Shown here: piece by piece, positions 1-64,000 of the stretch
Numbering within the stretch: the first letter of the stretch is position 1
How the letters are laid out: the number at the start of each line of letters is the position of its first letter
Assembly: GCA_048937405.1 (NCBI GenBank)
Contig: JBHLNF010000001.1
Location: 256,001-320,000 of the forward strand
Length of the DNA: 64,000 nt
Source of the DNA: Promethearchaeota archaeon
GTDB lineage: Archaea > Asgardarchaeota > Lokiarchaeia > Sigyniarchaeales > SOKP01
Direction: 5' to 3'
Program-made: the position numbers and the translations under genes
The notes under the pieces: generated by a model
What the model was told of the DNA's origin: nothing
What the model saw: only the letters and a program-made list of their open reading frames with translations
Database searches by the model: none

Positions 1-71
1 CCATAGAAGAAAAAACAGCCCCTGGACAATTAAATATTGATATAATCCGAGAGATTTATAATCTATTCTAA
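1..71 (+). CDS. aroD: 3' end of probable type I 3-dehydroquinate dehydratase (partial)
   Basis: Manual translation from base 3 gives IEEKTAPGQLNIDIIREIYNLF*. The APGQ motif is typical of the AroD C-terminus, and other shikimate genes occur in the window. Confidence 0.6.
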   Translation, partial: IEEKTAPGQLNIDIIREIYNLF

Positions 72-84
72 ATAAAAAAATACT

Positions 85-3000
85 TTAATTTTTAACAACT
101 GGAAGAGAAAAATAGAAAGTAGAACCTTTATTTCTTCCTTCTGATTCAACCCAAATTTCTCCACCATGTAGATCGATCACTTTTTTAGTAATATATAAAC
201 CTAAGCCAGAACCTTCCGTAATTATGTCAAATCCCTGACCGAAATGTTCGATTTTTCCAAATTGAGAAAAAAGTCTTTCTTTCTCTTTCTCGATGATCCC
301 AATTCCATTATCATGTACAGCGATTGTTACAAAATCATCATTAACTTCAGAGCTAATCTCTATTGTTCCATTGAGTGGGGTATATTTAATTGCATTAGTT
401 ATGAGATTATTAATTACATGGCGAATCTGATCTCTATCAAAATTAATATTAATATTACTATGTATGTTTAATATAATTGAATGTCCCCTTAACGCAGCAA
501 AACTATTTAACTCTTTTACACTTAACTCAATTAAGGAGGATAAATTATTTTCAATTATATTTAATTCACTCCCACCAGAATCTAATTCCGCTTTATGCAA
601 TATATCATATATAAGCGTCTCTAGACGTAAAACTCCTTTCTTTATATGTCTAATTATATTTAATTCTTCTTTATTAAAGTTATCTTTATACGTGTGTAGT
701 AACAAATCAATATACCCTTTAATATGCATAGCTGGAGTTTTTAACTCATGAGATGTTCTTGTTAGTAGCTCAGATTTTATTTTACTCAACTTATTTAATT
801 CTTCTCTTGCTTGTTTCCGTTCTGTAATATCTTGAATAATTGCTTGTATATACGTATCCTTACCTAATTGAATGAAATCGATATATGTACGTGCCCAAAA
901 TTGACTGTTATCCTTTTTCTTTAATAATATTTCTCTAGATGCCGGAACAATACCTGTATTTATAGCTCTTTGACGTTGTTCTACCATTGCAGCTTGTATA
1001 TCTTCATAAAAATCAAACTCTTTAAAATTTCTTCCTAACATTTCAGATTTTTTATATCCAGAAATTTTGGAAGCTTCTTCATTACAATCTAAGATATCTC
1101 CTTCTATATTAAAGACCATTATGGCAAATGGAGCATTGTCAAATAAGTTTCGATATTTTTCTTCGGATTCTTTTAATTTTTTTTCTATTATCTTTCTCTC
1201 CGTAATATCGACAATTAAACCCTGAACACATTCCATCTTTTTATTTGGATCGAATACTTTTTGGGAATTTTCTAATACCCATCGTATATCACCATCTTTT
1301 CGGATAATCCGATATTCTCGAGTATCTGATTGTCTGTTAGATGAATGAAATTCTTTTATTTTTTCATTTATTCCTTGGATATCATCTGGATGGATAATTT
1401 GATTCCATTTAATTTTCTCTAAAATAAAATCATTAGGTTGATATCCCGTAATTTCTTCTATAGCACCATGGAAAAAATCAATAGAGAAATCAATATACCC
1501 TCGGAAAGCAATCCCCTGAAAATTATGAACAAAATTCCTATATCGCTCTTCTGAACTTATTAATCTTTGCTCGGCTTTTTTTCGTTGTGTAATATCAATA
1601 GCAGAGATCAAAGCAGCTCTATTTCCCTTATATTCAAGTAGTACCATGTTCCCATTAATCCACTTCTCAATACCACTTTTAGTAATGATTTTAATTTCAT
1701 TTACTAATTTAATGGGTTCATTTCTTTCTAATGCTACTCCTATACTAATGACAAAATTTCTATAATCAGGGTGGACAAAATCCCAAAATTTCATTGCATA
1801 AATCTCGTCAAGTGAGTATTCAGTTAAATTTAAAACCGCAGGATTTGCATAAATACATTCATAATTTTGGTATAAAAATGTTGCAACTGGTGTTGACTCT
1901 ACAAATGATTGGAACATATCTTCAGTTTCCTTTAATTTCTGTTCTGCTTCCATTTGTATTGTAAGATCTCGAACGACGTTTATCCATCCTATGCGTTTAC
2001 CCTGTTCATTCTCCAATAAAAGAACACTATGTTCAGAAGGAAAAACTGATCCGTCCTTTCTCTTCATCTTATATTTATAGTTCGTAAAAACCTCTCCACG
2101 TTTAATTTTAGGATATAATTCTTGTTGAAATTCTTTTAATGATTTTTTGTTGACATGTAAAAAACTCATCGGTTTTTTTAACATTTCTTCAGCTGAATAA
2201 CCGAATATCTTCTCTGCGGTTGAATTATATCTTAAAATTGTAGGTGGATTCTCAGTATTTAAAATGAAAACAGCATCATTTAATGCATTAAAAGTATTTT
2301 CTAATAATTGTTGACTTTCTCTTGCTGATTTGATTGCTAGTTTACGTGCTGATATATCATAAAAAATACCTAATTTTGAGATAGTCCCATCCAGATTATG
2401 TAATGGTGTAGAAATGATTTCATATACTTTATTTACCTTGGAGGAATAAAATTCTTGGCTTATTGCTTTCCCATTAAAAATTAATTTATTTTTACATTCA
2501 GGACAAGGATTAGATCGATTAAAAAAATACTCAAAACATTTTTTCCCATGAAGTGCTCCTAATTCTCTTTTTAGCATGTTATTAATGAATATAACATCAT
2601 ATTGAGGATTTACTATATAAATACCACTGCCAAGAGCATTTAAAACATTAAATAAATTTTTTTTTTCTTCTTTTAGTTTTATTTTAGTATCTCTTAATTT
2701 TTGTTCTGTGATCCTCCCTACCGAAATATCTTGAAAATAGATCAAATATTTGAAAATAGAATTATTCTCTTCATTTGATAAAAGTGTAATTAACATATTA
2801 ATGTATAATTTTCCTGATTTTGTAGTTTCAAAAATTTTTTGTTCTTTAATCAAATCAAAATTAAATAATACTTCATGACTAACTGTGGTTCTGTTTTTTA
2901 ATAGGTTTAGCTTTTCCTTAGGTATATTTAGGCTATTTAAAAGATTAAATCCTATGATATCAGTCTTATTTGATACACCAAACAATTCCATACATGAATA

Positions 3001-3120
3001 GTTTAAATCAACCAATTTTCCCTCTGAATCAGTAATTCCAATCCCTATTGGCGAATCATTATAAATAGATTTAAACAGCCTTTCTATACAAATGGCTTGA
3101 TTTTCCTCCATTTCAATCAA
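85..3120 (-). CDS. Soluble multi-PAS sensor histidine kinase
   Basis: About six PAS/PAC repeats (DITERK-type ends), HisKA SHELKTP, and HATPase N/G boxes (NLITNAIKY, DNGIGI, GSGLGL). Confidence 0.95.
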   Translation of the reverse strand: MIEMEENQAICIERLFKSIYNDSPIGIGITDSEGKLVDLNYSCMELFGVSNKTDIIGFNLLNSLNIPKEKLNLLKNRTTVSHEVLFNFDLIKEQKIFETTKSGKLYINMLITLLSNEENNSIFKYLIYFQDISVGRITEQKLRDTKIKLKEEKKNLFNVLNALGSGIYIVNPQYDVIFINNMLKRELGALHGKKCFEYFFNRSNPCPECKNKLIFNGKAISQEFYSSKVNKVYEIISTPLHNLDGTISKLGIFYDISARKLAIKSARESQQLLENTFNALNDAVFILNTENPPTILRYNSTAEKIFGYSAEEMLKKPMSFLHVNKKSLKEFQQELYPKIKRGEVFTNYKYKMKRKDGSVFPSEHSVLLLENEQGKRIGWINVVRDLTIQMEAEQKLKETEDMFQSFVESTPVATFLYQNYECIYANPAVLNLTEYSLDEIYAMKFWDFVHPDYRNFVISIGVALERNEPIKLVNEIKIITKSGIEKWINGNMVLLEYKGNRAALISAIDITQRKKAEQRLISSEERYRNFVHNFQGIAFRGYIDFSIDFFHGAIEEITGYQPNDFILEKIKWNQIIHPDDIQGINEKIKEFHSSNRQSDTREYRIIRKDGDIRWVLENSQKVFDPNKKMECVQGLIVDITERKIIEKKLKESEEKYRNLFDNAPFAIMVFNIEGDILDCNEEASKISGYKKSEMLGRNFKEFDFYEDIQAAMVEQRQRAINTGIVPASREILLKKKDNSQFWARTYIDFIQLGKDTYIQAIIQDITERKQAREELNKLSKIKSELLTRTSHELKTPAMHIKGYIDLLLHTYKDNFNKEELNIIRHIKKGVLRLETLIYDILHKAELDSGGSELNIIENNLSSLIELSVKELNSFAALRGHSIILNIHSNININFDRDQIRHVINNLITNAIKYTPLNGTIEISSEVNDDFVTIAVHDNGIGIIEKEKERLFSQFGKIEHFGQGFDIITEGSGLGLYITKKVIDLHGGEIWVESEGRNKGSTFYFSLPVVKN

Positions 3121-3769
3121 ATTAAATACGCCCTTAAGTTTTTTTTAAAATTTTAATTGAGTAATATTTCTTATACCAATAAAACACAAAAAGAATAATA
3201 TTTAACACTTTGGTTTATGTTCTTCCTTTCTAAAACTAATTTAAAAATAACGTTAAAAATGTAAAAAAGAGAATTCAACTTCCAAACATTCAATTCATCT
3301 TGAAATATAATAAACTCTATCAAATATTACCCCATTAATATCACTTTCAATTTTTCATACTTTCAACATCAGATGTAAAGTTTAGCAAGCGGTACTATTT
3401 TGACGATAGTAAAAATATATTTTAGATTATTTAAACTAATTCTGGATCTACATTCGGTTTTAAAGTTATAATTTTAAAAATATTAGAAGTTAATTATGTA
3501 CCTTCCACTGGTGAGAATTATAAATAACAATTTAATTAAGGTCTTAATCTAAAATAATGGTATCTATTAATTTGTGGTAAAAAAAATATAGTGACATAAT
3601 TTTAAATATAACTTTTATCATTTATTTTGTTGTAAAAGAATTGAATAAAGTATAATTAACTTTTATTATTTATCAAGAATGGTAAAATATAGAACGCTTA
3701 ACTAATAAAATTTAGAAATCTTATAAATTCTTAACGATTTCAGAAAAATCTTAAAAAATATAAAAAGAA

Positions 3770-3979
3770 ATGAGGGTGCAATTCAAAAAAATGGTTAATT
3801 TCATAAAAATGTTTATAGATTTTGATAAAAATTATAAGAAGATCTATTTTAATTATTATATAGAGGATAATCACTTTGTTTTAAAAGTTCCATTGGAAAA
3901 ATTAAATGAATTAGATAAAGCCATACTAATTGAAGATTTCGATTTATCGAAATATACATATTTAATTGATGTAGAATAA
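3770..3979 (+). CDS. Small hypothetical protein
   Basis: 69-aa ORF in intergenic space; no motif recognised. Confidence 0.4.
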   Translation: MRVQFKKMVNFIKMFIDFDKNYKKIYFNYYIEDNHFVLKVPLEKLNELDKAILIEDFDLSKYTYLIDVE

Positions 3980-4274
3980 AATTACTGAAATAATTCCACG
4001 CGAATACAATTAAAAGATTTTAATTATATCTTATTAATTCTACAATATTTTATTTTAAAGAGTTAAAAATTCAAACCAAAATGGTTATTTTAGAGTTACT
4101 TTATAAATCTATTACCTCTATTTTTAATAAACACTTCAAAACTATCATGAAATAAATTTAAGAGATGTATGTGTCAATCTCAATTTTAAATGGGATAAAA
4201 TGAATTTAACAAAGAAAGGCCCAAAAAAATTTATCAGAAATAATATAAGGACAAAAATGGAATATTTGAAATCA

Positions 4275-4520
4275 TTAAGAACTTGTTTCACTTCTAATAT
4301 ATTTTATGAGTTTTTCTAAAATTTTTTTTCTGTCTCTTCTGCATTCAATGCAAATATAAAACTCTTTATTAAGTAAAGGAGGTGCATCAGCAAAATTTCC
4401 AATTGAAAAAGAACTTATCGAAGTACCAAATAATAGCTTGTAACTTCTAACGAGTATATTTTTTTTACCACAAATATCACATTCTCCTGACATATCGTAA
4501 TACATATTCATAAGTAACAA
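4275..4520 (-). CDS. Small zinc-binding protein
   Basis: CDIC...CIEC pair. The true start is probably one of the downstream ATGs. Confidence 0.6.
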   Translation of the reverse strand: MLLMNMYYDMSGECDICGKKNILVRSYKLLFGTSISSFSIGNFADAPPLLNKEFYICIECRRDRKKILEKLIKYIRSETSS

Positions 4521-4893
4521 GAGAATTCCTTCTAAAAGTATTATTGAAAATTACTATATTACGTCTGAGTGATACGTATAGTTAATTCCCAATCAGATAT
4601 CAAAATTTTTCAAATTAAAAATGAGAAATGAAATTGACCTAATCTCTTTTCTGGTTCAATAAATGAAATAAAATTTAGTTTCATCAGATTGATTTTCCGT
4701 TCTTTGAGAACATAAATCAATAAATTAAGATATTCAAATAAAAATGAGTTAATATTAAATTATAGTTAAAAAAGGTGGTAAGTCAACCTAAAAAATTAGA
4801 CTTACACTATTTGCTTATATAGTTATTAAGTTTCAATAATAATTATAGAATTAAAGGGGAAAAAATATAACTAATGATAAGAAATTATTTCAG

Positions 4894-5469
4894 TTGTTTT
4901 TAAAAATATCTTCAAAAAAGGGTTCAAAATACGCAAATGAAGTAAATAATAAACGTAAAAATGGAGAAATTATTGAAAAATTCGAAAATTCTTTAGATAT
5001 TTTATATTCTATGTTATTGAATATTGTTCAATTAAAATCAGGGGCGAGAATAGGAATGACAGTATCTCTTAATATAACTCGAGATACCTCCAGATTATTT
5101 ACTGATAGAATCAATAAATTACACAGTATTATTGATGAATATAAAGAAGTGTTAATTGAAAAAATTATTGAGAAAATTGGAAAGTTCTTTGATATTATTG
5201 CTCCAACAGGACTTTTAAATCCAGAAGATTTTTTAAAATCAGATATTGCTTTAAATATATTAAAAGAATTTATTAATAAATATAATAGAGCTTCGAGTTG
5301 TTTTACTCATATTCCTTTTAATATAAAAAAATTAACTGATCTCTTAATCTTTGAAGGTGATTTCAAGAATTCAGAGATAATAAAAGATCAGAAATTCTTT
5401 GAGGCATTCTTGAAATTGTTGATTTTAATTTCGAGACCTCGCAAAGGCGTCTATGATATCTTTTCCTAA
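4894..5469 (+). CDS. Hypothetical protein
   Basis: 191-aa ORF with genome-typical composition; no family recognised. Confidence 0.55.
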   Translation: MFLKISSKKGSKYANEVNNKRKNGEIIEKFENSLDILYSMLLNIVQLKSGARIGMTVSLNITRDTSRLFTDRINKLHSIIDEYKEVLIEKIIEKIGKFFDIIAPTGLLNPEDFLKSDIALNILKEFINKYNRASSCFTHIPFNIKKLTDLLIFEGDFKNSEIIKDQKFFEAFLKLLILISRPRKGVYDIFS

Positions 5470-5753
5470 GTTTTTTACTTTGTAAAGAAATTTAGTACAC
5501 TTCACAAAAATTTCTAGTAAAGAGAGGAAATTGTGTAATAAAATAGGTTTCCTTTAATCTAATCTTGAAGAGCACTATTTTATAAATTATAATTGAGAGA
5601 CATTAATATTTTAATCATTTGAATTGACTTTTTATTCTGAAATATTGAAGGGATATTTAATAGATTTTGAATACCCCTAGAATATTAACCAAACTTATAC
5701 AAATAGCTATTCCCTTAAGAATTATATTAATTAAAAATTAAAGGAGATTAAAC

Positions 5754-5912
5754 ATCAGTGAGAATGAAAAAAACACTTTATATGCACAAACCTCTCATGA
5801 TCCAGAACGACAACATTCACCCTTAGTATTATCACCCTTAATATTAGAATTCGTATTACAAAACTATGTCTGTGAAAGTTTTGTTAATTTTTCAGATTAT
5901 CTAAATAAGTAA
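5754..5912 (+). CDS. Possible 52-aa protein with ATC start (or start-mutated pseudogene)
   Basis: AAGGAG at 5741-5746 is followed by ATC AGT GAG AAT..., an open frame reading (M)SENEKNTLY...YLNK*. Not in the ORF track. Confidence 0.3.
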   Translation: MSENEKNTLYAQTSHDPERQHSPLVLSPLILEFVLQNYVCESFVNFSDYLNK

Positions 5913-6039
5913 AAAATAATAATAATTTCATTTCACTCCCAATAAGGTATCAAATTATTAAGTAATGACAGTAAAAAACATTATAATGTAACAATAATTT
6001 GAAATATTAATAGCTTGAATTATTTATACTACCAAGATT

Positions 6040-6411
6040 ATGCCCTGTATTCATGGATTAGATGAGAATAATTGCCCGATTTGCCTAGTTTTAAAATCCA
6101 CAATACCACTAAAGAGAATTAATATAAAAACACAATTATTTCCAACTATTCATAATACTCTTTATAGGAAAAAAAAAAATCTTGAAAAAAAAATAATAGA
6201 TGAAATAGACTTAAAAAAAAAAAACCCTTATCCTCCGAATCTTATATCAAAAACCCATTTTATCAATAACGTCCCTAATTTTAGAAATAAATTATTCATA
6301 GAAAGAACTGAAGAATTGGATATTTCTAAAGTAGATATTTATGGAATCAGCAAAATTCTTCCTCTTGAGAGACCTGAATGGAAATTTGAGAAAGAAGACG
6401 GAAATCTCTAA
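6040..6411 (+). CDS. Hypothetical protein with N-terminal CxH-x6-CxxC zinc motif
   Basis: N-terminus MPCIHGLDENNCPIC. Confidence 0.65.
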   Translation: MPCIHGLDENNCPICLVLKSTIPLKRINIKTQLFPTIHNTLYRKKKNLEKKIIDEIDLKKKNPYPPNLISKTHFINNVPNFRNKLFIERTEELDISKVDIYGISKILPLERPEWKFEKEDGNL

Positions 6412-6546
6412 TAATTTTTGTAGTTTCTTCTTATTTTATTGCAATTTATTCCACTATTTTAATAAAATAAAGAATCTAAATGACTAGATTAATAAACAAT
6501 AAGTAAAAAATACAATATTCAAAATCTAAGGCTTATTTTATATAAA

Positions 6547-8286
6547 TTATAGAAATCTCTCAAGACTATTAGATGGTTTATCCCTCAGAAATTTTTTTAT
6601 ATAAATATTGAAATCTTGTTCATTGAATTTGTAGTCAAAAGCAGTAGATAATTCTTGATTGTAGAGATTTAATATTGATTTAAATTTTAATTTAGAAAGT
6701 AGATTAACGAAATTTACTCTTTGCAAAATTCTCTTCGTAAATGGTCTCTTTGAATCTATAAAAGCAATAGAAAGTAAAAATTTCTTTATTTTTGTCGTAT
6801 TAAATATTAGCCAAGTAAAAAAAACATCATTAAGATTATCAAAACTTAATTGATAGCTTGTATCATCCAATATTATTGGCTTTTCGTCTATAGGTAAAAT
6901 CAAAGAAAAAATTGGATCTTTATAAAATCCTGCTATTCCAATTTTATATGGTTTAAATGTATAACCTCCTATTCCAAACATTGAAAATTTAGGTTTACCA
7001 TCGTAGATTTTAGATTTACGTGAATCTAATTCCTCTTCATATTTTTTCAAATATTCCCAAGTTCTAGGATATTTCGTTTCTATTAATCTTGTATCCTCAT
7101 TAAGATTTTTTTGAGTAATTATAATCTTTTTATTTGTATTATCTACAACTAAATCTCTTAACTCAGATCCTTTAACAAAGGGGTATAACAAATTATCTTC
7201 AATTATAACTTCCTTATTGTAACCATTCTGTAAAATATTCTCTCCTACCAAATCTAAAATGAAGATCTTATTCGCATCATGTTTAACGCCTTGTCTCCAT
7301 TCTAATGGAGATTTTCCATCGATATAATTATAATTTTTATAATCATCCAAATTTGATATAAAATTATTAATATACCATCCAAATGATTTAATTTTCTCAC
7401 TTGGTCTATAAATTGAATAAACCTCAGAATACTCTTCATGTTCCCCTCCAAAATTAGCAATAAATAAAGAAGCATCAGCAGAAACGTTAAATTCTTTTTT
7501 TGAATCAATTACCAAAGATTTCATTTTTGAAAGACTAAGTTCGAGGTTATGTATATCTCTTACAATATTCTTAGATACTACAGTCTTACATAATTGAGCA
7601 ATTATACCTGATCGAAAGGAGAACTGTTTAATAAGTGCTACAATAATATATTCAGCAATGTCAAAGTTTGAACTTCCTGTTATAGCTTCCAATCCATTAA
7701 TCTTCTTGATATTATATTTTTCAGGTAAATTCCATGAAGAAAGTTTCGATAATTCTGTATTTGTTATCCAAGGAGGATTACCGATAATTAAGAACTGTTT
7801 ATCACATTCCTTAAGGATTTCCAAAAAAGAAGTTGAGTATTTATGATCAAAAATGTTATCTCTATGGAATTCAATTGTGCAATTTATGTCATTTTCTAAG
7901 GAATAATTGTAAAGATTTAATTTAAAAAACCATTCATATTTAGGCTGAACATCTACACAATAAACATATTTTAAGGATGGAAAATATTTCAATGCTGAGA
8001 TAACAAAATTTCCCTCACCACAAGTCGGTTCCAATAAAATTTCCGGATTTATGTTATTATTTCGCAGATATTTACATATTTTATCACATAAAGCTATCGG
8101 TGTTTGGAAATCACCGTAATCTATGACTCTTGGTTTTTCTTTTGAAAATTCTTTAATAAATTTAGTGAAATTTTCTAGAGATTTCTGATTTTCAAAGAAA
8201 TTTAATATTCGTGTTTTATTTGTTAAGTAATTGTTCAAATCTTCAATTTCTTTATGTTTTCTAATTGTTGTGGTAATATCATTCAT
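6547..8286 (-). CDS. DNA amino-methyltransferase (m6A, gamma-type order)
   Basis: GDFQTP, motif I LEPTCGEGNF and motif IV IIGNPPW. Confidence 0.88.
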   Translation of the reverse strand: MNDITTTIRKHKEIEDLNNYLTNKTRILNFFENQKSLENFTKFIKEFSKEKPRVIDYGDFQTPIALCDKICKYLRNNNINPEILLEPTCGEGNFVISALKYFPSLKYVYCVDVQPKYEWFFKLNLYNYSLENDINCTIEFHRDNIFDHKYSTSFLEILKECDKQFLIIGNPPWITNTELSKLSSWNLPEKYNIKKINGLEAITGSSNFDIAEYIIVALIKQFSFRSGIIAQLCKTVVSKNIVRDIHNLELSLSKMKSLVIDSKKEFNVSADASLFIANFGGEHEEYSEVYSIYRPSEKIKSFGWYINNFISNLDDYKNYNYIDGKSPLEWRQGVKHDANKIFILDLVGENILQNGYNKEVIIEDNLLYPFVKGSELRDLVVDNTNKKIIITQKNLNEDTRLIETKYPRTWEYLKKYEEELDSRKSKIYDGKPKFSMFGIGGYTFKPYKIGIAGFYKDPIFSLILPIDEKPIILDDTSYQLSFDNLNDVFFTWLIFNTTKIKKFLLSIAFIDSKRPFTKRILQRVNFVNLLSKLKFKSILNLYNQELSTAFDYKFNEQDFNIYIKKFLRDKPSNSLERFL

Positions 8287-8358
8287 GAAGGTATTAACCT
8301 AAAATTTCAATTAAAATTTTGTTTTATTTATTTTATATATGATATTATACATAGGAAT

Positions 8359-9528
8359 ATGAAGATTCTTAATATCGTGTTTAAAATTATATGGTATACT
8401 TCAATAATATTAATTTTTATTGAATTGATAATTGGGGCAATTTCAATAAGTTTTATAATATTTAAAATACAAACCACTTTAATTTTTAGGTTAAATCCTA
8501 TCATAATTCCAATAATCTGTATTTTATTTTTATTTCTTATTTTTTTCTATCCAACATTCTATAAAAATAAAAAAAATCCAAAATTTACATTTATCTCTAG
8601 ATATGAGATGATTAAAGGTACTAATTTTTACTCTCAAATTGGAATAGATTTACTTTTCGGAAGTCTCTTTGTTTTTTTGATATTATTCACCCTTTATTCT
8701 TTGATCTTTTATGGTATTTTAGATTTTGAATTAGGAATCGTAAGATTTGCTGGTTTTTGGTCATTTGTTATTTTTTTTGACATAACAATAATTAGTATAA
8801 AGTATTACAAATTATATTTGAAATTTTTTAGTTCCTTTGTGTTATTTAGTTCGATATTTGCTATTATAGTAGTTCCAATGTTGATCTTTATCGGGATTCC
8901 ATTTGTTATTTTCTATTTTTATGATGTGTCTTGGTATTTTGCTGACCCTACAATTTTAGTAAACGATCTCATATTTTCACGTGTTACAAATTTAAGAACG
9001 ATCTGGCTAAGTGCTTATTTAGAATGCTCGTTTATTTACTCTGAAGCATTTTTAATAATTAAAGCGATTATATTTCTTACCGGATTGACTTTATTTACAA
9101 TTTCAATAGTCCAATTAATCTATTGGCTTAAAAAGGAAAAAAATTTAGTACAACAGGGTATTTATAAATATATTCGGCATCCACAAAATTTTGCAATAAT
9201 AATTATGACTTTTCCGCTTTTTATTTTATATGATGTCAGAATAGGAAACATTGTAACTTGGATACAATTCGTCTTTCTTATGATTCTCTACTCTGATTTT
9301 GGGGATCTTAGATTAAACAAGAAATATCCTGATGAATTTCAAAATTATTATTCAAATACAGGATTTTTCCTTCCAAAAGTTATTTCAATAAAGGCTCTAA
9401 AGCCCCTCTCTATCTTTAAAAATAAAAAATTACGATATATTATTCTAGTTCTCATTTATGTTTTCACAATTATCATTTTGTATGTATTTTACTTAATTTT
9501 TCCATTTAATATTGCTATTAGTTATTAA
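8359..9528 (+). CDS. Polytopic membrane protein with C-terminal isoprenylcysteine carboxyl methyltransferase (ICMT/PEMT)-like domain
   Basis: Many TM helices and LVQQGIYKYIRHPQ motif. Start moved to ATG 8359 to avoid overlap with the methyltransferase gene. Confidence 0.75.
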   Translation: MKILNIVFKIIWYTSIILIFIELIIGAISISFIIFKIQTTLIFRLNPIIIPIICILFLFLIFFYPTFYKNKKNPKFTFISRYEMIKGTNFYSQIGIDLLFGSLFVFLILFTLYSLIFYGILDFELGIVRFAGFWSFVIFFDITIISIKYYKLYLKFFSSFVLFSSIFAIIVVPMLIFIGIPFVIFYFYDVSWYFADPTILVNDLIFSRVTNLRTIWLSAYLECSFIYSEAFLIIKAIIFLTGLTLFTISIVQLIYWLKKEKNLVQQGIYKYIRHPQNFAIIIMTFPLFILYDVRIGNIVTWIQFVFLMILYSDFGDLRLNKKYPDEFQNYYSNTGFFLPKVISIKALKPLSIFKNKKLRYIILVLIYVFTIIILYVFYLIFPFNIAISY

Positions 9529-9575
9529 GAATAAAACTAAAAAGATTAAAAAAAGGAGATTTGTTAGTTAATTAT

Positions 9576-10235
9576 ATGGTAGTCTATTTTGCGTTTTTAT
9601 TTCATATTTATCAACCCCCTGTGCAAATCCCAATAGTCATAAAACAAATCGTAAATGAATCATATAAACCGATAATGGAGGCGTTAAGAGATCATCCAGA
9701 AGCAAAAATCACACTCACCATTAATGCCACTTTAACTGAGCAATTGCATGATTTTGGGTATGTTGATTTAATTGGATTGATAACTACCCTTGCCTCAAGG
9801 GGGCAAATTGAATTCACAGGCTCAGGAAAGTTTCACCCTCTCCTTCCATTAATTCCTGAACCCGAAATTCTAAGACAAATACAACTCAATAATGAAACAA
9901 ATGAGCATTTTTTTGGGAAATTGTATAAACCTCGAGGCTTTTTTCCTCCCGAGATGGCAGTCTCAGACGAAGTGTTTAAAAGTGTTAAGAAGACAGGATT
10001 TGATTGGATGATCATGAGCGGTATCGCGAATACGTTGCCAGAATTTCCTATCAATCATATCTCGGTACATCCGAATAGGTTGAGAGTTCTTTTTAGGGAC
10101 GATTACACATCAATTGATTGTGCCTTTGACAAGATCAATAATATTGATGCGTTTACAGGCAGGTTAAAATATACGAATACTCCAGACGACACATATGTTT
10201 TTTTGGCAATGGCCGGTGAAATTTTGTCTATTTAA
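9576..10235 (+). pseudogene. Internally deleted copy of the GH57 glycoside hydrolase gene
   Basis: Closely matches 13636-14838, including ~40 nt of upstream sequence, up to ...GE. The catalytic DGET reads AGEI, then jumps to ILSI*, resembling the intact gene's terminal ILSL*. Confidence 0.8.
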
Positions 10236-10384
10236 CCTCACCAGTGTTTATATCCACCATTCTTAATATTCCTAAATAAATACTTTCAATTCAATAATAA
10301 ATACTTTTTATAAACCAATTAATCAATGGAATTTTCAGATTTCCTAAAAGTATAAATATTCAACAAATGAATAATTATCTGGAT

Positions 10385-10520
10385 AAAAAAATTTCCAATT
10401 TACCTAAAAAAAATGATTAGTTCATGACTAAAAATTTCCAATTTACCTAAAAAAATGATTAGTTCATGACTAAAAATTTCCAATTTACATAAAAAAAATG
10501 ATTAGATCATGATTAAAAAT
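10385..10520 (+). repeat. Three tandem 42-43 bp repeats, the last overlapping the start codon of the FG-GAP gene
   Basis: Unit AAAAATTTCCAATTTACCTAAAAAAA(A)TGATTAGTTCATGACT, with ATGs at 10424, 10466 and 10509. Confidence 0.92.
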
Positions 10521-13157
10521 AAACTTTTGATTATTGGATTGACATTTTTTTTAATAAGCAGTATTATTATCACAATTGTACCACTTCCAACAAATAATTA
10601 TATACAAACTAAGATTAAAGAGAAAGATGACATTCCGATAAACGAAATTGAGCCAATGGACCTTGGGATTATCCAACGAAATTATAAAGCTGATGGATCA
10701 ATAATTGAGGTAAAAAATAGTATTAATTTAGCAGATTCAACAACCCCCGGTGTTGAATCGGGAGATCATCCATTAGGGATAGATCAAATTCGATTTATTC
10801 CAAATAATGAATTAGCATTTGTTTGTCCAGGATTAAGTACAGATTTTGTTAATCTAAATGAAGTAGATATCAATCTAATTGAAAATGGAGTTGCCTCAAC
10901 CCCTTATCAGACTATGTTGGATGCAAGTTGTAGTTATGAATTCCAAGGAGGAGAACTAGGAGGACAAGCTGTTGATGCTACAAGTGGAGATGTTGATGGT
11001 GATATGAAAGATGAACTTGTAATAATTGATGAATCCGGAAAAGTCCGGATTTATAAATACAATACGACTTTAAGGCAGTTTAATAACATTACTCAATATG
11101 ATCTAGATATATCTGATGAACATTATTTTTATAGTCTTTCTCTGAATCAATTTAATGAAGATCTAGGTTTAGAAATAGTAATTGGATGTGGTTATGGAGA
11201 AAAAATCCAAATCTGGGATCCAGTTAATGCTGTAGGCAATTATTATAGTCCAGGTCTACGAAGTACTACAAGTGGAAGCCCAGGAGGAATTGCTGAATTC
11301 CATATTACTGAAAATACAAACCTTATGGATATAGAAACTGGAGATTTTAATGGAAATGGGTTCTGTGATATTGTTACTCTCGCACAAGATGGAGATTTAT
11401 TAGCATTTGAATTTGATTCAGTAGCTATAACCCAATTAGGGAGTGGAATCGAATTGAGTAATGGTGATTGGCAAGGATATCCCCATAATTTTCCAATGGG
11501 TCTAGCTACCGGAGATTTTAATGGAGATTCTCGATTAGATATAGCTGTGATGAAGTGTGATGTCAATCCAGGTAGTTATTATATTTATGCTGAAAACTAT
11601 TACGTTGAAACTGTTTATTGGAAAGGATTTTCAGCAGGAGGTACTGAATTTGTGAATTTAGGTGGGATAGATTTATCAGATTACGATATCTTTTTTCCTT
11701 CAATTGGAGCAGGTGATATTGATGGGGATGGATTATCTGAAACAGTAGTAGTGGGGAAACATGGACAAGGTATAGAAGTAGAGGCATGGTCTGTGTTAAT
11801 TTTTGATGATTGGGCTATTCCTCAAACAGCTCCAAAAGTTAACTTTCTTGGCGAATCACAATGTCCTTGGGCTGCAAAATCCTTCTCTTTTTCTGATGTA
11901 GATTTGGATGGGATTGATGAAATTTGTTTTTCAAGTGTCGAGAAATATGGAAATATTAGGGAAGAAAAATATTTAGCACAATTAGAAGACAGAAATACCT
12001 CTATTGTTAAAATTAATACCGAAACAAATCCATGGACAGCTACTACCTTAAAAGAATTTGACTCAACTTTGGGATATCCCGTTCCAGGAGATTATGATGG
12101 GGATGCGATTGTAATAGAATATTCTGGTCAACATTTCCCTCGGATAACTCCTCAAATCCCTATTTTTGTTTTGGCAGCGCCACCTATTTATTTTGATCTA
12201 AATGGTGAAGGCAGTGGTACTGCGGTATCAAAAGAAGAGTCTACTTCAATGGAAGTATCTGAGAGATTTAGTGTTATGGCGGGAATTAGAGTTTCTTTTG
12301 AAACCGGATTTGAATTATTTGGTACAGGGTTAAAATTTAAAACTAGCTTAGAAGCCAATTATCAATTTTCTCAAACAAAAACTACTACACAAACCGAAAC
12401 GATAGGTGTACGATATTCATCTGGTCATATGGAAAATCAGATTATTTGTGATGCGGTTGATTATGAATCTTATTTATACACGGTAACAAAGCATCCAAAA
12501 TCAGAAATGATAGGAAAAAATATATCAATAGATGTACCTATAAAAGTCTCTATCTATAGTATGACAGAGTCTTTATACAATAATGATAATTCTACAAATT
12601 ATATTGGGTCTGAAACGTATACTCATACACCAGGAAAACCTGGAACCTATCCAACTCGAGAAGAAGTAAATGCTCTAGAAGAGGTTGTGAAGATTATTGA
12701 CAAAATAGAAGTACCACAGGGGACTGGTATGGGCTGTGGAAGTACATTAAAATATACAAGGGAAAATGCGGAATCTGTTGAAAAGGAACATTCAATGGAA
12801 CTAATTTTCTCAGCGGGTATAGAAGCAGGAGGCTTTGGACTTGATATAAGTGTAGGGTTTGGTCTTGCGTGGGCCAATAAAGTCACTTATGGTCAAAGTA
12901 TGACATACGAGGGTACAGTTGCATGTATCTCCGATGTTAATGATTGGATGGCCCATAAATATTCATGGGGTCTCTTTATACAAAATATTGAACCAGATGA
13001 AGGGTTTTCATATCAATTAGTCCACTATTATACTGAAGGCGCTCCTAGTGATGATAAACCTTCCGAAGCAGTTCCAGGTTACAATACACTTTTAGTTATT
13101 GGAGTATTGATCATTTCACTTATTGTCCTAATATATTTTAAAAAACCGAAAAAGTAA
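10509..13157 (+). CDS. Cell-surface FG-GAP (integrin-alpha-like propeller) protein with C-terminal Loki-CTERM-like anchor
   Basis: N-terminal hydrophobic signal, repeats GDVDGD/GDFNGNG/GDFNGD/GDIDGDG/DVDLDG, and C-terminal VPGY + TM + KKPKK. Confidence 0.85.
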   Translation: MIKNKLLIIGLTFFLISSIIITIVPLPTNNYIQTKIKEKDDIPINEIEPMDLGIIQRNYKADGSIIEVKNSINLADSTTPGVESGDHPLGIDQIRFIPNNELAFVCPGLSTDFVNLNEVDINLIENGVASTPYQTMLDASCSYEFQGGELGGQAVDATSGDVDGDMKDELVIIDESGKVRIYKYNTTLRQFNNITQYDLDISDEHYFYSLSLNQFNEDLGLEIVIGCGYGEKIQIWDPVNAVGNYYSPGLRSTTSGSPGGIAEFHITENTNLMDIETGDFNGNGFCDIVTLAQDGDLLAFEFDSVAITQLGSGIELSNGDWQGYPHNFPMGLATGDFNGDSRLDIAVMKCDVNPGSYYIYAENYYVETVYWKGFSAGGTEFVNLGGIDLSDYDIFFPSIGAGDIDGDGLSETVVVGKHGQGIEVEAWSVLIFDDWAIPQTAPKVNFLGESQCPWAAKSFSFSDVDLDGIDEICFSSVEKYGNIREEKYLAQLEDRNTSIVKINTETNPWTATTLKEFDSTLGYPVPGDYDGDAIVIEYSGQHFPRITPQIPIFVLAAPPIYFDLNGEGSGTAVSKEESTSMEVSERFSVMAGIRVSFETGFELFGTGLKFKTSLEANYQFSQTKTTTQTETIGVRYSSGHMENQIICDAVDYESYLYTVTKHPKSEMIGKNISIDVPIKVSIYSMTESLYNNDNSTNYIGSETYTHTPGKPGTYPTREEVNALEEVVKIIDKIEVPQGTGMGCGSTLKYTRENAESVEKEHSMELIFSAGIEAGGFGLDISVGFGLAWANKVTYGQSMTYEGTVACISDVNDWMAHKYSWGLFIQNIEPDEGFSYQLVHYYTEGAPSDDKPSEAVPGYNTLLVIGVLIISLIVLIYFKKPKK

Positions 13158-13635
13158 GTTCTATTACCTTTTAAGTCGTAGCTTCTTTTTTTTTTTTATT
13201 TTGTTGGATGATTTTCATTTTCCCTTCATAAAGAAGAATATTAAAAATATCGTGAATCTCACTTGCCAATAATTTAATAAGGGTCAAAAGTATGATGCTA
13301 TAGAATGACTTAAAGAATCAAAGAAGAATTCCTTAAAACTTAAATAGTCTAAAGGTGTAGTCTATGCAGAACATATGATCCTAAAAACTAAAAAAAAATA
13401 TAAGAGAAAAAAGAGGAGAAGCGATTTAGGCGAAAATAATCAATTTATGATTATTAGGGATTAAGATAAGTTTTTTGCTTTAATTGCTTTCTTAGAAGAA
13501 AAGACCATACTTGAATAACGAATTAGTGAAGAAATGAGAGAAATTTACAAATTATTACCAAATGGTCGTTAAATTTTTCATATTGTTAAGAGTGAAACTG
13601 TAAAGATTAAAAAAGGAGTTTTTTTAGTTTATAAT

Positions 13636-14838
13636 ATGGTAGTCTATTTTGCGTTTTTATTTCATATCTATCAACCCCCAGTTCAGATACCCGCTGTTAT
13701 CAACCAAATCGTAAAAGAATCATATCGACCGATAATTGATGCATTGATGGAACACCCTGAAGCAAAAATAAGCTTAAATATTAATGGCACGTTAACGGAA
13801 CAATTACATGATTTTGGATATGATGATTTAATCGGGTTGATGACTACCCTTGCCTCAAGGGGGCAAATTGAGTTTACAGGGTCAGGAAAGTTTCACCCCT
13901 TACTTCCTCTCATTCCTGAGCCTGAAATTATGCGCCAAATCAAACTTAATAATGAAACGAATCGACATTTTTTTGGAGAATTGTATAAACCACGAGGCTT
14001 TTTTCCCCCAGAAATGGCAGTTTCCGAAGAGGTGTTTAAAACCGTTAGGAAAGCAGGGTTTGATTGGATGATCATGAGCGGAATTGCTAATACATTGCCA
14101 GAATTTCCTACAAATCATATATCTGTTCATCCAAATGGGTTAAAAGTGCTATTTAGGGATGATTATATTTCCATTGATTGCGCTTTTGATAAGATTAATA
14201 ATGTGGAAGCATTTGCCAATAGATTAAAATATATGAATAGCCCAAATGACGTATACGTAATTCTAAGTCTTGATGGAGAAACATTTGGACATCATGTAAA
14301 GCACGCGATAAAAGATTTCTTAATTCCATTGTTCGAGGCTCTCCCTCACAGAGACGATATAAAAATAGGTACGGTGTCGGAATTAATGGATAAATTCCCC
14401 AAGGGGTTCACTCAGGTTCCGCGGGATTCCAGTTGGTCCACCATGCCCTACGATATTGCCCATGATGTCCCCTTTCCCCTCTGGTTCGACCCAAACAATG
14501 AGATCCACAGAGAACAGCATAAGTTTTTCATGTATGCCCTCACTTTAATCCATCTCTCCAATAAATATCGGGAAAGCATGAATGACGAGAAAAAACGAAT
14601 TTTTGACAACGCTAGAAACTTGTTAGATCGCGGAATTCATTCATGTCAGCAATGGTGGGCTTCCAAACGCCCATGGTACAGCCCTGATATGATACTCCGC
14701 GGATTGAATGAAGTATTGATGGCAAGCGTCAATGCGAAACGTAGTATTCCAGATAATAATCCTGACATTAAAGATGCGATGGAGCTTATTATGGGAGATA
14801 TGCTAAAAGCTCAAAACAAAATAATACTGTCTCTTTAA
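13636..14838 (+). CDS. Glycoside hydrolase family 57 (alpha-amylase/amylopullulanase-like)
   Basis: HIYQP, HPLLPL, FPPEMA (nucleophile Glu), DGETFGHH (acid/base Asp) and SSWS motifs. Confidence 0.92.
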   Translation: MVVYFAFLFHIYQPPVQIPAVINQIVKESYRPIIDALMEHPEAKISLNINGTLTEQLHDFGYDDLIGLMTTLASRGQIEFTGSGKFHPLLPLIPEPEIMRQIKLNNETNRHFFGELYKPRGFFPPEMAVSEEVFKTVRKAGFDWMIMSGIANTLPEFPTNHISVHPNGLKVLFRDDYISIDCAFDKINNVEAFANRLKYMNSPNDVYVILSLDGETFGHHVKHAIKDFLIPLFEALPHRDDIKIGTVSELMDKFPKGFTQVPRDSSWSTMPYDIAHDVPFPLWFDPNNEIHREQHKFFMYALTLIHLSNKYRESMNDEKKRIFDNARNLLDRGIHSCQQWWASKRPWYSPDMILRGLNEVLMASVNAKRSIPDNNPDIKDAMELIMGDMLKAQNKIILSL

Positions 14839-14977
14839 TTCTTAATATTCTGAAATGAAAAGTTAAGTATAAATTTGGATAAAGCTTAAAATAAAATAAT
14901 CGTAACTTTGATGTGAAAACGAAAAAAAAGAAGAAAAAATGTAATAAGAACTTAATTAAGTCCTAGTACCGTTTAAT

Positions 14978-15343
14978 TTATACATTAGCTGTTTCTAAAG
15001 GTGATTTCTTGAGATTTCCCTCCAGTAAATCAAAAATACTATTCCAAAGGAGTTTTTTAGACTTCTTACCGCTCTTTTCAAACTCTACTTTCAAAATTTT
15101 ACCTTCGGATGGATCATCTATGATATGAAAGGTTCCAATAAAATCTTTCCCTGATTTTATTTCTATTATATTGGATGCAATATTATTGATTATAATTTCT
15201 TTTCCAAGAAACTTAAATAAGAATTGGCCTCGTAGATTTTCTAGAAATGCCTCAACTGCGCTGGTAATAACAGTATTAATTAAACTATCAGTCCAATCTG
15301 GATGACATTTTATAATTTTTGGCTTAGTATTATTTGTGTTATT
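14978..15343 (-). CDS. Stand-alone paralog of the C-terminal domain of the upstream SIR2-TPR protein (no ATG/GTG/TTG near the 5' end)
   Basis: 121 open codons, ...KIIKCHPDW...NIIEIKSGKDFIGTFHII...ILKVEFE...LW..., aligning with EIICHPKW...NLLEISSGDNFKATFHII...ILHIEWE...VW of 15385-17556. Confidence 0.65.
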   Translation of the reverse strand, partial: NNTNNTKPKIIKCHPDWTDSLINTVITSAVEAFLENLRGQFLFKFLGKEIIINNIASNIIEIKSGKDFIGTFHIIDDPSEGKILKVEFEKSGKKSKKLLWNSIFDLLEGNLKKSPLETANV

Positions 15344-15384
15344 TTATCTTTAATAAAGGTTTAGGTTAATAGAAAATTACGGTA

Positions 15385-17556
15385 TTATTTTATCAAGGAT
15401 TTTAAACCTGGTTTTTTGAACAAATCTGTCAATGAGGAGATAATTCCTTCCCATACTTGTCTTGTCACCGGACTCCTTTCTTCCCATTCAATATGAAGGA
15501 TCTGTTTCTTCTTATCTTTTTCAATAATATGAAAAGTGGCTTTAAAATTATCACCAGAGGAGATTTCTAAGAGGTTTGGTTCCAATTCATTACAATTTGT
15601 TATAACTCTTTGCCAATTAAGGGAATCTCTAAAATTGTCAAAAAAGGGTTTTATAAATCCTTTTAAAAAATTTTTAATGTCATTTGAATTCCATTTTGGA
15701 TGGCAAATGATCTCTTGTTTTATTTTTCTTATTCCTTGAGTATCTCCATCTTTGACGACCATACCTATAGTTTCCGCTGTTTTATCTTTAGCTGCTTTAA
15801 TCAATTCAAGGATGGAGTTTTTTGTTTCTTTTTCTCCAATTATTTCGGCAATATTACTTGCTTCTTCATATAATTCAACCGCTTCTTGAAACTTTCCTTG
15901 AGATTCATTTATCCTTGCCAAATTTGCTAAGCATACGATTTTTAAACTAGGAACCCCCAATTGTTCGGAGATTTTTAATGCTTCTTCCGTACTTTTCTTA
16001 GCTTCTTTATAATTTCTAGATGCTGCATAGATGTTTGCTATATTATTTAGAATAATACCTTTTGGTTTTAGGAGTCCTAATTTTTCTATGATTTCTAATC
16101 CTTCATTATAGTGTTTTAAAGCCTCAGAGTATTGCTGTTGCTTACTGTATAAATCACCAAGATTATTATGACAAGATGCTTGTTTCTTTAAATCTCCCAC
16201 CCTTTTATCGATATCTAGTGATTCTTTATACTTTATCATTGCTGCAGGATAATCTTTAATTTTTGTATAAGCTAATGCCATATTATTAAAAATACTAGAT
16301 TTTAGAGACAATTCACTGGAAATTGTAGGAATATCATAAGCCTCTTCTAAATTTTTTAAGGCCTCTGAATATTTTCCTTGATCTATTAAAACTTCTGCAA
16401 TATCATTGAGAGCAATTGCTATCCAAATATTATATCCTCCTTCATTAGCAATTTGAAGAATTTCTTTACTGCTCTTTATAGCATTTGGATACATATCCAA
16501 AGCACGGTAGATTCTATTAGGAATATAATGTTGAGTAACTTCAAGGACATTTTGATAAATTTTATTGAGATATTCTTTGAGATCCAGAGAAAAATTTTCA
16601 TTACTTATATTAGGTTTAATATCTAATAATTCTTCTACCATTTTATCCGTGTTCACATTTACCAAGTATATTTGGTTTATATTTTTCCCCTGCCAGATTT
16701 CATAAAGAATCTGAGCAACTTTCCTTAAATTCATTTCCAATTTGTCTAATGATTGAGATGTATTATCACTAATCTCGTATATCTGTTCTTTTCCCATTTC
16801 TATGTTATGTGTAAAATTTATCCATATAATATTCTGAACATAGTTTAATATTTTTAAGGTGGGTACAATATCAAAATCATCGCTGCCAGAATAACCCATT
16901 ACTACTAAGGAACGATCTTTTGTGACATTTTCAAATAAAGGGCGTTTAAAAGATTCTAATTGAAATACATTTTCTCCCTGTTTGTTTGATCCAAATGCTT
17001 GAATTGTGGCAACTAGAGAATCTCTGGTGTTTTCTTTGGTTGAAAAATTTTTTGTTGAACCATGTATTTTATATACTGATTTTTTTCCTTGATTTAACTG
17101 TTCATAAGGATCTGCAAATTTTTCAAAATCCTCTTTTGTTATTACTGGAACAATCTCCTCAAGAGCTACCCCTGATTGGTTTAAGGCATATTCAATTAAA
17201 TAATCGAAATTAGTAGTCATAACAAAATTTCCACGTTTTATCATCTCTGCTAAGAAAAAATGTTGGATATTTGGTTTATCACATTGACCATAGTAATCGA
17301 TAAGACTGAGATTTTTATCTATTTGATTTCGAATAACCTCAACTAAAGCTTCAAATCGTAATTTTCCTGATTTCATTAACTCTAATATGGTATTAATCTC
17401 AGATTGAGCACATGTATGATTAATTAATGCGTTCATCATTGCATACCCTGCGGGAAGACATGAAGGAGCACTAACGGAACAACCTGCTCCCACTAAAAAA
17501 GTCCATTTTTGATCCAAATTTAGCAAATCATTTATCTTAAGGTTAGTAAGTCTCAT
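15385..17556 (-). CDS. SIR2-like (SIR2_2) domain + TPR repeats + unknown C-terminal domain
   Basis: FLVGAGCS, TTNFD, KIHGS and VMGYSGSDD motifs, followed by TPR-type repeats (NNMA/NNLG/NNIA). Confidence 0.88.
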   Translation of the reverse strand: MRLTNLKINDLLNLDQKWTFLVGAGCSVSAPSCLPAGYAMMNALINHTCAQSEINTILELMKSGKLRFEALVEVIRNQIDKNLSLIDYYGQCDKPNIQHFFLAEMIKRGNFVMTTNFDYLIEYALNQSGVALEEIVPVITKEDFEKFADPYEQLNQGKKSVYKIHGSTKNFSTKENTRDSLVATIQAFGSNKQGENVFQLESFKRPLFENVTKDRSLVVMGYSGSDDFDIVPTLKILNYVQNIIWINFTHNIEMGKEQIYEISDNTSQSLDKLEMNLRKVAQILYEIWQGKNINQIYLVNVNTDKMVEELLDIKPNISNENFSLDLKEYLNKIYQNVLEVTQHYIPNRIYRALDMYPNAIKSSKEILQIANEGGYNIWIAIALNDIAEVLIDQGKYSEALKNLEEAYDIPTISSELSLKSSIFNNMALAYTKIKDYPAAMIKYKESLDIDKRVGDLKKQASCHNNLGDLYSKQQQYSEALKHYNEGLEIIEKLGLLKPKGIILNNIANIYAASRNYKEAKKSTEEALKISEQLGVPSLKIVCLANLARINESQGKFQEAVELYEEASNIAEIIGEKETKNSILELIKAAKDKTAETIGMVVKDGDTQGIRKIKQEIICHPKWNSNDIKNFLKGFIKPFFDNFRDSLNWQRVITNCNELEPNLLEISSGDNFKATFHIIEKDKKKQILHIEWEERSPVTRQVWEGIISSLTDLFKKPGLKSLIK

Positions 17557-17656
17557 AAGATTTCACCATTAAAATATAAAATTTAGGAATAATAAGGAAG
17601 AGCATTATTTATTTATTATGTTTCTACTTAAATGTAAAAAAGACAAAATTAATATA

Positions 17657-17714
17657 ATGGAGCTTATTATGGAAGATACACTAAATACACAAGATAAGAT
17701 AGTTTTGTCCTTAA
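17657..17714 (+). pseudogene. Remnant of the GH57 gene 3' end
   Basis: Reads MELIMEDTLNTQDKIVLSL versus GH57 MELIMGDMLKAQNKIILSL, with an identical 16-mer ATGGAGCTTATTATGG. Confidence 0.75.
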
Positions 17715-17864
17715 TGTGAATATTGGTTTCAAATAGAGAAATCATTAAATTAACTCATCTTGATAATGTAATTTTATTAGAAAAATCTTTCAATTTCTTC
17801 AATAATCTCTTCTGAATAATGAGTTTTTCAATATGCACAATTGCTTCTGTTACTAATTTAGTTT

Positions 17865-19568
17865 TTAAATACTAATTTCATCTTCTTCTACTTTTAAAAC
17901 TAATTTAAAAGTACTTCCTTTTCCATATTTGCTTTTTACTGTTATATCTCCTCCGAGTAAATTCGCTAACTTCTTAGAAAGATGAAGTCCTAGACCACTT
18001 CCCTCTTTATACTTTCCAGGTTCAGGAATTCGACTAAATGGTTTGAATAATTTATTTAAATCCTCTTTTTGTATTCCTGAACCAGTATCTTTAACAGAAA
18101 TTACAACGCTTTCTTTTTTTCTTTTAATTTTTATAGATATTCTTCCGCTATCAGTGAATTTTATTGCATTTCCGATCAGATTTATTAAAATTTGATTTAC
18201 CCGTTTTTTATCGTTGCTAATTATAAGGTTTTCGGGAGCATCAATAAATAGGTCGAGACCTTTTTTCTTAGCAGCAACACTGAAAGTTTCTTTCAAATTT
18301 ATTAACTCTTCTACGAGATTAAAGTTATCTTTTACTATGGGTAATTTACTTATTTCTATTTTAGTCATATCAATTGTATCAGTTATTAAATCATCTAAAT
18401 AAGTTGCACTGTTGAGAATAATATTAAGTTGGTTTTCTTGTTCTTCATTTATCTCTCCGGCTCTTCCCTTCAATATTGTTCTTGTAAAACCTATTATAGA
18501 GGTTAATGGAGTTTTTAACTCATGAGTTATACTTGCTAAAAAGCTAACTTGTTGCGGTCTTGTGAACATTGCTAAGAAATCAGCTTTATAGGCTTCATCC
18601 TTTTTTAATTTTTCTTCACTTACTGAGAGTATTTCAGAATGCATGTTTTTTATTATGTGAATCAACAATATAGAAAAATATATAATTGCGAATAATAATT
18701 CACTGATTAATAAATTCCATTCAAAAGACCAATTTTTTTGTTTAGTTACTACACCAATATCAATAATTGTAATTCCAATGAGTATAGGAATAGTAAAAAT
18801 TGCAAAAAATACCCAATAAGTTAGGGGTTTAGAAACTACATTAGGATCAAAAATTATTGGAATAATAATAATACAACAACCTGTAATTAAAAAAAGAGGA
18901 CCTAAAAATAATGGAAATAAATTGAGCTCTTTATGAGTACTTTTTGCAAAGTTTAATGAAATCATGAATAATATAAATCCAGAGAAAAAGAACGAAGACA
19001 CAGCTTTAAACTCAAGACGGGACCATTTAGTATAAAGAAATAATATTAATGGAATAAAAACTATTAATTCAATTACTAAAAAGACATTAAAAACAAATTT
19101 CGCTATTCTAATTTTATTGATGATTGAAAAAAAAATTTCTATCCCTATCGTAACTGTACAAATAATTGTCAGAAGAAATCTTGTTCGTTTTGCGATTATA
19201 TCAAATGCTAATACAAAGAACATACCTCCTAATCCAAAAGAGATATAACTTAATACACCAAAAAGTGTGTATGGGTCAGAGATTCGTTCAGAAGATGGAT
19301 AATCTCCGCAAAATGTTAATGAGTCGTTAACAAAATTTACTGGAGATAGAGGGATTTGAAGAACTTGAAAATAAGTAAATAACAGACTAAATGCAAAACC
19401 AAGGGGCAAACTTGCTAGTCCTAGCATACTAATTCTTTCCCTAAAGACTTCTCTTTTTCCTGCTATATGTATAAAATAAATTCCACATATTAAGGCAATT
19501 GTAATTGCACATCCCCAAAGAAATCTTTCAAGGGGATCCCAAACCATTACTCCATTAATACATCCCAT
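17865..19568 (-). CDS. Polytopic membrane sensor histidine kinase
   Basis: Multi-TM N-terminal half, then ITHELKTPL, NLIGNAIKF, DTGSGI and GSGLGL. Confidence 0.93.
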   Translation of the reverse strand: MGCINGVMVWDPLERFLWGCAITIALICGIYFIHIAGKREVFRERISMLGLASLPLGFAFSLLFTYFQVLQIPLSPVNFVNDSLTFCGDYPSSERISDPYTLFGVLSYISFGLGGMFFVLAFDIIAKRTRFLLTIICTVTIGIEIFFSIINKIRIAKFVFNVFLVIELIVFIPLILFLYTKWSRLEFKAVSSFFFSGFILFMISLNFAKSTHKELNLFPLFLGPLFLITGCCIIIIPIIFDPNVVSKPLTYWVFFAIFTIPILIGITIIDIGVVTKQKNWSFEWNLLISELLFAIIYFSILLIHIIKNMHSEILSVSEEKLKKDEAYKADFLAMFTRPQQVSFLASITHELKTPLTSIIGFTRTILKGRAGEINEEQENQLNIILNSATYLDDLITDTIDMTKIEISKLPIVKDNFNLVEELINLKETFSVAAKKKGLDLFIDAPENLIISNDKKRVNQILINLIGNAIKFTDSGRISIKIKRKKESVVISVKDTGSGIQKEDLNKLFKPFSRIPEPGKYKEGSGLGLHLSKKLANLLGGDITVKSKYGKGSTFKLVLKVEEDEISI

Positions 19569-19660
19569 ATTTTCATCTTCTCGTTGAATATTAATGTTTT
19601 AATTCAATATTTTCAATTTTTCAAATTAATATTACACTTAAATTTAAGAAAATATAAATA

Positions 19661-19689
19661 TTAATTACTTTATTGTCAAATATTTAAAT
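19661..19689 (+). promoter_or_regulatory. 29-bp upstream motif, copy 1 (before the response regulator)
   Basis: TTAATTACTTTATTGTCAAATATTTAAAT, 27/29 identical to 20609-20637; contains TATA-like TATTTAAA. Confidence 0.65.
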
Positions 19690-19718
19690 CTTTTTTATTC
19701 ATTTATTGGAGAATTAAA

Positions 19719-20612
19719 ATGAAACCCTTAATACTTGTAGTTGAGGATGATCCCAATATATTAAAATATCTGAAAATGACTTTAGAATTTAATGAATGCA
19801 AAGTAATTACAGCAGAAAACGGAAAAATGGGTTTAAAAGTTCTTTCAGAGCTAAAAGAACCTCTTGATCTTATTATTAGTGATATTATGATGCCCGAGAT
19901 GAATGGATACGACTTTTTTGATGCTGTTTCTAATAATTCAGCCTATTATCAGGTTCCATTCATCTTCCTTTCCGCTCTTGATTCTCCGGAAGATATTCGA
20001 TTTGGAAAGATGCTTGGAGTAGATGATTATATCACTAAACCTATTAATGAAGAAGACTTTCTGGCAATTGTTTTTGGCAAAATTAAACGCGGTAAAAAAA
20101 TTAGCGTGATTAATGAAAAAATAAATGAAATTTATTCTACCCCTGGGATCTCAGAATTACTAGTTCCTAAGGAAAATGAGGAAATAATTTTATTAATTGA
20201 AGTAAACTGGGATGATGTAGTAGGTCCAAAATTAATAAACTATTATCCCAAAGATATTGAATTAGATGTATCGCTTAGTAATATTAGTGATCAGCTTTAT
20301 GATGGTGTTAAAGCAATGTATGGTCAAGATGCTATTTTAACTGGAGAAGGACTCTTAATTAATTTAAAAAATCTAAATGTTAGTGCATATGTCTTTTTTG
20401 ATTCATATCTTGATAAATCTTATAGAGGAGGAAGAAAAGATTATATGTTTTCGCTAATTGCATCCACTATAACATATTTCCAGTCTCTAAAAATTAAACA
20501 AGTTTTTATAGAACTATCATCTTTATATAAAAAACAGGAAAAATGGGATATAGAAAAGTTTTGGAACGAATTTTATGAGATCCTTTCAAAACCATCACTA
20601 ATATCTAGTTAA
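19719..20612 (+). CDS. Response regulator receiver fused to a longin/uDENN-like domain
   Basis: Receiver motifs VVEDD, ISDIMMP and KP. The C-terminal LIEVNWDDVVGPKLINYYP resembles the FDxxxGP..YP start of longin/uDENN domains (inference). Confidence 0.8.
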   Translation: MKPLILVVEDDPNILKYLKMTLEFNECKVITAENGKMGLKVLSELKEPLDLIISDIMMPEMNGYDFFDAVSNNSAYYQVPFIFLSALDSPEDIRFGKMLGVDDYITKPINEEDFLAIVFGKIKRGKKISVINEKINEIYSTPGISELLVPKENEEIILLIEVNWDDVVGPKLINYYPKDIELDVSLSNISDQLYDGVKAMYGQDAILTGEGLLINLKNLNVSAYVFFDSYLDKSYRGGRKDYMFSLIASTITYFQSLKIKQVFIELSSLYKKQEKWDIEKFWNEFYEILSKPSLISS

Positions 20613-20637
20613 TTACTTTTCTGTCAAATATTTAAAT
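20609..20637 (+). promoter_or_regulatory. 29-bp upstream motif, copy 2 (before the small GTPase)
   Basis: TTAATTACTTTTCTGTCAAATATTTAAAT. Confidence 0.65.
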
Positions 20638-20707
20638 AACTTCAAAAATTCTTTCATTTCAAAGTTTTGATATTAATTATAATAATAAACAAAGAGATGA
20701 ATTATTA

Positions 20708-21259
20708 ATGAATAATAAAGAAAATGAAGAACAACCAATAAAACTTGTAATCATTGGAATGGAAAATGCTGGAAAAACCACGATTTTAGACGTACTCACG
20801 GGAAAAATTAATCAAGAACCTAATAAACCACCCAGTATGAATCCTACCAAAGGTGTTGATAGAAGTGTTGTGTTATTTTTTGAAAAGGAGACTAAAGTCT
20901 GGGATTTTGGTGGTCAAGAATCTTTTCGCAATGAATATATATCAAATCCAAAGAAATATTTTTACTCAATCTCGTTTTTTTATTATGTTGTAGATATTCA
21001 GGATTATTACCGACTTATACAATCTGTAATGTATTTTAAAGGAATTTTTAATTTAATTAGAAAATATAGCCCAGAAGCAAAAATCATTTTCCTTTTTCAT
21101 AAGATGGACCCTGATTATGATCCAAATGAGAGAAATCTAAAAGAAAAGTTCTTGGAAAAGGTTGAATCAGATTTAAAGTTAGAAAATATACCTTATACAA
21201 TGTATGACACTACGATTTTTGATATTAAAACTATTAAAACTGCTTTTGGTCAAGAATAG
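20708..21259 (+). CDS. Small GTPase, Rag/Arf-like
   Basis: G1 GMENAGKTT, G2 PTKG, G3 WDFGGQ and G4 HKMD (Rag-type). Confidence 0.92.
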   Translation: MNNKENEEQPIKLVIIGMENAGKTTILDVLTGKINQEPNKPPSMNPTKGVDRSVVLFFEKETKVWDFGGQESFRNEYISNPKKYFYSISFFYYVVDIQDYYRLIQSVMYFKGIFNLIRKYSPEAKIIFLFHKMDPDYDPNERNLKEKFLEKVESDLKLENIPYTMYDTTIFDIKTIKTAFGQE

Positions 21260-21401
21260 TAAAACAGATTTTAAAATTTTATATTTTTTATTATGAATTT
21301 TTCCTGCATTTGAATTTAAAAAAGGGTTTAAATCGCGTTTTTTTTTGCTTTATCCAATTCCACAGATCGAGTGAAACAAAATTTAAAAAGGAATCTAAAT
21401 C

Positions 21402-21532
21402 GATGAATTGTTAATCAAAAGTATGATTGCAAAATGTAGCATTCCTGAAAATAACCCTGATATTAAGGATGCAATGGAGCTTATTATGGAGATATGCTAA
21501 AAGCTCAAAATAAAATCATTTTATCTCTTTAA
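21402..21532 (+). pseudogene. Remnant of the GH57 gene 3' end with a 1-nt deletion
   Basis: DELLIKSMIAKCSIPENNPDIKDAMELIM-/-DMLKAQNKIILSL* versus GH57 NEVLMASVNAKRSIPDNNPDIKDAMELIMGDMLKAQNKIILSL*. Confidence 0.88.
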
Positions 21533-21615
21533 TGTGAAAATAAAAAAAAATAAATTAATTATACTTTTTTGAAAAGATAATTAATTGACTAAAAAATTCA
21601 CCAAATTTTTACTTG

Positions 21616-23499
21616 TTAAGATATTATTCCTAATTCTTTCAATGTTTCTTCAGTTGGTCTTCCTGTATCCCAATCCCATCCTCGAGCGCTATAATATTTT
21701 TTCAAATTCTCTTCTAAATCGAGTTTTACGTTTCTTGTTCTTCCTGATGTTAATACTTTCATATTATGATTGGTTAATCTATCATCTTTTCTTGTAATTC
21801 CTAAATTACAACTGATTAAACGTTTCGCATTGTTTATTCGCGCCCCAACTTTCATCAGAGATTTTCTATCATAATTAAAACCAGTAGCAGCATTGATATA
21901 ACCGATAATATGCTCAAGTTTGGGGGTTGCAAAATTACAATTCACTGCAGAATCGTCAATAGCCCTAAGGTCTTGAAGTTTAGCAACTCCTCTTTCTCCT
22001 TTTGTTATATCATATCTATTTTTACTCCTTTTAATATGAAGAATTGGAATATTTATAGTTCCCGATTCTGCAGCATACCAATCAGCTTTATTATGATTTG
22101 CTCCAACACATCCCGTCATATAGCTTAATGCCTGTCCGGCGAATGCTCGTGGTTCATGCATCGGTATTTCTAATCCTTTTACATGTGCGGCTAATTCAGG
22201 ATCTACTTCCAATTTCTCTGCCATTATTCTTGTACCTTCAGCAAGGATATCCCCAATACCTTCCCTTTTTACTATTTTTTCAACAAGTTTGCATACAACC
22301 TCTCCATTTCCCCATTTAATATCTTCTATTGGAATATCACTTAAAAATTGCTTAATTTTCTCAATCCCTATATTATTTTCGACTAAATAGATAAGAAAAG
22401 CAATGGAGACTCCACAAGAAATGGTGTCAATACCATATTTATTACATAAGTGATTGGCAATAAGTACTGGTTTTGAATCAAAAACACCACATAAAGTACC
22501 TAACGCAGCTACAGATTCATATTCTGGTCCATCACTCTCAATTTCTTTCCCATCAATTTCAATAACCGTTGATTTACCGCACCTTAGTGTACAACCTGAG
22601 CACCCATAACTGAACACAGGATATTGTTCCGTTAGAGTTTTCCCTGTTAAATTCTCGGCAAAAAATTCTGTTTCTGTAAAGTAATATGCTGGCGTATCAC
22701 CATTAACCATTCCTAAATCGAGATACATGTTAGTACCATATAATGTAAAAAGTAGAGTTCCTAATTCTCCCATTGGATTTGCTTCCCTTGCAGCTTGAGC
22801 CTCTTTTCTTAGCTTTTTCCCTAATTCATTATCTGCTAGTTTAACTCTTTCTTTTCCATCTACTACTAATGCCTTCAAATTTTTTGATCCCATAAGAGCT
22901 CCCATCCCGCATCTCCCTACGATTCTCCCCTCATCATTCATTATAGCACCATATTTAACAAGATTTTCGCCGCCTTGACCAATACAAGCCATCCGAGCTT
23001 TTGGGTCATTCAATTCATCTCTAATTAATTTTTGAGTTTCATAACAATCTTTACTATGGAATTTTGAAGCATCTTTAAATTCTACATTTCCATCATGAAT
23101 ATACACGTAAGTTGGTTTATTTGCTTTTCCCAAGAAAACTACAGCATCAAATCCACTATTTCTTAGAGAAATACAGAAATACCCTCCTGAAGTTCCTTCA
23201 CCCCAAATCCCGGTTAAGGGGGATATACCACTCACAGTATAGCGTCCTGAATTTGGCCTAATAGTTCCTGTTATAGGACCAGTAGCAAAAATTAAAGGAT
23301 TAACTTCTGAGTAAGGGTCTTCTTTCAATCTCTTGTAATCATCCTCAGAAAGCAGATCATACGTTATTTTAGCGCTTAATCCAGTTCCTCCTAAATAGTC
23401 TTGTGCAATTTTAGGGTCTAAATCCTTTATTTCAAAACTTTCTTTGCTTAAATCCACAAAAAGGATTTTTCCATTATAACCATTTAATTTATCATTCAT
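21616..23499 (-). CDS. aor: Aldehyde:ferredoxin oxidoreductase (W-dependent AOR family)
   Basis: GGTGL, SPLTG, GRCGMGALMGSKNLKA, GPEYES, CSGCTLRC and GIDTISCG motifs. Confidence 0.93.
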   Translation of the reverse strand: MNDKLNGYNGKILFVDLSKESFEIKDLDPKIAQDYLGGTGLSAKITYDLLSEDDYKRLKEDPYSEVNPLIFATGPITGTIRPNSGRYTVSGISPLTGIWGEGTSGGYFCISLRNSGFDAVVFLGKANKPTYVYIHDGNVEFKDASKFHSKDCYETQKLIRDELNDPKARMACIGQGGENLVKYGAIMNDEGRIVGRCGMGALMGSKNLKALVVDGKERVKLADNELGKKLRKEAQAAREANPMGELGTLLFTLYGTNMYLDLGMVNGDTPAYYFTETEFFAENLTGKTLTEQYPVFSYGCSGCTLRCGKSTVIEIDGKEIESDGPEYESVAALGTLCGVFDSKPVLIANHLCNKYGIDTISCGVSIAFLIYLVENNIGIEKIKQFLSDIPIEDIKWGNGEVVCKLVEKIVKREGIGDILAEGTRIMAEKLEVDPELAAHVKGLEIPMHEPRAFAGQALSYMTGCVGANHNKADWYAAESGTINIPILHIKRSKNRYDITKGERGVAKLQDLRAIDDSAVNCNFATPKLEHIIGYINAATGFNYDRKSLMKVGARINNAKRLISCNLGITRKDDRLTNHNMKVLTSGRTRNVKLDLEENLKKYYSARGWDWDTGRPTEETLKELGIIS

Positions 23500-23522
23500 T
23501 TTTTTAAATCACTCCAAATAAT

Positions 23523-24830
23523 CTAAAAATCAATGGTTCTACCATCCCAAGCATATTCAAATATTCTTTTTATTATGTCGTTATCAATATAGCGACCGAC
23601 CATATAAGCAACAGGATCTGTAATAGCATACTGTACTAGGAGATCTAAATTTTTAAAGTATGTTTCTTCAGTAATAACAGGATTCTTCATTTCCTTTACA
23701 CACACTGGACCATTCATTGAATGTATAAAATCTTTGACACTTTGAAGAAATTCATTAAATAACTCATCATCATTTTTATCTTTAGACTCAACACCAAAAA
23801 GTGGACATAAATCCTTCCATCTTTCTGAAATTTTTCTTTGGAAAGCAAGTGTATATGGTAGAAACAACCCTACACAAAGTCCATGATGAACATTGAGTAC
23901 CTTACCCATACTATGTCCTAAGGCATGATCAATTCCAACGCGAGAATGAATAAATCCAAGGCCCCCCATAGATGCTGCTATTTGCATATGGGATCTTGCT
24001 TCTATATCTTTAGCACCATATTTATATGCACGAGGTAAATATTTTAGTATTTCTTTAATAGCAAATATATTCATAGCATCGGCAAAAGGAGTTCCTATAG
24101 TTGATACATAAGCCCCTGCTGCATGAGCTAATGCGTCTAAACCTGTAGCCATGGTTAGAAAAGGCGGCATATCTTTTACAAAATCCGTAATTAAGAATGA
24201 ATAATCAGGAATCAACTCTGGATGAGAAACAGTAAACTTTTTCGGTGGATCAAAACGCATATCAGTTAACATCGAAGCAAGAGTTGCTTCAGATCCCGTT
24301 CCTGACGTTGTTGGAACCGCTATAAAATATTTAAGTTTTTTGCGTACACCAAGAGGTGCTAAAGGTGAAATGCTAAATAGATCCATTTCAGGTTTCTCGT
24401 ATCTAACCATTAAACCTTTCGTAGTATCAAGAACACTCCCTCCGCCAATAGCTAAAAATACTCTAGGTTTAAACTCTTCACATATTTTTGCTGCTTCATC
24501 AAGAGTATGAGTAGGTCCTTCTGGTTTCACTCCCGCCCATATTTTCGCTTCAATTTTTACTTTACTTAACATACCACTAATGAGAGTCCCGTATTTTTCT
24601 GTAAAATCGTCTGTGATTATTAAAACCCTTCTTTCTCCTTCTTCAAGATTAGTATCTAATTGTGTGATTAGTCTAGTTAATGCAGTCATTCCAAAAATAA
24701 TATTCGGTGATCGAAAAGATGTTATTATCCCGGAAAGTGCTCTGGCTTTTAACATAGCCATAAGTTCCATCATTTGCTCTGGTGAAGGTTGAGCTGCTTG
24801 TTCAGGCTCTTGTTTAGTTGAATTTTCCAA
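23523..24830 (-). CDS. Iron-containing alcohol dehydrogenase
   Basis: GGGSVLD, PTTSGTGSE, DALAH and HALGH...HHG metal ligands. Confidence 0.92.
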   Translation of the reverse strand: MENSTKQEPEQAAQPSPEQMMELMAMLKARALSGIITSFRSPNIIFGMTALTRLITQLDTNLEEGERRVLIITDDFTEKYGTLISGMLSKVKIEAKIWAGVKPEGPTHTLDEAAKICEEFKPRVFLAIGGGSVLDTTKGLMVRYEKPEMDLFSISPLAPLGVRKKLKYFIAVPTTSGTGSEATLASMLTDMRFDPPKKFTVSHPELIPDYSFLITDFVKDMPPFLTMATGLDALAHAAGAYVSTIGTPFADAMNIFAIKEILKYLPRAYKYGAKDIEARSHMQIAASMGGLGFIHSRVGIDHALGHSMGKVLNVHHGLCVGLFLPYTLAFQRKISERWKDLCPLFGVESKDKNDDELFNEFLQSVKDFIHSMNGPVCVKEMKNPVITEETYFKNLDLLVQYAITDPVAYMVGRYIDNDIIKRIFEYAWDGRTIDF

Positions 24831-25117
24831 AAAACCACCTATTTATTTTTTAATTTAATTTTTGATAAAATATTATAAATAAATTGTTATTTCTTAATAA
24901 ATCTTAATTCTCTTGAGATTGATTATTTGGCTTATTATGAATCTGGAGATTAAATTTAGTTTTCTTAAGAACGATTAAGATGAAAGTAATTCTGAAATAC
25001 TTAGTTCTTTCATATTAAATTGAATAGAACTCATAAAGAAATGTAATTCATAAGTTCAAAAAAAAATAAATATATGTCAATATAAAATTAAAAAAAAAAG
25101 AAAAAGATAGTTTTTAA

Positions 25118-25317
25118 TTACTCCTTTTTAAAAAGATTTCCACATCCCCCACACTTAATAGTTTTAGCATAAACCGGAGTACCCTGCTTCAGCAGTATGC
25201 TTAATTAGCATTACTTATACTGTAGTAAAGCACATTACTCTTATCTGGTTCTTCATGAAGCATTCGTGGATTCTCATTTCCACATTGGGGGCATTTAACT
25301 CTTTTAAAATCACTCAT
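25118..25317 (-). CDS. 56-aa zinc-ribbon protein encoded by two exons (25317-25217 and 25187-25118)
   Basis: Removing 25188-25216 gives MSDFKRVKCPQCGNENPRMLHEEPDKSNVLYYSMQGTPVYAKTIKCGGCGNLFKKE*. The two CxxC knuckles lie in different frames until spliced. Not in the ORF track. Confidence 0.8.
25188..25216 (-). other. Putative 29-nt mRNA intron, relaxed BHB (HBh'/BHL-like)
   Basis: Minus strand CAGT-ATA-[AGTAATGCT AATTA AGCATACT]-GCTG-AAG gives a 4-bp central helix, a 3-nt bulge and an intron stem-loop. Cuts at AT|A and AA|G restore the frame. Confidence 0.75.
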
Positions 25318-25376
25318 AATATCTTAACTCTGTATTCAAATATTTTAAATATTTAGTAGAGTGAATAAATTTAAAT

Positions 25377-25907
25377 TTAGGTATTTAGATTGGTATTTAT
25401 TACAATCTCGTGAACAATTTCTTTAATAGTTTTATTTGTGGTATCAATCATAAATTCAGCTGATTTTTCATATAAAGGTTTTCGAAAATTTAAGATTTTT
25501 AAAATTTCTTTCTTAGGGTCTTTTTTATCAATGAGAGGTCTTGTTTCTTTGCCATCCTTTAAGGCTCTCCTGAATATTTCATCTGGAGTGGCCTTTAATA
25601 AGACAATATGACAATTTTTACTTAAATGCAGAATATTTATAGGATTTAAGACTACTCCACCCCCACATGAGATCACAACTTTGTTAAGTTTAGAAACTTC
25701 TTTACACACTAAAATTTCATATTCTCTAAATTTATCTTCTCCTTCTTCTGCAAAAATTCTGGGTATTGACTTACCGGCTTGTTGAATAATAAGTTGATCT
25801 GTTTCGATAAATCTATAATCGTTCCCTAGATAATCAACTAATGCTTTTCCTATTGTGGTTTTTCCAGTAGCCATAAAGCCAATGAGTGCTATTGAATCTT
25901 TTCCCAT
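25377..25907 (-). CDS. aroK: Shikimate kinase (AroK type)
   Basis: GFMATGKTT, FREYE, SCGGG and RPL motifs. Confidence 0.93.
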   Translation of the reverse strand: MGKDSIALIGFMATGKTTIGKALVDYLGNDYRFIETDQLIIQQAGKSIPRIFAEEGEDKFREYEILVCKEVSKLNKVVISCGGGVVLNPINILHLSKNCHIVLLKATPDEIFRRALKDGKETRPLIDKKDPKKEILKILNFRKPLYEKSAEFMIDTTNKTIKEIVHEIVINTNLNT

Positions 25908-25954
25908 CTTTAATACTTTTCTTATTTCTTTGGTATTTATCTATCTAATGAAAA

Positions 25955-26539
25955 TCATTCTAATGAAAAACCATGTCTTCCAACCATACCATTTTTTATT
26001 TCGAGGTAATTACCTGTAATATAAGTTGGAAAATTAAATTGGGTAGGATCTAAAGAATTAGTTTTAACATACTTGGGATCGGAGTGTATTGCTACCACTT
26101 CACCAAAATAACAAATATGTGTTCCCAACTCGATTTTCTTTATTACTTTACATTCCATATTCCAAGGGAATTCTTTTCCCATAGGAACATTGACTATAGA
26201 TGCTTCTTCTTTAGTTAAATTTAACTCTCTCCATTTATCTACATCCCTACCTGAACGAGTGCCACAATAATCAGCTTCCTTTAATTGTTGTATTGTAGGA
26301 TAATTTATTACAAACTCACCATGATTTTCAATTAATTGAAACGAATGGCGAGAAGGTCGTATAGAAATTACAACAATGGGTGGCTCAGCACATACTTTTC
26401 CAACATAGGCTAAGGTGATTAAATTTGCTTTTTCTCCAATACCAACTGAAATAATGGCTACTGGCATAGGAAATGTGGAAATTTTTGGACTTAAAGAGGC
26501 TTTTTTCATTTTTGAGTCACAATTTACTTGTTTTAACAA
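25955..26539 (-). CDS. Flavin reductase family (flavoredoxin-like) protein
   Basis: PMPV, GEFVIN, CGTRSGRDVDK, MECKV and GTH motifs. Confidence 0.9.
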   Translation of the reverse strand: MLKQVNCDSKMKKASLSPKISTFPMPVAIISVGIGEKANLITLAYVGKVCAEPPIVVISIRPSRHSFQLIENHGEFVINYPTIQQLKEADYCGTRSGRDVDKWRELNLTKEEASIVNVPMGKEFPWNMECKVIKKIELGTHICYFGEVVAIHSDPKYVKTNSLDPTQFNFPTYITGNYLEIKNGMVGRHGFSLE

Positions 26540-26680
26540 GATATCTTAAAATTGCCATAAATGGTTAACATATTAAATAGTTTTAAATTAAATAATCTCA
26601 CTTTTTCAAATAAAACTATTAAAATTATTATCAATTCATTTATAATCAATATTTTTAAATCTTAATTTAAGTGGAAAATT

Positions 26681-27301
26681 ATGATAATAAAACATCGAGG
26701 TATTGAGCCTAAATATAATTCATCAGTGTTTATAGCTCCAACAGCAACAGTTATCGGTAATGTGTCTATTGGAAAAAGTTCACGGGTTATGTATGGTGCC
26801 ATTCTTGATTCTGAAGGCTCTGAGGTCGAAATTGGAGAATATTCAATTATATGTGAAAATGCTGTTCTTAGAGCTACAGCGTTAGGAGATCGCAACTATC
26901 CCGTAATAATTGGAGATCATGTCTTTATTTCACCCCAATCAACACTTATCGGGTGCAAAGTAGAATCTAACTCCTATATCGCGACAGGTGCCACCATTTT
27001 GCAAGGCGCACTTATTGAATCTGGTGCAGCATTAGCAGTTGGAGCTTTTGTTCACGCAAATACCGTTATCCCTGCGAATTCTTTTATTCCACCAAATAAC
27101 ATTGCGATTGGAGATCCCGTTAAGATTTACCGTCCAAAAGATCAAGAGTTATTAGCTAAAGCTATTAAATCAATTGGATTTGCAAAGATTGCATTTAATA
27201 TAGATGCTAAATGGGAAAATCGCTTTGAAAGATATAGACAAGCTACACTAGTAAGATCAAAAGAGTTTGAGGATCATTTTAATGATGAAATTATAAAGTA
27301 A
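26681..27301 (+). CDS. Gamma carbonic anhydrase / hexapeptide-repeat protein
   Basis: FIAPTATVIGNVSIG and left-handed beta-helix repeats. Confidence 0.85.
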   Translation: MIIKHRGIEPKYNSSVFIAPTATVIGNVSIGKSSRVMYGAILDSEGSEVEIGEYSIICENAVLRATALGDRNYPVIIGDHVFISPQSTLIGCKVESNSYIATGATILQGALIESGAALAVGAFVHANTVIPANSFIPPNNIAIGDPVKIYRPKDQELLAKAIKSIGFAKIAFNIDAKWENRFERYRQATLVRSKEFEDHFNDEIIK

Positions 27302-27317
27302 CAAAATTTTAGTAATA

Positions 27318-28208
27318 ATGATTGATATGTCAGAAAAAGATTATATAACTGCCAGGACAAAAGTTCTTTGTGTGATGGGATATCCAATTGAACATTCAAT
27401 GAGTCCATTAATGCACAATGCTGCGATCCGTGATTTAAATCTTAATTATGTATATCTTGCCTTTAATATTATACCTGATAACTTAAAGCTTGCTATAGAC
27501 GGAATTAAGTCATTTGACATTAAAGGTATTAATATAACAATCCCATTCAAACAAAAAATTATGAAATATTTGGATGAAATTGATCCTGTAGCTCAAGAAA
27601 TCGGGGCAATTAATACAATTAAAAATGAGGAAGGATTTTTAAGTAGTAGAAATACAGATGCAGAAGGAGCTATGAAAGCATTATTGGATGCAGGATATAG
27701 GATTTCGGGAAAAAATTTTTTATTATTAGGGGCTGGTGGAGCCGCAAGAGCACTAGCTTTTATGATGGCAAAAGAGGCAAATAGATTAGTAATAACCGAT
27801 AAGATTGAAAAGAAAGCAAAAAAGCTTGCAAATGAAATAAAAAAGAAATATGGGATTAATATTCAAGGAAAGATTCACAATAATCAGGTCTTGAGTGAAG
27901 AATCTAAAAAAGCTGATATTTTAATCAATGCTACTCCTTTAGGAATGCACCCTAATATTGATAAATCACCCATTCCTGTTGAATTTTTACATAAAGATTT
28001 GTTTGTTTTTGATATTGTGTATAATCCGTTAAAGACTCAATTATTGAAAGACGCATCTGAATTAGGATGTAATACACTAGGAGGTCTTGAGATGTTAGTA
28101 AATCAAGGTGCATTATCATTTGAATGGTGGACAAATAAAAAACCAAATATTAATTTAATGAAAAGTAAAATTATTGAATTTTTAGGGAGAAAAAAAAATG
28201 ATGGGTAA
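27318..28208 (+). CDS. aroE: Shikimate dehydrogenase
   Basis: HSMSP, NITIPFK, GAINT, NTD, GAGGAARA and NATPLG motifs. Confidence 0.95.
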   Translation: MIDMSEKDYITARTKVLCVMGYPIEHSMSPLMHNAAIRDLNLNYVYLAFNIIPDNLKLAIDGIKSFDIKGINITIPFKQKIMKYLDEIDPVAQEIGAINTIKNEEGFLSSRNTDAEGAMKALLDAGYRISGKNFLLLGAGGAARALAFMMAKEANRLVITDKIEKKAKKLANEIKKKYGINIQGKIHNNQVLSEESKKADILINATPLGMHPNIDKSPIPVEFLHKDLFVFDIVYNPLKTQLLKDASELGCNTLGGLEMLVNQGALSFEWWTNKKPNINLMKSKIIEFLGRKKNDG

Positions 28209-29106
28209 AAATATAACTATTATTGGAGGTTCAGGCGGTATGGGTCAAGTTTTTGGAAGATATTTCAAACAACATGGTTTCAAAATTACATTATTTGCGC
28301 GAAATGAAAATAAATTGAAAACTGTTGCACAAAATTTACAAGTTGAATATGAGGTAGATCTTAAGAAATGCATTGTAGATGCTGATATTGTAATGCTGTC
28401 AATCCCTATTCGTTCTATCTCAAGCATGATTGAAAAAATTGCCCCTATGATGAAAGAAAATTCATTAATTTTTGATATTACATCTTTAAAATTAGAAGCT
28501 TCAAGAATTCTTCATAAAATTTATGAACTCTATCCTATTAACTGTTTATCAATTCATCCAATGTTTGGACCGGGAATTAAGAATATGAAAAACTACGGTA
28601 TTATCATAATAAAAATAGGGGGAACTAATCAGTATAATAATATTATAAATGAACTGCTAGAGATTTTTCGATCAGACGGATTAATCATTACAGAAACAAC
28701 ACCTGACATTCACGATACTATGATTGCGTTGACACTTGGTGTTCCACATATGTTTAATATATTATTCTTGAATTTACTCAAGAGGACAAAAAAACCATTA
28801 AGCAAATTAACTTCCTTCACTGGTACCACCTTTTTATTACAAAAAGTTTTTGCAGAGAGTATTATTCAAAGAGAAATGGAAATGTTTGGAGAAATTCAAA
28901 TAGAAAATGAAAAATTTCATGAAATCTTAGACATTTTTGAAGATTTAATTAAAGAATATAAAAAAATAATTAAAACCAAAAATTTAAACGAGTTTAAAAC
29001 ACTGTTCTCTGAAGCGTTAGATTATTCTAAAGAGGATATACATTTTGAGGATTCATACACATATTTTTATGATTTTATGAGGATTTTAAAAGAAGAAAAA
29101 GAATAA
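28198..29106 (+). CDS. tyrA: Prephenate/arogenate dehydrogenase
   Basis: IIGGSGGMG, DITSLK, HPMFGP and HD motifs. Confidence 0.9.
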   Translation: MMGKNITIIGGSGGMGQVFGRYFKQHGFKITLFARNENKLKTVAQNLQVEYEVDLKKCIVDADIVMLSIPIRSISSMIEKIAPMMKENSLIFDITSLKLEASRILHKIYELYPINCLSIHPMFGPGIKNMKNYGIIIIKIGGTNQYNNIINELLEIFRSDGLIITETTPDIHDTMIALTLGVPHMFNILFLNLLKRTKKPLSKLTSFTGTTFLLQKVFAESIIQREMEMFGEIQIENEKFHEILDIFEDLIKEYKKIIKTKNLNEFKTLFSEALDYSKEDIHFEDSYTYFYDFMRILKEEKE

Positions 29107-29121
29107 AAAAATAGATTATTT

Positions 29122-29487
29122 TTAGATTGAACTACCACAGAGGGCACAAAATTTTGCTTTTTCATTTGGATCTAACTCAGATCCACAATTATAACAGAAT
29201 TTTGACTTTTCTTGATTCTTATATGTTTCTAAGACAAGTTGTTGGTTTTGAACTTGATTAGAACCACTCATCACTTGATAAGATGCAATTGCTTGATGAT
29301 CTTCCATAGGTTCATAGCAAACTGAATTACAATGAATACATTTAGGGTGGTGTTCCCGATCTAAGTAAACAGCAACATAGATTAATAAACCAATCCCCCC
29401 GGTAAAAATAGCTAGAAAAATAGCTAAACCAACATTAAATTCATTCTTTTTAGTATAAACATTTTTATTACATTTTGGACAATACAT
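29122..29487 (-). CDS. LITAF/BRI3-like membrane zinc-ribbon protein with C-terminal double zinc ribbon
   Basis: CPKC - hydrophobic hairpin - CIHC ... CYNC/CALC. Confidence 0.7.
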   Translation of the reverse strand: MYCPKCNKNVYTKKNEFNVGLAIFLAIFTGGIGLLIYVAVYLDREHHPKCIHCNSVCYEPMEDHQAIASYQVMSGSNQVQNQQLVLETYKNQEKSKFCYNCGSELDPNEKAKFCALCGSSI

Positions 29488-29620
29488 TTTTCTATCACTC
29501 CAAATTACTTTTTGTTTTTTAATTAAAATGAGAATTTAATTGAATTAAAAGAATTTGGAGTCCAATATTTAAATCAATATTACACTAAGTTTTTAAAATT
29601 TTAAAAAATTAAAAAAAAAA

Positions 29621-29998
29621 CTAATTTTCTCCTATCTGACTACCACAATTTGGACAAAATCTTATCCCTATGTCCAATTTTTCACCGCAGAGTGGGCAAT
29701 AATTAGGATTAGCACCAGTTATTCTTTCAGCTCCATTTGCTGAGGTAGAATAAGGAGATTGCTCCATTTGAGGTTGAGATGCATAAGGGCTTTGAATTTG
29801 AGTAGGTGTTATTTTAGTACTACAATGTATGCACCTATCTTCGGCTCTACGATAGTAAATAAGAAGATATATTATGAAACCAATTCCCGCAGTAAAAAGT
29901 AGTAATATTATTGCAAGGCATGTATCAATTTCTTCTCGTTTTAATAATACTTTCTGTTGGCAGCGAGGACACCATCCAGTGGGATTATGAGTTGTCAT
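29621..29998 (-). CDS. LITAF/BRI3-like membrane zinc-ribbon protein with C-terminal double zinc ribbon
   Basis: CPRC - TM - CIHC ... CPLC/CPNC. Start moved to MTTHNP (29998). Confidence 0.7.
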   Translation of the reverse strand: MTTHNPTGWCPRCQQKVLLKREEIDTCLAIILLLFTAGIGFIIYLLIYYRRAEDRCIHCSTKITPTQIQSPYASQPQMEQSPYSTSANGAERITGANPNYCPLCGEKLDIGIRFCPNCGSQIGEN

Positions 29999-30051
29999 TT
30001 TTTTTTCACGGATAATTATACAATTTTGATTAGTATAGATAATATAAGTTT

Positions 30052-30444
30052 TTATTCTTTGAGAGAAGCACCACATTTTGGGCAAATAGAATCTTGACTA
30101 CTTATTTCTTCCTGACAAAATGGGCAATTTGCTATATTGTTCCTTGAGTGTTTTTCTTGTTCGATAGTTTGAAGAATACGGGTGATTTCAGCTTTTGGTT
30201 CTGGAATATCTTCACGAGAGTCATAGAAAATTAATTGATTCTGACATTTTGGACAAAGGGTCTTTCTTATAATTACATAATGGTATATCAGAAAAGCTAT
30301 TATTCCAAATCCTAATGAAGATATGATCACAAGAATCCAGATATTATAATACATACTATCAAATGATTTTCTTTTTGGTTTGTCAATTTCTTTCTCACAA
30401 TTATTACAGTAGGCAAATCTCCTATTTTTACCCATGTCTCTCAT
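30052..30444 (-). CDS. LITAF/BRI3-like membrane zinc-ribbon protein with C-terminal double zinc ribbon
   Basis: CNNC - TM - CPKC ... CPFC/CPKC. Confidence 0.68.
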   Translation of the reverse strand: MRDMGKNRRFAYCNNCEKEIDKPKRKSFDSMYYNIWILVIISSLGFGIIAFLIYHYVIIRKTLCPKCQNQLIFYDSREDIPEPKAEITRILQTIEQEKHSRNNIANCPFCQEEISSQDSICPKCGASLKE

Positions 30445-30648
30445 TTAAAATAAGATAATTTATCCATTTAATTTTACTGGTAGCTTATTATAAAATACAA
30501 CTAAAAATGTTTCTTAACCATATCTAATTTTGTTAAATTTTTAATAATGTAAGGTAATTAAAGATAAAAAAAATAAGATCTTATTCATAAATATTTATTT
30601 AAGTGAAATTGGATTTTCTTCAACAAAAAATTAATTTCTAGAATTAAA

Positions 30649-31254
30649 ATGAAGCATAACTCCCTATTTATCGCACTCGAAGGTGGGGATGCAGCAGGAA
30701 CTACAACTCATAGTCACCTCCTTAAAGGTTTTCTAGAGAGTAAGGGACTTAATGTTTATTTAACTCAAGAACCATCAAATAGTAAAATTGGAACATTAAT
30801 AAGAGAATTTTTGAAAAATAAGCAAATCCCCCCTACAACAGATGCATTATTATTTGCTGCTGATAGGGATCTCCACTATAGAAATGAAATAAAGAAAAAA
30901 CTTGATGAAGGTTATATTGTTATATCTGATAGATATATAGAATCATCAATAGTATATCAGTCAGTACAATCTGATGAAATTACTGTCGAGTGGATTAAAA
31001 AAATAAATAAGTTTGTTGGATTACCAGATATTACAATAGTTTTGGATATAGATCCCGAAATTGCATTAGCAAGAAAACAAACTGAGGAATTGGAAAAATT
31101 TGAAGTAAATTCGTTCTTAAATAAAGTAAGAAATCTTTATCTTTCACGTGCTAAGGAAGAAAAATATCATGTTATTAACTCAGATGATATAATAGAGATA
31201 GTGCAAGAGAATATTCAAAAAATAGTTCTTGATAAATTAAAGAAATTAAGTTAA
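30649..31254 (+). CDS. tmk: Thymidylate kinase
   Basis: EGGDAAGTTT P-loop, TQEPS, LLFAADR and SDRY motifs. Confidence 0.92.
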   Translation: MKHNSLFIALEGGDAAGTTTHSHLLKGFLESKGLNVYLTQEPSNSKIGTLIREFLKNKQIPPTTDALLFAADRDLHYRNEIKKKLDEGYIVISDRYIESSIVYQSVQSDEITVEWIKKINKFVGLPDITIVLDIDPEIALARKQTEELEKFEVNSFLNKVRNLYLSRAKEEKYHVINSDDIIEIVQENIQKIVLDKLKKLS

Positions 31255-31345
31255 GCTATATAATCAAATAACAAAACATAAATTATTACCACAACATAAT
31301 ACATAGAGATAATTTATTTCAAATTCAAATTTTTTTTAGATTAAG

Positions 31346-32635
31346 TTGAGTTCTGAAAAATCCCCACAAGATCAATTCTTTAAAATTGATAGAATATTTA
31401 ACTATGTTCAAAAATTTAGCTTTCCTCGCCTTTCTGGAACAACTGGAGAAAAAAAAGCTGTTAGTTTAACAATAAAAACATTTAAAGAAATTGGTTATGA
31501 GGACCAAAAAATCCAAAAAGAGGAATTTGAGTTTTCCGATTTCTACTCTACTACACTTATAAAACTGATAATGGTAATTAATTTGACCTTTTCATTGTTT
31601 GTATTGATGTTTACATATATTAACTTATATTTTACGATAATTATAGTAGGAATAATGGCTATTGTAGTTTTGTTAATTATTAAAGGTTTAAAAAATCCTG
31701 AAGATCCTGGATTTTGGGGAGAATATTATGGTAAGACTATTTTCGCTACTAATGTCTTTGTAAGGGTACCTGCTAAAAAGCTATCAACTGATCAAGTAGG
31801 AGATATTATTATATCCGCCCATTTAGATTCTAAATCCCAATCTTTTAAAACGTGTTGGAGGGTGTTTTTTTATAAAGTTTGGTTATATTGTGGAATTATT
31901 CTTGGAATATTTTTTGTTCTTTTATTTATACGCACATATACAATAATTAAAATAAATCTTTTGATAATAGGAATTGCAGTATGGACTCTTACTATAATAA
32001 TTTCAATCTCAAACTTTTTTTTGTTATTTTTAAACACTCATAATAAGTCACCAGGAGCTTTAGATAATGCAACTGGAATGGCAGTGGTTTTTGAATTAAG
32101 TGATTATTTCAAAGAAAAGCCGCTTGAGAACTTTAATATTTGGTTCTGTCAATTTTCTGCCGAAGAACTAGGAACCATGGGTTCAAGAGTATTTATTAAC
32201 AATCATGAAAGTGAATTTATTAAAAATAGAGCATTTCAAATTAATTTAGATATGATATCATGTATGAATGAATCAAATAATCAAGTAGAGTATCTAAAAT
32301 CTTATGGTGTATTACCTCGGAAAAAAATCGCCCCTTTATTAAGTAAATATTTAGATAACGCGGCTAAAGAAGAAAATATAAGAATAAAAGGATTTCATTT
32401 ATCCACAGGAGCTCATACTGATTCTGTTCCGTTTCATTTAAGAGGACTAGATTCTGTTGATATTATCACAAGAGCAGGAGGTAAATATACTCATAACAGA
32501 GCTGATACACCTGATAAAGTTGATCCAAAAGTATTAAGGGAAGCCTGTGTGATAGTTAAAAAAGTAATTCTCTCATTAGATAGAGATTATAATATTTTAT
32601 GTGAAAATAAAGAGTTGAATTGCATTCTAGATTAA
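31346..32635 (+). CDS. Membrane M28 family metallopeptidase
   Basis: AHLDS, GALDNATG, AEELG, NLDM and H motifs; TM insertions. Confidence 0.88.
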   Translation: MSSEKSPQDQFFKIDRIFNYVQKFSFPRLSGTTGEKKAVSLTIKTFKEIGYEDQKIQKEEFEFSDFYSTTLIKLIMVINLTFSLFVLMFTYINLYFTIIIVGIMAIVVLLIIKGLKNPEDPGFWGEYYGKTIFATNVFVRVPAKKLSTDQVGDIIISAHLDSKSQSFKTCWRVFFYKVWLYCGIILGIFFVLLFIRTYTIIKINLLIIGIAVWTLTIIISISNFFLLFLNTHNKSPGALDNATGMAVVFELSDYFKEKPLENFNIWFCQFSAEELGTMGSRVFINNHESEFIKNRAFQINLDMISCMNESNNQVEYLKSYGVLPRKKIAPLLSKYLDNAAKEENIRIKGFHLSTGAHTDSVPFHLRGLDSVDIITRAGGKYTHNRADTPDKVDPKVLREACVIVKKVILSLDRDYNILCENKELNCILD

Positions 32636-32667
32636 TCAATTATTTAAATAAAAGCTGCAATACCTTA

Positions 32668-33204
32668 CTACATTAAGCTTTCAATTTCTTTTTGAATTTT
32701 TTCGATTCTTTTTTTTGATTTTATTAGGATCTCACTTTTACCATATTTTTGAAACCAACGATTAAACCTTTCTTGAATTGATACTTCTCTAGTTCCCGCC
32801 ATATGCTTATCAGCTAAGCATATTATTTTTTCTTCTAAAGTTAAAGGTAAATAATCTTTAATTGGTAATCCCAAATTTTTGGCATCTTCTTTGTCTAATC
32901 CACCTAAAATATGAGTCTCACAAATTCTTGCAAGGTTTTCAGAAAAACCCCTTTGTCTGATTATTTTACCTCCTATTACAGCATGTTTAAAACCATGGGT
33001 TTTTGTCCTCCCAATATCATGTAATAAGGCACCAATCTCTACTAAATTCATATCTACTTGAGCTTTTTTTATTTTACTTGCAATTTGCAATGCTTTATCG
33101 GCAACTTTTTCTGAATGACGTCTAACGGAAAGTGAAATCTTTAAATTCTTTAAAAATTCTAATACAAATTCCCTATCGGGTAATATCTCTTCTTTTTTGA
33201 CCAT
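32668..33204 (-). CDS. HD-domain phosphohydrolase
   Basis: H...LHDIGR...H...H...AD motifs. Confidence 0.88.
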   Translation of the reverse strand: MVKKEEILPDREFVLEFLKNLKISLSVRRHSEKVADKALQIASKIKKAQVDMNLVEIGALLHDIGRTKTHGFKHAVIGGKIIRQRGFSENLARICETHILGGLDKEDAKNLGLPIKDYLPLTLEEKIICLADKHMAGTREVSIQERFNRWFQKYGKSEILIKSKKRIEKIQKEIESLM

Positions 33205-33374
33205 TAGTTTTTATAATTAACCAATAATCTTTAAGTTTTAGTTATCGTATAATTCAGTAAATTACTGTTTTAACAAAAAAATTTATTCTTCTTATAATAT
33301 GAATACTAACTAGTTTTGAGAGGAAAGAATAAGAATAGAGTAAAATTATAATTATAACAGTTATTCAGCTTGCA

Positions 33375-33860
33375 TTATAATTCTTCAAATGGACCACTGA
33401 CAACACCTCCTAAGGATCCTCCTATTAATACTCCAATAAATCCACTGAATATTCCACCTAATGTTGCTGATAATTGAGGTCCTTGGAATAGAGACATTAA
33501 ATCTACTTCAGAAAAAATACTTAAGATAATCCAAAATAACAAAACTAAAACAACAACTAAAGAACTTGCTATTACACCTCGTTTTAGACCTTTTGCAATT
33601 GTACCAACAATATAACCTATGAAAATCCATGCCAATAATTCTGGAGCGAAAAACCCTAAAGGTGTTGGATTACTAGTAAAAAATGATATCATATCAAAAT
33701 TAAAATTTGCCCCAATTAATAACGATACAGTTCTTAAAGGTTCATCTCCAGCATATAAATGAATTTGATCTAAAATAACCCTCATGTTAAAGAAAAAAAC
33801 CGTAAAAAAACTAAGTATAATACCAGTAATGATTCCAATAATTAATCGATATGATGTCAT
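33375..33860 (-). CDS. Small Gly-rich membrane protein
   Basis: About four TM helices with GxxxG patterns. Confidence 0.75.
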   Translation of the reverse strand: MTSYRLIIGIITGIILSFFTVFFFNMRVILDQIHLYAGDEPLRTVSLLIGANFNFDMISFFTSNPTPLGFFAPELLAWIFIGYIVGTIAKGLKRGVIASSLVVVLVLLFWIILSIFSEVDLMSLFQGPQLSATLGGIFSGFIGVLIGGSLGGVVSGPFEEL

Positions 33861-34084
33861 GATTCAAACTAAAGCACAATTTAATTATTATATTATAAAT
33901 ATATTCTATAAGTTATATTAGTAATTATAATTTATTTTCGATATTTAAAACTTTAATACTTGTGGTTTTAGAAAAAGCTACTTAATAAAATATTAAAGTT
34001 ATTATGTATTCAATTAAATAGTAACTAATTTGATAGACGCATAATTATTTAAATCTAGTTTTTATTAGAAAAAAGGCTACTATT

Positions 34085-34894
34085 TTGGCTCGTAAGAAAA
34101 AAAAAACTGAAGAATCCGAAACTAAGAAAGATTTGAATGATGAAGAGGATTTTCCCGAGGATTTTGAAATAGATTTTGAAGAAGACTTGGATTTAGAGGA
34201 AGAACTTGATTTATTAGATACTGAAGATATTGGGGCAGGAATTGAAGTTAAAGAGGAATTAATAGATAAAGATGAAGAAAAAAAACAACTTTACTTAAGT
34301 TGTGGTATACATATCGGAACAAAATTATTAACAGGAGACGCTCGAAGATTTATTTATAGACAGACCAATTATGGCTTATATGTAATAGATTTAACACAAA
34401 CAGACGAACGTCTTCAAATTGCCGCAAAATTCCTAAGTAAATATGTTGAAGAAGGCAGTGATAGAGTACTGGTTACTTCTGTTCGACGATATGGAAAAGA
34501 ACCAGTTAGAAAATTCTGTCAAGTATTAGGTTGCCGAGCAGTAACCTCTAGATTTATTCCAGGATCCCTTACAAATCCTATTATTGAAACATATATTAAA
34601 GATGCGAGTGTTGTGGTAATTGTGGATCCTCATGCAGATAAGGTAGTTTTACGTGAAGCTAAATTAGCTCGTATACCTGTTGTTTCTCTGTTCGACACTG
34701 ATGATACTCTAGAGGGTATAGATCTCGCAATTCCTGCAAATAATCGTGGTAAAAAAGCATTAGGCTTAACATTTTGGCTTTTAGCGAGACAAATAATGTT
34801 AGAATTAGGAAAGATCTCAAGTGAAGATGAGTTCCCTTATACTTTAGAAGAATTTACCTCAAAAATAGTTCCTATGTATCGACAGGAACAATAA
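34085..34894 (+). CDS. rps2: 30S ribosomal protein S2 (uS2) with acidic N-terminal extension
   Basis: GIHIGT, RFIPGSLTNP and IPANNRG...W.LAR archaeal S2 motifs. Confidence 0.96.
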   Translation: MARKKKKTEESETKKDLNDEEDFPEDFEIDFEEDLDLEEELDLLDTEDIGAGIEVKEELIDKDEEKKQLYLSCGIHIGTKLLTGDARRFIYRQTNYGLYVIDLTQTDERLQIAAKFLSKYVEEGSDRVLVTSVRRYGKEPVRKFCQVLGCRAVTSRFIPGSLTNPIIETYIKDASVVVIVDPHADKVVLREAKLARIPVVSLFDTDDTLEGIDLAIPANNRGKKALGLTFWLLARQIMLELGKISSEDEFPYTLEEFTSKIVPMYRQEQ

Positions 34895-34926
34895 TAATAT
34901 TAGGCAATATTTTCAAATTATTATAA

Positions 34927-35604
34927 TTATTCTATGCGCAATAGTTTAGGAAGTTCATATAGATTGCTGAGAAATTCTTGTACTTGATATGAACTAAACA
35001 TTTTTCTAGTAGTAACTCCGGAAAGAACAGCAATAAATGAAATCTCTGCTCTGTTAGCGGCTTCAGCATCGATTGTGCTGTCTCCTATATAGATCACTTC
35101 TGAATGAAGTAAATGTAATTTTTTGGTAGCTAATAATAAACCAGAAGGATTCGGTTTAAGAGTTGAAACATCTTCACCTCCAACAATAACATCAAAATAA
35201 TCTAAAAGATTTTCTCTACTTAAAATAGCCCTCATTCTATATCGAAATTTCGTGGATACAATACCTAACTTAAAATCATTATTGTATAATATTTTAATTA
35301 CATTAGGTGTCTCAGAATAGAGAACAGTCAAGTCTGCCATAACCTCATCTGCTTTTTTGATAAATAAAGACTTAAATTTTTCTTTTTTATTTAAAGATTG
35401 AATTCCTACTAATTGTGTAAATGTATGTTCAAGTGTTAGCCCAATTGTCTTACTAATCTCATCATCTGGAATGGATTTAAAACCAAGCTCGTTTAATGCG
35501 TAATTAACGCACTTTACAACACCTTTGGACGAATCTGCTAATGTAAAATCAAAATCAAAAATCACTCCTCTTATTGCTTTTAATTCACTTTTATTCGATA
35601 ACAT
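34927..35604 (-). CDS. HAD-superfamily phosphatase (phosphoglycolate phosphatase-like)
   Basis: FDFDFTLAD, KPNP and IGDS motifs. Confidence 0.9.
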   Translation of the reverse strand: MLSNKSELKAIRGVIFDFDFTLADSSKGVVKCVNYALNELGFKSIPDDEISKTIGLTLEHTFTQLVGIQSLNKKEKFKSLFIKKADEVMADLTVLYSETPNVIKILYNNDFKLGIVSTKFRYRMRAILSRENLLDYFDVIVGGEDVSTLKPNPSGLLLATKKLHLLHSEVIYIGDSTIDAEAANRAEISFIAVLSGVTTRKMFSSYQVQEFLSNLYELPKLLRIE

Positions 35605-35651
35605 GATTGTTGAGTAAAATTGTTATTATATGTCTACAAAAATTAAGATTT

Positions 35652-36206
35652 TCATGAACATATATCCTTTCCTAATTGAAACACCTTTTCCATTACTTCT
35701 TTCTTTTTTGAAACTTCCCCCCTTTTAGTTACTCCAGGAACAATTAATTTTTCAATTAATACTATTTCTAAGTATTGAAAACTTTTCTCAAATAAAGAAA
35801 TCAGAGGAGTAGCAGTATCTAAATTTTCTTCTTCAAACGGTACTACTAAAATTGCTTTTTTTCCCTTGATTTTTTCTCGATTTTCAGGACAATTAAAAAA
35901 AACAAATCTATCTAAGAATAATTTCATTAAAGCTGTTGGGCCATACCAATATACAGGAGTCCCAAAAATAATAATATCACTTTCAATTATTTTTTGATAA
36001 ATATCTATCATGTCATCATTCTTATTACATTGGTTCCCTTCCCAACATACATGACATCCATCGCATTCTTTTATATTTAATTTATTTAGAAAGATCATAT
36101 CCACTTTTGCATTCAGTTCCTTTGCACCATCGAGAATTTTTGAAACCAAAACATGAGTATTTCCATTAATACGTGGACTTCCCACAATACCTAAAATCTG
36201 ATTCAT
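35652..36206 (-). CDS. Iron-sulfur flavoprotein / flavodoxin family protein
   Basis: GSPRINGNT, CDGCHVC...C and GTPVYW motifs. Confidence 0.9.
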   Translation of the reverse strand: MNQILGIVGSPRINGNTHVLVSKILDGAKELNAKVDMIFLNKLNIKECDGCHVCWEGNQCNKNDDMIDIYQKIIESDIIIFGTPVYWYGPTALMKLFLDRFVFFNCPENREKIKGKKAILVVPFEEENLDTATPLISLFEKSFQYLEIVLIEKLIVPGVTKRGEVSKKKEVMEKVFQLGKDICS

Positions 36207-36312
36207 TTTTTACTTCCTTAAATGACAATTGAATATTTTAATAATTAAAAATTATTAACTAAAGAAGTTTATTAAAACAAATGAAATAAATGGAAAAATA
36301 TTCTAATAGGTT

Positions 36313-37587
36313 GTGGTTAATTTGGAATTAAATATTTTATTAATAAATCCGAACAGAATGAAAAATCCCCCTGTAATTCCAATTGGTTTAGAACATCTAG
36401 CAACCGCCTTAGAAAACCAAGAATACAGCGTTGATATACTTGATCTATGTTTTGTATCTTCTCCAATAGAAGAACTGGTAAAAATAATCGAAAACAAAAA
36501 ATATGATCTTATTGGTTTTACTATTCGAAATATTGATTCATGTATTTTTTTTAATAATGAATTTTATATATATGAATTCAAAAAATTGATTGGATTTATA
36601 AAAAAATATGAAATTCCCGTTGTTTTAGGAGGTTCAGGATTTTCAGCATTACCTAATGAAGTTATGGAATATTTACAAGCAGATTATGGAATAATTGGCC
36701 CTGGAGAAAAAATATTTCCTATATTCTTAAAACTATGGCAAAATAAACAATTATCTACTACTATTTTTGATGGCTGGGATCATGGAATAGATGAAAATTT
36801 GATTCCTTTAAGAGGAAATAAAGTAAATTATCAACAATACTTAGAAAATAATGGAATTGTGGGATTCACTACACATAGTGGTTGTAAAAGTCTTTGTCCT
36901 TATTGTATTGAAGCGAATACAAAAGTCACTTTTAGAAAAATACCTTATATAATAGAAGAACTTGAAACGCTAGTGAATCAAGGCTATACGCATTTTCACT
37001 TATGTGATAGTGAATTCAATGAAGATCTTGATTATTCTATAGATTTTTGTGAAGAATTGGTAAATAAATCGTTACCACTCAAATGGACCTTATATATGAA
37101 ACCCTATCCCTATAATGAGGAGTTATTTCAATTATTACATGAGTCTAATGCTTATTTAATAACACTTTCCGTTGATAGCGATAAAAAAATTCAAAATCTC
37201 AATAAATATACTTATAATGATTTGGCAAAAATAATTGATTATTGTAATAAGTATAAAATTGAATTAGCAATTGATTTGTTGACAGGATATCCCTATGAAT
37301 CCAAAGAATCTACAAGAGAAATGTTAGACTTTTTTAAAAAAAACCGTCCTAAAACAGTTGGAACTAGCTTTTATTACCGTCTACAGAATAATACCGTCTT
37401 AGCTAATTTAATCAGGAATGATCCTGAATTGCAAAATTATCTAACTAAACCTTATTCAGATGAGGAAAATTTTTTGGAACCCATTTTTTTTAGCCAATAT
37501 CATTTGAAGGATATGGAGGAACTTATTGCAGGGGATGAACTTTTCAGGATCTCTGGAATTGTTCCTGGAGTGAATTATCAATTATGA
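36313..37587 (+). CDS. B12-binding radical SAM protein
   Basis: N-terminal cobalamin-binding-like domain (PIGLE, RNID, GGSGFS) and CKSLCPYC. Confidence 0.88.
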   Translation: MVNLELNILLINPNRMKNPPVIPIGLEHLATALENQEYSVDILDLCFVSSPIEELVKIIENKKYDLIGFTIRNIDSCIFFNNEFYIYEFKKLIGFIKKYEIPVVLGGSGFSALPNEVMEYLQADYGIIGPGEKIFPIFLKLWQNKQLSTTIFDGWDHGIDENLIPLRGNKVNYQQYLENNGIVGFTTHSGCKSLCPYCIEANTKVTFRKIPYIIEELETLVNQGYTHFHLCDSEFNEDLDYSIDFCEELVNKSLPLKWTLYMKPYPYNEELFQLLHESNAYLITLSVDSDKKIQNLNKYTYNDLAKIIDYCNKYKIELAIDLLTGYPYESKESTREMLDFFKKNRPKTVGTSFYYRLQNNTVLANLIRNDPELQNYLTKPYSDEENFLEPIFFSQYHLKDMEELIAGDELFRISGIVPGVNYQL

Positions 37588-37718
37588 GATTATCATTAGA
37601 TTAGATTTTTTTCAATCATAATTATCATAAACATAATAATCTGCTTTTTAATAATCTAATAATAAGCAATTTTTTAAAAAAAGAACCTCTCTTATTTCTT
37701 CAAATTAATCATATAAAA

Positions 37719-38186
37719 GTGAATGTTAAAATGTCTTTAGATAAAAAAAATCTCTTAATTTCTGTGCTAGCATTTATTATTTTTATAGTAAATTTTGTTT
37801 TTTCTATGCTTTTAACAATAGCTCTATTTGATGGAACTGCGGATGCAAGTACATTACAATTGCTCATTTCTGTATTAGATTCTATTGGTTTTACTCCAAT
37901 ACGCATAATTTGCTTCATAATATCACCAACAATAATATTGATACTAGTATTCGTACCTCAAATTGATCAAGAGTTACGTCTATCTATAATGAAGCTAATA
38001 TCCCTAATTTCATTTATCATCTCAACTTTTTTCATATTGATTCTAAGTTTCCTAACTTCTACTACGCCTTTTTCAAACGAAAATACAATAGTCCAAACAC
38101 TATTAATCAATATCACTGTAATTTCTTTGATCTCTGTGTTATTACTTCTTATGATCATTATCTTAACAACAATAAAAAGATCCTAA
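37719..38186 (+). CDS. Hypothetical membrane protein
   Basis: Four hydrophobic segments. Confidence 0.6.
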   Translation: MNVKMSLDKKNLLISVLAFIIFIVNFVFSMLLTIALFDGTADASTLQLLISVLDSIGFTPIRIICFIISPTIILILVFVPQIDQELRLSIMKLISLISFIISTFFILILSFLTSTTPFSNENTIVQTLLINITVISLISVLLLLMIIILTTIKRS

Positions 38187-38449
38187 TCATACCTTTTTAA
38201 AAATCATTTTTTTTTATTATTTTTCTATTTATTCTTAGTATATCCACAAAATCTCTCTTCTCTTCTTAAGAAATAGTATATTAGTCTTTTTAATTAAATT
38301 TTATAAATTTATGATGATTTAGATAAATCCCAAGTTTCCAAAAATGCTATAAGTTCTTATTCAGTACTAAGCAGATTCAAATAAAACTTATAAACTCAAA
38401 TCTTAAATAAGTAAAACGTTCTTTTTTACGTTAAGTTACATTACTACTA

Positions 38450-38902
38450 TTATAAAAGATCAGAGGGATACGCAATAAAACCCGTTTTTATTCCTTTTTT
38501 AAATCCTGCATCTTCATAAAATTGAAAAATTGCAGGATCTTTTGAGCCTGTTAATAACATTACTTTATAACAATTATTTTTCCACGCAATCTCTAATGCA
38601 TGATGAAGAATTGAAGTTCCAAATCCCCGGTTACGGTAATCAGTGTGGGTTACCACATTTTCTATTACTCCATAAGGTCTTGCTCCTCTTGTTAAATTTG
38701 GAATGATTGAAAGTGTACACGATGATACTATTTTGTTGTTATCCTCTACTACAAAATAATGTAAGAGGGAACTTCGGTTGATTTCTTTCCAAATCGATTT
38801 TAATATTGATTGATCCGGAAGAGGAGCATCTTGACGATGTAGGTGTGTATAGAGGTTTAGTAATTCTTCCAGTTCATTTTCTTTTATAGGACGTATTAGC
38901 AT
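38450..38902 (-). CDS. GNAT N-acetyltransferase
   Basis: IENVVT...YRNRGFG and FYEDAGF motifs. Confidence 0.92.
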   Translation of the reverse strand: MLIRPIKENELEELLNLYTHLHRQDAPLPDQSILKSIWKEINRSSLLHYFVVEDNNKIVSSCTLSIIPNLTRGARPYGVIENVVTHTDYRNRGFGTSILHHALEIAWKNNCYKVMLLTGSKDPAIFQFYEDAGFKKGIKTGFIAYPSDLL

Positions 38903-39063
38903 AATTTCTCTCCATTTTTTATATATTATTAATTTCTCTTTAAAATCCCTTTATTTTTCTTATAACAAGGAAGTCTAATCTTTTCAATTATTTATAATAA
39001 ATTTATAATCTTAATTCAATTTTCTTTATATATAGACTATTCACTAGTTTCGAGTCAGTTTTT

Positions 39064-39843
39064 ATGAAAAAAATTATCTCATTTTCTGGAAAAGGTGGTG
39101 TTGGGAAATCGACACTCCTAGTCCTAATGCTTAAATATCTTCTTGAAAAATTTAAAGATCTCAATATACTTGTCATAGATGCCGATCCCGATGCAAATAT
39201 AGGAGATATTATTGGAAAAGAAATCCATTTCAAAGAAACTATTGGGGGAAAAATGGCTGAATTTAAACAGAACATCCAAAAAAGACTAATCCCTCTCGAT
39301 GTATCAAAAGATCAAATCGTTGAATCAGAGGTATTTGATGCCCTAATTGAAATGGATCAGTTCGATATTCTAGAAATGGGACGAGGAGAAGGAGAGGGTT
39401 GCTATTGTAGTATCAATAATTATTTGAAACGCATTATTGATATATTAGCCAAAAATTATGACATGGTACTTATCGATGCTCCCGCAGGACTTGAGTTTTT
39501 TTCCCGAAAAACGGGTCAAACCGTTACCGATTTAGTTATTGTGTCCGATCCGAGTAAAATGGGCATTCATACCATGAAACGAATATTAGAAGTTACTAAA
39601 GAGGTAGAATTAAAATTCGAAAATATATGGATACTCGGAAACAGGTTTCCTGAAAATTCTCTAAGAGATATTTTAGAAAAAGAAGTTACTAATATTAAAG
39701 AAGAGGATGTAAAACTTCTAGGGTTTATCGCAAATAGTGATGAGATTAGTAAAATGAATATTATCGGAGAAAATCTTTTAGATCTTCCTAGTGAGAGTCA
39801 ATCATATCAAACGGCAAAGCAATTATTTGCAAAAATCGTTTGA
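39064..39843 (+). CDS. cooC: CooC-like nickel-insertion ATPase
   Basis: GKGGVGKS, DADPDAN, GEGCYC and DAPAGLE motifs. Confidence 0.85.
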   Translation: MKKIISFSGKGGVGKSTLLVLMLKYLLEKFKDLNILVIDADPDANIGDIIGKEIHFKETIGGKMAEFKQNIQKRLIPLDVSKDQIVESEVFDALIEMDQFDILEMGRGEGEGCYCSINNYLKRIIDILAKNYDMVLIDAPAGLEFFSRKTGQTVTDLVIVSDPSKMGIHTMKRILEVTKEVELKFENIWILGNRFPENSLRDILEKEVTNIKEEDVKLLGFIANSDEISKMNIIGENLLDLPSESQSYQTAKQLFAKIV

Positions 39844-39845
39844 AA

Positions 39846-40508
39846 TTAAAAAAAATCATTTATTTTTTTGTTACGAAAACTCTTTTCTATACCGTGTCTC
39901 ATCCCTGGTAGTTCAAAACATTTATCGGGAATCATACGCTTAAAATAACTATTATTTTCTCTTTCAGAAATAAATTGAGATTTATAAAGAGTTTCGAAGA
40001 TTTCCTCACCAGAAAATTGGATATCATTAAAATAAGGAATAATCGGTCTATAGTTACTTACTTTTTCTACAACACTTTTTAAAGGTGCATCAATCTCTTG
40101 AATTGTTCCTTTTTCATCAATCACACCAGTTTTATTAGAATATTCATTATATAAACAAATTACACATTGGGGCCATCTTTCATGAAAATAATTTAAAATT
40201 GAATCCATCACTTTATGTTTGAGTAGTACAACTCCAAATAGTACCCCACGATTATTTATTTCTGTTCGAGTAAATTGTTTAGCTCGATATGCCTCAGTAG
40301 TCACTTCTCTCATCATTCCGTTTATCTTCTTTGCGAATGGAGTGCCTGAATTGCGTAAAATGACTTCTGGTATCTTTTTAATCTGATCGATAAGATAAGG
40401 TGAGAATTTACAATGTTGAGGCAATTTATCTATTATTTCTCTATGTGAATGCCCCTTAGCACATCCAATAACTTCTAAAGGATCTCTTTTAATTTCTGAG
40501 TTTTTCAT
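39846..40508 (-). CDS. DUF4130-like DNA metabolism protein
   Basis: EAYRAKQFTR and YFHERW motifs; overlaps the radical SAM gene by 4 nt. Confidence 0.72.
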   Translation of the reverse strand: MKNSEIKRDPLEVIGCAKGHSHREIIDKLPQHCKFSPYLIDQIKKIPEVILRNSGTPFAKKINGMMREVTTEAYRAKQFTRTEINNRGVLFGVVLLKHKVMDSILNYFHERWPQCVICLYNEYSNKTGVIDEKGTIQEIDAPLKSVVEKVSNYRPIIPYFNDIQFSGEEIFETLYKSQFISERENNSYFKRMIPDKCFELPGMRHGIEKSFRNKKINDFF

Positions 40509-41842
40509 ATTATTTCCTCCTGTGGAGCACTATCTTTATTTTGATAAATAAAATTTTGTAGTGTAGTTTGATTTTTTCCATTTATTAATAGGTAAGGATT
40601 AGCTCGTTTCAATACAACGCCAACAGATTTTAGGTCTTGTCGACGTTTAAATATAAATTTTTTAGATCTCAAATTAATTATCCGCTTAGCAGAAATTGGA
40701 CCAATCCCAGGAACTCTTAGTAATTCGCTGTAAGATGCTTGGTTTGGATCCACTAATCCATGATCTTTAAAATATAGCCTTGCTAGGTGAATTTTTGGAT
40801 CTCCAATTGGTAAATTGTCATCTTCAGTTAATATTTCTTTCAAATCCTTGAGTTTATAATGATATATACGTAATAACCAATCACTTTGATATAATCGATG
40901 TTCTCTTGCTAATGGTGCTGCTTGTTTACATGCTAGAGGAGTTCCTTCTATTGGAATGAAAGAAGAAAAATAAGCTCGCCTAAGATCAATTTCTTTATAT
41001 CCCCAATCAATTCTTTTTAATAATTCATAGTCACTTTCATTTTCAGCTGCTCCAACTACGAACTGGGTTGTTTGTCCGCTATTAAGTATTGGTGCTCCAT
41101 CCCATCTAAATTTTTTATACCCATCTTTTCTTCTGTCTTTAATCATTTTTTCTTGATATTTAAACTGAGCATCCTCCTTTAAATCTTTAATAACTTTAAG
41201 TGCTTCATCATTATGCTTGATACGAATTTGCTTTAACCAGCGTTGGCGCATAATGATATCGTTCTTAAAATCTTTTTGTTCAGCGATTTCGGCAAGATGA
41301 TCTTTAGTAGATGCTTCTGAATTAATAGATATGCGATCTGAAAGACTTATTGCTTCTTTAAGAAGATATTGACTAACACCAGGTAAACACTTAAAATGTA
41401 CATAACCCTGAAAATTATATTTAAATCGAAGAAGTCTAATTGCTTCTAACATTTCTTCGGTAGTATCATCAGCACTACCACAAACTGCTGATGATATGAA
41501 TACACCCTCAACTACATTCATCGAATATAGTTTCATAAATGTACGAGCATATTCTTCTGGTGTAAAACTCATCTTCTTCCTGCAATTATGTGAGAAACAA
41601 TATTTACAATTATATATACACTTGTTGGTGTATAAAGTTTTGAAAAGACTCATACATCGACCATCTGGAGTATAACTATGGCAAATCCCCGCACTTGCAG
41701 TAGTACCTATCCATTCTTTGGAATCTCCAAAAAGTTTTGGATATTTATCTGTACGACTGGAAGCAGTACTAGCACATATGTCATATTTTGAATTTTCTCC
41801 CAAAATACGAATCTTTTCTAAGACAGAAGGCATTTTACTCAA
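40505..41842 (-). CDS. Putative DNA modification/repair radical SAM protein with HhH
   Basis: KYDIC, GICHSYTPDGRC, CIYNCKYC, REHRLYQSDWLLR and LLRVPGIG motifs. Confidence 0.9.
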   Translation of the reverse strand: MSKMPSVLEKIRILGENSKYDICASTASSRTDKYPKLFGDSKEWIGTTASAGICHSYTPDGRCMSLFKTLYTNKCIYNCKYCFSHNCRKKMSFTPEEYARTFMKLYSMNVVEGVFISSAVCGSADDTTEEMLEAIRLLRFKYNFQGYVHFKCLPGVSQYLLKEAISLSDRISINSEASTKDHLAEIAEQKDFKNDIIMRQRWLKQIRIKHNDEALKVIKDLKEDAQFKYQEKMIKDRRKDGYKKFRWDGAPILNSGQTTQFVVGAAENESDYELLKRIDWGYKEIDLRRAYFSSFIPIEGTPLACKQAAPLAREHRLYQSDWLLRIYHYKLKDLKEILTEDDNLPIGDPKIHLARLYFKDHGLVDPNQASYSELLRVPGIGPISAKRIINLRSKKFIFKRRQDLKSVGVVLKRANPYLLINGKNQTTLQNFIYQNKDSAPQEEII

Positions 41843-41948
41843 TTAAAAAAAATCTTACAGTCTATGTATTTTAACTTGGGATTTAACTTATAAAAAGAAG
41901 GGGGATATTGAATTATCAAAAAAATTTATAAAAAAATAAATTTACTAT

Positions 41949-42371
41949 TTACTTTTGATTTTTTATATCTTTTAATAAATTCCTCCTTATTTTTCTAAAA
42001 TTTTCTCCTTTATCAGCAAAAGTAGGAATATCTCCATGAGGGGGTTCATAAGAATCCATTTTCATTCGAAAATATGTACGAATGATATCTACTATTGCAT
42101 CGGAATAGTCCATCCAAATTCCTCCTTCAATATTTTCATTTAAAAGATCAAGCCAGAAAGTTGGAATTGAAAAAATAATTCTAGAGGTATTTGCTACTGA
42201 TTTTATTGGAGATATAATAGTAGAAGGTCTTCCTTCTTTATCCCATTGTTTCGCGGCTGAAATTGTACCATAAGAACATTTTTCATCAATAACAATAGAA
42301 GATTGTTTCTCTCCTTTTTCAAGTCTTTCGAGAATGCGTAAATATTTTTCTTTATCAATTTTTCTTGGCAT
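41949..42371 (-). CDS. Probable transcription regulator (N-terminal HTH-like and ribbon-helix-helix-like segments)
   Basis: MPRKI..., CSYGTISAAK helix-turn-helix-like; IIFSIP...SDAIVDIIR RHH-like (inference). Confidence 0.55.
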   Translation of the reverse strand: MPRKIDKEKYLRILERLEKGEKQSSIVIDEKCSYGTISAAKQWDKEGRPSTIISPIKSVANTSRIIFSIPTFWLDLLNENIEGGIWMDYSDAIVDIIRTYFRMKMDSYEPPHGDIPTFADKGENFRKIRRNLLKDIKNQK

Positions 42372-42451
42372 GGAATATCATCTACTACTATAATATCTAC
42401 TATTATATTTAAATGTATGTAGTAGAATAACAATAGTTTTTTTCATAAATG

Positions 42452-43966
42452 TTAATCTTTTGAATAAATAGAATATTTTCTGTCTAATTTTTCTTTTAAT
42501 TCAAAGGATAGCTTAAAATTTTTAGTATAGAAGCTGAATATCAAATCATCAATCATTTTTTGTTCTTTTATATAATCATAATTCAGGTTTTTCTCTTTAT
42601 TTTTAATGATAGATTTTACTAAGATTTCAACTTTTTCTTGAATTTCTTTTTCTGGTTTAACGAAGGGTAGTGCATTAATTCCTGTAATTTGAATACTACT
42701 AGTATTATTTATAATTCCCTTCGCTAAATAATTATATAATGAACTATTTAGCAAACCTAAAATATAAAGAATTGAAACTGATGTATTTTTAACAATAAAT
42801 CCAATAGCTTTATTAGAATCCCAATAACATCCTTCTGGCATATAACGAGCAGCCAATCTTGAACTTACTCCACTTATTATGATACCTTCTTTTTCAAATG
42901 GTACATTTTTAGGTATGTCATAATTTTTTATTGATTCTTTTTTCCAATCTAAAGCTTCCATTATTGGTCTGGAATATTGATCTGCACCACCTCTTTTTAA
43001 ATAAGGTTTCCACTGAGATGAATTCAGGTTTTCACGAGAAATTATTTGATATTTTTTATCTGGTTTTTTTATTTTTTCATTTCGCTTCTTAAAAACATTT
43101 GCTAGACTTGTACCATCTATTGCTGCAATATATTTTTTATTATTATGTGTGTGCATCCCAATAAATCCTTGTAAAAAATCACTCAATTTAGGAATATTTT
43201 CAAATAGATCAAGGATTTCTTCTTCTATCTCCATAAAAAAGATGTTAAAGGGTAAAGAATTGTACTTTTTTTGTTTTATTTCATTAACAATTGGAGGATT
43301 ATAATAATCATATTCGCAATTAATCCTTGGTATAATCCTCATAGTATTGTTTTCTCTTAGATTTTTATTTTTTTGACCAGAGTGCTTTGATAAAATAATT
43401 ATTACTGGACTTGTACTTACATTTTGACTAGAAAACAAATTTTTAGGAGCCAAAAGAATTTCATTAATTTTACAATTATTAAGAATAAATTTCCTTAATT
43501 TTTTATGGGTACTCAGAGTTAAAAATGAATCGCTTGTTATAAAACCCAATTTTCCTCCTTCCTTTAATCTCCAAATACTATTAATAATAAACATAGCATA
43601 TGTTTCATGAGCGTTAATTTTCCCATAAATTTCTTGGAGTGTTTTTTTGTTTTTACGTACATAAGCACTAGCCTTGTTTAGATACGGAGGATTTCCTATA
43701 ATAAAATCGAATTCATTATAAGAATCAGGGTATAATGCTATAAGAGAGTCCTGTTTTTTAGTAGTAATCCCTAATTTTTTAATCTCGACTAAAAAGTTAG
43801 AATTTATATCATACGCGAATATTTGGGATTTATCTATTCCATTCTCTACTAGTTTTTTTACAAAAATCCCTGGTCCGACGCAAGGATCTAAGATTTTCTG
43901 TCCATTCCTTATTTTCCCTATCCTTGATAGTATATATTCAACCGTCTTAGGGGGAGTAACAACCAC
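42452..43966 (-). CDS. Eco57I/TaqI-like DNA adenine methyltransferase
   Basis: LDPCVGPGIF, IIGNPPY and a TaqI-C-like C-terminus. The frame is open 9 codons further upstream (ATC at 43993). Confidence 0.9.
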   Translation of the reverse strand: MVVTPPKTVEYILSRIGKIRNGQKILDPCVGPGIFVKKLVENGIDKSQIFAYDINSNFLVEIKKLGITTKKQDSLIALYPDSYNEFDFIIGNPPYLNKASAYVRKNKKTLQEIYGKINAHETYAMFIINSIWRLKEGGKLGFITSDSFLTLSTHKKLRKFILNNCKINEILLAPKNLFSSQNVSTSPVIIILSKHSGQKNKNLRENNTMRIIPRINCEYDYYNPPIVNEIKQKKYNSLPFNIFFMEIEEEILDLFENIPKLSDFLQGFIGMHTHNNKKYIAAIDGTSLANVFKKRNEKIKKPDKKYQIISRENLNSSQWKPYLKRGGADQYSRPIMEALDWKKESIKNYDIPKNVPFEKEGIIISGVSSRLAARYMPEGCYWDSNKAIGFIVKNTSVSILYILGLLNSSLYNYLAKGIINNTSSIQITGINALPFVKPEKEIQEKVEILVKSIIKNKEKNLNYDYIKEQKMIDDLIFSFYTKNFKLSFELKEKLDRKYSIYSKD

Positions 43967-44012
43967 CCCTAATTCTTTCCTATTAAACTCGATTAATAAT
44001 CAACACTCGATA

Positions 44013-45182
44013 TTATTTTTTTAAATTTATATCGACTTCACTTAATAGAATGGTATAAAAATGACATAGTTTTTTCAAAAATCCTATTTCAATTTTATCC
44101 ACGTCATCATTAACAGAATGAACATAATTATATGAGGTTTTATCACCATTTCCCAAACCTTTAAATTTTTTATTGCGAAGAAATAACCCATCACTATATG
44201 TACCAATATAAATTCTTCTTGCCTTTTCTAAACTCATTATATTATTATTGTCTAAAATATAATTAAGAGCTTTATTATTATTTGTGAGAAGACCATGATC
44301 CCATAGATTTACTCGATTAGCTATTGAATCAAAATTAATTATGAAGGTCTTTTCTCTATCAAAATTTTTTATGCATTTATAGAAATTTCTTATTCCCATA
44401 GTACCTGATTCTTCAGCACCAGTAAATACAAACCATAAATTGTAATTTTTAAGCCTATTTTTCTGATTTGAATAATAATATAGTAGTTCTAAGACAATTG
44501 ATATTCCTGAAGCATTATCTATTGCTCCCTTAGATTTATTATTAGTCATATTTATCCATAATATTGAAGATGCCACACAATTAATAATTAATGTCAAAAT
44601 TGAAAAGCTATATAATAATATAAAATCTTCAACTATTACAAAAGAATTAAAAATGATGAATAAGAGACTCAAAGGGAATGAAATTAACCATGTATAATAC
44701 AATAGAATACGAATCTTTATTGAAAATGTTTGTCCCTTTGAATCTAAATGAGAAAAAAAGAAAATGTCATAATTTGAGTTCGTGTCTATATGTTGGGATA
44801 ATAATTTTACATATAAGTTTTGAGAATTATGCCTTTTTCCTAATTTAATTTTCTCAGGATTCCTTGTAAACAAAATCAGAATTAAAATTAAAATTAGGAT
44901 TAAACAAAGATTAATTAGTGTAAAAGCTATGCTAATGTTTAAAGATAGAACCACAAGAAGCCAACTTAATAATGTCAAAGATACTTTAGGATAGATCCTT
45001 GAATAAAATGTACTAAATAAAAATTTTTGAACGATCGGAGTAAGATCAAGATCTTCTATCTTTTGTTTAGTAATACTGAAACATTTCCTCTCATATTTAG
45101 TTCCAGATAACCTTGGAAAAGATAATTCTTTTAAATTATCTCTTATACGTGTTTCATCAATCATAGTGAGATCAGTAATCAA
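44013..45182 (-). CDS. Membrane M28 family metallopeptidase (paralog of 31346-32635)
   Basis: FPRLSGT, SHLDS, GAIDNASG and AEESG motifs. Confidence 0.86.
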   Translation of the reverse strand: MITDLTMIDETRIRDNLKELSFPRLSGTKYERKCFSITKQKIEDLDLTPIVQKFLFSTFYSRIYPKVSLTLLSWLLVVLSLNISIAFTLINLCLILILILILILFTRNPEKIKLGKRHNSQNLYVKLLSQHIDTNSNYDIFFFSHLDSKGQTFSIKIRILLYYTWLISFPLSLLFIIFNSFVIVEDFILLYSFSILTLIINCVASSILWINMTNNKSKGAIDNASGISIVLELLYYYSNQKNRLKNYNLWFVFTGAEESGTMGIRNFYKCIKNFDREKTFIINFDSIANRVNLWDHGLLTNNNKALNYILDNNNIMSLEKARRIYIGTYSDGLFLRNKKFKGLGNGDKTSYNYVHSVNDDVDKIEIGFLKKLCHFYTILLSEVDINLKK

Positions 45183-45574
45183 TAGATATCTGCTTATAGT
45201 CTTCTTTAGATAGCTATAATTACCTATAAAAATTGTATAAATTTAATTAATTATTCGCATTTTGAATTTTTCAAGTTTAATCTATCAGTTATCAAGTCTA
45301 TGGAACAAAGAAAAGAAATTTTTCTTTATGAGGTGATTAATCTAATAATTTTTCTCTAGATCTTCTTAGAAAAACTCAATATCTTGGTTGATTTTTTTCA
45401 ATTCTTTTTATAATCATTAACATTCACTTATTTTATTAAAATTTTAAGTTCTAAAACCATAAAAAAAAAAATATATTATTAAGATTCGTAAAATTCGTAA
45501 AAACATGCGTGGTAATAAAGTCTTTAAAGTAAGAATACTTCTTTGGCTTAATACTTAAACGATTAGATACAGAA

Positions 45575-46324
45575 ATGAGTAAAATTTTCACAGATCTTGG
45601 AATTGTCGGAATTACATACTTATATGTTCTGTTGACAATCTTTATTCCTCTTATTTTGTATAAAAAAGAGAGTATATCAAAATTTACAGCTAGGAAAGCT
45701 ATTCATATATCTGCTGGACTAGCAATATTCAGTTCACCATTTTATTACTGGCCATTTTGGCCTACTATAATAGCAGGTAGTTTAATGGTTTTTATTTATT
45801 TAAGCTCAAAAGAATCAAACGTGAAACAATTTAAAGATTTATATGAAGCAATATCGGAGGAACAAGAAGAAAATTTAAAAAGAGCTTTTCTTCAGGGTCC
45901 ATTTTTTTATTGTTTTTCAATTACATTATTAGTTTTCATTTTTGGGATATTTGCCTCTGATCAGTTTTATTTTCCGATCGCAGGAGCCTTATTAATGATT
46001 ATAGCTGATACATTAGCTTCGGTTATTGGAAAACGATGGGGAAAAGTTAGTGTAAGTCTCCCTTGGACAAACTCAAAAAGAACTCTCGAAGGGTCTCTGA
46101 CCTTTTTGGGATCTGCCTTTATCTTATCTACACTCACGTTTTACTTATTTGGCACACTTATACCAACTTTTCAAGAAGTATTATCCCTACCTACCGTTTT
46201 AATATATTCATTAATTACCAGTATTATAGCAACTTTTATTGAATTAATTTCTCCAAGTACTTATGATGATTTAACTGTTCCTATTGGAAGTACAATAATT
46301 ATATATCTTTTAACTCTCATTTAA
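45575..46324 (+). CDS. Dolichol/phytol kinase-like membrane protein (CTP-dependent polyprenol kinase family)
   Basis: RKAIH, ADTLASVIGKRWG, KRTLEGS and DDLTVP motifs. Confidence 0.85.
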   Translation: MSKIFTDLGIVGITYLYVLLTIFIPLILYKKESISKFTARKAIHISAGLAIFSSPFYYWPFWPTIIAGSLMVFIYLSSKESNVKQFKDLYEAISEEQEENLKRAFLQGPFFYCFSITLLVFIFGIFASDQFYFPIAGALLMIIADTLASVIGKRWGKVSVSLPWTNSKRTLEGSLTFLGSAFILSTLTFYLFGTLIPTFQEVLSLPTVLIYSLITSIIATFIELISPSTYDDLTVPIGSTIIIYLLTLI

Positions 46325-46372
46325 TCTTATCTAATTTATTTTTTATCTTAATAAATTATCAAAAATATAAAA

Positions 46373-47776
46373 TTGTCTATTATGGAAAACATAGAAAAAA
46401 CCTTTGATGTATTAGTAATCGGGGCCGGAACTGGGGGTACTACGGCGGCTAGATTTACAGCTAGAAAAGGATTAAATGTATGTTTAATAGACAGAAAAAA
46501 AAAAGAAGAAATAGGGAATAAAATATGTGGTGATGCTGTAGGGAATGAAATTTTTGACATTCTAAAAATAAATCATCCCAAAAATGAAGAACTTTCTTGT
46601 CACATAAAAGGAGCAAAATTATATTCGCCCAATCTTAAAAAATGTATAACCCTTTTTGATCCAAAACAAGCTGGTTATATTGTAAATAGACTAGAATTTG
46701 GTCAGAGATTACTGAATGAAGCTCTTGATGCTGGTGTAAGACAGTTTTTAGATAAAACTATGGTGTTAGATTTATTATATTCAAATGGAACGGTAAATGG
46801 AGTTAAAGTAAAATTAGAAAATGGAGAAAAAGTCGATCTAAATGCTAAAATAGTTATTGATGCTAGTGGTTTTTACTCCCCATTGAGAAAAAAAGTTAAA
46901 AGTTCTTTAATTGAAAAAAATATTTCAAAAGAAGATAGTATTTTATGTTATCGCGAAATAGTGAAATTTTCACCATCAGACCTAAATATTCAAGATCCTG
47001 AATTTATTACAATTATTCTTGATCAAAAGAAAGCACCAGGGGGATATATCTGGTATTTTCCTAAAACCCAGTCATCAGTTAACATAGGAATTGGAACTTT
47101 TATGGATTATAGAGGTAAAGTTAAAGATCTATATAAGGTCAATGTATATAATCAATTCATTAAAACATCTAAGGTTGAAATAATTTCCTCTGGAGGGGGA
47201 GTAGTTCCAGTAAGAAGGCCATTATGGTCATGTACAGACAAAGGATTCATGCTAATAGGAGATGCTGCTTGCCAAGTTAATCCACTTCATGGCGGTGGAA
47301 TAGATCCATCCATGCGAGCAGGATATTATGCAGCTAATTCAGCAGTTCGAGCTATAGAAAATAATAACTATTCCATTGATGAATTATGGGATTATAACTA
47401 TAATGTAATGACAAGTTTTGGAGCAGAATTTGCTTCATTAGACTTATTAAGAATTGTTCTTCAATCACTTTCAAATGAAGATCTCAATTTTGGATTAGGA
47501 CGCGACTTATTAAATGGAGAAGAAATCTTAGAAATTTCCTCTAAAGGCGGTTTAAGTTTATCGATATTTGATATGGCAGTTAAAGCTTTTAAAGGAATTT
47601 CTCATCCGAACTTATTATTAGATTTAAATTATCTTAGAATAAGAATGAATGAAATGTCTAAGCTATATAAAAATTTTCCTAAAGAATTAAGTCAGTTTTC
47701 TAATTGGAAAGAAAAGGTCATTGAAATTTATGAAAAGATTAAAAAAATGATTGTTAGATTAAAAAAAGTTGAATAA
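46373..47776 (+). CDS. Digeranylgeranylglycerophospholipid (geranylgeranyl) reductase
   Basis: GAGTGG, KICGDA, GYIWYFP and GDAA...NPLHGGGI motifs. Confidence 0.9.
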   Translation: MSIMENIEKTFDVLVIGAGTGGTTAARFTARKGLNVCLIDRKKKEEIGNKICGDAVGNEIFDILKINHPKNEELSCHIKGAKLYSPNLKKCITLFDPKQAGYIVNRLEFGQRLLNEALDAGVRQFLDKTMVLDLLYSNGTVNGVKVKLENGEKVDLNAKIVIDASGFYSPLRKKVKSSLIEKNISKEDSILCYREIVKFSPSDLNIQDPEFITIILDQKKAPGGYIWYFPKTQSSVNIGIGTFMDYRGKVKDLYKVNVYNQFIKTSKVEIISSGGGVVPVRRPLWSCTDKGFMLIGDAACQVNPLHGGGIDPSMRAGYYAANSAVRAIENNNYSIDELWDYNYNVMTSFGAEFASLDLLRIVLQSLSNEDLNFGLGRDLLNGEEILEISSKGGLSLSIFDMAVKAFKGISHPNLLLDLNYLRIRMNEMSKLYKNFPKELSQFSNWKEKVIEIYEKIKKMIVRLKKVE

Positions 47777-47786
47777 ATAGAGAGAT

Positions 47787-48614
47787 GTGAAAGATATGGT
47801 TGATATATTAATTGATGAATATATTGAAAGAAATACATATGAATATTTAATTAATAAAATTAATGATGAAGGTGCTCTGCATTTTTCTTTAATAGATCCC
47901 GATCCATTAAGGCAGGGTCCAATGAAAGCAGCAAAAATGGCTAAATATGCTGAAGATGCAGGAACCGATGCTATTTTAATAGGAGGAAGTACAGTTTTTG
48001 ATCAAAGTTTTGTTGATAAAACAATTCAAGCAATAAAAAACAAAATTGAGCTACCCGTTATTATTTTTCCTGGGGGTATCAGTAATGTTTCTCAGTATGC
48101 AGATGCTATTTTCTTTATGTCTTTATTAAACTCATCAGATCCTTATTCTATAGTGGGACAACAAGCTCTCGCTTCATATACAATCAGATCATTTAACTTA
48201 GAATATATTTCAATGGCATATTTAATAATAGAACCTGGAGGGAGTGCGGGATGGATTGGAAATGCGAAACTATTACCAAGAAATAAACCTAAATTAACAG
48301 CTGCTTACGCTTTAGCAGCAGAAATGTTTGGTTTTAAAATTGTTTATTTAGAGGCTGGTTCTGGGAGTGAAAAAATTCCGTTAGAACATATAAAAACTTG
48401 TAAATCAGTTTTAAACATCCCAGTAATTACTGGAGGAGGTGTTGATAACAAAGAAGATGCTAAAGCTTTCGTGGAAGCAGGAAGTGACATAATAGTAATG
48501 GGGACTTTCATTGAAAACCACATTCTAAAAGATAATGGAAACTCTTTAAAGGAAATTATCGATGAAATTAAAATCACTAGTAAAAATCAGAAAAAAAAAT
48601 TTGAAATTAGATAA
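47787..48614 (+). CDS. Geranylgeranylglyceryl phosphate synthase
   Basis: HFSLIDPD, IGGST, FPG and YLEAGSG motifs. Confidence 0.93.
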   Translation: MKDMVDILIDEYIERNTYEYLINKINDEGALHFSLIDPDPLRQGPMKAAKMAKYAEDAGTDAILIGGSTVFDQSFVDKTIQAIKNKIELPVIIFPGGISNVSQYADAIFFMSLLNSSDPYSIVGQQALASYTIRSFNLEYISMAYLIIEPGGSAGWIGNAKLLPRNKPKLTAAYALAAEMFGFKIVYLEAGSGSEKIPLEHIKTCKSVLNIPVITGGGVDNKEDAKAFVEAGSDIIVMGTFIENHILKDNGNSLKEIIDEIKITSKNQKKKFEIR

Positions 48615-48627
48615 ATTGTGATTTTCA

Positions 48628-49506
48628 TTGAAAATTAAAGATGCTATTGGGATTCTTCGACCAGTTAATGACATAATGGGAAGTCTTACAGTTATAATTG
48701 GAATTTTAGTAACCAGACAAGGAATTGGTTATGAAAGAATTATTATTAATATTATACTTGGAGTATTGACTTATTTCTTTATTGCAGGTTCTGGAATGGT
48801 AATAAATGACATTTATGATATTGAGATTGATAAGATAAATAGACCAGAACGACCTATTCCCAGCGGAGCTATAACAATGCTTGAAGCAAAATACTTATTT
48901 GCAGGACTATTTATATTAGGAATTCTAATTTCTATTATTCATAGTATAATTTTCAATTTGTTATATATCAATGTATTTTTAGCAATTTTTTTTGGATTTA
49001 TGGGTTGGGTATATGCAAAATGGGGGAAAAAAAGTGGATTTTTTGGAAATATAATTGTAAGTATCTCTTTCTCTATTGGATTTATATATGGAGCAATTTT
49101 AAATAGTTCGACTATTCCTATCTATATTTATTTTTTCTTTCTAAATAGCATTTTTGGTTTGTTATCTCGTGAAATTATAAAAGGTTGTGAAGATATTGAA
49201 GGTGATAAAGAGTTAGGAGTTAATACTTTAGCTATTAAAATAGGCTTATCAAAAACCCCTTACATCTCTATGATCTGTGCATTTTTATCTATCTTATTCT
49301 TTATACTAGCGGCATTCACAGAATTAATTAACCGGTTAGCATTTTCAATTTCTATGATTTTTGGTATAGTTGTAATATTATATGCCGCATTATTAATGCC
49401 TAAAAAGAATTTAGAGAAAAAAGATTTCTCAAAAATTAGTCTATTATTAAAAATAGCAATGCTTTTAGGGTTAATTGCCATTCTTTTAGCTAGTATTAAT
49501 TTTTAA
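48628..49506 (+). CDS. Digeranylgeranylglyceryl phosphate synthase (UbiA family)
   Basis: NDIYDIEIDKINRPERPIPSG and REIIKGCEDIEGD motifs; lipid operon context. Confidence 0.9.
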   Translation: MKIKDAIGILRPVNDIMGSLTVIIGILVTRQGIGYERIIINIILGVLTYFFIAGSGMVINDIYDIEIDKINRPERPIPSGAITMLEAKYLFAGLFILGILISIIHSIIFNLLYINVFLAIFFGFMGWVYAKWGKKSGFFGNIIVSISFSIGFIYGAILNSSTIPIYIYFFFLNSIFGLLSREIIKGCEDIEGDKELGVNTLAIKIGLSKTPYISMICAFLSILFFILAAFTELINRLAFSISMIFGIVVILYAALLMPKKNLEKKDFSKISLLLKIAMLLGLIAILLASINF

Positions 49507-49518
49507 ATATACCTATCT

Positions 49519-50931
49519 TTAGCCTTTTTTGAATTTGTTTAAAAATTGAGTTATTCCATGAAAGTTCTCGCTAATTATTAATTCTTTTAATATTTTCTTA
49601 TCATTTGAATTCATGCTAATAACAGGAAGTGTTTTTATTAAAGATCTTACTTGAGTTAATCCTAAATACTTTCTTGTATATTCAGCATCAGAATATTTAT
49701 AAGTTGTGAGGAATTCACTATCTAATTTCTTTCTGAATACTTCTAAAATAAAATTAAAGTAATTTTTCAGTAAAATTTGATCCTCTATATTGATTGCTGG
49801 TTCCAAAAAGAGTTGAATTGGATGAGTTCTGTATGTATTCCCCGATACATAAATCCCATCAACTCCAAATTCCTCAGAAATAATACCTAATCCAACTCTC
49901 CCCATATAAGAACCAGTATCAACAGTTCGAATATATAAAATATTAGATTTGACTTTATTTTTTAAATAATCATTAATATGAAGAATTTTCTGCTTATATT
50001 CATTATTTTGATATTTATTCGCATCTAGTACTCTAATTTCATTATTCCCTTTATTTTCAATTACATCTGAATTTAATAGATAAAAACTTACCTTTAGGGG
50101 TATTTGAGTATTATATTCTTTGAGAAATTCATCAAATTCAGACCCAGCTCGAAATTTAAATTCTGGTTTAAGAATATATCGTTTTTCGAATATGTCATTT
50201 TTGTTTTTAATTTTAATCCCATCAAATTCTATACTTTCAACTTTAGGTAATGCTTTTCTTTTAAAGAAACTAATACAGATATTTGTGCCTGTGAATTCAA
50301 ATATTTTTGTTTCAAATATAATCATTTTTTTTATTTTATAATATTCAAGAAAATCTTTACGAAACTTGTTTGAAACTGATGCCCCATATAAAAAGTTTGA
50401 TGGTATGATATAAATTAAATTCTCTATTTTATTTCTTAAATCATTTATCATTGCAATTTGGTATAAATCTTGATACCCCTCATTTTTACCCTTAAACAGT
50501 TTTAAATATTTATGAGTGTCTCTATGCTTTCTAATATATCCTAAATAGAGATATGGTGGATTTGTTATGTGGAACAATGGAAAATGAACATGTTTCATAA
50601 ACTCTGGAAAACTTTCTAGGTTATTTCTCAATTGAATGTTCATTTTAGCTACTTTTGAAGGTATACTGTGTTTTTCAGCATTTTTTATGCATTTATTTAC
50701 CATCTCTGGTTGGATATCAAATAAAAAAATATGTTCCGTAAAAAATTGAGTTCTCTTTTCAATAGAAATTGAATCCAATATAGGTAATATTAAATTTCCT
50801 TCACCAGCATATAAATCTATCCATGTATATTCCCATAGTTTTGATCTTATTTCGGGAAATATGTATTTCAGGAAAATCTCTCTTGATGTCAAATGAACTC
50901 CTAAAGATCTTCGATTTTTATTATTTTCCAT
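49519..50931 (-). CDS. DNA adenine methyltransferase (N-6 type)
   Basis: LGVHLT, DLYAGEGNL and ITNPPY motifs. Confidence 0.82.
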   Translation of the reverse strand: MENNKNRRSLGVHLTSREIFLKYIFPEIRSKLWEYTWIDLYAGEGNLILPILDSISIEKRTQFFTEHIFLFDIQPEMVNKCIKNAEKHSIPSKVAKMNIQLRNNLESFPEFMKHVHFPLFHITNPPYLYLGYIRKHRDTHKYLKLFKGKNEGYQDLYQIAMINDLRNKIENLIYIIPSNFLYGASVSNKFRKDFLEYYKIKKMIIFETKIFEFTGTNICISFFKRKALPKVESIEFDGIKIKNKNDIFEKRYILKPEFKFRAGSEFDEFLKEYNTQIPLKVSFYLLNSDVIENKGNNEIRVLDANKYQNNEYKQKILHINDYLKNKVKSNILYIRTVDTGSYMGRVGLGIISEEFGVDGIYVSGNTYRTHPIQLFLEPAINIEDQILLKNYFNFILEVFRKKLDSEFLTTYKYSDAEYTRKYLGLTQVRSLIKTLPVISMNSNDKKILKELIISENFHGITQFLNKFKKG

Positions 50932-51094
50932 TCTCCGTGTTAGATTTCCTTTATATGATTTAATCTCTAAGAACTCTTAGATAATTTTATTTATAACCTA
51001 ATTCAAATTAAATTTTTTCTTACGTAAAGAACTAGTCTAAAATTGACTAAAAATATCTTCATGAAAAAAAAAAAAAAAAGGATTTAATTTTAAC

Positions 51095-51805
51095 TTATTT
51101 TTTTATTCGTTTTTTATATGTATAAATACATACAAAGGAAGCTACACAAGTAATACCTATTAAAATAGTTAATTCATATCCAGGAATTCCATTACCCCCT
51201 GGACCAGATATACCTTTAAGAGCAGCACTTTGAAGACTATCAGGGCAAATATCTACATAACTCATATTTGTAGCATAAATAAGATACATACTCATAAAAT
51301 ACCAATTAAGTGAGGAGTCAATAGTAAGAGCCCCACTTGGAATCCCTATCTCGAATTCATCACCATCGATGGTCACAACACTCGCAGGGGTCATATAACC
51401 CCAATCAGTACCAGTCCAATACAGACCACTTGGATTTATGAGATAACCACCACTGCCCCCACCATACATCACCATATATTGTGTGGTAGGATCATCAATG
51501 TCTTCATATAATATGAAAGTGTATATATAACTCGCCGTAGTAGGTACATTTCCACTAAAAGTTATAGTAAAATTTTGTCCTGAATGGGTCATCGTAGCAA
51601 TATCAACCTCTGTATGAAGATCAGTAGAGGTCCAGGTTTCTTCATTACCATTAATTTCGATTATATCACCTGTAGCATCAGTTATATTATCAGCAGTTGA
51701 TAACTTCAAATCTGCTCTTCCTATTGCAGCTGATGCCATAGAAACCATTAAAAAAAGACACAAGATAGATATTATAATAATATTTTTTCTTTTCATTGAA
51801 TTCAC
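51095..51805 (-). CDS. Secreted surface protein with Loki-CTERM-like anchor
   Basis: Signal peptide and C-terminal GIPGY + TM + KKRIKK. Confidence 0.8.
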   Translation of the reverse strand: MNSMKRKNIIIISILCLFLMVSMASAAIGRADLKLSTADNITDATGDIIEINGNEETWTSTDLHTEVDIATMTHSGQNFTITFSGNVPTTASYIYTFILYEDIDDPTTQYMVMYGGGSGGYLINPSGLYWTGTDWGYMTPASVVTIDGDEFEIGIPSGALTIDSSLNWYFMSMYLIYATNMSYVDICPDSLQSAALKGISGPGGNGIPGYELTILIGITCVASFVCIYTYKKRIKK

Positions 51806-51988
51806 TCTTTAGAAATATTAAACTTGGGTTTTTGTAAAATTTCTTACATGAATTGATAGTAATAATAATTATTAAATGTTATGTTAGATCATGTTTATTT
51901 AGTTGTTGGTTCGATTGAAAGACCATCATTTCAATTTTATAAAAAGATATAAACACTAAAGGTAAAAATATAAAAAAAAAAATTTATC

Positions 51989-53044
51989 TTAAGATCCAGA
52001 TTTGTATTTTTCAGCTTTATAGATTCTGTAGAAGTCCTCAATTGTACTTAAAGCAACTAAAGCAATTATCAAACAAGCAATTCCTCTAAAAATGGCATAA
52101 TATTCAGGAGCAATTCCTATATTGGTAAGAGTTTCTGTAGAGTTATCAATAATTAAGATTGGGAATATTTCTGGTCTATTTAACATTAAAACTACCACAG
52201 ATATCGAAGCTAATTTTACTGCTATTGTAATCCCATGAATAATCTGATGCGTTAACATCTGCCTATTTCCTATTAATCCCCGATTTAAATCTAAGATACC
52301 CTCAATTAACATAAATATTCCTGCGAATTGAAGATACAGAAGAAATTCAGGATTAATTAAATTTCTTACAGCTGGAATGGGTAACAAAATTAAGAATATT
52401 CCGAATATAATTCCTATAAATCCACCAATGATTACTCCTACAGGTTTTATATATGACCTTAATGGTTTTTTCTTAATTTCTGAAATTGAAATTCCTTTTT
52501 CTCTTGCGATCTCAAGACTTTGTTTTTCTTCCTCTCGGATTTTCTTTGATTTAAAATCTTCAGGAAAATAACCTTCCATCGATAATGCAACAAAAATTAT
52601 CGTAATTATAGCAAAAGCAGAGAGACATCCAATCTGTATTCCTTGAATTATATTTAAGAAGAATTTACCGATATCTACATTCCCAAAAATAATATCTATC
52701 ACCTGTGAACTGATTGAAATTCCGATTATGACTGCAAAAACAATTCCTAACACTTTTAAATAACTTGACCATAATTCTTCTGTAATATAATATTTTGGTG
52801 TACCTCGACGTTTGTATTCTTTAGCAATATTCTCTGGTTTTCCCATATGAGAAACTGCCAATTCAACAGATTGTAGTGTGGGTTGACCCGTTCCTGATAA
52901 TTCTTCCGCTTTACTCCAAATATGTTCTTCAAGTTCATGTAGGATATCGTTATGTTCTTTTTTTTCTTTAAGCCAGTCAGGAAGTTTAGATTTAACTGCC
53001 TTAAGATATTTTTTTATCATATTGCTCATTTCTTTTTCACTCAT
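51989..53044 (-). CDS. Membrane protein with N-terminal HAAS/DUF1700-like helical domain
   Basis: YLKAVKSKL...ELEEHI...MGKPENIAKEY followed by TMs; coupled to PadR. Confidence 0.75.
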   Translation of the reverse strand: MSEKEMSNMIKKYLKAVKSKLPDWLKEKKEHNDILHELEEHIWSKAEELSGTGQPTLQSVELAVSHMGKPENIAKEYKRRGTPKYYITEELWSSYLKVLGIVFAVIIGISISSQVIDIIFGNVDIGKFFLNIIQGIQIGCLSAFAIITIIFVALSMEGYFPEDFKSKKIREEEKQSLEIAREKGISISEIKKKPLRSYIKPVGVIIGGFIGIIFGIFLILLPIPAVRNLINPEFLLYLQFAGIFMLIEGILDLNRGLIGNRQMLTHQIIHGITIAVKLASISVVVLMLNRPEIFPILIIDNSTETLTNIGIAPEYYAIFRGIACLIIALVALSTIEDFYRIYKAEKYKSGS

Positions 53045-53594
53045 ACTTTAAACCTCTTTCTTTTAATTCTTTTTCTATATTATAACCACATACATCACAA
53101 AAACGTAGTTCTTCACTAGTAATATCAATTTTGTTAGCACACATAGGACAAAATAAATACTTCTCAGGTTTTAAATTAACACTTACATCAAATAAAGGAG
53201 CAATTGCCTCAGTTAATTTGCTATAAAATCCAGCTAGATGGTTAAAAATTTTTTTTCCATAATCTGTAACACTATAAAATTTTCTTCTTCTACCTGATTC
53301 TTCCTTTTTGGATTTAATTATATTATCATCCTCTAGCTTTCTCAAAATGGGGTAAAGTGTCCCTTCCTCAATGACTAACATTTCATTTGTCTTTTCTGTT
53401 AATTCTTTTAATATCCTATACCCATGTAAACCTTCATTTTCAGCTTGTGATAATATAGATAATATACAAAGTAGGCTTATACCTCTATTTATTTCTGTTT
53501 CTTGTTTTTCAACGTAATCTCGAAAGTATTTTGAGGCTATTAAAGCACTTGGATCTAATTCTTTTACACGTTTTATCATAATATTTAACTCCAT
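53037..53594 (-). CDS. PadR-family regulator with C-terminal zinc ribbon
   Basis: HGYRI, EGTLYPILRKLE, RRKFYSVT and CPMC...CDVC motifs. Confidence 0.9.
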   Translation of the reverse strand: MELNIMIKRVKELDPSALIASKYFRDYVEKQETEINRGISLLCILSILSQAENEGLHGYRILKELTEKTNEMLVIEEGTLYPILRKLEDDNIIKSKKEESGRRRKFYSVTDYGKKIFNHLAGFYSKLTEAIAPLFDVSVNLKPEKYLFCPMCANKIDITSEELRFCDVCGYNIEKELKERGLKYE

Positions 53595-53620
53595 AAGTTC
53601 ATTTTTATAGTCTTAATATA

Positions 53621-53657
53621 ATATAGTATTCTATGAATACTATATAGCTCATAGTAT
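53621..53657. promoter_or_regulatory. Inverted-repeat operator upstream of padR
   Basis: Perfect ATATAGTATTC-tat-GAATACTATAT (53621-53645) overlapping ATACTAT-N7-ATAGTAT (53637-53657). Confidence 0.7.
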
Positions 53658-53737
53658 ATAAATCTTTGCATTGTCATACCTATTATTTTTTTGAATTTTA
53701 AGTTTTCAATAGCATTTTAAGATAAGGAATATTTAAG

Positions 53738-55255
53738 ATGGATAAAATGGTTATTAATACTCCTGTTATTATAGGAGCAGCGCAAATTACACAGCGTAAA
53801 AATGTGGAAAAGCCTCTTGATCCTCTTCTTCTAATTGCTAAAGCATGTCAAAGAGCGATAGCAATGTCAGGAATAGATGGTTTGCGGGAAGCTATTGACA
53901 CTATATATATGTCAACTATTTCTAGTTGGATTTATGAAGATGCTTCAGAGAGACTTAGTAATCTTCTTGGAATAAAACTTATTCAGAAATATACAGCTCC
54001 AATTAGTGGGAATACACCTCAATTATTAGTTAATAAAGCTGCTAGAGCAATTTCTTTGAATGAGAATAAAGTTATTCTCATTGCAGGAGGAGAGGCAGCT
54101 TATTCAAAATATCGAGCAGATAAAGATAAAATCACTTTAGATTGGCCAGAATTACCAACACGAACAACTAATAAAATGCAAGAAGCAACGAATTATTATT
54201 CAAGTAAGTTTGAAATGAGTTATAGACTTATTGCTGCTAGATATATTTACGCTTTAATTGAAACAGCTTTAAGAGCTGAATCAGGCAGGAGTTTAAAAGA
54301 ACATCTAGACTATATTGGAAAGCGTTATGAACTTTTCTCTAAAATCGCTTCTGAAAATCCCTATGCTTGGGAACAAAATCATTTCAACGCTAAAGAAATA
54401 ATTACTCCTAATTATAATAATCGTATTATCTGTCATCCATATACTAAAAGAATGGTTGCGAATCTTTATGTAGATCAAGCCGCAGCCTTAATTATAACAA
54501 ATGAAAAAATTGCAGCTGATCTTGGAATTGATAAAAAAAAATGGGTATATCCAATGGGTGGTGCAGATCTAAATAATATTCGTTATATAACTCAACGTTC
54601 TAGATTATACAATTCACCTGCTATTCGAGAAGCATCAAAATTGGCTTTAAATCAAGCAGGGCTTAAACTTAGCAATATAGATGCTTTTGATCTTTATAGT
54701 TGTTTTCCTTGCATGGTAGAAATTGCCAGAAAAGAGATTGGCATTCCTGAAGATGATCCACGCAATTTAACAATAACTGGAGGACTTTCTTTTTTTGGAG
54801 GTCCTCTAAGTAGTTATTCTATGCATGCAATTGTTACGGCAATTGAAATTATTCAAAAAAATCCAAATAAGAAAATAATGGTATTAGCAAATGGGGGGTT
54901 TAATACATCAGAGTCAGTTGGAATATATGGGAGATCTCCTCCTGCTATGGCTTGGACAAGACAAGAATTTGATGCAATTCAACAAAAAATTGAATCAAAG
55001 ATTTTGCCAGAACCAATCGAAAAAGCAAATGGAAATCTTACAATAGAAGCATACACTATTATCTATGATAGAAAAGGATTACCCGAATATGCTATCGTAA
55101 TTGGATTATTAGAGAGTGGGGACCGTACTTTGGCTTTTATTATAGATGATTCTGATAAACTGCTGAGTCTAGAGGAAAAGGAACTTATAGGAAAAACTTA
55201 TTTAATAAAACATGACTCCAAGTTAAAGAGAAATATACTATTGATTGAATTTTAA
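53738..55255 (+). CDS. Thiolase-like acetyl-CoA acetyltransferase
   Basis: GNTPQ, GGEA, VDQAAA, DLYSCFP and TGGLSFFGGP motifs. Confidence 0.85.
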   Translation: MDKMVINTPVIIGAAQITQRKNVEKPLDPLLLIAKACQRAIAMSGIDGLREAIDTIYMSTISSWIYEDASERLSNLLGIKLIQKYTAPISGNTPQLLVNKAARAISLNENKVILIAGGEAAYSKYRADKDKITLDWPELPTRTTNKMQEATNYYSSKFEMSYRLIAARYIYALIETALRAESGRSLKEHLDYIGKRYELFSKIASENPYAWEQNHFNAKEIITPNYNNRIICHPYTKRMVANLYVDQAAALIITNEKIAADLGIDKKKWVYPMGGADLNNIRYITQRSRLYNSPAIREASKLALNQAGLKLSNIDAFDLYSCFPCMVEIARKEIGIPEDDPRNLTITGGLSFFGGPLSSYSMHAIVTAIEIIQKNPNKKIMVLANGGFNTSESVGIYGRSPPAMAWTRQEFDAIQQKIESKILPEPIEKANGNLTIEAYTIIYDRKGLPEYAIVIGLLESGDRTLAFIIDDSDKLLSLEEKELIGKTYLIKHDSKLKRNILLIEF

Positions 55256-55507
55256 CCATCTCTTTTTTCCCTTAATAAGCTTAATCTTTCTTTATTTAAT
55301 AATTTAGAATAATTTTATTTAAAAGATTAATTTTTATTAATGTTGTACTATTTAGAATTAAAGATAGTGAGATCAAAACAATTAAATAACGGTAATTAGA
55401 TTTTATATTTAAGGAGCCGGGTTAGGAGTAATTTGAATTTAGTTTCCAGGTAGAATAAATTATATATTTACAAAAACATAATAGATTAATAAGAAGGGTA
55501 AGAAAAA

Positions 55508-56287
55508 ATGGGACAAAAAAGTGTATATAAACAATATATTGATCTAATTTTGCTTAAAATGAAAAGAAATAGTAAGTACATCTATGATCAACTTACAAAA
55601 CCTAAAGTAGTGAAAATTTCAATATATCTTAGTTTATTGACTTTTTTACCTGGACTAATATTTGGTTTAATAATCGCAATACAATTTGGTGGTTTTGAGT
55701 ATAGTATTTGGTATAACTGGATAAGTGATTTAGGTTCAGTAAGATATACTCCTGCTCCTTTCATTTTAGATCTTACATGTATTCTAAGTGCAATTTTCAT
55801 TGTTCCCTTAATTCTGAATTTAAGTCGATTATATAGTTCACATCAAAATTATAAGTTAGATGATACTAAGAAAGAACACTATATTATACTATTTAGAAGA
55901 ATTTTCGGTTATATCGGAGTAATAAGTTTGATGGTTGGAGTTATTGGTATGTTTTTTGTTGGAGTTTTCAGTTTAGATCGTTCTCCATTTGATTTACATT
56001 TTTATTTCTCTTCGTCAGCATTTGGTGGGTTTGCTGTTGGAGCTTTTTTCACAGGTTTGGCTATAATATTAAGGAAAAGAATATTTCCTAAGACCGTAGG
56101 ATATTTTATGATTTTTGGACCATCAACAGCAGCTATTCTATATATAATAGCTCCAGCACCATTAACAAGACAGTTTCTTGAATGGATTCTGATGTTCTCC
56201 TCTCTAGCATGGTATTATGTTGTAGTTTTCATTACCCTCCAAAAATTAAATTCACTTCTCTTTTTCAATCCTGATTTTAAATGGTAG
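55508..56287 (+). CDS. DUF998-like membrane protein
   Basis: NWISDLGS, GVF...H and LEW motifs; multi-TM. Confidence 0.75.
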   Translation: MGQKSVYKQYIDLILLKMKRNSKYIYDQLTKPKVVKISIYLSLLTFLPGLIFGLIIAIQFGGFEYSIWYNWISDLGSVRYTPAPFILDLTCILSAIFIVPLILNLSRLYSSHQNYKLDDTKKEHYIILFRRIFGYIGVISLMVGVIGMFFVGVFSLDRSPFDLHFYFSSSAFGGFAVGAFFTGLAIILRKRIFPKTVGYFMIFGPSTAAILYIIAPAPLTRQFLEWILMFSSLAWYYVVVFITLQKLNSLLFFNPDFKW

Positions 56288-56400
56288 TATTTTTATTAAA
56301 ATTTTAATAACTTAGAAAAATAATCAAAAACCTTATTTTCTTTCTTTTTTTTAGAACAGTGTAAAAAAGATTATATTAATATTTAATATAAGTATCAAAA

Positions 56401-57228
56401 ATGAATATGGAATTATCAAAAGATCTGAATATTAAACTTCAAAGACTTCTTTCGTTTTTAAATGGAAAAAAAGTTATCGTAGCTTTTTCGGGAGGTGTAG
56501 ATAGTTCCCTTTTAGCATTTTTATCAAAAAAATATGCAAAAGAAACATTGCTTATAACTGAAAAATCAATTCTTTATCCTGAAGAAGAAATTAAATTAAC
56601 ATCCCAATTTGCTAAAAAATATGATATAAACCATTTGATTATTGAACGAGATCCTTTAAAAAACGAAGAATTCCAATTTAATCCGTCAAATAGATGCTAT
56701 ATTTGTAAAACAGGTCTATATAGTGATATAATTAAAATTAGAGATTCAAAAAAATTTGATTTAATTCTAGATGGTTCAAATATAGATGATCTTTCAGATT
56801 ATAGACCAGGGATGCAAGCTTTAAAAGAGTTAAAGATTTCTACACCGTATATTGAATTTAATATAAATAAAAATGAAATAAGAGATCTTAGTAAATTTTA
56901 TGATCTTGAGGTCCAATCTAAACCATCAATGGCTTGTTTTTCATCTCGAATTCCCTATGGTCAAATTATCAATGAAAAGAAATTATATATGATAAAAGAA
57001 TCTGAAAAATTTCTTAAGAAAAAATTTAATTTAACTCAATTAAGAGTGAGATTACATGAAGAAACTCTTGCCCGTATCGAATTTTTGCCTGAGCATTTAT
57101 CCAAAATTCTAACTGTAAAAAATTTAGAAATAATTAAAAGTAAACTAAAAGAACTAGGATTCACATATATTACTATTGATATTGAGGGATTTAGGTCAGG
57201 TTCAATGAATGAAGCTTTAGATTTATAG
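56401..57228 (+). CDS. larE: LarE-like ATP-dependent sulfur transferase (PP-loop)
   Basis: AFSGGVDS, RCYICK, DYRPG, ACFSSRIPYG and GFRSGSMN motifs. Confidence 0.9.
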   Translation: MNMELSKDLNIKLQRLLSFLNGKKVIVAFSGGVDSSLLAFLSKKYAKETLLITEKSILYPEEEIKLTSQFAKKYDINHLIIERDPLKNEEFQFNPSNRCYICKTGLYSDIIKIRDSKKFDLILDGSNIDDLSDYRPGMQALKELKISTPYIEFNINKNEIRDLSKFYDLEVQSKPSMACFSSRIPYGQIINEKKLYMIKESEKFLKKKFNLTQLRVRLHEETLARIEFLPEHLSKILTVKNLEIIKSKLKELGFTYITIDIEGFRSGSMNEALDL

Positions 57229-57242
57229 TAACTATCATTATT

Positions 57243-58660
57243 TTAATTTTCCTTTCTAATAAATTTGATAATCTTTATACGCTTCTCTAATGCTTTAATT
57301 TCTGCTTTTTTAACCTCGTTTTCCATTTTTTCAAGCAACTCAGGTGTCTCTTCTCCAACCTCTTGTTTTATTTTAGTATAGGCAGATTCTCTGAATTTTG
57401 GCAGGATTTCTTTTCTATTTTCATCAGAAAAAGTAAAAAAAACTTGGTTTGAGTCATCTACATATCCTATTTCATCACATTTGATATTAATTCTTTTGAG
57501 ATCAGAGATAATTTTCTCTGCGACGGTTGCTGAGCAATAAATTAAAAGAGCATCTAAAGAAACTCCTAAATAATCAACTCCAACTTTTCTCAACATGTTT
57601 AGAACATTCTGATTTACTAGATTTCTTACTTTTTCTTCAAATATATTTACACCGCATTTAGCTTCATAATTTATCTCATATAAATCTCCTCTTAAACCAC
57701 CATTTGTGACATCACACATTGCTCTAATCTCATCTATATAATCTGAGTTTAAAATAGTTTCACAAGCCTCTAAGAACTTTATATTCATCGTTTCTTTTAC
57801 AACATCATGATTTCCAGAATATATTGCCGTAGTTGTTATTGTTCCACCGCCAGCACCTTCAGTCATTAAGATTTTATCTCCAACTTGTATATTCCTTCTT
57901 GCTAATAACCTATTACAAACTCCTATTGCGCTTATTCCACCGACTAGTCTATTACCAATTACCATATCTCCTCCAATTCTCAAAGTTGAACCAGCGGTTA
58001 TTGGTACATTGGCTAAATCAGAAACTGTCGATACACCAGCTATGAAATCAAATAATTTCCCTACATCAGCGTCATCTCCAAGATGGACATCAATCATTAT
58101 AGAAATTGGTTTTGCGCCTTTAACATAGAGATCTCGTAGTGCGGCTCTCGATACGCTTCACGCAACTTATTACGCGAACTTACGTGAAAACCACACAAGA
58201 ATGGAAAGTCACTTAAACGACTGTGAATACCTTCCATTTTTGATACAATGATTAAATTATCTTCGGCTTTATATCCTTCAATATCACTAATCCTCACAGC
58301 ACCGGCATCATCTAAGGAGCTAGGTGATAGATATGCTCTCTGCTCTGTTTCAGATAACTCTGCGATGAGTTTATGAACAAAAAAGTCGCCTGATCCCCTA
58401 CAACCTATTCCTTGTTTACCAATGGTCACATTTGCCTTATTAATATCTAATAAATATCTCATAAAGGGATCTGAAACTGTCTTTATATCACTTTTTTTAC
58501 ATTCTTCATATATCGCTTCAGCAAGTGAGGTTGCGGACTCTACCTCAATGTCTTTAAAATCCAGATATTCTTTAACAAGACGTAAAATAATTTCTTCCTT
58601 TGTAAAACCTTTTCTCATTAACCTTCTTGTTAAACCTTCTAAATCACTCAAATTGCTCAA
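57243..58660 (-). CDS. AIR-synthase-related (PurM/HypE/SelD superfamily) protein, 462 aa after splicing; exons 58660-58180 and 58150-57243
   Basis: Two track ORFs are halves of one gene: GCRGSGDF, DDAG and GIHSRLSDFPFLCGFHV continue as TRAALRDLYVKGAKPISIMIDVHLGDD in another frame; DVTNGGLRGD downstream. Confidence 0.88.
58151..58179 (-). other. Putative 29-nt mRNA intron with canonical bulge-helix-bulge motif
   Basis: TGTGGTTTTC-ACGT-AAG-TTCGCGTAA-TAAG-TTGCGTGAA-GCGT-ATC-GAGAGCCGCA gives a 10-bp exon helix, 4-bp central helix, two 3-nt bulges and a 9-bp intron stem. Confidence 0.88.
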
Positions 58661-58766
58661 ATCCTTCTAATTTTCTAAAAACTATGAATAAAAGTATATA
58701 ATAGATTTAAATTATTTTGAAAATTCTTATTTATAGTCTAAAATTCCTTAAATAACAAAGATAAAC

Positions 58767-59777
58767 ATGACTTCTTTAAGGATAACAACCCCATGTAGGA
58801 TACATCTTTCTTTAATAGATGAAAATGGATACACAGGGAGAGTTGATGGAGGTATTGGTCTTATGCTAGACCGTCCTAATGTCGTTTTTGAAGCTTCTAA
58901 TAGTGCTGAGGAGTTTAAAATCGAAGCTCATAGATATTATCGAGAGTCGATTGAAGTCATTAATGAAATTGCTTCAAAAGTATTTAAGAAATATAATATT
59001 AGTAATAAAAATTTTCATTTTAATCTTAAAAGATATTTCCCTTCACATGTAGGGTTGGGTTCTAAGACACAATTATCCTTAGCTATAGCTACGGCCATAA
59101 CGAAATTGAAAAATTTTACTCATTTAGCTCATAAGGATCTTACTAAATTGGTAGAAAGGGGTGGAACATCTGGAATTGGGTGGAAAGGTTTTAAAACAGG
59201 GGGTTTTATTTTAGATGGAGGACATGATTTTGGTATTGGGAAAGAAAAAGAAACGTTTTTACCATCTTCAGCATCAACTTCTGTTAGTCCTGCAATAACG
59301 ATTTTTAGACATGATATCCCAGAAAATTGGAGATTTGTACTAGTGATCCCAAATATAAAAAAGGGGGCTTATGGAGATGAAGAAATCTCTGTTTTTAAAA
59401 ATTTTACACCAGTTCAAAGAAGTGAAGTAAATGAAATATCAAATCAAGTGATTATGAAGATATTACCTGGTATTATTAAAAAAGATTTAACGTGCTTTGG
59501 AGAAGGTTTAAACAAAATCCAGAGTTTAGGTTTTAAAAAAATTGAAATTGAGTTACAGCATAAAGTTGTCAAAGATTTACTACGCTTCTTTGAGGATTAT
59601 GGACTAAAAGCTTATGGTATGTCCTCATTTGGCCCTAGTGTTGTTGGAATTGTAGAATCAAATTCAGAAGCGGAAATACTTTTAAGAGAAGTTCAGACCG
59701 CCCAAAAACATCGTGGAGGTCATATCTATATTTGTAAGCCTAATAATACTGGAGCAAAAATTGAATTTATAGATTGA
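58767..59777 (+). CDS. Beta-ribofuranosylaminobenzene 5'-phosphate synthase (GHMP family)
   Basis: PCRIHLSLID, HVGLGSKTQL, RGGTSGIG, GGFILDGGH and GMSSFGP motifs. Confidence 0.9.
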   Translation: MTSLRITTPCRIHLSLIDENGYTGRVDGGIGLMLDRPNVVFEASNSAEEFKIEAHRYYRESIEVINEIASKVFKKYNISNKNFHFNLKRYFPSHVGLGSKTQLSLAIATAITKLKNFTHLAHKDLTKLVERGGTSGIGWKGFKTGGFILDGGHDFGIGKEKETFLPSSASTSVSPAITIFRHDIPENWRFVLVIPNIKKGAYGDEEISVFKNFTPVQRSEVNEISNQVIMKILPGIIKKDLTCFGEGLNKIQSLGFKKIEIELQHKVVKDLLRFFEDYGLKAYGMSSFGPSVVGIVESNSEAEILLREVQTAQKHRGGHIYICKPNNTGAKIEFID

Positions 59778-59783
59778 AATTAT

Positions 59784-60176
59784 ATGTCGAAATCAAATGA
59801 AAAAATTTTTTTCTCACCTGATTTAACTGAGAGGGAACGAGCTTGTTTTGAGGCAGGCATTAAACTGGGCGCATTATATCATATCCTCAGTGGAATTCCT
59901 ATTCAAAATAATGAAAAAATAATTAAATCTATAGAAAAAGGAATAGAATCAGCTATTACTTGTCAACCATTTGTAAAATCAGTAAAAATTCAATTAGATA
60001 GAGCGAAAATTTTGGGTCAAAAAGATACAGAATTTGATTATGATGAGATATCGGGCAAAATAATAAAAGCTGAAATATTTATTGAGTATGAATCTGTAAA
60101 AGTTGTAGCAAAAGTAGAATGGAAGGATGAGTTAGATTATCCACTAATGTATATTGAAAAAATTCAAGAAAATTAA
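59784..60176 (+). CDS. mptD: Archaeal dihydroneopterin aldolase
   Basis: RERACFEAGIKLGALYH, QPFV and YPLMYI motifs. Confidence 0.88.
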   Translation: MSKSNEKIFFSPDLTERERACFEAGIKLGALYHILSGIPIQNNEKIIKSIEKGIESAITCQPFVKSVKIQLDRAKILGQKDTEFDYDEISGKIIKAEIFIEYESVKVVAKVEWKDELDYPLMYIEKIQEN

Positions 60177-60887
60177 TTATTTAAGCAAATTATTTGTATA
60201 TCTACTTATAATTTCTATTGTTTTGAGTGCTTTTTCATTTTTTCCAAATCTTTTAATATTTCCTATAATATCTTGTATTTTTTCGTAAATACTAGAAATT
60301 AGAACTTGATTTTGATTTTTTTTTGCAATCTTTAAACGAGTTGCTAATATTATGGCTTCAAGAGCTAAATTTTCTGCTCTATTAAATAATTTATGAGTTT
60401 CTTGGAATTTTTTAGCAAAAATAATATCTAACATGAAAACAGGTATCACCATTTCTCCTAAACTGTCTTGTCTTGTTTTCTGAAGTTCTTTTGAAACTTT
60501 TCCTATTAAAATAGCCCAAGCTTTCTTAATATAGGGAATATCCATATTAAAAGATTCAATATATTGATATCCATAATATTTCAATGGAAATTCTGTTAAT
60601 CCAATGAGAGAATTAGGATCTTTTAAAGCAGCAAGAGCATATAAATATACATCATTAACAAAATTTAAAGCAATAAAACTAGTTTCTCTTAAATTTTTAT
60701 AAGTAGTGGTACTAGGATAAGGATTAATTATTATCTTATTATTCTCTTCTAATCTAATACCCATACAAGAGGCATTAGGAGAAATATTCCCTATTTTATC
60801 ATCAATAGAATAAGTTGTTGTAATTATTTCATATAAATAATTTCTTCTTAATCCAAAATTTTGTGGAATAAAATTAAATTGAGACAA
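60177..60887 (-). CDS. DUF447-like protein
   Basis: EIITT...PNASCMG, TTYKN and NRA...EAIILATR motifs. Confidence 0.75.
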   Translation of the reverse strand: MSQFNFIPQNFGLRRNYLYEIITTTYSIDDKIGNISPNASCMGIRLEENNKIIINPYPSTTTYKNLRETSFIALNFVNDVYLYALAALKDPNSLIGLTEFPLKYYGYQYIESFNMDIPYIKKAWAILIGKVSKELQKTRQDSLGEMVIPVFMLDIIFAKKFQETHKLFNRAENLALEAIILATRLKIAKKNQNQVLISSIYEKIQDIIGNIKRFGKNEKALKTIEIISRYTNNLLK

Positions 60888-61063
60888 ATCAATCAGTAAA
60901 ATCCTTATGCTTTATAATTGAAAAATCATTTTTTATTATAACTTTTTAACCAATCCTGTTTAATCGCAAGAATTTACAATTCATTAATTATTTAACTTTC
61001 TTTAAGAATCTTATACTTTTTAAAAAAACTTTAAATAAAAATCAATTAATAAATAATATTATT

Positions 61064-63853
61064 ATGGAAATAATCGATAAAATACCAAAAAAGATGGGAG
61101 ATATTCTTCCAACTTTATTTGAAAATGGATTTATTGCATATTGTGGGGCAGGAATCTCAATTTCTCCGCCTACCTGTGCACCTAGTTGGTGGACTCTCGC
61201 TGAAGAAATTCTGTTTAATTTTTTTGAAAATGTACCTGATGAATGGGGTGTACCGAAAAAACTGATTATAAAAGATCCAAACTTCCAACCTGAAGCGTTA
61301 CTTGAGACTTGGGCTAATATTCATGGTGTGAATCTCTATAAAGTATTTCAGGTACTTGATGTCAATGTTCCAAACGCAAATCATCAACTTCTAGCAAAAT
61401 TAGCTAAAAATGGGCTTTTAAAAGCAGTTTTTACTACTAATTTTGATCGATATGTTGAAAGAGCTTTTCAGAGTGAGGGTGTTGAATTCGAATTATTAGT
61501 TGATAATAATGAATATGCTGAATTTTTCAAACAAGTAAAAGCAGAAGGATTGGGGAATAAAGTATTAATTTGTAAAATTCATGGAACAATTGAACGTCCT
61601 AATACAATTGTAGCTGTTGCTTCAGCTTATAAGAGTGCAGGTGGATTTTCTTTAGCAAAAGCAGAATTATATTTATGGTTGATTAAAAAATATCCCTGTC
61701 TATTCCTAGGATATTCCGGGTGGGATTTTGAACATATAAATTATAGAACATTTTGGGAAAAGACAGGTCCTGAACTGAAAAATATTTTTTGGAATGTTCG
61801 TCCAGGTGAGACTGGAGGTCCTGATTTTAATAGTATCTTTTCAACATGTAGAAATAAATTTAAATTTATTGAATCTGATTTACCTTTAGGATGGTTTAAT
61901 GCATTAAAACAGAATCCTCTACCTAATCTCAATCTTGAAAATTTAACACTACCAGATCCTAATAAAGCTTTTGATTTCGAAGAAGAGACAAAATTATCAA
62001 GAGATAAATTTCTTGATGAATGGGCTATTAAGCTTCCTGAATGGGATAGATTGACAACAGTTATAGTTGAAGGTTACAAACATTCTGAAAAGTTTAAGGA
62101 AACCTCAAAGAGAAGCCAAGATGCTAGTGCTAGTGTTGATTATGATAAAGAGAAAGATGATATAACTTTTAAAGAAAGAGAGAATCTAACAAAATTGTAC
62201 CAAGAACAAAAGATTTCTCAAGAGGAATATTATGAACAAATTGATAAATTAGATATGCAAAGGGCATTTAGGTCACTTCCAAATAATTGTAAACCTATTT
62301 TAACAAAATATATTGAAGAAAATAGATTTCCCGGAATAACTGATGATAGAACAAAAAGACAACAGTTTTTAGCATATGTTACAACCATGGCATATAGATT
62401 TGATCCAGAAGATGCTATAAAACATGCTGTAGATATCTCAAACAAAACTACTGAAATCCAACAAATGTATTCGACGCATACTACTCCTGAAGCACAAAGG
62501 ATACCTTATGCTGAAACAATGATGAATAATTTCAAATTAAGTGTATTACGTCCAGATGAAGAAGATTGGAAACCAGCATGGGATGAACTGAGCAAAGTTA
62601 AAGACAAATATATTAGAGGAGAGATATCACAAGCTGATTTTACTAAAGCTTATACAGAATTATCAACTAAAACCACATATGCTTCAATGGGAATGACTGT
62701 TCCAGTTGATGATTTATTTAATAGAGAAATTGAACTTGTTGCTAATGCTATTAATAAAGAGGATTTTAAAGCAGGTTGTAGTTCGCTATTTTGGGCTATG
62801 ACCTATGGAATGGGTTCTATTAAACAGAAGATTTACGAGACAAAAGAACATAATGCATTATTGAAAGCTTTAAATCCTTCAATGGCGGCAATGCCGGATC
62901 CTGCTGAAACACAAAAAAAAACAGAAGAATTTCAAAAAATTTCACAGGAATTAATGAAAAAAATGATGGCTGGAGAAATAAGTAATGAAGACTATACAAG
63001 TCAAATAACTGAATTATCTCGAAAATTATATGCCCCGCAACCTCAAACAGCCCAACAAATAGAGGATGGGCATGCAATAGTCCCTGAGAATATAATAAAT
63101 GATTATGTAAATATTTTTCGTGAGATGTTTGAACCTGTTTTTAAAAAACATAATGACCTGTTTGGAAATGAAATAACTGAATCATATATGTTAATTGAGA
63201 TGGGGCTTTTATCATTATTATTAATGAGACTTCAAAGTCTCGAAACTAGTTCTGGTGAAGAATATCAGGAACGTCAAAAAAAAGGACAATATGGATTAAT
63301 GAGAGGAAATCCTTCAATTTACAGATATTTAAGGAAGATGATTGATCCTTGGTTACAAAAGGCGCTAAATGAAATTACTGAGAGATATGGACAACGCCTC
63401 TGTTATAATCTAATAAAATTAGCAGAAATGGGATACAATCTTGATTTATGCAGAAAAGCTACAGAAACTAGTTTAGCATATACAAATGGAAAAATGACTG
63501 AGGCTACGCCTCAGGAAGGGCCTAGTTCTATAGCCACATTTTATGAAGATGCTGGAGATAAAGAAAATGCATTGAAATATTATAATCTTGCTCTTGAAGG
63601 AATAAAGCTTGCTTATCCACCTTATTGGCAATATGAATTAATCTATCGCACAGCTTTAATTCTTAATGAACAGAATAAAAAAGAAGAAGCCCTTAACATT
63701 ATTGGATTATATCATTCAGAATTTCATGGTCAAGAGCCTCCTTACAAATCATTAAGCAAAGCAAAAAAAATGTGTATAGAACTCGCAAATCAGCTATCAT
63801 CTGAATTAGGCTATTCTGATGTAAATAGTGCTATGGATTCTTTATTAGAATAA
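61064..63853 (+). CDS. SIR2-like domain protein with internal SHOCT-like repeats and C-terminal TPR
   Basis: YCGAGISI, TTNFD, KIHGT and FLGYSGWD motifs; three (G/K)xISxxxY/F helices; TPR-like end. Confidence 0.82.
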   Translation: MEIIDKIPKKMGDILPTLFENGFIAYCGAGISISPPTCAPSWWTLAEEILFNFFENVPDEWGVPKKLIIKDPNFQPEALLETWANIHGVNLYKVFQVLDVNVPNANHQLLAKLAKNGLLKAVFTTNFDRYVERAFQSEGVEFELLVDNNEYAEFFKQVKAEGLGNKVLICKIHGTIERPNTIVAVASAYKSAGGFSLAKAELYLWLIKKYPCLFLGYSGWDFEHINYRTFWEKTGPELKNIFWNVRPGETGGPDFNSIFSTCRNKFKFIESDLPLGWFNALKQNPLPNLNLENLTLPDPNKAFDFEEETKLSRDKFLDEWAIKLPEWDRLTTVIVEGYKHSEKFKETSKRSQDASASVDYDKEKDDITFKERENLTKLYQEQKISQEEYYEQIDKLDMQRAFRSLPNNCKPILTKYIEENRFPGITDDRTKRQQFLAYVTTMAYRFDPEDAIKHAVDISNKTTEIQQMYSTHTTPEAQRIPYAETMMNNFKLSVLRPDEEDWKPAWDELSKVKDKYIRGEISQADFTKAYTELSTKTTYASMGMTVPVDDLFNREIELVANAINKEDFKAGCSSLFWAMTYGMGSIKQKIYETKEHNALLKALNPSMAAMPDPAETQKKTEEFQKISQELMKKMMAGEISNEDYTSQITELSRKLYAPQPQTAQQIEDGHAIVPENIINDYVNIFREMFEPVFKKHNDLFGNEITESYMLIEMGLLSLLLMRLQSLETSSGEEYQERQKKGQYGLMRGNPSIYRYLRKMIDPWLQKALNEITERYGQRLCYNLIKLAEMGYNLDLCRKATETSLAYTNGKMTEATPQEGPSSIATFYEDAGDKENALKYYNLALEGIKLAYPPYWQYELIYRTALILNEQNKKEEALNIIGLYHSEFHGQEPPYKSLSKAKKMCIELANQLSSELGYSDVNSAMDSLLE

Positions 63854-63914
63854 ATATTCGTAAGATATTGAAATAAGAAAAATTTGAATTAAAAATTTGT
63901 ATTTTATTTTTTTT

Positions 63915-64000
63915 TTACTTGAGTCTTGCTTCCGAGAGGTGGAGATGATCTGTTTCTACTTCCACAAAAGCTTCAAAAATTTCCTTTACTCTAGCATTTT
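63915..64000 (-). CDS. 3' end of probable ferritin-like/rubrerythrin protein (partial)
   Basis: Manual translation NARVKEIFEAFVEVETDHLHLSEARLK* contains an ExxH motif. Confidence 0.55.
   Translation of the reverse strand, partial: NARVKEIFEAFVEVETDHLHLSEARLK

Follow-up and report, generated by a model that had tools for sequence, protein, structure and literature searches.

The closest described counterparts of the array reported here are the T6SS effector-immunity clusters of Vibrio cholerae, for which a sequential displacement model has been published (Kirchberger et al. 2017, PMC5361080); that paper also refers to C-terminal displacement at Rhs/CDI loci (Jackson et al. 2009, cited in PMC5361080). 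In such loci, orphan 3' ends stand in a row behind an intact gene, all in its orientation and each still attached to the genes that once lay downstream of it. No integrase is involved, a homologous anchor and an illegitimate join have been proposed, and finished arrays are exchanged between relatives. Because the displaced ends encode polymorphic toxin domains and immunity genes are what is kept, selection accounts for the retention. The core-gene-flanked hotspots or 'minimal mobile elements' of bacteria, reportedly the subject of work by Saunders and Snyder in 2002 and by Oliveira et al. in 2017, combine conserved flanks with alternative content that includes empty sites, lack mobility genes and exchange by flank recombination. 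Their descriptions do not stress layered stubs of the flanking gene that record the order of arrival. Integrative elements such as e14 and phage 21 in icd of Escherichia coli occupy the 3' end of a protein gene: the incoming 3' end restores the gene, the old end is left as a displaced direct repeat, empty sites occur, and tandem accretion can build arrays at such sites. A site-specific recombinase and a fixed att core are required. The integrated elements described from Asgard archaea are aloposons, proviruses, ICEs and IS elements (PMC8813620; PMC11529989). They carry integrases or transposases and supply Asgard chromosomes with accessory and defence genes, and many of them, namely the aloposons and HeimV1, have tRNA genes as integration sites (PMC8813620).

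The window, a stretch of 64,000 nucleotides on contig C7 of a Promethearchaeota genome (G000), contains an array whose pattern is that of a recombination scar of a type already described. In this Loki genus, the aroD-GH57-aroK locus is probably a recombination hotspot for accessory blocks from congeners. As at T6SS and Rhs loci, the intact gene has orphan 3' ends behind it that share its orientation and keep their former downstream genes. The locus works like a displacement array but is not a member of that class, because its ends are conserved and its cargo consists of kinases, an aldehyde:ferredoxin oxidoreductase and an iron alcohol dehydrogenase (AOR-ADH), a SIR2-TPR protein and an FG-GAP protein. 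The anchor is a conserved GH57-family gene without a variable domain, the stubs are dead, the cargo is arbitrary (defence, signalling, metabolism, surface), displacement has occurred on the 5' side too, and the host is an Asgard archaeon. Conserved flanks, alternative content with empty sites, laterally exchanged cargo and the lack of mobility genes are shared with the bacterial hotspots. The restored gene, displaced direct repeat and empty sites of the icd type are also found, but a recombinase and a fixed att core were both sought and neither was detected; in contrast to many of the Asgard integrated elements, the locus has no tRNA gene. An integron, with IntI, attI and attC, was rejected: there is no tyrosine recombinase on contig C7, and no recurrent inverted repeat marks the cassette ends among the repeats listed. 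Gene-end-swapping cassettes of the mORF/WHO-like homing-endonuclease type were rejected as well, none of the six islands having a LAGLIDADG match.

The core flanks are the shikimate-pathway genes aroD and aroK. The 3' end of aroD (type I 3-dehydroquinase) occupies positions 1-71 (+ strand); a tblastn search with the proteins of the canonical locus places aroD at C7:255331-256065, and its orthologue in G009 matches DHquinase_I (Pfam, E 5.6e-49). The aroK gene (shikimate kinase; Pfam SKI, E 3e-42) lies at 25377-25907 (- strand), where canonical synteny picks up again. In 7 congeners the canonical locus is aroD-GH57-aroK only, an empty site. Because this interval spans 25.3 kb in G000 (72-25376) and includes AOR and ADH, these two genes are cargo as well. 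The preliminary description had proposed looking in relatives for variable cargo and empty sites, both of which were found; the empty site is, however, GH57-aroK and not GH57 followed by aor.

GH57B (13636-14838, +; Pfam Glyco_hydro_57, E 5e-42) is the intact gene that anchors the locus. By its PF03065 score of 144.5 bits (104.8 for GH57A; curated cut-off 21.2) it is a predicted, glycosidase-like member of glycoside hydrolase family 57, and of 53 other genomes of the genus that were searched, 32 carry a full-length orthologue (80-91% identity). Upstream of it stands GH57A (9522-10224, +; gene nt -52 to ~650; nhmmer E 3e-201), which shares 83% amino-acid identity with residues 1-215 of GH57B and abuts the FGGAP cassette. 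It had been taken for an internally deleted copy. Instead it is a truncated 5' copy, a 5' stub that at its 5' end shares 91% identity with the 5' stub found in the sister species G044. The stop-like tail belongs to the left end of the FGGAP cassette (10221-10290, +), which combines ~15 nt similar to the GH57 stop region with sequence like that downstream of GH57B; the FGGAP tract of G008 opens with this same sequence, straight after aroD. GH57A was under strong purifying selection for most of its history (dN 0.07-0.13, dS above 1.6). The GH57 copies of the array are 77-86% identical, a divergence about equal to that of orthologues between species.

Stubs were searched with nhmmer, using a DNA profile built from 23 GH57 orthologues. 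Both remnants in the preliminary description are real GH57 ends. Remnant 1 (17657-17736, +) runs from gene nt ~1145 through the stop into downstream sequence (E 4e-9; 77% identity to GH57B over 53 nt, blastn) and has an orthologue in G008. Together with the next 120 nt it aligns collinearly with the end of GH57 in G054 and the sequence beyond it (78% over 179 nt), and it appears to be the end of a GH57 that formerly preceded the kinase module. Remnant 2 (21403-21540, +; gene nt ~1074 to the stop and beyond; E 1e-26; 86% over 107 nt) is frameshifted, with a 1-nt deletion directly 3' of the 16-mer discussed below. Flank included, it is 90% identical to the stub behind the GTPase gene of G044, and from 21403 onward it is collinear with the stub-AOR-ADH-aroK arrangement of G018 and G044; this collinearity points to the end of a GH57 that formerly preceded AOR-ADH, itself a captured block followed by a stub of its own. 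That stub, at 24948-25139 (+), is heavily decayed and continues into the canonical GH57 downstream spacer (alignment score 45; highest shuffle score, 31). Clear stubs in G018 (nhmmer E 2e-18) and on metagenome contig L138 align collinearly with it and match canonical GH57-aroK, and it is probably the original gene end beside aroK. A mini-stub at 14879-14950 (+) begins 41 nt past the GH57B stop and comprises the last ~35 nt of the canonical GH57 end and an A-rich downstream spacer (local alignment score 32; best of 500 shuffles, 30). To GH57A, GH57B and the two remnants described originally, these last two stubs must be added.

Every stub runs into DNA that lies downstream of an intact GH57 elsewhere, namely the histidine kinase module in G054 and AOR-ADH in G018 and G044. 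At the locus, 5' stubs lie upstream of intact GH57 (G000, G005, G044, G046, G018) and 3' stubs downstream, always in direct orientation. The same outward bias marks the non-coding gene-end stubs of the whole G000 genome (3' stubs, 23 downstream vs 8 upstream; 5' stubs, 11 upstream vs 1 downstream; Fisher p 1e-4).

The intervals between the GH57 ends hold distinct blocks. A PEMT/ICMT-like membrane protein gene (8359-9528, +; weak Pfam PEMT/ICMT matches; conserved start Met at ~8359) forms one unit with GH57A, collinear with PEMT-GH57 of G047 in a single blastn alignment (8309-10225). The FG-GAP repeat surface protein (10509-13157, +; Pfam FG-GAP_3) lies in a tract, 10221-13215, that is 86% identical to G008. 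Beyond the mini-stub follow the c31 frame (14978-15340, -; identified by aligning its translation with c31 of G008) and a SIR2-TPR defence-like protein (15385-17556, -; Pfam SIR2_2 and TPR). The 115-aa c31 gene always accompanies the SIR2-TPR gene (G008, G005, G042, G046); in G000 its frame is open but has no ATG, GTG or TTG start. The shared SIR2-TPR tract extends from 14974/14975 to 17647 in G005 (85%) or 17709 in G008 (89.5%). Between the remnants lie a histidine kinase (-), a receiver-domain protein (+) and a Rag/Arf-like GTPase (+; together 17865-21259, Pfam), and the AOR and ADH genes occupy 21616-24830 (-; Pfam). GH57 is thus a site of serial accumulation of surface, defence and signalling blocks, as had been proposed, and of metabolic ones, each bracketed by a displaced GH57 end.

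Cargo varies among relatives: that of other congeners is c26, MFS, PEMT, the histidine kinase module alone or SIR2-TPR alone. The kinase/receiver/GTPase module has GH57 and aroK as its immediate neighbours in G041 and G054 and lies at unrelated loci in G002 and G052; AOR-ADH is absent from canonical loci and present at other loci in G014 and others. All close orthologues of PEMT in the genus (5/5) are at the GH57 locus, and all those of SIR2-TPR (5/5) adjoin GH57. Between G000 and G008, dS is 0.96-2.3 for flank genes and 0.19 for FGGAP, 0.31 for PEMT and 0.28 for SIR2-TPR; between G000 and G018 it is 1.0-1.8 for flanks, 0.25 for PEMT and ~0.47 for AOR/ADH (NG86 estimates, rough in a 30% G+C genome). 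The full range for PEMT is 0.22-0.31, against flanks of about 1 or more. On a tree of seven linked flank genes the island-bearing species are scattered, each next to an empty or nearly empty sister. Because cargo dS is far below flank dS and distribution on this tree is patchy, the cargo has moved laterally.

The best reading of the locus, to which we give a probability of about 0.6, is that GH57 copies were displaced one after another by homology-anchored recombination, in the manner of Rhs and T6SS loci (sequential displacement). The mechanism and order of events, as we infer them, would be as follows. Congener DNA with a GH57 copy and neighbouring accessory genes would recombine into the locus, one join being made through GH57 or flank homology and the other, illegitimate or of short homology, falling inside the resident GH57. 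The incoming GH57 would take over as the working copy, and the resident, reduced to a stub, would be pushed outward with everything beyond it. Repeats on the 3' side would yield the layers GH57B, mini-stub, c31/SIR2-TPR, remnant 1, kinase/receiver/GTPase, remnant 2, AOR/ADH, decayed stub and aroK, and a mirror process on the 5' side would have left PEMT-GH57A upstream. Candidate mechanisms are homology-facilitated illegitimate recombination and Campbell-type single crossover of circularised fragments. Several observations count against capture. GH57 copies differ by ~20% at the DNA level and are poor substrates for classical homologous recombination. High-identity cargo tracts end just outside GH57 and do not reach into the gene, so GH57 and cargo have not been caught moving as one piece. 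The same modules occur without a 3' stub in G041, G054, G042 and G046, where they must have come in or been tidied differently, e.g. by double crossover. G018 and G053 have intact GH57 copies in inverted orientation, which call for extra inversions, and no donor, circle or polymorphic population for cassette capture was observed.

Local tandem duplication of GH57, with decay of all copies but one and independent insertion of unrelated genes between them, is unlikely, although it accords with the presence of both GH57A and GH57B, the purifying selection on GH57A and an inter-copy divergence about equal to that between species. Decay predicts 5' and 3' pieces on both sides, whereas the stubs point outward at the locus and genome-wide; every stub lines up collinearly with a different GH57-X adjacency, found intact in another species, and the lateral dS signal of the cargo also argues against it. 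The preliminary description had left integration and homologous capture side by side. Capture fits; serial site-specific integration, by elements carrying a GH57 3' end (attP) and acting, via a recombinase, at a fixed 16-mer core, with the integrase genes since lost, is rather improbable. Such elements do leave an intact gene, cargo and a displaced 3' end in direct orientation, empty sites are known in congeners, and remnant 1 and its G008 orthologue start at the 16-mer or within 5 nt of it. However, 3' stubs have nine different left ends (gene nt ~656, 664, 807, 841, 1054, 1074, 1093, 1108 and 1145), and 5' stubs occur too. The reported absence of an integrase from the window extends to tyrosine recombinases on the entire contig C7, and PF00589 had no match on the island contigs of G008, G018, G044, G005 and G053 either. 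Pfam scans of cargo ORFs, through which serine recombinases and transposases were sought at the ORF level, revealed no recombinase domain among those scanned, which are ordinary cellular genes. Neither GH57 nor the 22-mer was found on viral contigs.

The 16-mer itself is, as stated earlier, exact at 14779, 17657 and 21474, all on the + strand, with no further exact copy in the 4.47-Mb genome (0.08 matches expected; at least three in 0/100 shuffles). It codes for MELIM(G/E), 13 of its 16 positions are invariant among the orthologue 3' ends listed, and in G000, G044 and G053 most copies and stubs of GH57 share it together with the following bases. The 16-mer is a conserved coding allele (MELIM) of the clade rather than an att core. 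The TGTGAA behind both remnants is present as described but is merely the ancestral gene end (Met codon, TGA stop and downstream A's), seen in most orthologues. That homing-endonuclease cassettes made the stubs by swapping gene ends is very doubtful: LAGLIDADG_3 matches exist elsewhere in G000, one of them weak and beside another stub locus at C7:930625, but none was found in the six islands (LAGLIDADG_1, _2 and _3 in G000; LAGLIDADG_3 on the other five island contigs), and the cassette genes encode kinases, oxidoreductases, a SIR2-TPR protein and a surface protein. Least credible is a chimeric assembly of strain variants with false partial duplicates. The compared genomes are metagenome-assembled and G000 has an estimated contamination of 5.7%, but the copies, at 77-86% identity, are too diverged for collapse or mis-join. 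Misassembly is also unlikely because G008, G044, G053, G018 and two metagenome contigs, all assembled independently, carry orthologous stubs whose junctions are the same.

A more speculative reading, to which we attach little weight, is that a chromosomally encoded, trans-acting recombination system uses the ends of GH57 and some thirty other G000 genes. If true, it would stack cassettes integron-like without a cassette-linked integrase, and Asgard archaea would possess a platform dedicated to gene capture rather than a set of passive recombination scars.

Three further cargo genes lie between aroD and PEMT. A PAS-rich histidine kinase (85-3120, -; Pfam PAS_9, HisKA, HATPase_c) is missing from canonical loci. 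A 579-aa ORF (6547-8286, -; family unassigned) has no Pfam match and no counterpart in the loci compared. A 191-aa protein (4894-5469, +), likewise of unassigned family and without a match in a Pfam search, is shared with G044 and G053, where proteins with 83-86% amino-acid identity are encoded beside aroD.

The GH57 locus is a hotspot anchored in core genes, with displaced gene ends, and represents no new kind of system. The genome that holds the window (G000) comprises 4.47 Mb in 29 contigs, the window being contig C7:256001-320000. The genomes nearest to it were assembled from metagenomes and belong to one genus of Promethearchaeota (Loki-type Asgard); the same order includes, in other families, Promethearchaeum syntrophicum and Harpocratesius repetitus. 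Gene order in 8-25 kb was determined from ORF calls and Pfam. It runs from a PEMT/ICMT-like membrane protein (PEMT, + strand) through GH57A, a 224-aa GH57 fragment (+), an FG-GAP protein (+) and the intact GH57B of 400 aa (13636-14838, +) to a SIR2-TPR protein (-), a histidine kinase (-), a receiver protein (+), a Rag/Arf-like GTPase (+), an aldehyde:ferredoxin oxidoreductase (AOR, -) and an iron alcohol dehydrogenase (ADH, -). The core gene aroD ends at position 71 and aroK occupies 25377-25907, so the variable interval of 25.3 kb between them (72-25376) takes in aor and adh. The G+C profile has no sharp edge to the island, and tRNA and Rfam scans of positions 1-30000 gave no match.

The longest ORF of PEMT starts at 8254; conservation in five species begins at a Met near 8359, and the relatives have a stop upstream of this Met. 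In-frame TAG codons within PEMT orthologues were considered and rejected, their positions lying upstream of the true start codon. Directly upstream of the FG-GAP start (10387-10520), a 42-43-nt unit is present in three tandem copies, perhaps with a promoter or regulatory function. The frame of c31, a 115-aa gene always found with SIR2-TPR (14978-15340, -), is open in G000 with AAG in place of the ATG start of its relatives; the gene is either just inactivated or using an unusual start.

In seven congeners (G006, G009, G010, G014, G015, G016 and G020) the order is aroD-GH57-aroK without anything between; the empty site is thus GH57 followed by aroK, not by aor as had been supposed. GH57 is followed by a single small gene in G003, G007 and G017, by an MFS transporter in G011, by the kinase/receiver/GTPase module in G041 and G054, and by c31 plus SIR2-TPR in G042. 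PEMT precedes GH57 in G047, and SIR2-TPR with c31 precedes it in G005 and G046, behind a 5' stub (dead piece) of GH57. G008 has an array like that of G000 without aor/adh. In the sister species G044, the kinase module and AOR-ADH each have a 3' stub before them, and a 5' stub lies upstream. Three metagenome contigs contain a 22-mer; two of them contribute further stubs, one preceding the kinase gene and one in the ADH-aroK interval. G018 and G053 carry an inverted intact GH57 and truncated resident pieces, so that inversions also belong to the dynamics of the locus. At L032 (G018:C35) and L050 (G053:C2), a truncated 3' fragment of the resident gene lies downstream of the inverted copy, and G018 also has a 5' fragment. 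A short inverted piece of the GH57 5' end in the SIR2-TPR promoter region, which would have linked the G005/G046 arrangement by inversion to that of G000/G008, was considered and discarded for want of sufficient similarity. A 774-aa protein with a weak PD-(D/E)XK nuclease match is encoded beside large GH57 3' fragments in G018 (L032:9479-11803) and G051 (L051), the fragments having a near-identical breakpoint (profile positions 756 and 764). Metagenome contig L137 also has sequence from the neighbourhood of this gene, there adjoining another GH57 3' fragment.

The two remnants and GH57A were scored with a DNA profile built from 23 full-length GH57 orthologues with flanks. Remnant 1 (17657-17736, profile E 4e-9) and remnant 2 (21403-21540, E 1e-26) are significant 3' stubs, and the 16-mer of the preliminary description is found at 14779, 17657 and 21474 (three matches in 0/100 shuffles), with a 1-nt deletion after it in remnant 2 and no further exact copy in the G000 genome. 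The array of GH57 ends is real, with corrections. GH57A (9522-10224, E 3e-201), whose protein is 83% identical to residues 1-215 of GH57B, had been described as internally deleted; its homology simply ends at about 10224. The tail beyond, together with a GH57B-like downstream motif, recurs as the same sequence in G008, there directly after aroD, and is for that reason assigned to the left end of the FG-GAP cassette. A mini-stub just past the GH57B stop (14879-14950) scored 32 against a shuffle maximum of 30. A decayed stub between adh and aroK (about 24948-25139) scored 45 against a maximum of 31, and its collinear counterparts in G018 (E 2e-18) and on one metagenome contig are clear stubs.

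The stubs read as displaced resident GH57 ends, each leading into DNA that in a different species lies behind an intact GH57. In G054, where GH57 stands directly before the kinase module, the end of that gene and the DNA beyond it align with remnant 1 and its next 120 nt (78% over 179 nt). From remnant 2 onward there is a continuous alignment with GH57 fragment-AOR-ADH-aroK of G018 and G044, and the stub behind the GTPase of G044 matches remnant 2 and its left flank at 90% identity. The ADH-aroK stub of G018 runs into the canonical GH57-aroK spacer. PEMT-GH57A and the PEMT-GH57 pair of G047 align collinearly in one piece (8309-10225), and GH57A is cut at the start of the FG-GAP cassette. Given the collinearity of each stub, the array reads as layers: a GH57-AOR-ADH unit would be the lowest, stacked on the original gene end, followed by a GH57-kinase-module unit and finally by a unit with c31/SIR2-TPR at the top.

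Synonymous divergence (dS) was calculated by NG86. Between G000 and G008, flanking core genes have a dS of 0.96-2.3, versus 0.19 for the FG-GAP gene, 0.31 for PEMT and 0.28 for SIR2-TPR. The corresponding values are 1.0-1.8 versus 0.25 (PEMT), 0.48 (AOR) and 0.47 (ADH) for G018, about 0.9-2.0 versus 0.22 (PEMT) for G047, and 0.43-1.0 versus 0.22 (receiver), 0.17 (GTPase), 0.27 (AOR) and 0.31 (ADH) for the sister species G044. High-identity tracts end sharply (8309/8315 to 9508/9560, 10221-13215, 14974/14975 to 17647/17709 and 17885-21560), and a tree of seven flanking proteins groups G008 with the empty G010, G018 with the empty G014 and G016, and G005 with G047. Judged from these sequence comparisons, the cargo has passed between species. 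GH57B itself has a dS of 1.28 to G044, above the flanks (0.43-1.0); in a sliding-window comparison with its orthologues it resembles a mosaic along its length and has no recent donor, as if GH57 alleles had been swapped between lineages. All of the close SIR2-TPR orthologues (5/5) and PEMT orthologues (5/5) lie at the GH57 locus. The kinase module and AOR-ADH are also found at unrelated loci in other congeners, and were thus recruited to the GH57 locus. The kinase/receiver/Rag-like GTPase trio stands at an unrelated locus, which may be its native position, in L132 (G002:C4) and L133 (G052:C3), both from congeners without this GH57.

The preliminary description proposed GH57 as a site of repeated integration or homologous capture. 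Left ends of 3' stubs lie at about gene nt 656, 664, 807, 841, 1054, 1074, 1093, 1108 and 1145, and right ends of 5' stubs at about +9, +24, +59, +202 and +650. Six-frame searches of the island contigs of G000, G008, G018, G044, G005 and G053 yielded no tyrosine recombinase and no LAGLIDADG_3; LAGLIDADG_1 and LAGLIDADG_2 were not found in G000, the only genome searched for these two. LAGLIDADG gene-end-swapping cassettes were likewise sought at the GH57 locus as a source and not found. A Pfam scan of about 60 cargo ORFs from six genomes matched, among others, kinases, regulators, oxidoreductases, transporters, CAAX proteases and an AbiJ-like protein; the remaining ORFs have no match. The GH57 protein and the 22-mer are absent from the viral contigs searched. 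The 16-mer codes MELIM(G/E), with 13/16 positions invariant among the orthologue 3' ends compared, and 24 nt are common to GH57B and several GH57 copies and stubs of G044 and G053, so its identity reflects conservation plus shared ancestry rather than a crossover core. TGTGAA after the remnants is the ancestral gene end (Met codon, TGA stop, A-rich spacer) present in most orthologues, from which the GH57B 3' end has diverged. With varied stub ends and no tyrosine recombinase on the contigs of the six islands, integration elements are unsupported at GH57, as is an att core; a displaced gene end need not be an att site. The role of GH57 as a capture and stacking site for cassettes is supported, and the earlier interpretation thus holds in part.

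The array fits the sequential-displacement model of T6SS effector-immunity arrays and Rhs loci, in which a homologous anchor plus an illegitimate join insert a unit and the old 3' end is pushed back (PMC5361080). At GH57 an incoming unit would be inserted in this way, moving the older 3' end back. By an alternative route, a Campbell-type single crossover with a circularised fragment carrying part of GH57, the same structure would be expected. We infer the recombination step itself, and assign a probability of about 60% to this family of mechanisms, displacement or Campbell-type. Counting against this family, the GH57 copies differ by ~20% at the DNA level, the cargo tracts stop short of GH57, several relatives carry the same modules without stubs, and the inverted GH57 copies require extra steps.

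Interspecies gene flow is little documented in Asgard archaea, and the literature examined covers only integrase- or transposase-borne elements. Here such flow and its scars are documented in an Asgard genus. On the displacement or Campbell-type reading, the stubs are a legible record of how genes for defence, signalling and metabolism reached a Lokiarchaeal chromosome from sister species with no mobile-element machinery involved, its layers marked by stubs and roughly dated by synonymous divergence.

The 150 nt at each end of every ORF of at least 750 nt in G000 served as queries in a census of copies within 15 kb that fall outside any comparable ORF. Of the 46 stubs recorded, 43 are in direct orientation; the census is crude, bare ORFs serving as gene calls and some matches coming from paralogue families. 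The 3' stubs lie mostly downstream (23, with 8 upstream) and the 5' stubs upstream (11, with 1 downstream), an outward bias with a Fisher p of 1e-4 (3e-4 without the two GH57 stubs). The bias points to a genome-wide displacement process in G000, with the GH57 array as its richest case. If the outward pattern, seen at about thirty further places, holds, homology-anchored displacement may be a routine growth route for these large archaeal genomes. The ~40 further stubs are non-coding, nearly all direct and biased outward; examples are C7:483683-487970, C13:236195-238853, C19:36408-38467, C25:178797-183532, C27:82983-86049 and C28:480461-492364. Outside the window, at C7:919174-932828, one gene is flanked by a 5' stub 2.8 kb upstream and, 4.2 kb downstream, by a 3' stub of 95% identity; the following gene has its own 5' stub 5.8 kb upstream. 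Between them (C7:930625-930729) is a weak LAGLIDADG_3 match (E 0.011), possibly making this, unlike the GH57 locus, a homing-endonuclease case.

What the first reader, a model, noticed from the sequence alone, without database searches (positions are those of the whole stretch)
25118..25317. Hidden zinc-ribbon gene with a second 29-nt BHB-like intron
Seen: this apparently intergenic region encodes MSDFKRVKCPQCG...VLYYS, stops at an in-frame TAA inside a hairpin, and resumes in another frame as QGTPVYAKTIKCGGCG...E*. The insert folds with central helix CAGT/GCTG, 5' bulge ATA, intron stem AGTAATGCT/AGCATACT and 3' AAG. The exon side is an internal loop closed by GTGCTTT/AGGGTAC, so it is a relaxed rather than strict BHB. 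Standard cuts (AT|A, AA|G) remove 25188-25216, create an ATG codon at the junction and join the two CxxC knuckles into a 56-aa zinc ribbon. Ordinary gene callers would miss this gene.
Basis: partly seen in the sequence, partly recalled or inferred. Interest (0 to 1): 0.9.

Follow-up and report, generated by a model that had tools for sequence, protein, structure and literature searches.

The report
tRNA-type mini-intron in hidden zinc-ribbon gene
A 56-codon zinc-ribbon gene in this Loki-type Asgard archaeon is interrupted by a 29-base insert shaped like a tRNA intron; comparison with 48 related genomes shows the insert must be removed from the messenger RNA, so the gene is real but invisible to ordinary gene finders.

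Summary
On the minus strand, exon 1 (25317-25217), a 29-nt insert (25216-25188) and exon 2 (25187-25118) join into a 56-aa two-knuckle zinc ribbon.

- **Conservation:** I found an ortholog in 49 of the 54 genomes of the genus. 35 carry an insert of exactly 29 nt at this site.
- **RNA structure:** Across the 35 inserts, the 4-bp central helix and the intron stem are 99% and 91% paired. Nine pairs show compensatory changes, and both bulges are always 3 nt.
- **Splice rule:** Cutting after the second bulge base rebuilds the conserved ATG.
- **Selection:** Exon 2 is under strong purifying selection (dN/dS 0.07).
- **Enzymes:** The genome encodes a catalytic EndA, a non-catalytic EndA paralog and RtcB.
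- **Other sites:** Other species carry 30-33-nt inserts of the same shape at three further positions in this gene. One is a diverged copy of intron 1.

There is no RNA-level evidence. The exon-side helix is relaxed, and in this copy a competing hairpin is more stable.

The scan had already noted similar mini-introns in other genes of this genome (uppS, rnhB, elp3, rpoN and others). The papers I searched report mRNA introns of this type only for crenarchaeal cbf5.

The parts
25217..25317 (-). Exon 1. It runs from the ATG through the first CxxC knuckle (CPQC) and the motif VLYYS, plus the first two bases (AT) of the junction codon.
   Evidence: Conserved in 49 genus orthologs. dN/dS 0.09.
25188..25216 (-). 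A 29-nt BHB-type intron. It holds the in-frame TAA at 25203-25201.
   Evidence: Exactly 29 nt at this site in 35 species. Absent in 14 congeners and in outgroup families. Helices covary.
25118..25187 (-). Exon 2. It starts with the G that completes the ATG, then encodes QGTPVY, the second knuckle (CGGC), and the stop TAA at 25120-25118.
   Evidence: dN/dS 0.066 in the post-splice frame among intron-bearing species. No ATG, GTG or TTG start of its own.
25219..25222 (-). 5' strand of the central 4-bp helix H (CAGT, exon 1). It pairs with 25190-25193.
   Evidence: 99.3% of cells paired in 35 sequences; CG, UG and UA variants at the first pair. The Ser codon is AGY in 35/35 intron-bearing genes but TCN in 9/14 intronless ones.
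25190..25193 (-). 3' strand of helix H (GCTG, the last paired bases of the intron).
25216..25218 (-). 5' three-base bulge ATA. The inferred cut is AT|A, between 25217 and 25216.
   Evidence: The bulge is 3 nt in all 35 sequences, and its first two bases, A and T, are invariant. The cut rule, between the 2nd and 3rd bulge base, is from PMC2738675.
25187..25189 (-). 3' three-base bulge AAG. The inferred cut is AA|G, between 25188 and 25187.
   Evidence: The G is invariant in 35 sequences and completes the conserved ATG.
25194..25215 (-). Intron hairpin h'. Its arms are 25215-25207 and 25201-25194, with one bulged A, and the loop AATTA is at 25206-25202.
   Evidence: 90.7% of cells paired; 7 of 8 pairs show changes on both sides, for example AGTA/TACT, GGTA/TACC, GAAA/TTTC, GGAA/TTCC and GATA/TATC.
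25229..25233 (-). Exon-1 arm (GTGCT) of the distal exon-exon helix. It pairs with 25179-25183 (GGTAC) across an internal loop.
   Evidence: Predicted by RNAalifold. 94% paired. The only variable pair joins two synonymous third-codon positions: it is paired in 28/35 intron-bearing and 7/14 intronless genes, Fisher p 0.08. This is weak evidence.
25179..25183 (-). Exon-2 arm (GGTAC) of the distal exon-exon helix.
25377..25907 (-). Shikimate kinase gene directly upstream on the same strand. It is a conserved neighbour, so co-transcription is possible.
   Evidence: It lies directly upstream in 47 of 49 genus loci; the Pfam family SKI is recorded for a relative.
25090..25110 (-). T-rich tract just after the exon-2 stop. 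I read it as a likely archaeal terminator.
   Evidence: Read directly from the sequence. Similar T runs follow the stop in the orthologs. The function is inferred.

Best explanation
This is a real 56-codon gene for a small zinc-ribbon protein with two CxxC knuckles. It lies downstream of shikimate kinase, and its pre-mRNA carries a 29-nt intron of the archaeal bulge-helix-bulge (BHB) kind.

Proposed mechanism:
- The last bases of exon 1 (CAGT) pair with the last paired bases of the intron (GCTG) to form the 4-bp central helix.
- A 3-nt bulge (ATA) and an intron hairpin lie on one side of that helix.
- A 3-nt bulge (AAG) lies on the other side. It is followed by an internal loop and then a distal exon-exon helix, which makes the motif the relaxed HBh' form.
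- The genome's two-subunit splicing endonuclease (a catalytic EndA carrying the crenarchaeal-type loop, plus a non-catalytic paralog) cuts after the second base of each bulge.
- RtcB joins the exons, creating the conserved Met codon AT|G and putting the second knuckle in frame.

Shown here: the anatomy, its conservation and covariation in 35 species, the exact junction in intronless relatives, purifying selection on both exons, and the presence of the enzymes.

Inferred: cleavage and ligation in vivo, and the protein's role. The role is unknown. The protein is a generic nucleic-acid- or protein-binding zinc ribbon, and the same domain is fused to a gelsolin-repeat protein elsewhere in this genome.
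For: (1): I found an ortholog in 49 of 54 genus genomes. 35 have an insert of exactly 29 nt at the same site. 14 lack it there and read VLYYS-M-QGTPVY without interruption, as do at least 16 genomes from other families of the order.
(2): removing the 29 nt in silico gives a complete two-knuckle ORF of 54-60 aa in 33 of the 35; the other two (G016, G017) need their site-2 insert removed as well.
(3): 93.8% of cells are paired in the BHB register, against 24-50% when the partner is slid. Nine pairs show compensatory changes, and 0 of 500 shuffles reach the observed values. RNAalifold finds helix H and the intron stem unaided.
(4): A and T before the insert and G after it are invariant, and Met at this position is at least 90% conserved in 36 intact homologs. 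So the standard cut (between the 2nd and 3rd bulge base; PMC2738675) rebuilds a conserved codon.
(5): dN/dS is 0.066 for exon 2 and 0.091 for exon 1 in intron-bearing species, with synonymous sites near saturation.
(6): the Ser codon that supplies helix H is AGY in 35/35 intron-bearing genes but TCN in 9/14 intronless ones.
(7): there are two EndA paralogs. One aligns without gaps to the Aeropyrum pernix catalytic subunit, including the KPR loop region and the Tyr/His/Lys positions. The other lacks the His. One RtcB is present. [quoted passage not shown]
(8): inserts of 30-33 nt with the same geometry restore the frame at three other positions of the same gene in other species.
Against: - There is no transcript, circular-intron or peptide evidence.
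- The motif is not a strict hBHBh': no helix abuts the 3' bulge (A/C mismatch), and the consensus fold can pair two of the three 3' bulge bases with exon 1.
- For the window's own copy, an alternative hairpin is about 8 kcal/mol more stable than the BHB fold. Only 20 of 35 orthologs have helix H in their single-sequence minimum-energy fold.
- Covariation counts come from related species and so overstate independence.
- The EndA subunit assignment rests on sequence alignment only.
Confidence: 0.88

Rival explanations
1. The insert stays in the mRNA, and the ribosome gets past it by a programmed -1 frameshift or by translational bypass (hopping), helped by the hairpin.
For: The insert forms a conserved hairpin holding an in-frame stop, which superficially resembles phage T4 gene 60 (my own knowledge). 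In 16 of the 35 species both frames are open over a 19-nt stretch inside the insert.
Against: - In the window copy and one other species, both frames are open together over only 1 nt. Across species this overlap varies from 1 to 43 nt, and it lies inside the hairpin, not upstream of it.
- There is no X XXY YYZ slippery site and no matched take-off and landing codons.
- Neither a hop nor a shift would produce the conserved Met, yet AT...G is invariant across the junction.
- Insert length is fixed at 29 nt, and its changes are pair-compensating rather than codon-like.
Confidence: 0.03
2. The locus is a dead or dying gene, or an assembly error, and the insert is junk.
For: The ORF is broken by a stop and a frame change. 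Gene callers give only stubs for relatives and nothing for this genome.
Against: The same break occurs in 35 independently assembled species. dN/dS for exon 2 is 0.066 in the frame that only splicing provides. Both CxxC knuckles are intact in 35 of 35, in two species only after their second insert is also removed.
Confidence: 0.01
3. The gene is naturally split. Exon 1 makes a 38-42-aa one-knuckle peptide, and exon 2 is translated separately or acts as RNA.
For: Exon-1 stubs are what public annotation records (P0039-P0043).
Against: - Exon 2 has no ATG, GTG or TTG in frame before QGTPVY.
- A zinc ribbon needs both knuckles. The AlphaFold2 model of an intact ortholog is one hairpin sheet spanning both halves, with the insert site at its turn.
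- Intronless relatives are single ORFs.
- The stub's tail, translated from the insert, is not conserved.
Confidence: 0.03
4. The insert is removed from the RNA, but not by EndA and RtcB. Another nuclease, or another route, does it.
For: The 3' site is not in a strict bulge, and no enzyme assay exists. Eukaryotic HAC1/XBP1 shows that other nucleases can excise short mRNA introns (my own knowledge).
Against: The 3-nt, 4-bp, 3-nt geometry and the cut after the second bulge base are exactly the EndA rule. At 29 nt the insert is far too short for a group I or group II intron. The relaxed-specificity form of EndA is encoded in the genome.
Confidence: 0.04

Closest known systems
BHB intron in the cbf5 (pseudouridine synthase) pre-mRNA of Crenarchaeota (Watanabe 2002; Yoshinari 2006; Yokobori 2009, PMC2738675)
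   Same: It is a short insert inside a coding sequence, with a BHB-like and often relaxed motif. The predicted cuts fall between the 2nd and 3rd bulge bases. The host has a hetero-oligomeric EndA. Presence varies among close relatives, implying gain and loss.
   Different: The gene differs (a 56-aa zinc ribbon, not cbf5) and so does the phylum (Asgard, Loki-type). Four intron positions occur within one 171-nt ORF across species, and one intron appears to be a copy of another. Splicing has not been shown experimentally here, whereas cbf5 cDNAs were sequenced.
Non-canonical (HBh'-type) tRNA introns of Asgard and TACK archaea (Marck and Grosjean 2003; PMC5829648; PMC11291895; bioRxiv 10.64898/2026.10.13.758758)
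   Same: [quoted passage not shown] For Asgard tRNA introns, high abundance and repeated independent gains are reported.
   Different: [quoted passage not shown] Excision must also restore a reading frame. ARAGORN and Rfam find no tRNA or other known RNA in the window.
Unconventional HAC1/XBP1 mRNA splicing in eukaryotes (Ire1 plus a tRNA ligase; my own knowledge; RtcB's action on HAC1 is cited in PMC5829648)
   Same: A very short intron (26 nt in XBP1) is cut out of an mRNA without a spliceosome and sealed by a tRNA ligase, changing the reading frame of the downstream part.
   Different: The nuclease is Ire1, which recognises stem-loops rather than a BHB, and the event is stress-regulated. 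Nothing here indicates regulation.
Translational bypass of phage T4 gene 60 (my own knowledge)
   Same: A short non-coding gap within an ORF begins near a stop codon held in a hairpin.
   Different: There are no matched take-off and landing codons. The junction codon is rebuilt from bases on both sides. The geometry is that of an EndA substrate.

Membership tests
Archaeal BHB (EndA-type) intron | [quoted passage not shown] | tested here: met
   Helix H (columns 25-28 with 54-57) is 99.3% paired in 35 sequences. Both bulges are 3 nt in all of them. RNAalifold recovers H and the 5' bulge on its own.
Archaeal BHB (EndA-type) intron | Flanking helices h (exon-exon) and h' (intron) directly abutting the bulges (the strict hBHBh' form) | tested here: not met
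   h' abuts the 5' bulge and covaries (7 of 8 pairs). On the exon side the first position is an A/C mismatch, and the helix (5-7 bp) lies beyond an internal loop. The motif is therefore the relaxed HBh' form, which the (alpha-beta)2 EndAs accept (PMC5829648).
Archaeal BHB (EndA-type) intron | Cutting between the 2nd and 3rd bulge bases yields the functional product | tested here: met
   The cuts AT|A and AA|G remove 29 nt, restore the frame and rebuild the ATG found in all intronless orthologs. The rule is from PMC2738675.
Archaeal BHB (EndA-type) intron | The host encodes a splicing endonuclease able to cut relaxed motifs, plus an RNA ligase | tested here: met
   PF01974 matches two loci and PF01139 (RtcB) matches one. 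One EndA paralog is like the A. pernix catalytic subunit, with its loop region and catalytic positions. The other lacks the His.
Archaeal BHB (EndA-type) intron | Excision and exon ligation observed in RNA | not testable with these tools
   No transcript data can be reached. The spliced 56-aa product was not found by exact look-up in public assemblies, which says nothing either way.
cbf5 pre-mRNA intron | The host gene is cbf5 and the intron sits at the homologous position | tested here: not met
   The host is an unrelated 56-aa zinc ribbon with no Pfam or NCBIfam family above cut-off.
Zinc ribbon fold | Two CxxC knuckles flanking a beta hairpin or sheet | tested here: met
   The four Cys are invariant in 37 aligned homologs. 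The AlphaFold2 model has mean pLDDT 82, with strands at 21-33 and 39-47. The nearest solved folds are weak matches to TFIIS, Rpb9 and Rpp21 ribbons, none significant.
Ribosomal protein S27ae (a name some JGI records give to homologs) | Score above the curated family cut-off | tested here: not met
   NF001669 scores 16.7 bits against a cut-off of 54. PF01599 scores 13.2 bits against 22.3.
Programmed -1 frameshift or translational bypass site | A slippery heptamer upstream of the structure, or matched take-off and landing codons | tested here: not met
   Neither is present. Both frames are open together over only 1 nt in the window copy, and that overlap lies inside the hairpin.

The most novel reading that the evidence does not exclude
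In this Loki-type genus, tRNA-type mini-introns are a proliferating element class that colonises coding sequences wherever a few exon bases can supply the central helix. This 171-nt gene alone has acquired them at four positions in different lineages. One instance (G016, after PVY at a CAGTAT site) is a diverged copy of the intron 50 nt upstream, and there have been precise losses elsewhere. That would make the closest archaeal relatives of eukaryotes a living system of mRNA intron gain, duplication and loss driven by the tRNA splicing machinery.
Probability: 0.35. Interest if true: 0.92.

Novelty: new member of a known kind. Interest (0 to 1): 0.8.

Why it matters
In the papers I could search, archaeal introns inside protein-coding sequences are documented only for cbf5 of Crenarchaeota. 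Recent work on Asgard introns covers tRNA genes.

Here a second, unrelated gene in an Asgard lineage shows the same kind of intron, with unusually clean comparative support: an exact junction in intronless relatives, covariation across 35 species, and selection on the downstream exon. The scan's other notes suggest many more such cases in this genome.

- **Annotation:** Asgard gene catalogues probably miss or truncate genes. This one is absent or cut to a 42-aa stub in public records.
- **Biology:** The tRNA splicing enzymes appear to act routinely on messengers in the closest archaeal relatives of eukaryotes. Intron gain, duplication and loss can be followed between species of one genus.
- **Experiment:** The gene is very small, so an 85-nt transcript would hold the whole motif. 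That makes it a convenient substrate for testing Asgard EndA specificity.

Tried and rejected
- **Known RNAs:** ARAGORN and Rfam (gathering thresholds) found no tRNA or known RNA family in the window. The insert is therefore not part of a tRNA gene.
- **My error:** One genus-wide pattern search returned nothing because I wrote the wrong number of Ns. I replaced it with a protein search.
- **Dispersed family:** A covariance model of intron 1 found only itself in the window's genome, plus one chance hit (21.8 bits) inside an intact ORF at C10:39455-39489. So the intron sequence is not a dispersed repeat family at this sensitivity.
- **Exact look-ups:** Neither the 38-aa stub nor the spliced 56-aa products (window and G036) are in the 15-billion-protein collection. 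That is uninformative about splicing.
- **Protein family:** Pfam and NCBIfam gave only sub-threshold generic zinc-ribbon hits. Foldseek against the PDB gave no match below E 0.1. The protein's function stays open.
- **False lead:** An apparent split of shikimate kinase in locus L058 looked like another intron but is a run of N.
- **Literature:** Searches for mRNA BHB introns in Asgard or Lokiarchaeota found none. One search was badly worded and useless. PMC3064391 (Tocchini-Valentini 2011) is not held, so I could not check what it says about mRNA.
- **Rivals:** I considered frameshift or bypass, pseudogene and split-gene readings and set them aside, for the reasons given under the rival explanations.

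Full report
**What is in the sequence**

The feature lies on the minus strand. An ATG at 25317 opens a frame that encodes a CPQC knuckle and ends ...VLYYS. It then runs through ATA AGT AAT GCT AAT to a TAA at 25203-25201. The rest of a zinc ribbon (QGTPVY, then CGGC, then the stop at 25120-25118) is open in the -1 frame and has no start codon of its own. Deleting 25216-25188 (29 nt) joins AT to G, makes an ATG codon, and gives a 171-nt ORF of 56 codons. ARAGORN and Rfam find no tRNA or known RNA anywhere in the window.

**Comparative test**

The window is G000:C7:256001-320000. Its genus holds 54 genomes in the collection, whose record titles are Promethearchaeota or Promethearchaeia MAGs such as Loki_b32 and bin108. 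Six-frame protein searches found the ortholog in 49 of them.
- 35 genomes, including this one, have an insert of exactly 29 nt at the same site: AGY AT | 29 nt | G CAR GG.
- 14 have no insert there and read ...VLYYS M QGTPVY... straight through.
- At least 16 genomes from three other families of the same order also match without interruption across the junction.
- Met at the junction is at least 90% conserved in an alignment of 36 intact homologs.

Removing the 29 nt in silico gives a complete two-knuckle ORF in 33 of the 35; the other two (G016, G017) need a second insert removed as well.

**RNA structure**

The 35 sequences align without gaps over 85 columns (A2). RNAalifold, run on the first 19 sequences without guidance, predicted three elements: the 4-bp helix between the end of exon 1 and the end of the insert, a 3-nt bulge, and the insert's own hairpin.

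Counting pairs on the full BHB model gave these results:
- 93.8% of cells are paired, against 24-50% when the 3' partners are slid by 1-3 columns.
- Nine pairs have changes on both sides, and 39 such cells are seen against 13 +/- 2.7 in shuffles. None of 500 shuffles reaches the observed values.
- The stem next to the 5' bulge occurs as AGTA/TACT, GGTA/TACC, GAAA/TTTC, GGAA/TTCC, GATA/TATC and GGTTG/CAATC.
- The first pair of the central helix occurs as C-G, U-G and U-A. Here the exon partner is the third base of a Tyr codon.

Both bulges are 3 nt in every sequence. The bases A, T (before the cut) and G (after it) are invariant. The species are related, so these numbers overstate independence, but the slid-register control is not affected by relatedness.

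The established rule is that EndA cuts between the second and third bulge bases (PMC2738675). Applied here, it gives exactly the boundaries that comparison with intronless genes requires.

**Where the motif departs from the textbook form**

No helix abuts the 3' bulge. The next exon positions are an A/C mismatch, and the exon-exon helix (GTGCT with GGTAC, extendable with wobbles) lies beyond an internal loop. The consensus fold can also pair two of the three 3' bulge bases with exon 1. The motif is therefore the relaxed HBh' form.

The only variable pair of the exon helix joins two synonymous third-codon positions. It is paired in 28/35 intron-bearing and 7/14 intronless genes (Fisher p 0.08). 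This is suggestive only.

In the window's own copy, an alternative hairpin (CAGTAT with ATACTG) is more stable, at -21.3 against -13.4 kcal/mol. Helix H appears in the single-sequence minimum-energy fold of 20 of the 35 orthologs.

**Is exon 2 translated in the spliced frame?**

Pairwise Nei-Gojobori estimates were made among the 33 intron-bearing genes that lack a second insert. They give dN/dS 0.066 for exon 2 and 0.091 for exon 1, with synonymous differences near saturation. This excludes a pseudogene.

The Ser codon that supplies three bases of the central helix is AGY in 35/35 intron-bearing genes and TCN in 9/14 intronless ones. That is expected if the exon half of the motif is constrained.

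A frameshift or hop is unlikely for four reasons:
- Frame 0 is closed by a stop within or at the end of the insert in 35/35 species.
- Both frames are open together over only 1 nt in this copy. Across species the overlap ranges from 1 to 43 nt and lies inside the hairpin.
- There is no slippery heptamer and no matched take-off and landing codons.
- Neither process would produce the conserved Met.

**Enzymes**

The genome has two matches to the EndA catalytic-domain family and one RtcB.
- One EndA paralog (197 aa) aligns end to end, with a few short gaps, with the catalytic subunit of the Aeropyrum pernix heterotetramer (E 2e-33). The alignment covers the loop region (GINKPR against DVEKPR) and the Tyr, His and Lys positions.
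- The other paralog (200 aa) has Asp-Ser where the His should be.

[quoted passage not shown] The subunit roles are inferred from alignment only.

**More introns in the same small gene**

Three genus members and three metagenomic relatives have a further frame-breaking insert near the PVY motif. In each, a boundary pair that restores the frame has BHB geometry.

| Genome or locus | Insert length | Position | Geometry |
|---|---|---|---|
| G016 (L048) | 31 nt | Inside the Tyr codon | CAGT at\|a GGAA...TTCC GCTG ag\|a |
| G029 (L015) | 32 nt | Two bases into the codon after Tyr | 4-bp central helix, 8-bp stem; this gene lacks intron 1 |
| G017 (L018) | 30 nt | Same position as G029 | Weaker: 3 of 4 central pairs |
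| L059 | 33 nt | Same position as G029 | 4-bp central helix, 4-bp stem |
| L060 | 31 nt | Same position as G029 | 4-bp central helix, 7-bp stem |
| L058 | 31 nt | One base into the second codon after Tyr | CTAG/CTAG central helix, 4-bp exon helix, only 2 bp of stem |

A covariance model built only from intron 1 hits the G016 second insert at 29.3 bits (E 2e-7). The match includes a compensating GGTA/TACC to GGAA/TTCC change. So that insert looks like a diverged copy of intron 1 placed at another CAGTAT site. Its sister species G014 lacks it.

The same model finds nothing else real in the window's genome. The introns therefore share a shape, not a sequence family.

**History**

On a tree of the adjacent shikimate kinase (48 rows, midpoint root), intronless copies fall into three groups nested among intron-bearing ones. 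Well-supported branches force at least three or four changes of state. Because the outgroup families lack the intron, it arose within or at the base of the genus. It was then either lost precisely two or three times or gained more than once. One neighbouring gene cannot decide which. Several intronless genes still have CAGT ATG at the site, as expected after a precise loss.

**The protein**

No Pfam or NCBIfam family reaches its cut-off; only generic zinc-ribbon models score. An AlphaFold2 model of an intact ortholog (mean pLDDT 82) is a long beta hairpin between the knuckles, with intron 1 at its turn. Foldseek gives only weak, non-significant resemblance to TFIIS, Rpb9 and Rpp21 ribbons.

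The gene follows shikimate kinase in 47 of 49 genus loci and is followed by a T-rich tract. Paralogous copies of the domain occur in this genome as a 64-aa protein and at the C-terminus of a gelsolin-repeat protein. The function remains unknown; I would guess a nucleic-acid- or protein-binding module.

**Public annotation**

Intact homologs are annotated as 'hypothetical protein' from Promethearchaeota MAGs. Intron-bearing ones appear as 42-aa stubs that read into the intron (P0039-P0043). Neither the 38-aa stub nor the spliced product of this genome is on record.

**Comparison with what is known, and novelty**

The mechanism I propose is the one shown for cbf5 pre-mRNA in Crenarchaeota (PMC2738675) and for non-canonical tRNA introns. 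It is not the cbf5 intron, and it is not in a tRNA. My full-text searches found no report of such introns in protein-coding genes of Asgard archaea. A 2026 preprint on Asgard introns treats tRNA genes only.

The scan's own notes list similar candidates in other genes of this genome: uppS, rnhB, elp3, pfk, rubredoxin, rpoN and mevalonate kinase, plus one at 58140-58195 of this window. One follow-up, on uppS, reached the same reading. I did not test those notes.

I file this locus as a new member of a known kind. It carries high interest because of the lineage, the quality of the comparative evidence, and the signs of repeated gain and duplication.

**Verdict**

My confidence that the insert is a BHB intron removed by EndA and RtcB is 0.88. 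What is missing is RNA-level proof.

Noticed in passing
L048 (G016:C20) minus strand 1429-1464; L015 (G029); L018 (G017); L058, L059, L060: The same 56-codon gene carries further BHB-shaped, frame-restoring inserts of 30-33 nt at three other positions near the PVY motif in other species. The G016 insert is detected by a model built from intron 1 (29.3 bits) and looks like a diverged copy at a second CAGTAT site.
   Followed up: partly
G000:C14:2612-3226 (L056 13-627, + strand) and G000:C5 (L057 411-605, - strand): The same zinc-ribbon domain (RRKCPxCG...RCGxCG) occurs in this genome in two other places: at the C-terminus of a protein with a gelsolin repeat (PF00626, E 2e-8) and as a 64-aa stand-alone paralog. 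Open frames of 330-360 aa with this domain recur across the genus.
   Followed up: partly
window 58140-58195: An earlier scan note (e1-5561963) reports another 29-nt BHB-type insert in an AIR-synthase-related gene of this window. This is presumably the 'first' intron implied by the finding's title. I read the sequence but did not analyse it.
   Followed up: no
protein P0033 (68 aa, Logan and ENA assemblies): This homolog reads through a 12-codon in-frame insertion right after PVY, at the second intron site. It may be a 36-nt intron without a stop that has been annotated as coding sequence.
   Followed up: no
one search hit table (P0017, P0027, P0032): Some JGI records name homologs 'ribosomal protein S27AE'. 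The curated S27ae models score far below their cut-offs (16.7 bits against 54), so the name is not supported.
   Followed up: yes
record titles (L061, L068, L070, L074, L084-L086): Several MAGs that carry close orthologs (76-100% identity in most; L068 53%), and so appear to belong to this Loki-type group, are titled Hodarchaeota, Hermodarchaeota or Odinarchaeota in their NCBI records. These look like inconsistent submitter labels.
   Followed up: no
L058 58-535: Shikimate kinase is called as two ORFs upstream of the zinc-ribbon gene in this MAG. The break is a run of N (an assembly gap), not an intron.
   Followed up: yes

What the first reader, a model, noticed from the sequence alone, without database searches (positions are those of the whole stretch)
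25188..58179. Two same-length (29-nt) frame-breaking introns in 64 kb suggest a genome-wide tRNA-type mRNA splicing system
Seen: the two introns lie in unrelated genes and differ in sequence, but both are 29 nt with the same layout (1 nt + 22-nt stem-loop + 4-nt helix strand + 2 nt) and similar loop regions (TAATAAG / TAATTAAG). Both break the reading frame unless removed. Inference: two cases in one window suggest many more genome-wide, currently annotated as split genes, and possibly a splicing-controlled expression switch. This is conceptually analogous to non-spliceosomal XBP1/HAC1 splicing in eukaryotes (endonuclease plus tRNA ligase). Both products are plausibly metal-related, but shared regulation is speculation.
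Basis: inference. Interest (0 to 1): 0.9.

Follow-up and report, generated by a model that had tools for sequence, protein, structure and literature searches.

The report
tRNA-type mini-introns in Asgard genes
Two protein genes of an uncultured Loki-type Asgard archaeon are each broken by a 29-base hairpin shaped like an archaeal tRNA intron; comparison with about 100 related genomes shows the inserts are real, conserved and part of a genome-wide set that very probably has to be cut out of the messenger RNA by the tRNA-splicing enzymes.

Summary
Both 29-nt inserts exist exactly where stated, on the minus strand. Their removal gives exactly the sequence of intronless orthologues. Intron B (PurM-like gene) is a textbook hBHBh' motif. 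It occurs as a 29- or 30-nt form in 18 of 83 distinct alleles, with 98% of pairs kept. Intron A (Zn-ribbon gene) is always 29 nt in 32 species and absent in 10. All seven hairpin pairs covary, but its 3' site is relaxed.

A motif-free comparison with one congener chromosome found five more such introns in this genome. Their hosts are methylmalonyl-CoA mutase, Elp3, a ferredoxin-domain protein, a nucleoside phosphorylase and UppS. tRNA introns of the same shape and size turned up as well. The genome encodes a two-paralogue EndA and RtcB.

So the inference of a genome-wide system is supported. The loop similarity, the metal theme and the expression switch are not. Structure-only scans were not enriched over controls, and no RNA data exist.

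Earlier follow-ups of this scan reported the same kind of intron in other genes of this genome. New here: intron B is inherited with exon 1 but not exon 2, which points to spread by recombination. Another species carries a paralogous second intron in gene A.

The parts
25188..25216 (-). Intron A, 29 nt: 1 nt + 22-nt hairpin + GCTG + AA
   Evidence: It is present as exactly 29 nt in 32 species and absent precisely in 10.
25217..25317 (-). Gene A exon 1 (ATG 25317-25315; MSDFKRVKCPQCGNENPRMLHEEPDKSNVLYYS + 2 nt of the Met codon); first CxxC of a small zinc ribbon
   Evidence: The spliced protein is conserved in all alleles.
25118..25187 (-). Gene A exon 2 (G of the Met codon, then QGTPVYAKTIKCGGCGNLFKKE, stop 25120-25118); second CxxC
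25219..25222 (-). A: exon strand (CAGU) of the 4-bp central helix. It pairs with GCUG at 25190-25193. The 5' bulge is AU|A (25218-25216).
   Evidence: 99.2% of cells are paired in 32 sequences, with one CG to UA compensatory change.
25227..25233 (-). A: exon-1 strand (GUGCUUU) of an exon-exon outer helix. It pairs with AGGGUAC at 25179-25185. The 3' splice site lies in an irregular loop, so the motif is relaxed (HBh'-like).
   Evidence: Pair 11-61 covaries (GC 16, AU 7, GU 4) at two third-codon positions.
58151..58179 (-). Intron B, 29 nt: G + 22-nt hairpin (58157-58178) + GCGU (58153-58156) + AU
   Evidence: The same site carries a 29- or 30-nt insert in 18 distinct alleles and none in about 65.
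58180..58660 (-). Gene B exon 1: N-terminal 160 codons plus 1 nt of a PurM-superfamily (AIR-synthase-related) protein
   Evidence: In the intact orthologue the AIRS domain (residues 145-234) spans the insertion site.
57243..58150 (-). Gene B exon 2: rest of the AIRS domain plus AIRS_C, stop 57245-57243
58182..58196 (-). B: 5' strand of the exon-exon outer helix (58186-58196, GUGUGGUUUUC) and of the central helix (58182-58185, ACGU). The 5' bulge is AA|G (58181-58179).
   Evidence: The minimum-energy fold is the canonical hBHBh' motif, z = -4.5. 98% of cells are paired in 18 sequences.
58139..58152 (-). B: 3' bulge AU|C (58152-58150) and 3' strand of the outer helix (58139-58149, GAGAGCCGCAC)

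Best explanation
Both inserts are archaeal bulge-helix-bulge (BHB) introns inside coding sequences.

Proposed mechanism:
- The pre-mRNA folds so that four exon bases just upstream of the insert pair with four bases near the intron's 3' end.
- This 4-bp helix is flanked by a 3-nt bulge on each strand, with an intron hairpin on one side and, in B, an 11-bp exon-exon helix on the other.
- The two-paralogue (alpha-beta type) splicing endonuclease EndA cuts after the second base of each bulge.
- RtcB joins the exons, restoring one open frame.

The introns belong to a genome-wide population of 28-31-nt BHB mini-introns that also interrupt this organism's tRNA genes. They most likely persist as nearly neutral or selfish passengers wherever the exon can supply its half of the motif, and they spread between related genomes by homologous recombination.

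Shown here: the inserts, their exact boundaries, their structure, its conservation by compensatory change, purifying selection on both exons, and the presence of the enzymes. Inferred: cleavage and ligation in the cell.
For: 1. Exact boundaries. Removing the 29 nt reproduces the intronless orthologue sequence with no sliding ambiguity.

2. Geometry. B folds as a canonical hBHBh' motif, and so do all 18 alleles. A has a canonical 5' bulge, central helix and inner hairpin.

3. Covariation.
- A: 94% of cells are paired against 24-51% when partners are slid. All 7 hairpin pairs show changes on both sides, and no shuffle of 500 reaches the observed score.
- B: 98.4% paired against 30-54% slid. Pair 31-45 reads UA 8, CG 6, UG 4.

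4. The insert is not translated. B exists as a frame-shifting 29-nt form and as an in-frame 30-nt form with a TGA stop. The sequence evolves by pair-preserving changes, not codon-preserving ones.

5. The hosts are functional. All 32 intron-A alleles keep both exons open in two different frames and encode a conserved protein.

6. It is not a one-off. A motif-free comparison with the congener G023 found 5 more protein-gene introns of 29-31 nt in this genome. Four have a fully paired central helix and UppS has 3 of 4. Pfam profile coordinates resume across four of the five splits, with the ferredoxin domain cut short at the fifth. The comparison also found tRNA introns of the same form.

7. Machinery. 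One EndA paralogue matches the A. pernix, S. tokodaii and P. aerophilum EndA chains over its full length. The second paralogue has Asp-Ser-Ala where the first has Glu-His-Ser. RtcB is present. Asgard EndA is reported to be the (alpha-beta)2 type with the L1 loop that confers broad substrate specificity (PMC5829648).

8. The DNA is real. Contigs of 4 runs bridge intron B.
Against: There is no RNA evidence, because no RNA run holds the locus.

Intron A's 3' splice site is not a canonical 3-nt bulge. RNAalifold pairs part of it, and the minimum-energy fold of the single sequence is a competing hairpin. Its cleavage therefore depends on the assumed broad specificity of this EndA.

Structure-plus-ORF-merging scans of the whole genome gave no excess over controls with the 3' site moved by 1-2 nt. 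The genome-wide claim therefore rests on comparative evidence only.

The catalytic versus structural assignment of the two EndA paralogues rests on my reading of one motif.
Confidence: 0.85

Rival explanations
1. The introns are real, but their removal is conditional. Splicing efficiency would be tuned by stress, metals or growth state to switch the host genes on and off, as in HAC1/XBP1.
For: Unspliced mRNA gives truncated products. In Haloferax, a BHB intron in the 5' UTR of HVO_1309 matters for that gene's expression (PMC7714728). Intron A has a competing alternative fold.
Against: The hosts are unrelated housekeeping and metabolic genes. Close relatives with near-identical alleles carry or lack intron B. 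Ten species do without intron A. Presence therefore looks dispensable, not regulatory. No condition data exist.
Confidence: 0.1
2. Translational recoding. The ribosome would bypass or frameshift over the hairpin, as in the phage T4 gene 60 hop, without any RNA cleavage.
For: A stable hairpin sits at the break. In B, a GUA codon precedes the insert and GUA recurs at its end.
Against: The hop in B would give V-S-R-A, whereas orthologues have V-T-R-A or V-A-R-A. Intron A has no matching take-off and landing codons. The 4-bp helix and 3-nt bulges recur in 7 of 8 unrelated inserts and in tRNA genes, where translation is irrelevant. Both 29- and 30-nt forms occur at one site.
Confidence: 0.03
3. Dead genes. 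The inserts would be scars of a small mobile DNA element or slippage events that inactivated the genes.
For: The inserts break the frame. Presence and absence are patchy.
Against: Both exons stay open and conserved in 32 (A) and 18 (B) alleles, in different frames. The helices covary. Hosts elsewhere include genes such as Elp3, UppS and, in the congener G023, EF-2. I saw no terminal repeats or target duplications in the sequences.
Confidence: 0.02

Closest known systems
BHB intron in the cbf5 pre-mRNA of Crenarchaeota (Watanabe 2002; Yokobori 2009, PMC2738675)
   Same: It is a short BHB-type intron inside a protein-coding sequence, often with a relaxed motif. It occurs in organisms with a heterotetrameric broad-specificity EndA, and its presence is patchy among relatives.
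   Different: In the papers I could search, cbf5 is the only coding-sequence case reported (PMC7714728). Here at least 7 unrelated genes in one genome carry such introns. The organism is an Asgard archaeon, the introns form a narrow 28-31-nt size class, and there is evidence for spread by recombination and for intron duplication.
[quoted passage not shown]
   Same: The motif, the predicted enzymes and the size are the same. tRNA genes of this genome carry 30-nt inserts of identical layout. ARAGORN recognises only 14 tRNA genes in a genome scored 100% complete, which fits heavy interruption.
   Different: The host RNA is an mRNA, so the exon half of the motif must be built from codons. Synonymous sites of the flanking codons covary with the intron. 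That preprint does not mention mRNA (0 occurrences).
BHB intron in the 5' UTR of Haloferax volcanii HVO_1309 (PMC7714728)
   Same: An mRNA is a substrate of the splicing endonuclease, shown in vivo and in vitro.
   Different: That intron lies in the untranslated leader and does not interrupt the reading frame.
HAC1/XBP1 unconventional cytoplasmic splicing (IRE1 + tRNA ligase)
   Same: It is non-spliceosomal, protein-catalysed removal of a short frame-changing intron from an mRNA, with ligation by the tRNA ligase (RtcB in animals; my own knowledge).
   Different: The endonuclease is IRE1, which recognises paired stem-loops, not EndA on a BHB motif. That system is a stress-regulated switch, for which there is no evidence here. 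The likeness is an analogy, not membership.

Membership tests
Archaeal BHB intron (canonical hBHBh') | [quoted passage not shown] | tested here: met
   Intron B has the bulges AAG and AUC, the central helix ACGU/GCGU, an 11-bp outer helix and a 9-bp inner helix.
Archaeal BHB intron (relaxed, HBh'-type) | At least one canonical bulge with the central helix and the inner helix; the other site irregular | tested here: met
   Intron A has the 5' bulge AUA between CAGU/GCUG and a covarying hairpin. Its 3' site lies in an irregular loop next to an exon-exon helix.
Archaeal BHB intron | Precise excision at the bulges restores the functional RNA | tested here: met
   Cutting after bulge base 2 on both sides gives the intronless orthologue sequence, and the boundary is unique. 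This was tested on DNA only.
Archaeal BHB intron | Helices maintained by compensatory substitutions | tested here: met
   No shuffle of 500 reaches the observed covariation score, and slid partners pair in only 24-54% of cells.
Archaeal BHB intron | The host encodes the splicing endonuclease EndA and the ligase RtcB | tested here: met
   Two PF01974 paralogues and one PF01139 gene are present. One paralogue matches 3P1Z_B and 3AJV_B over its full length. The broad specificity of this enzyme is inferred from PMC5829648 and was not tested.
Archaeal BHB intron | Spliced RNA or excised (circular) intron observed | not testable with these tools
   No RNA run holds the locus.
HAC1/XBP1-type unconventional splicing | IRE1 kinase-endonuclease cutting in the loops of two short stem-loops | tested here: not met
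   Both splice sites lie in 3-nt bulges beside a 4-bp helix, not in hairpin loops. I did not search for IRE1.
Group I / group II self-splicing introns | A ribozyme core of hundreds of nucleotides | tested here: not met
   The inserts are 29 nt, and no Rfam family matches anywhere in the window.

The most novel reading that the evidence does not exclude
BHB mini-introns in this Asgard lineage form a mobile population. They colonise mRNAs as well as tRNAs, move between species on recombination tracts, and duplicate to new sites that offer the same exon 6-mer.

This would be a protein-dependent system of intron invasion and maintenance in the coding genes of the closest prokaryotic relatives of eukaryotes.
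Probability: 0.35. Interest if true: 0.9.

Novelty: new variant of a known kind. Interest (0 to 1): 0.78.

Why it matters
In the papers I could search, splicing of a coding sequence by the tRNA-intron machinery is documented in archaea for one gene only, cbf5.

Here a single Asgard genome carries such introns in at least seven unrelated genes. A congener carries one in EF-2. The introns are kept by selection on RNA structure, vary in presence between near-identical alleles, and appear to travel by recombination.

Consequences if confirmed on RNA:
- Split-gene annotations in Asgard MAGs would need correcting.
- Synonymous sites would be shown to serve as splice-signal halves.
- There would be a tractable case of intron gain, loss and spread in protein genes of the archaeal lineage nearest to eukaryotes.

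Tried and rejected
1. Structure-only genome scans.
- The descriptor was a 4-bp central helix, 3-nt bulges and an inner stem, with lengths 14-80 or 24-40 nt. I also required that removal merge two ORFs.
- There was no excess over controls with the 3' site moved by 1 or 2 nt, at any threshold.
- The background comes from fusions at gene junctions. The first hairpin rule also missed intron A.

2. The same scan with a requirement that the orthologous G023 site also show BHB geometry and ORF merging. At thresholds of 50 and 50 codons it gave 27 loci against 19-26 in controls, which is not significant.

4. The first whole-genome tblastn script was killed and had to be re-run in chunks.

5. RNA evidence: no RNA holder is listed for the locus.

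6. The 60-70-nt length differences between G000 and G023 are mostly intergenic and are not introns.

7. The insert at G000 C7:230533 is not in a protein gene. It sits in a sequence that looks like a tRNA T-arm.

8. Rfam and ARAGORN find nothing in the window.
Full report
**What is there.** The window is G000:C7:256001-320000 of a 4.47-Mb, 29% G+C assembly. Both candidates lie on the minus strand.

- Gene A is a 56-codon CxxC...CxxC zinc-ribbon ORF. Its two halves are in different frames, separated by AAGTAATGCTAATTAAGCATACTGCTGAA (window 25216..25188).
- Gene B is a PurM-superfamily (AIRS + AIRS_C) gene split into ORFs 58660..58097 and 58097..57243. The insert is GTTCGCGTAATAAGTTGCGTGAAGCGTAT (58179..58151).

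Record titles of congeners name the lineage as Promethearchaeota/Promethearchaeia, that is Loki-type Asgard archaea.

**Are the boundaries real?**

For gene B, 18 congeners sampled by the genome search have an uninterrupted gene reading ...TTTCATGTAA|CTCGAGC... (FHVTRA). G000 and G024 carry 29 and 30 extra bases exactly there.

For gene A, a DNA search of 54 genomes of the genus, followed by extraction, gave two classes:
- 32 alleles carry an insert of exactly 29 nt.
- 10 alleles have none and read ...TACTACAGTAT|GCAAGGCAC... (YYSMQGTPVY).

In both genes only one cut position reproduces the intronless sequence (slide 0). That position lies after the second base of each predicted bulge, where the splicing endonuclease is described to cut ("inside each bulge").

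DNA contigs from four runs in two studies bridge intron B, and no intronless joint was seen. Variants with one extra base in the loop coexist in those samples.

**Structure.**

Intron B's minimum-energy fold is the canonical motif (z = -4.5):
- outer exon-exon helix GUGUGGUUUUC/GAGAGCCGCAC
- 4-bp helix ACGU/GCGU
- bulges AAG and AUC
- a 9-bp hairpin

A scan of the 79 loci fetched from the genome collection, together with the earlier ones, showed the same insert at the same codon in 19 loci (18 distinct sequences). It is 29 or 30 nt long, always has this geometry, and always splices to CGFHVTRA(A/T)LRDLYVKG. On their alignment 98.4% of cells are paired, against 30-54% with slid partners. Pair 31-45 reads UA 8, CG 6, UG 4, and outer pair 9-67 reads GC 12, AU 4. 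The 30-nt form is in frame but carries a TGA stop. Length is therefore not tied to the frame, and the sequence evolves as RNA, not as codons.

Intron A has a canonical 5' half: CAGU/GCUG, the bulge AU|A and a hairpin. Across 32 sequences all seven hairpin pairs show changes on both sides. The central helix is 99% paired with one CG to UA switch. An exon-exon helix (GUGCUUU/AGGGUAC) covaries at two third-codon positions. Its 3' site is not a clean 3-nt bulge, so the motif is relaxed, and the single-sequence minimum-energy fold is a competitor.

**Are the hosts alive?** All 32 intron-A alleles keep both exons open in two frames and encode a conserved protein. The same holds for all intron-B alleles. 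In the intact orthologue the AIRS domain runs straight across the insertion point.

**Is it genome-wide?**

With descriptors loose enough to admit the known cases, ORF-merging candidates were no commoner than in controls with the 3' site shifted by 1-2 nt. Fusions at gene junctions dominate the counts.

I therefore fetched the 2.27-Mb chromosome of a congener (G023) and compared it with G000 without any structural criterion. The methods were split tblastn HSPs, in-HSP insertions containing stops, and blastn gaps.

Besides intron B, G000 has five further inserts in protein genes that G023 lacks precisely:

| G000 position | Strand | Length (nt) | Host |
|---|---|---|---|
| C15:3033-3063 | + | 31 | methylmalonyl-CoA mutase |
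| C25:116201-116231 | + | 31 | Elp3 |
| C7:426890-426918 | - | 29 | 4Fe-4S ferredoxin-domain protein |
| C28:498455-498484 | + | 30 | nucleoside (AMP/thymidine) phosphorylase family |
| C17:187274-187303 | - | 30 | undecaprenyl-diphosphate synthase (UppS) |

- Pfam coordinates support four of the five splits directly. MM_CoA_mutase runs 2-54 then 58-512, and the Radical_SAM, Glycos_transf_3 and Prenyltransf profiles each begin part-way along in exon 2. In the ferredoxin protein, exon 1 ends at Fer4 position 18-20 of 24 and exon 2 has no Pfam match.
- G023 in turn has its own inserts that G000 lacks, including a 30-nt one with in-frame stops in EF-2.
- Of the 8 high-confidence inserts, 7 have a fully paired central helix at the unique boundary, and UppS has 3 of 4. 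Unrelated indels show 0-3 pairs and no hairpin.
- Three 30-nt inserts of the same layout sit in tRNA-like sequences.
- ARAGORN recognises only 14 tRNA genes in a genome scored 100% complete, 9 of them with introns. This fits the heavy tRNA interruption reported for Asgard archaea.

Earlier follow-ups of this scan report the same kind of intron in mevalonate kinase, rpoN, RNase HII, Elp3, phosphofructokinase, two iron-protein genes, hdrA and iorB of this genome. I re-found Elp3 and one iron-protein gene independently and did not test the rest. My own count of 7 is a lower bound. It covers only genes shared with one relative and only introns that the relative lacks.

**Machinery.** G000 has two PF01974 paralogues of 197 and 200 residues, and one RtcB gene.
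- The first paralogue matches the Aeropyrum, Sulfolobus and Pyrobaculum EndA chains end to end.
- The second paralogue has Asp-Ser-Ala where the first has Glu-His-Ser, so I read it as the structural subunit. This is my reading, not a test.
- Asgard EndA has been described as the (alpha-beta)2 type with the L1 loop that confers broad specificity (PMC5829648). Intron A's relaxed 3' site would need that breadth.

**Dynamics.**
- On a tree of exon-2 protein sequences (83 distinct alleles), intron B needs 14 gains or losses, at least 8 of them forced by well-supported branches. This is hardly better than shuffled labels (mean 16.5). Near-identical alleles differ in presence.
- On the exon-1 tree it needs only 7 changes (at least 3 forced), and no shuffle of 500 does as well. 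Twelve intron alleles share one strongly supported clade of 14. The 11 exon-1 sequences closest to G000 all carry the intron.
- The intron is thus inherited with exon 1 and not with exon 2. The simplest reading is recombination between genomes that carries the intron plus upstream DNA. These are quick trees and the reading is an inference.
- In G016 the zinc-ribbon gene has a second, 31-nt intron 17 nt downstream of the first. It follows another CAGTAT, uses the same GCUG strand, and is alignable with intron 1 over most positions. I read this as a duplication to a site that offers the same exon half of the motif.

**What is not supported.**
- The 29-nt identity of the two introns is coincidence within a 28-31-nt class.
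- The loops (TAATTAA, TATTTCA, TAATAAG, AAATGAAAT and others) are merely AT-rich.
- The hosts share no theme.
- Gene B reaches no equivalog cut-off.
- There is no evidence on regulated splicing.

**Comparison with the literature.** The papers I could search report one BHB intron inside an archaeal coding sequence (cbf5 of Crenarchaeota) and one in a 5' UTR (Haloferax HVO_1309). Searches for Asgard mRNA BHB introns found nothing, and the 2026 preprint on Asgard tRNA introns does not mention mRNA. The mechanism is a known kind. New here are its scale in coding genes, the lineage and the mode of spread.

**Verdict.** No RNA-level proof is available.

Noticed in passing
L064:137-167 (-), genome G016, zinc-ribbon gene orthologous to window 25118-25317: A second 31-nt BHB-type intron lies 17 nt downstream of the first. 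It follows a second CAGTAT and uses the same GCUG strand. It aligns with intron 1 over most positions, which suggests intron duplication to a like target.
   Followed up: partly
L049 (G017) and L059 (G057), between TPVY and the second CxxC of the zinc-ribbon gene: These alleles carry further inserts of about 30 nt or more at other positions. The spliced-at-site-1 ORF stops early there. They were not analysed for BHB geometry.
   Followed up: no
Loci L001-L020 and L069-L147 (PurM-like gene, window 57243-58660): The exon-1 and exon-2 trees disagree. Intron-bearing alleles cluster on exon 1 (7 changes, 0 of 500 shuffles as low) but are scattered on exon 2 (14 changes). This indicates recombination near the intron.
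   Followed up: partly
G023 chromosome 1382056-1382085 (+), loci L220/L221: The elongation factor 2 gene of the congener carries a 30-nt BHB-shaped insert with in-frame stops that G000 lacks. G023 also has 28- and 31-nt BHB-shaped inserts at 39660 and 292033, whose hosts were not identified.
   Followed up: partly
whole genome G000: ARAGORN finds only 14 tRNA genes (9 with introns of 12-46 nt) in a genome scored 100% complete. Most tRNA genes must be too interrupted to be recognised. G000 C3:4902-4966 is a 65-nt insert in a tRNA-like sequence.
   Followed up: no
window 58161-58163: Sediment contigs from the same samples carry one extra base in the loop of intron B. The 29- and 30-nt forms therefore coexist in the community.
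   Followed up: no
L062 (G023 around 203826-204200): The G023 orthologue of the zinc-ribbon gene is masked (N) in the held copy, so the intron-A status of that genome is unknown.
   Followed up: no

What the first reader, a model, noticed from the sequence alone, without database searches (positions are those of the whole stretch)
58140..58195. Canonical bulge-helix-bulge intron inside a protein-coding gene (AIR-synthase-related)
Seen: the gene is split into two ORFs by a GC-richer 29-nt insert. On the mRNA strand the region folds as exon helix TGTGGTTTTC/GAGAGCCGCA, central helix ACGT/GCGT, bulges AAG and ATC, and intron stem TTCGCGTAA/TTGCGTGAA with a TAAG loop. Established: the archaeal splicing endonuclease EndA cuts after the 2nd nucleotide of each 3-nt bulge and RtcB ligates; the well-known archaeal mRNA example is the crenarchaeal cbf5 intron. 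Applying that rule removes exactly 58151-58179 and gives CAC GTA ACG AGA GCC (H-V-T-R-A-A-L-R-D) and a continuous 462-aa protein. Inference: this is a spliced mRNA in an Asgard archaeon, in a gene family I do not know to carry introns.
Basis: partly seen in the sequence, partly recalled or inferred. Interest (0 to 1): 0.95.

Follow-up and report, generated by a model that had tools for sequence, protein, structure and literature searches.

The report
tRNA-type intron splits Asgard enzyme gene
A 29-base insert that breaks a conserved enzyme gene of a Loki-type Asgard archaeon has exactly the RNA shape that the tRNA-splicing enzymes cut, so its messenger RNA is very probably spliced. Papers report this for only one archaeal coding gene (cbf5), and here the intron also travels between species together with the first exon.

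Summary
On the minus strand, 58139-58196 folds into a textbook hBHBh' motif: an 11-bp exon helix, a 4-bp central helix, two 3-nt bulges and a 9-bp intron stem.

- **Splice product.** Cutting after the 2nd nucleotide of each bulge removes 58151-58179. This gives ...GFHVTRAALRDLYVKG..., which aligns without a gap to about 463-aa AIR-synthase-related proteins of Lokiarchaeia.
- **Recurrence.** The same intron sits at the same site in 10 of 54 species genomes of the genus and in about 27 further metagenome variants. It is 30 nt with an in-frame TGA everywhere else.
- **Structure and selection.** 97.5% of base-pair cells are kept, five pairs show compensatory changes, and the exons are under purifying selection (dN/dS about 0.13, dS about 1).
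- **Enzymes.** The genome encodes two EndA paralogues and RtcB.
- **Verdict.** This is a new member of a known kind. The papers I could search document coding-sequence BHB splicing only for crenarchaeal cbf5. This scan has already flagged similar introns in other Asgard and DPANN genes on other DNA.
- **New here.** Exon 1 plus the intron behaves as a laterally exchanged module. Carriers form one clade on exon 1 but are scattered on exon 2 and on both flanking genes. The right-hand breakpoint always lies within about 60 nt of the intron.

No RNA evidence is available.

The parts
58180..58660 (-). Exon 1: 160 codons plus 1 nt. TTG start at 58660, or the TTG at 58651 that matches where homologues start. 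It encodes an N-terminal extension and the first ~40 positions of the AIRS N domain.
   Evidence: No Pfam hit for exon 1 alone. Aligns to residues 1-160 of 463-aa homologues.
58151..58179 (-). 29-nt BHB intron, GUUCGCGUAAUAAGUUGCGUGAAGCGUAU.
   Evidence: A single copy in the genome. No Rfam family matches.
57243..58150 (-). Exon 2: 2 nt plus 301 codons plus the stop. It encodes the rest of the AIRS N domain and the AIRS_C domain.
   Evidence: Pfam AIRS from profile position 43 onward and AIRS_C. 82-86% identical to same-genus homologues.
58139..58196 (-). The complete hBHBh' motif: h 58186-58196 with 58139-58149; H 58182-58185 with 58153-58156; bulges 58179-58181 and 58150-58152; h' 58170-58178 with 58157-58165; loop 58166-58169.
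   Evidence: fold. (pair counts on 32 and 37 variants).
58151..58660 (-). The block (exon 1 plus intron) whose ancestry differs from the rest of the locus.
   Evidence: Identity to the nearest relative G036 falls from 85-98% to 63-76% only here. Tree conflict between exon 1 and exon 2 and with the flanking genes.
58767..59777 (+). Divergent upstream neighbour: beta-ribofuranosylaminobenzene 5'-phosphate synthase, a methanopterin-pathway enzyme.
   Evidence: NCBIfam NF040726, 344 bits, above its cut-off.
56401..57228 (+). Convergent downstream neighbour: LarE-family ATP-dependent sulfur transferase.
   Evidence: NCBIfam TIGR00268, 267 bits.

Best explanation
The only copy of an AIR-synthase-related (PurM-superfamily) gene in this Lokiarchaeia-type genome is interrupted by a 29-nt archaeal bulge-helix-bulge intron. 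The interruption lies inside the conserved GFHV|TRAALRD motif of the AIRS N domain.

The inferred steps are as follows. The pre-mRNA folds into an hBHBh' motif built from 15 exon-1 nucleotides, the intron and 11 exon-2 nucleotides. The heteromeric splicing endonuclease EndA cuts after the second nucleotide of each 3-nt bulge. RtcB joins the exons and probably circularises the intron. Only the spliced mRNA encodes the full 462-aa enzyme. The unspliced message ends 27 codons after the junction here, and at a TGA inside the intron in all 30-nt relatives.

Shown: the motif, the exact restoration of the protein, its conservation with compensatory changes, purifying selection on both exons in carriers, and the presence of the enzyme genes. 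Inferred: cleavage and ligation in the cell.

At population level, the intron is linked to one deep allelic type of exon 1. Exon 1 plus intron is exchanged between species of the genus by recombination.
For: - **Canonical motif.** It is the MFE and centroid fold, z = -4.4.
- **Exact repair.** The splice product aligns gap-free with 11 full-length homologues through an almost invariant motif. Pfam AIRS is cut at profile position 43 of 112.
- **Recurrence.** The same site is occupied in 10 of 54 species genomes of the genus. Further carriers came from metagenome contigs, and five were retrieved by protein alone.
- **Structure kept.** Across 37 distinct variants, 97.5% of cells are paired, against 30-57% for slid controls. 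Five pairs change on both sides, including C-G to U-A in the central helix of L105.
- **Genes are alive.** Every carrier that reaches a contig-internal end has an intact frame after splicing. dN/dS is about 0.13 at dS about 1.
- **Exon codons frozen.** In carriers the codons that form the exon helix hardly vary (TTG TGT GGT TTT CAC GTA A|CG AGA GCC GCA). They vary freely in non-carriers.
- **Length varies out of frame.** 29 nt here and 30 nt elsewhere, so the insert is not read as codons.
- **Enzymes present.** There is an EndA alpha-like ORF with Tyr/His/Lys, a paralogue lacking the His, and RtcB at 565 bits. Asgard EndA is reported as the (alpha-beta)2 type (PMC5829648).
- **Single copy.** No second copy of the gene was found in the genome.
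Against: There is no transcript, junction read, circular intron or peptide; everything rests on DNA comparison.

Most variants are close relatives. Much of the exon part of the motif was also fixed by my search pattern, so those columns are uninformative.

Four variants have an A.G mismatch at the outer pair of the central helix.

The single 29-nt length could be a homopolymer error (TTT read as TT) in this assembly. That would not change the reading, because the 30-nt form carries a stop codon.
Confidence: 0.9

Rival explanations
1. The gene is dead: a 29/30-nt insertion created a frameshift or stop, and the two ORFs are decaying remnants.
For: Gene callers split it into a 164-187-aa ORF and a 281-287-aa ORF in every assembly.
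Against: More than 35 carrier variants keep both halves open, with dN/dS about 0.13 while synonymous sites are near saturation. The insert itself is far more conserved than synonymous sites and keeps its pairings. The genome has no other copy.
Confidence: 0.02
2. The gene works as two separately translated polypeptides that assemble, with no RNA splicing.
For: An ATG (MIDVHL...) lies 18 codons after the insert and is what gene callers use.
Against: The 18 codons between the insert and that ATG (RAALRDLYVKGAKPISI) have no start codon of their own. They are nevertheless conserved at the amino-acid level in all carriers, in the frame that only splicing reaches. The break falls in the middle of the AIRS N domain, at its most conserved motif. 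This reading gives no reason for a conserved BHB.
Confidence: 0.04
3. Translational recoding: TGA read-through of the in-frame 30-nt insert, or ribosome hopping from GUA to the GUA 27-30 nt downstream.
For: 31+ variants are exactly 30 nt, a multiple of 3. GUA precedes both bulges in most variants. Two contigs were even annotated with TGA=W, giving a 10-aa insertion.
Against: The window's insert is 29 nt, so read-through would shift the frame. The landing triplet is AUA in L105 and GGA in L033, L036, L052 and L091, while the pairings are kept. No stop codon follows the take-off codon. Variation inside the insert follows base-pairing and not codons. Hopping would give Ser where homologues have Thr.
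Confidence: 0.03
4. For the mosaic pattern only: the exon-1/exon-2 discordance is an assembly artefact, caused by metagenome assemblers switching between co-occurring relatives at conserved k-mers. On this reading it is not real recombination.
For: All the genomes are MAGs. Both breakpoints lie in conserved sequence: the start-codon region with its 97-98% identical intergenic spacer, and the highly conserved start of exon 2.
Against: The same mosaics were assembled independently from different samples: L071 and L083 are 100% identical, L030 and L086 are 99.6-99.8% identical, and L050, L055 and L080 are 97-99% identical, in both exons. G024 holds a decayed remnant of the displaced exon 1 plus 4 kb of inserted DNA on a 126-kb contig, which a graph switch cannot create. 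The window's block sits inside a 1.05-Mb contig.
Confidence: 0.15

Closest known systems
BHB intron of the cbf5 (pseudouridine synthase) pre-mRNA in Crenarchaeota (Watanabe 2002; Yoshinari 2006; Yokobori 2009, PMC2738675)
   Same: A short intron (16-44 nt there, 29/30 nt here) inside a coding sequence. It sits in a catalytic or most-conserved motif, is flanked by a BHB built partly from exon sequence, and occurs in organisms with a heteromeric EndA. Its distribution among relatives is patchy, read there as gain and loss. Annotation pipelines miss it.
   Different: A different gene family (PurM/AIRS-like, beside methanopterin-pathway genes) and a different phylum (Asgard, Lokiarchaeia). cbf5 splicing was shown by RT-PCR and in vitro cleavage, whereas here the evidence is comparative only. 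Here the intron is bound to one allelic type of exon 1, and the pair moves between species; this was not described for cbf5.
BHB intron in the 5' UTR of HVO_1309 mRNA, Haloferax volcanii (Schwarz et al. 2020, PMC7714728)
   Same: An mRNA substrate of the tRNA splicing endonuclease.
   Different: That intron lies in the untranslated leader and does not interrupt a reading frame. It is in a euryarchaeon with a homodimeric EndA.
Archaeal tRNA and rRNA BHB introns, including multiple non-canonical tRNA introns of Asgard archaea (Marck & Grosjean 2003; PMC11291895; bioRxiv 10.64898/2026.10.13.758758)
   Same: The same motif geometry (3-nt bulges, 4-bp helix), the same enzymes and similar lengths. 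This genome also appears rich in interrupted tRNA genes: ARAGORN recognises only 14 tRNAs, 9 of them with introns.
   Different: The host is a protein-coding transcript, so splicing has to compete with translation and must restore a reading frame.
Homing of group I and archaeal rRNA introns with co-conversion of flanking exons
   Same: The intron-plus allele replaces the intron-minus allele together with adjacent exon sequence. One boundary is fixed at the insertion site and the tract is asymmetric.
   Different: No homing-endonuclease gene lies in the 30-nt intron, and Pfam found none in the ORFs tested from the inserts upstream of exon 1 in three carriers (G024, G030, G077); no unexplained ORF is shared among carrier upstream regions. 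Ordinary homologous recombination, with crossovers suppressed inside the diverged exon 1, could give the same picture.

Membership tests
Archaeal bulge-helix-bulge (EndA-type) intron | Two 3-nt bulges on opposite strands separated by a 4-bp helix | tested here: met
   AAG and AUC bulges flank ACGU/GCGU. This is both the MFE and the centroid structure.
Archaeal bulge-helix-bulge (EndA-type) intron | Flanking helices h (exon-exon) and h' (intron) that hold the motif (strict hBHBh') | tested here: met
   h is 11 bp and h' is 9 bp. They are kept in 37 variants, with 98.5% and 96.4% of cells paired.
Archaeal bulge-helix-bulge (EndA-type) intron | Cleavage after the 2nd bulge nucleotide yields a functional mature RNA | tested here: met
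   The product reads HVTRAALRD and aligns gap-free to intronless homologues. Cuts shifted by one base give Ser or Arg in place of the conserved Thr.
Archaeal bulge-helix-bulge (EndA-type) intron | Structure maintained by compensatory substitutions in relatives | tested here: met
   Five pairs change on both sides in 17 cells (0 of 500 shuffles reach that cell count). The covariation score is 0.179, against at most 0.077 for slid partners. The sequences are close kin, so this is moderate support and not overwhelming.
Archaeal bulge-helix-bulge (EndA-type) intron | Host encodes the splicing endonuclease and RtcB ligase | tested here: met
   Two PF01974 genes at 103 and 71 bits, and PF01139 at 565 bits. 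The best solved relative of the first is the Aeropyrum EndA chain 3p1z_B.
Archaeal bulge-helix-bulge (EndA-type) intron | Intron is actually excised and the exons ligated in vivo or in vitro | not testable with these tools
   No transcriptome or biochemical data are accessible.
cbf5 pre-mRNA intron family | Located in the cbf5/TruB pseudouridine synthase gene of Crenarchaeota | tested here: not met
   The host gene is PF00586/PF02769 (AIRS, AIRS_C) in a Lokiarchaeia-type genome. It works like the cbf5 intron but is not a member of that family.
Mobile intron with a homing endonuclease | An endonuclease ORF inside or next to the intron | tested here: not met
   The intron is 29/30 nt. Pfam found no nuclease or integrase domain in the ORFs tested from the inserts upstream of exon 1 in three carriers. 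The only genes shared among carrier upstream regions are the ordinary neighbours.
PurM / AIR-synthase-related protein superfamily (host gene) | AIRS N-terminal and AIRS_C domains in one chain | tested here: met
   PF02769 at 1.3e-12 and PF00586 at 1.7e-5 on exon 2. The spliced protein aligns along the full length of 463-aa homologues. No NCBIfam equivalog reaches its cut-off, so the exact reaction is unknown.

The most novel reading that the evidence does not exclude
The mini-intron is a mobile genetic element of Asgard archaea. It invades intronless alleles of other species at one fixed site through a break-initiated, homing-like gene conversion. In doing so it drags the upstream exon with it, so an archaeal mRNA intron delimits an exchangeable exon module.

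Evidence that does not exclude this reading:
- Carriers form one clade on exon 1 but are scattered on exon 2 and on both neighbouring genes.
- Five carrier/non-carrier pairs from different parts of the exon-2 tree (four with support of 96 or more, one at 84) all switch ancestry within about 60 nt 3' of the intron, while the 5' boundary varies.
- One genome keeps the displaced old exon 1 as a pseudogene fragment.
Probability: 0.3. Interest if true: 0.9.

Novelty: new member of a known kind. Interest (0 to 1): 0.74.

Why it matters
Protein-mediated (EndA/RtcB) splicing of a coding sequence has been documented in archaea for a single gene, cbf5. A 2020 paper still states this (PMC7714728), and reviews up to 2025 cite only the cbf5 work.

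This case is a well-supported second gene family, in the archaeal group closest to eukaryotes. It is present in public data since the original Loki's Castle metagenome (LAZR01 contigs) but is annotated as two ORFs, or even with the wrong genetic code.

- It shows that Asgard mRNAs can carry introns that must be removed before translation.
- It adds to the similar cases this scan has flagged in other Asgard and DPANN genes.
- Gene callers systematically miscall such genes.
- The linked finding, that the intron bounds an exon module exchanged between species, offers a concrete system for studying how archaeal introns are gained and whether they promote exon-level recombination.

Tried and rejected
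- **Rfam.** A scan of 57900-58450 at E <= 1 found no family.
- **Other copies of the intron.** None in the window or in the genome by blastn-short, so it is not a repeat family here.
- **Genome-wide scan.** The strict hBHBh' scan with an ORF-restoration filter gave 186 filtered candidates. Apart from this site, all have short helices and MFE folds that do not show the motif; most are chance joins, many of them across gene boundaries. I therefore claim no second mRNA intron in this genome. Relaxed motifs, introns over 134 nt and flanks under 50 codons were not covered.
- **Spliced copies in protein databases.** I looked for contiguous proteins with carrier-type codons or residues (FLCGFHVTRA). 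Only P0119 has Leu there, and its exon 1 is not of carrier type. No RNA-derived evidence was found.
- **P0029 and P0123.** They looked like stop-free introns, but they are carriers whose contigs were translated with TGA=W.
- **Whole-protein tree.** Monophyly of carriers was not clearly rejected (AU p = 0.067). This was resolved by analysing the two exons separately.
- **Mobile-element genes.** A search for a homing endonuclease or integrase near carrier exon 1 found nothing.
- **Contigs without DNA.** Three contig look-ups returned no DNA because the sample files are too large.

Full report
**1. What is in the sequence**

The gene lies on the minus strand. ORF listing gives a 187-aa frame (58097..58660, TTG start) and a 284-aa frame (57243..58097), which overlap in different frames. 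The minus-strand text around the break reads ...UGUGUGGUUUUC ACGU AAG UUCGCGUAA UAAG UUGCGUGAA GCGU AUC GAGAGCCGCAC....

RNAfold of 58130-58205 returns one structure as both the minimum-free-energy and the centroid fold. It has an 11-bp outer helix, a 4-bp helix, two 3-nt bulges on opposite strands and a 9-bp inner stem with a 4-nt loop. The energy is -29 kcal/mol against -16.7 +/- 2.8 for dinucleotide shuffles (z = -4.4, 0 of 200 as good). This is the strict hBHBh' geometry recognised by archaeal splicing endonucleases: two 3-nt bulges flanking a 4-bp helix (PMC4090602, PMC5829648). The insert is 45% G+C in a window of about 28%.

**2. Does the rule repair the gene?**

Cutting after the second nucleotide of each bulge removes 58179..58151 (29 nt). 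It joins ...CAC GUA A to CG AGA GCC..., giving 463 codons including the stop.

- Exon 2 alone hits Pfam AIRS only from profile position 43 of 112, plus AIRS_C. Exon 1 alone hits nothing, so the AIRS N domain is cut in two.
- A search with exon 2 finds thousands of relatives. The best are 460-467-aa proteins, 76-86% identical, which NCBI names as AIR synthase-related proteins of Lokiarchaeia or Promethearchaeota.
- Aligned with 11 of them, the spliced product runs ...SRLSDFPFLCGFHVTRAALRDLYVKGAKPISIMIDVHLGDDADVGKLFDF... with no gap, through the most conserved block of the family.
- A cut one base earlier would give HVSRA and one base later HVRRA. Homologues have Thr (rarely Ala) there.

**3. 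Is it there in relatives, and is it more than chance?**

A protein search of 60 related genomes found 24 same-genus genomes with a continuous gene. Six more have a 30-nt insert at exactly this codon. A pattern search of all 54 species genomes of the genus found the insert in 10. One scan of metagenome contigs added about 25 true carriers among 54 pattern hits; the rest were unrelated chance matches of other lengths. Five more carriers were reached through their proteins alone, which does not bias the nucleotides.

In total there are 37 distinct variants, 36 of them 30 nt and the window's 29 nt (loop UAAGU shortened to UAAG). All 36 of the 30-nt forms carry an in-frame UGA inside the 3' arm of the stem (the invariant T-G-A at alignment columns 41-43).

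On the 37-sequence alignment:

| Measure | Observed | Control |
|---|---|---|
| Pair cells that are standard pairs | 97.5% | 30-57% with partners slid 1-3 columns |
| Pairs changed on both sides | 5 | 6 of 500 shuffles reach this |
| Cells changed on both sides | 17 | 0 of 500 shuffles reach this |

The double changes include C-G/U-A/U-G and G-C/A-U in the intron stem, and C-G to U-A in the central helix of L105. The unpaired loop and the third bulge base vary freely.

Two cautions apply. The sequences are close kin. The exon columns were partly fixed by my search pattern, so the informative columns are mainly those of the intron.

**4. Are the carrier genes alive?**

After removing the insert, every carrier that does not run off its contig has one open frame of 458-497 codons, counted stop to stop. 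Among 20 full-length carriers the median dN is 0.147, dS is 1.07 and dN/dS is 0.13.

Synonymous sites are therefore nearly saturated, while the 30-nt insert stays about 90% identical per column. This is what a structure needed for splicing predicts, and not what a dead insertion predicts.

In the nine carriers found by protein search, the codons that form the exon helix are almost frozen (TTG TGT GGT TTT CAC GTA A|CG AGA GCC GCA CTA). The same codons in 22 non-carriers use 2-6 synonymous forms each and cannot form the helix.

The 18 codons between the insert and the first ATG have no start of their own, yet they are conserved as protein. They can be translated only from a spliced message. The genome has no second copy of the gene.

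**5. Machinery**

- The genome (4.47 Mb, 29 contigs, 100% complete by markers) has two tRNA_int_endo genes at 103 and 71 bits.
- The first is a 197-aa ORF with the Tyr, His and Lys of the catalytic triad, by my reading of the sequence. It is closest to the Aeropyrum pernix enzyme chain 3p1z_B.
- The second is a 200-aa paralogue without the His. This fits the (alpha-beta)2 enzyme reported for Asgard archaea (PMC5829648).
- RtcB is present at 565 bits.
- ARAGORN recognises only 14 tRNA genes in the whole genome, 9 of them with introns. This fits reports that Asgard tRNA genes are heavily interrupted (PMC11291895; bioRxiv 10.64898/2026.10.13.758758).

**6. Rivals**

- **Pseudogene:** contradicted by section 4.
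- **Two-piece protein:** contradicted by the conserved, start-less codons after the insert and by the mid-domain break.
- **UGA read-through or ribosome hopping from GUA to GUA:** contradicted by the 29-nt form, by variants whose landing triplet is AUA or GGA while the pairing is kept, and by variation that follows base pairs and not codons.
- **Artefact:** excluded by recurrence in dozens of independent assemblies.

A genome-wide scan for strict hBHBh' motifs whose removal fuses two open frames ranks this site first and finds nothing comparable. Rfam has no match.

**7. An unexpected layer: exon 1 plus intron is a module with its own history**

- **Sliding windows.** On the codon alignment, carriers and non-carriers are differentiated over the whole of exon 1 (identity within carriers 0.78-0.95; between groups 0.58-0.80). 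From about 11 codons into exon 2 they are not differentiated at all.
- **Separate trees.** A DNA tree of exon 1, leaving out 6 codons around the junction, puts 19 of 20 carriers on one side of a 99% branch, and carrier monophyly is not rejected (AU p = 0.44). The exon-2 tree scatters them, needing at least 6 changes forced by strong branches, and rejects monophyly (delta lnL 585, AU p = 2.4e-6).
- **Flanking genes.** Both neighbours behave like exon 2. For beta-RFAP synthase the AU p is 3.5e-5, and for LarE it is 5e-69. The window's genome pairs with the non-carrier G036 at 100% support.
- **Direct comparison with G036.** Nucleotide identity is 85-98% across both neighbours, the intergenic spacer and exon 2. 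It is 63-76% exactly from the start codon (58660) to the intron (58151).
- **Breakpoints.** Five carrier/nearest-non-carrier pairs from different parts of the tree all switch within 0 to +57 nt after the intron. The 5' boundary varies: the start codon in this genome, about -150 nt in G025, and upstream of the gene in others.
- **A displaced exon.** In G024 a decayed fragment of a non-carrier-type exon 1 still sits next to the beta-RFAP synthase gene. It is 85% identical to G018's exon 1 and 66% to G024's own working exon 1, and it contains stop codons. The functional carrier-type exon 1 lies 4 kb downstream, after unrelated ORFs. That is a footprint of insertion of donor DNA.
- **Reproducibility.** The same mosaics were assembled independently from different samples, which argues against assembly chimeras.

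I read this as lateral exchange of the module among species of the genus. The intron is at, or anchoring, the 3' breakpoint. Whether the intron drives the exchange (homing-like) or merely marks one old allele in which crossovers are suppressed by divergence is open. No endonuclease or integrase gene was found nearby.

**8. Comparison with what is known**

In the papers I could search, splicing of an archaeal coding sequence at a BHB is documented only for cbf5 of Crenarchaeota. PMC2738675 says other cases were predicted but none confirmed. PMC7714728 in 2020 says 'only one example'. PMC12397907 in 2025 still cites only the cbf5 papers. Haloferax has a 5'-UTR case (PMC7714728). I found no report of such an intron in Asgard archaea or in this gene family.

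Notes from this scan list similar, independently flagged introns in other Asgard and DPANN genes on other DNA. I did not test those notes here.

**Verdict.** This is a real feature and a new member of a known kind. It comes with a population-genetic twist that deserves follow-up.

Noticed in passing
L101 (G024:C30) 5207-5530, plus strand: A decayed fragment of a non-carrier-type exon 1 (about 105 codons, with internal stops, 85% identical to G018's exon 1). It sits beside the beta-RFAP synthase gene, 4 kb upstream of the working carrier-type exon 1. It looks like the displaced original exon.
   Followed up: partly
L101 5090-9623; L103 8457-9953; L104 7088-9799; L099 1-945: The spacer between the beta-RFAP synthase gene and the AIRS-related gene is 107 nt in the window. 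In other carriers it holds different inserts: a TPR protein and unknown ORFs, a GGR-like gene, PAS kinase plus response regulator, and a 2-kb stretch of L104 with no ORF of 90 aa or more. It appears to be a hot spot for insertion.
   Followed up: partly
L105 319-1743 and L106 127-1503 (proteins P0029, P0123): Public gene calls read these carrier genes with TGA=Trp. The unspliced intron therefore appears as a 10-aa insertion in the protein. The intron's in-frame TGA seems to have misled genetic-code selection.
   Followed up: yes
whole genome G000: ARAGORN recognises only 14 tRNA genes (9 with introns) in a 4.47-Mb genome scored 100% complete. Most tRNA genes must be interrupted in ways the program cannot model.
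   Followed up: no
L033, L036, L052, L091 (alignment A2, columns 16 and 49): Four variants have GCGG instead of GCGU in the intron strand of the central helix. This leaves an A.G mismatch next to the 3' bulge, a relaxed BHB that a broad-specificity EndA would have to accept.
   Followed up: no
L050, L055, L057 (LAZR01002163.1, LAZR01012045.1, LAZR01010889.1): Carrier alleles are present in the LAZR01 marine-sediment metagenome, whose proteins carry LCGC14 tags (P0086). To my knowledge this is the original Loki's Castle data set, so the intron may have been in public data for years as two adjacent ORFs.
   Followed up: no
window 58651-58660: Two in-frame TTG codons could start the gene. Homologues begin at the position of the second (LSDLEGL...), so the protein may be 459 aa and not 462 aa.
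   Followed up: no
G000:C18 near 24254, minus strand: This is the only other scan hit with a long outer helix (9 bp; 25-nt candidate intron). Its inner stem is 3 bp, the flanking frames are only 66-69 codons, and the MFE fold does not show the motif. It is probably chance.
   Followed up: no
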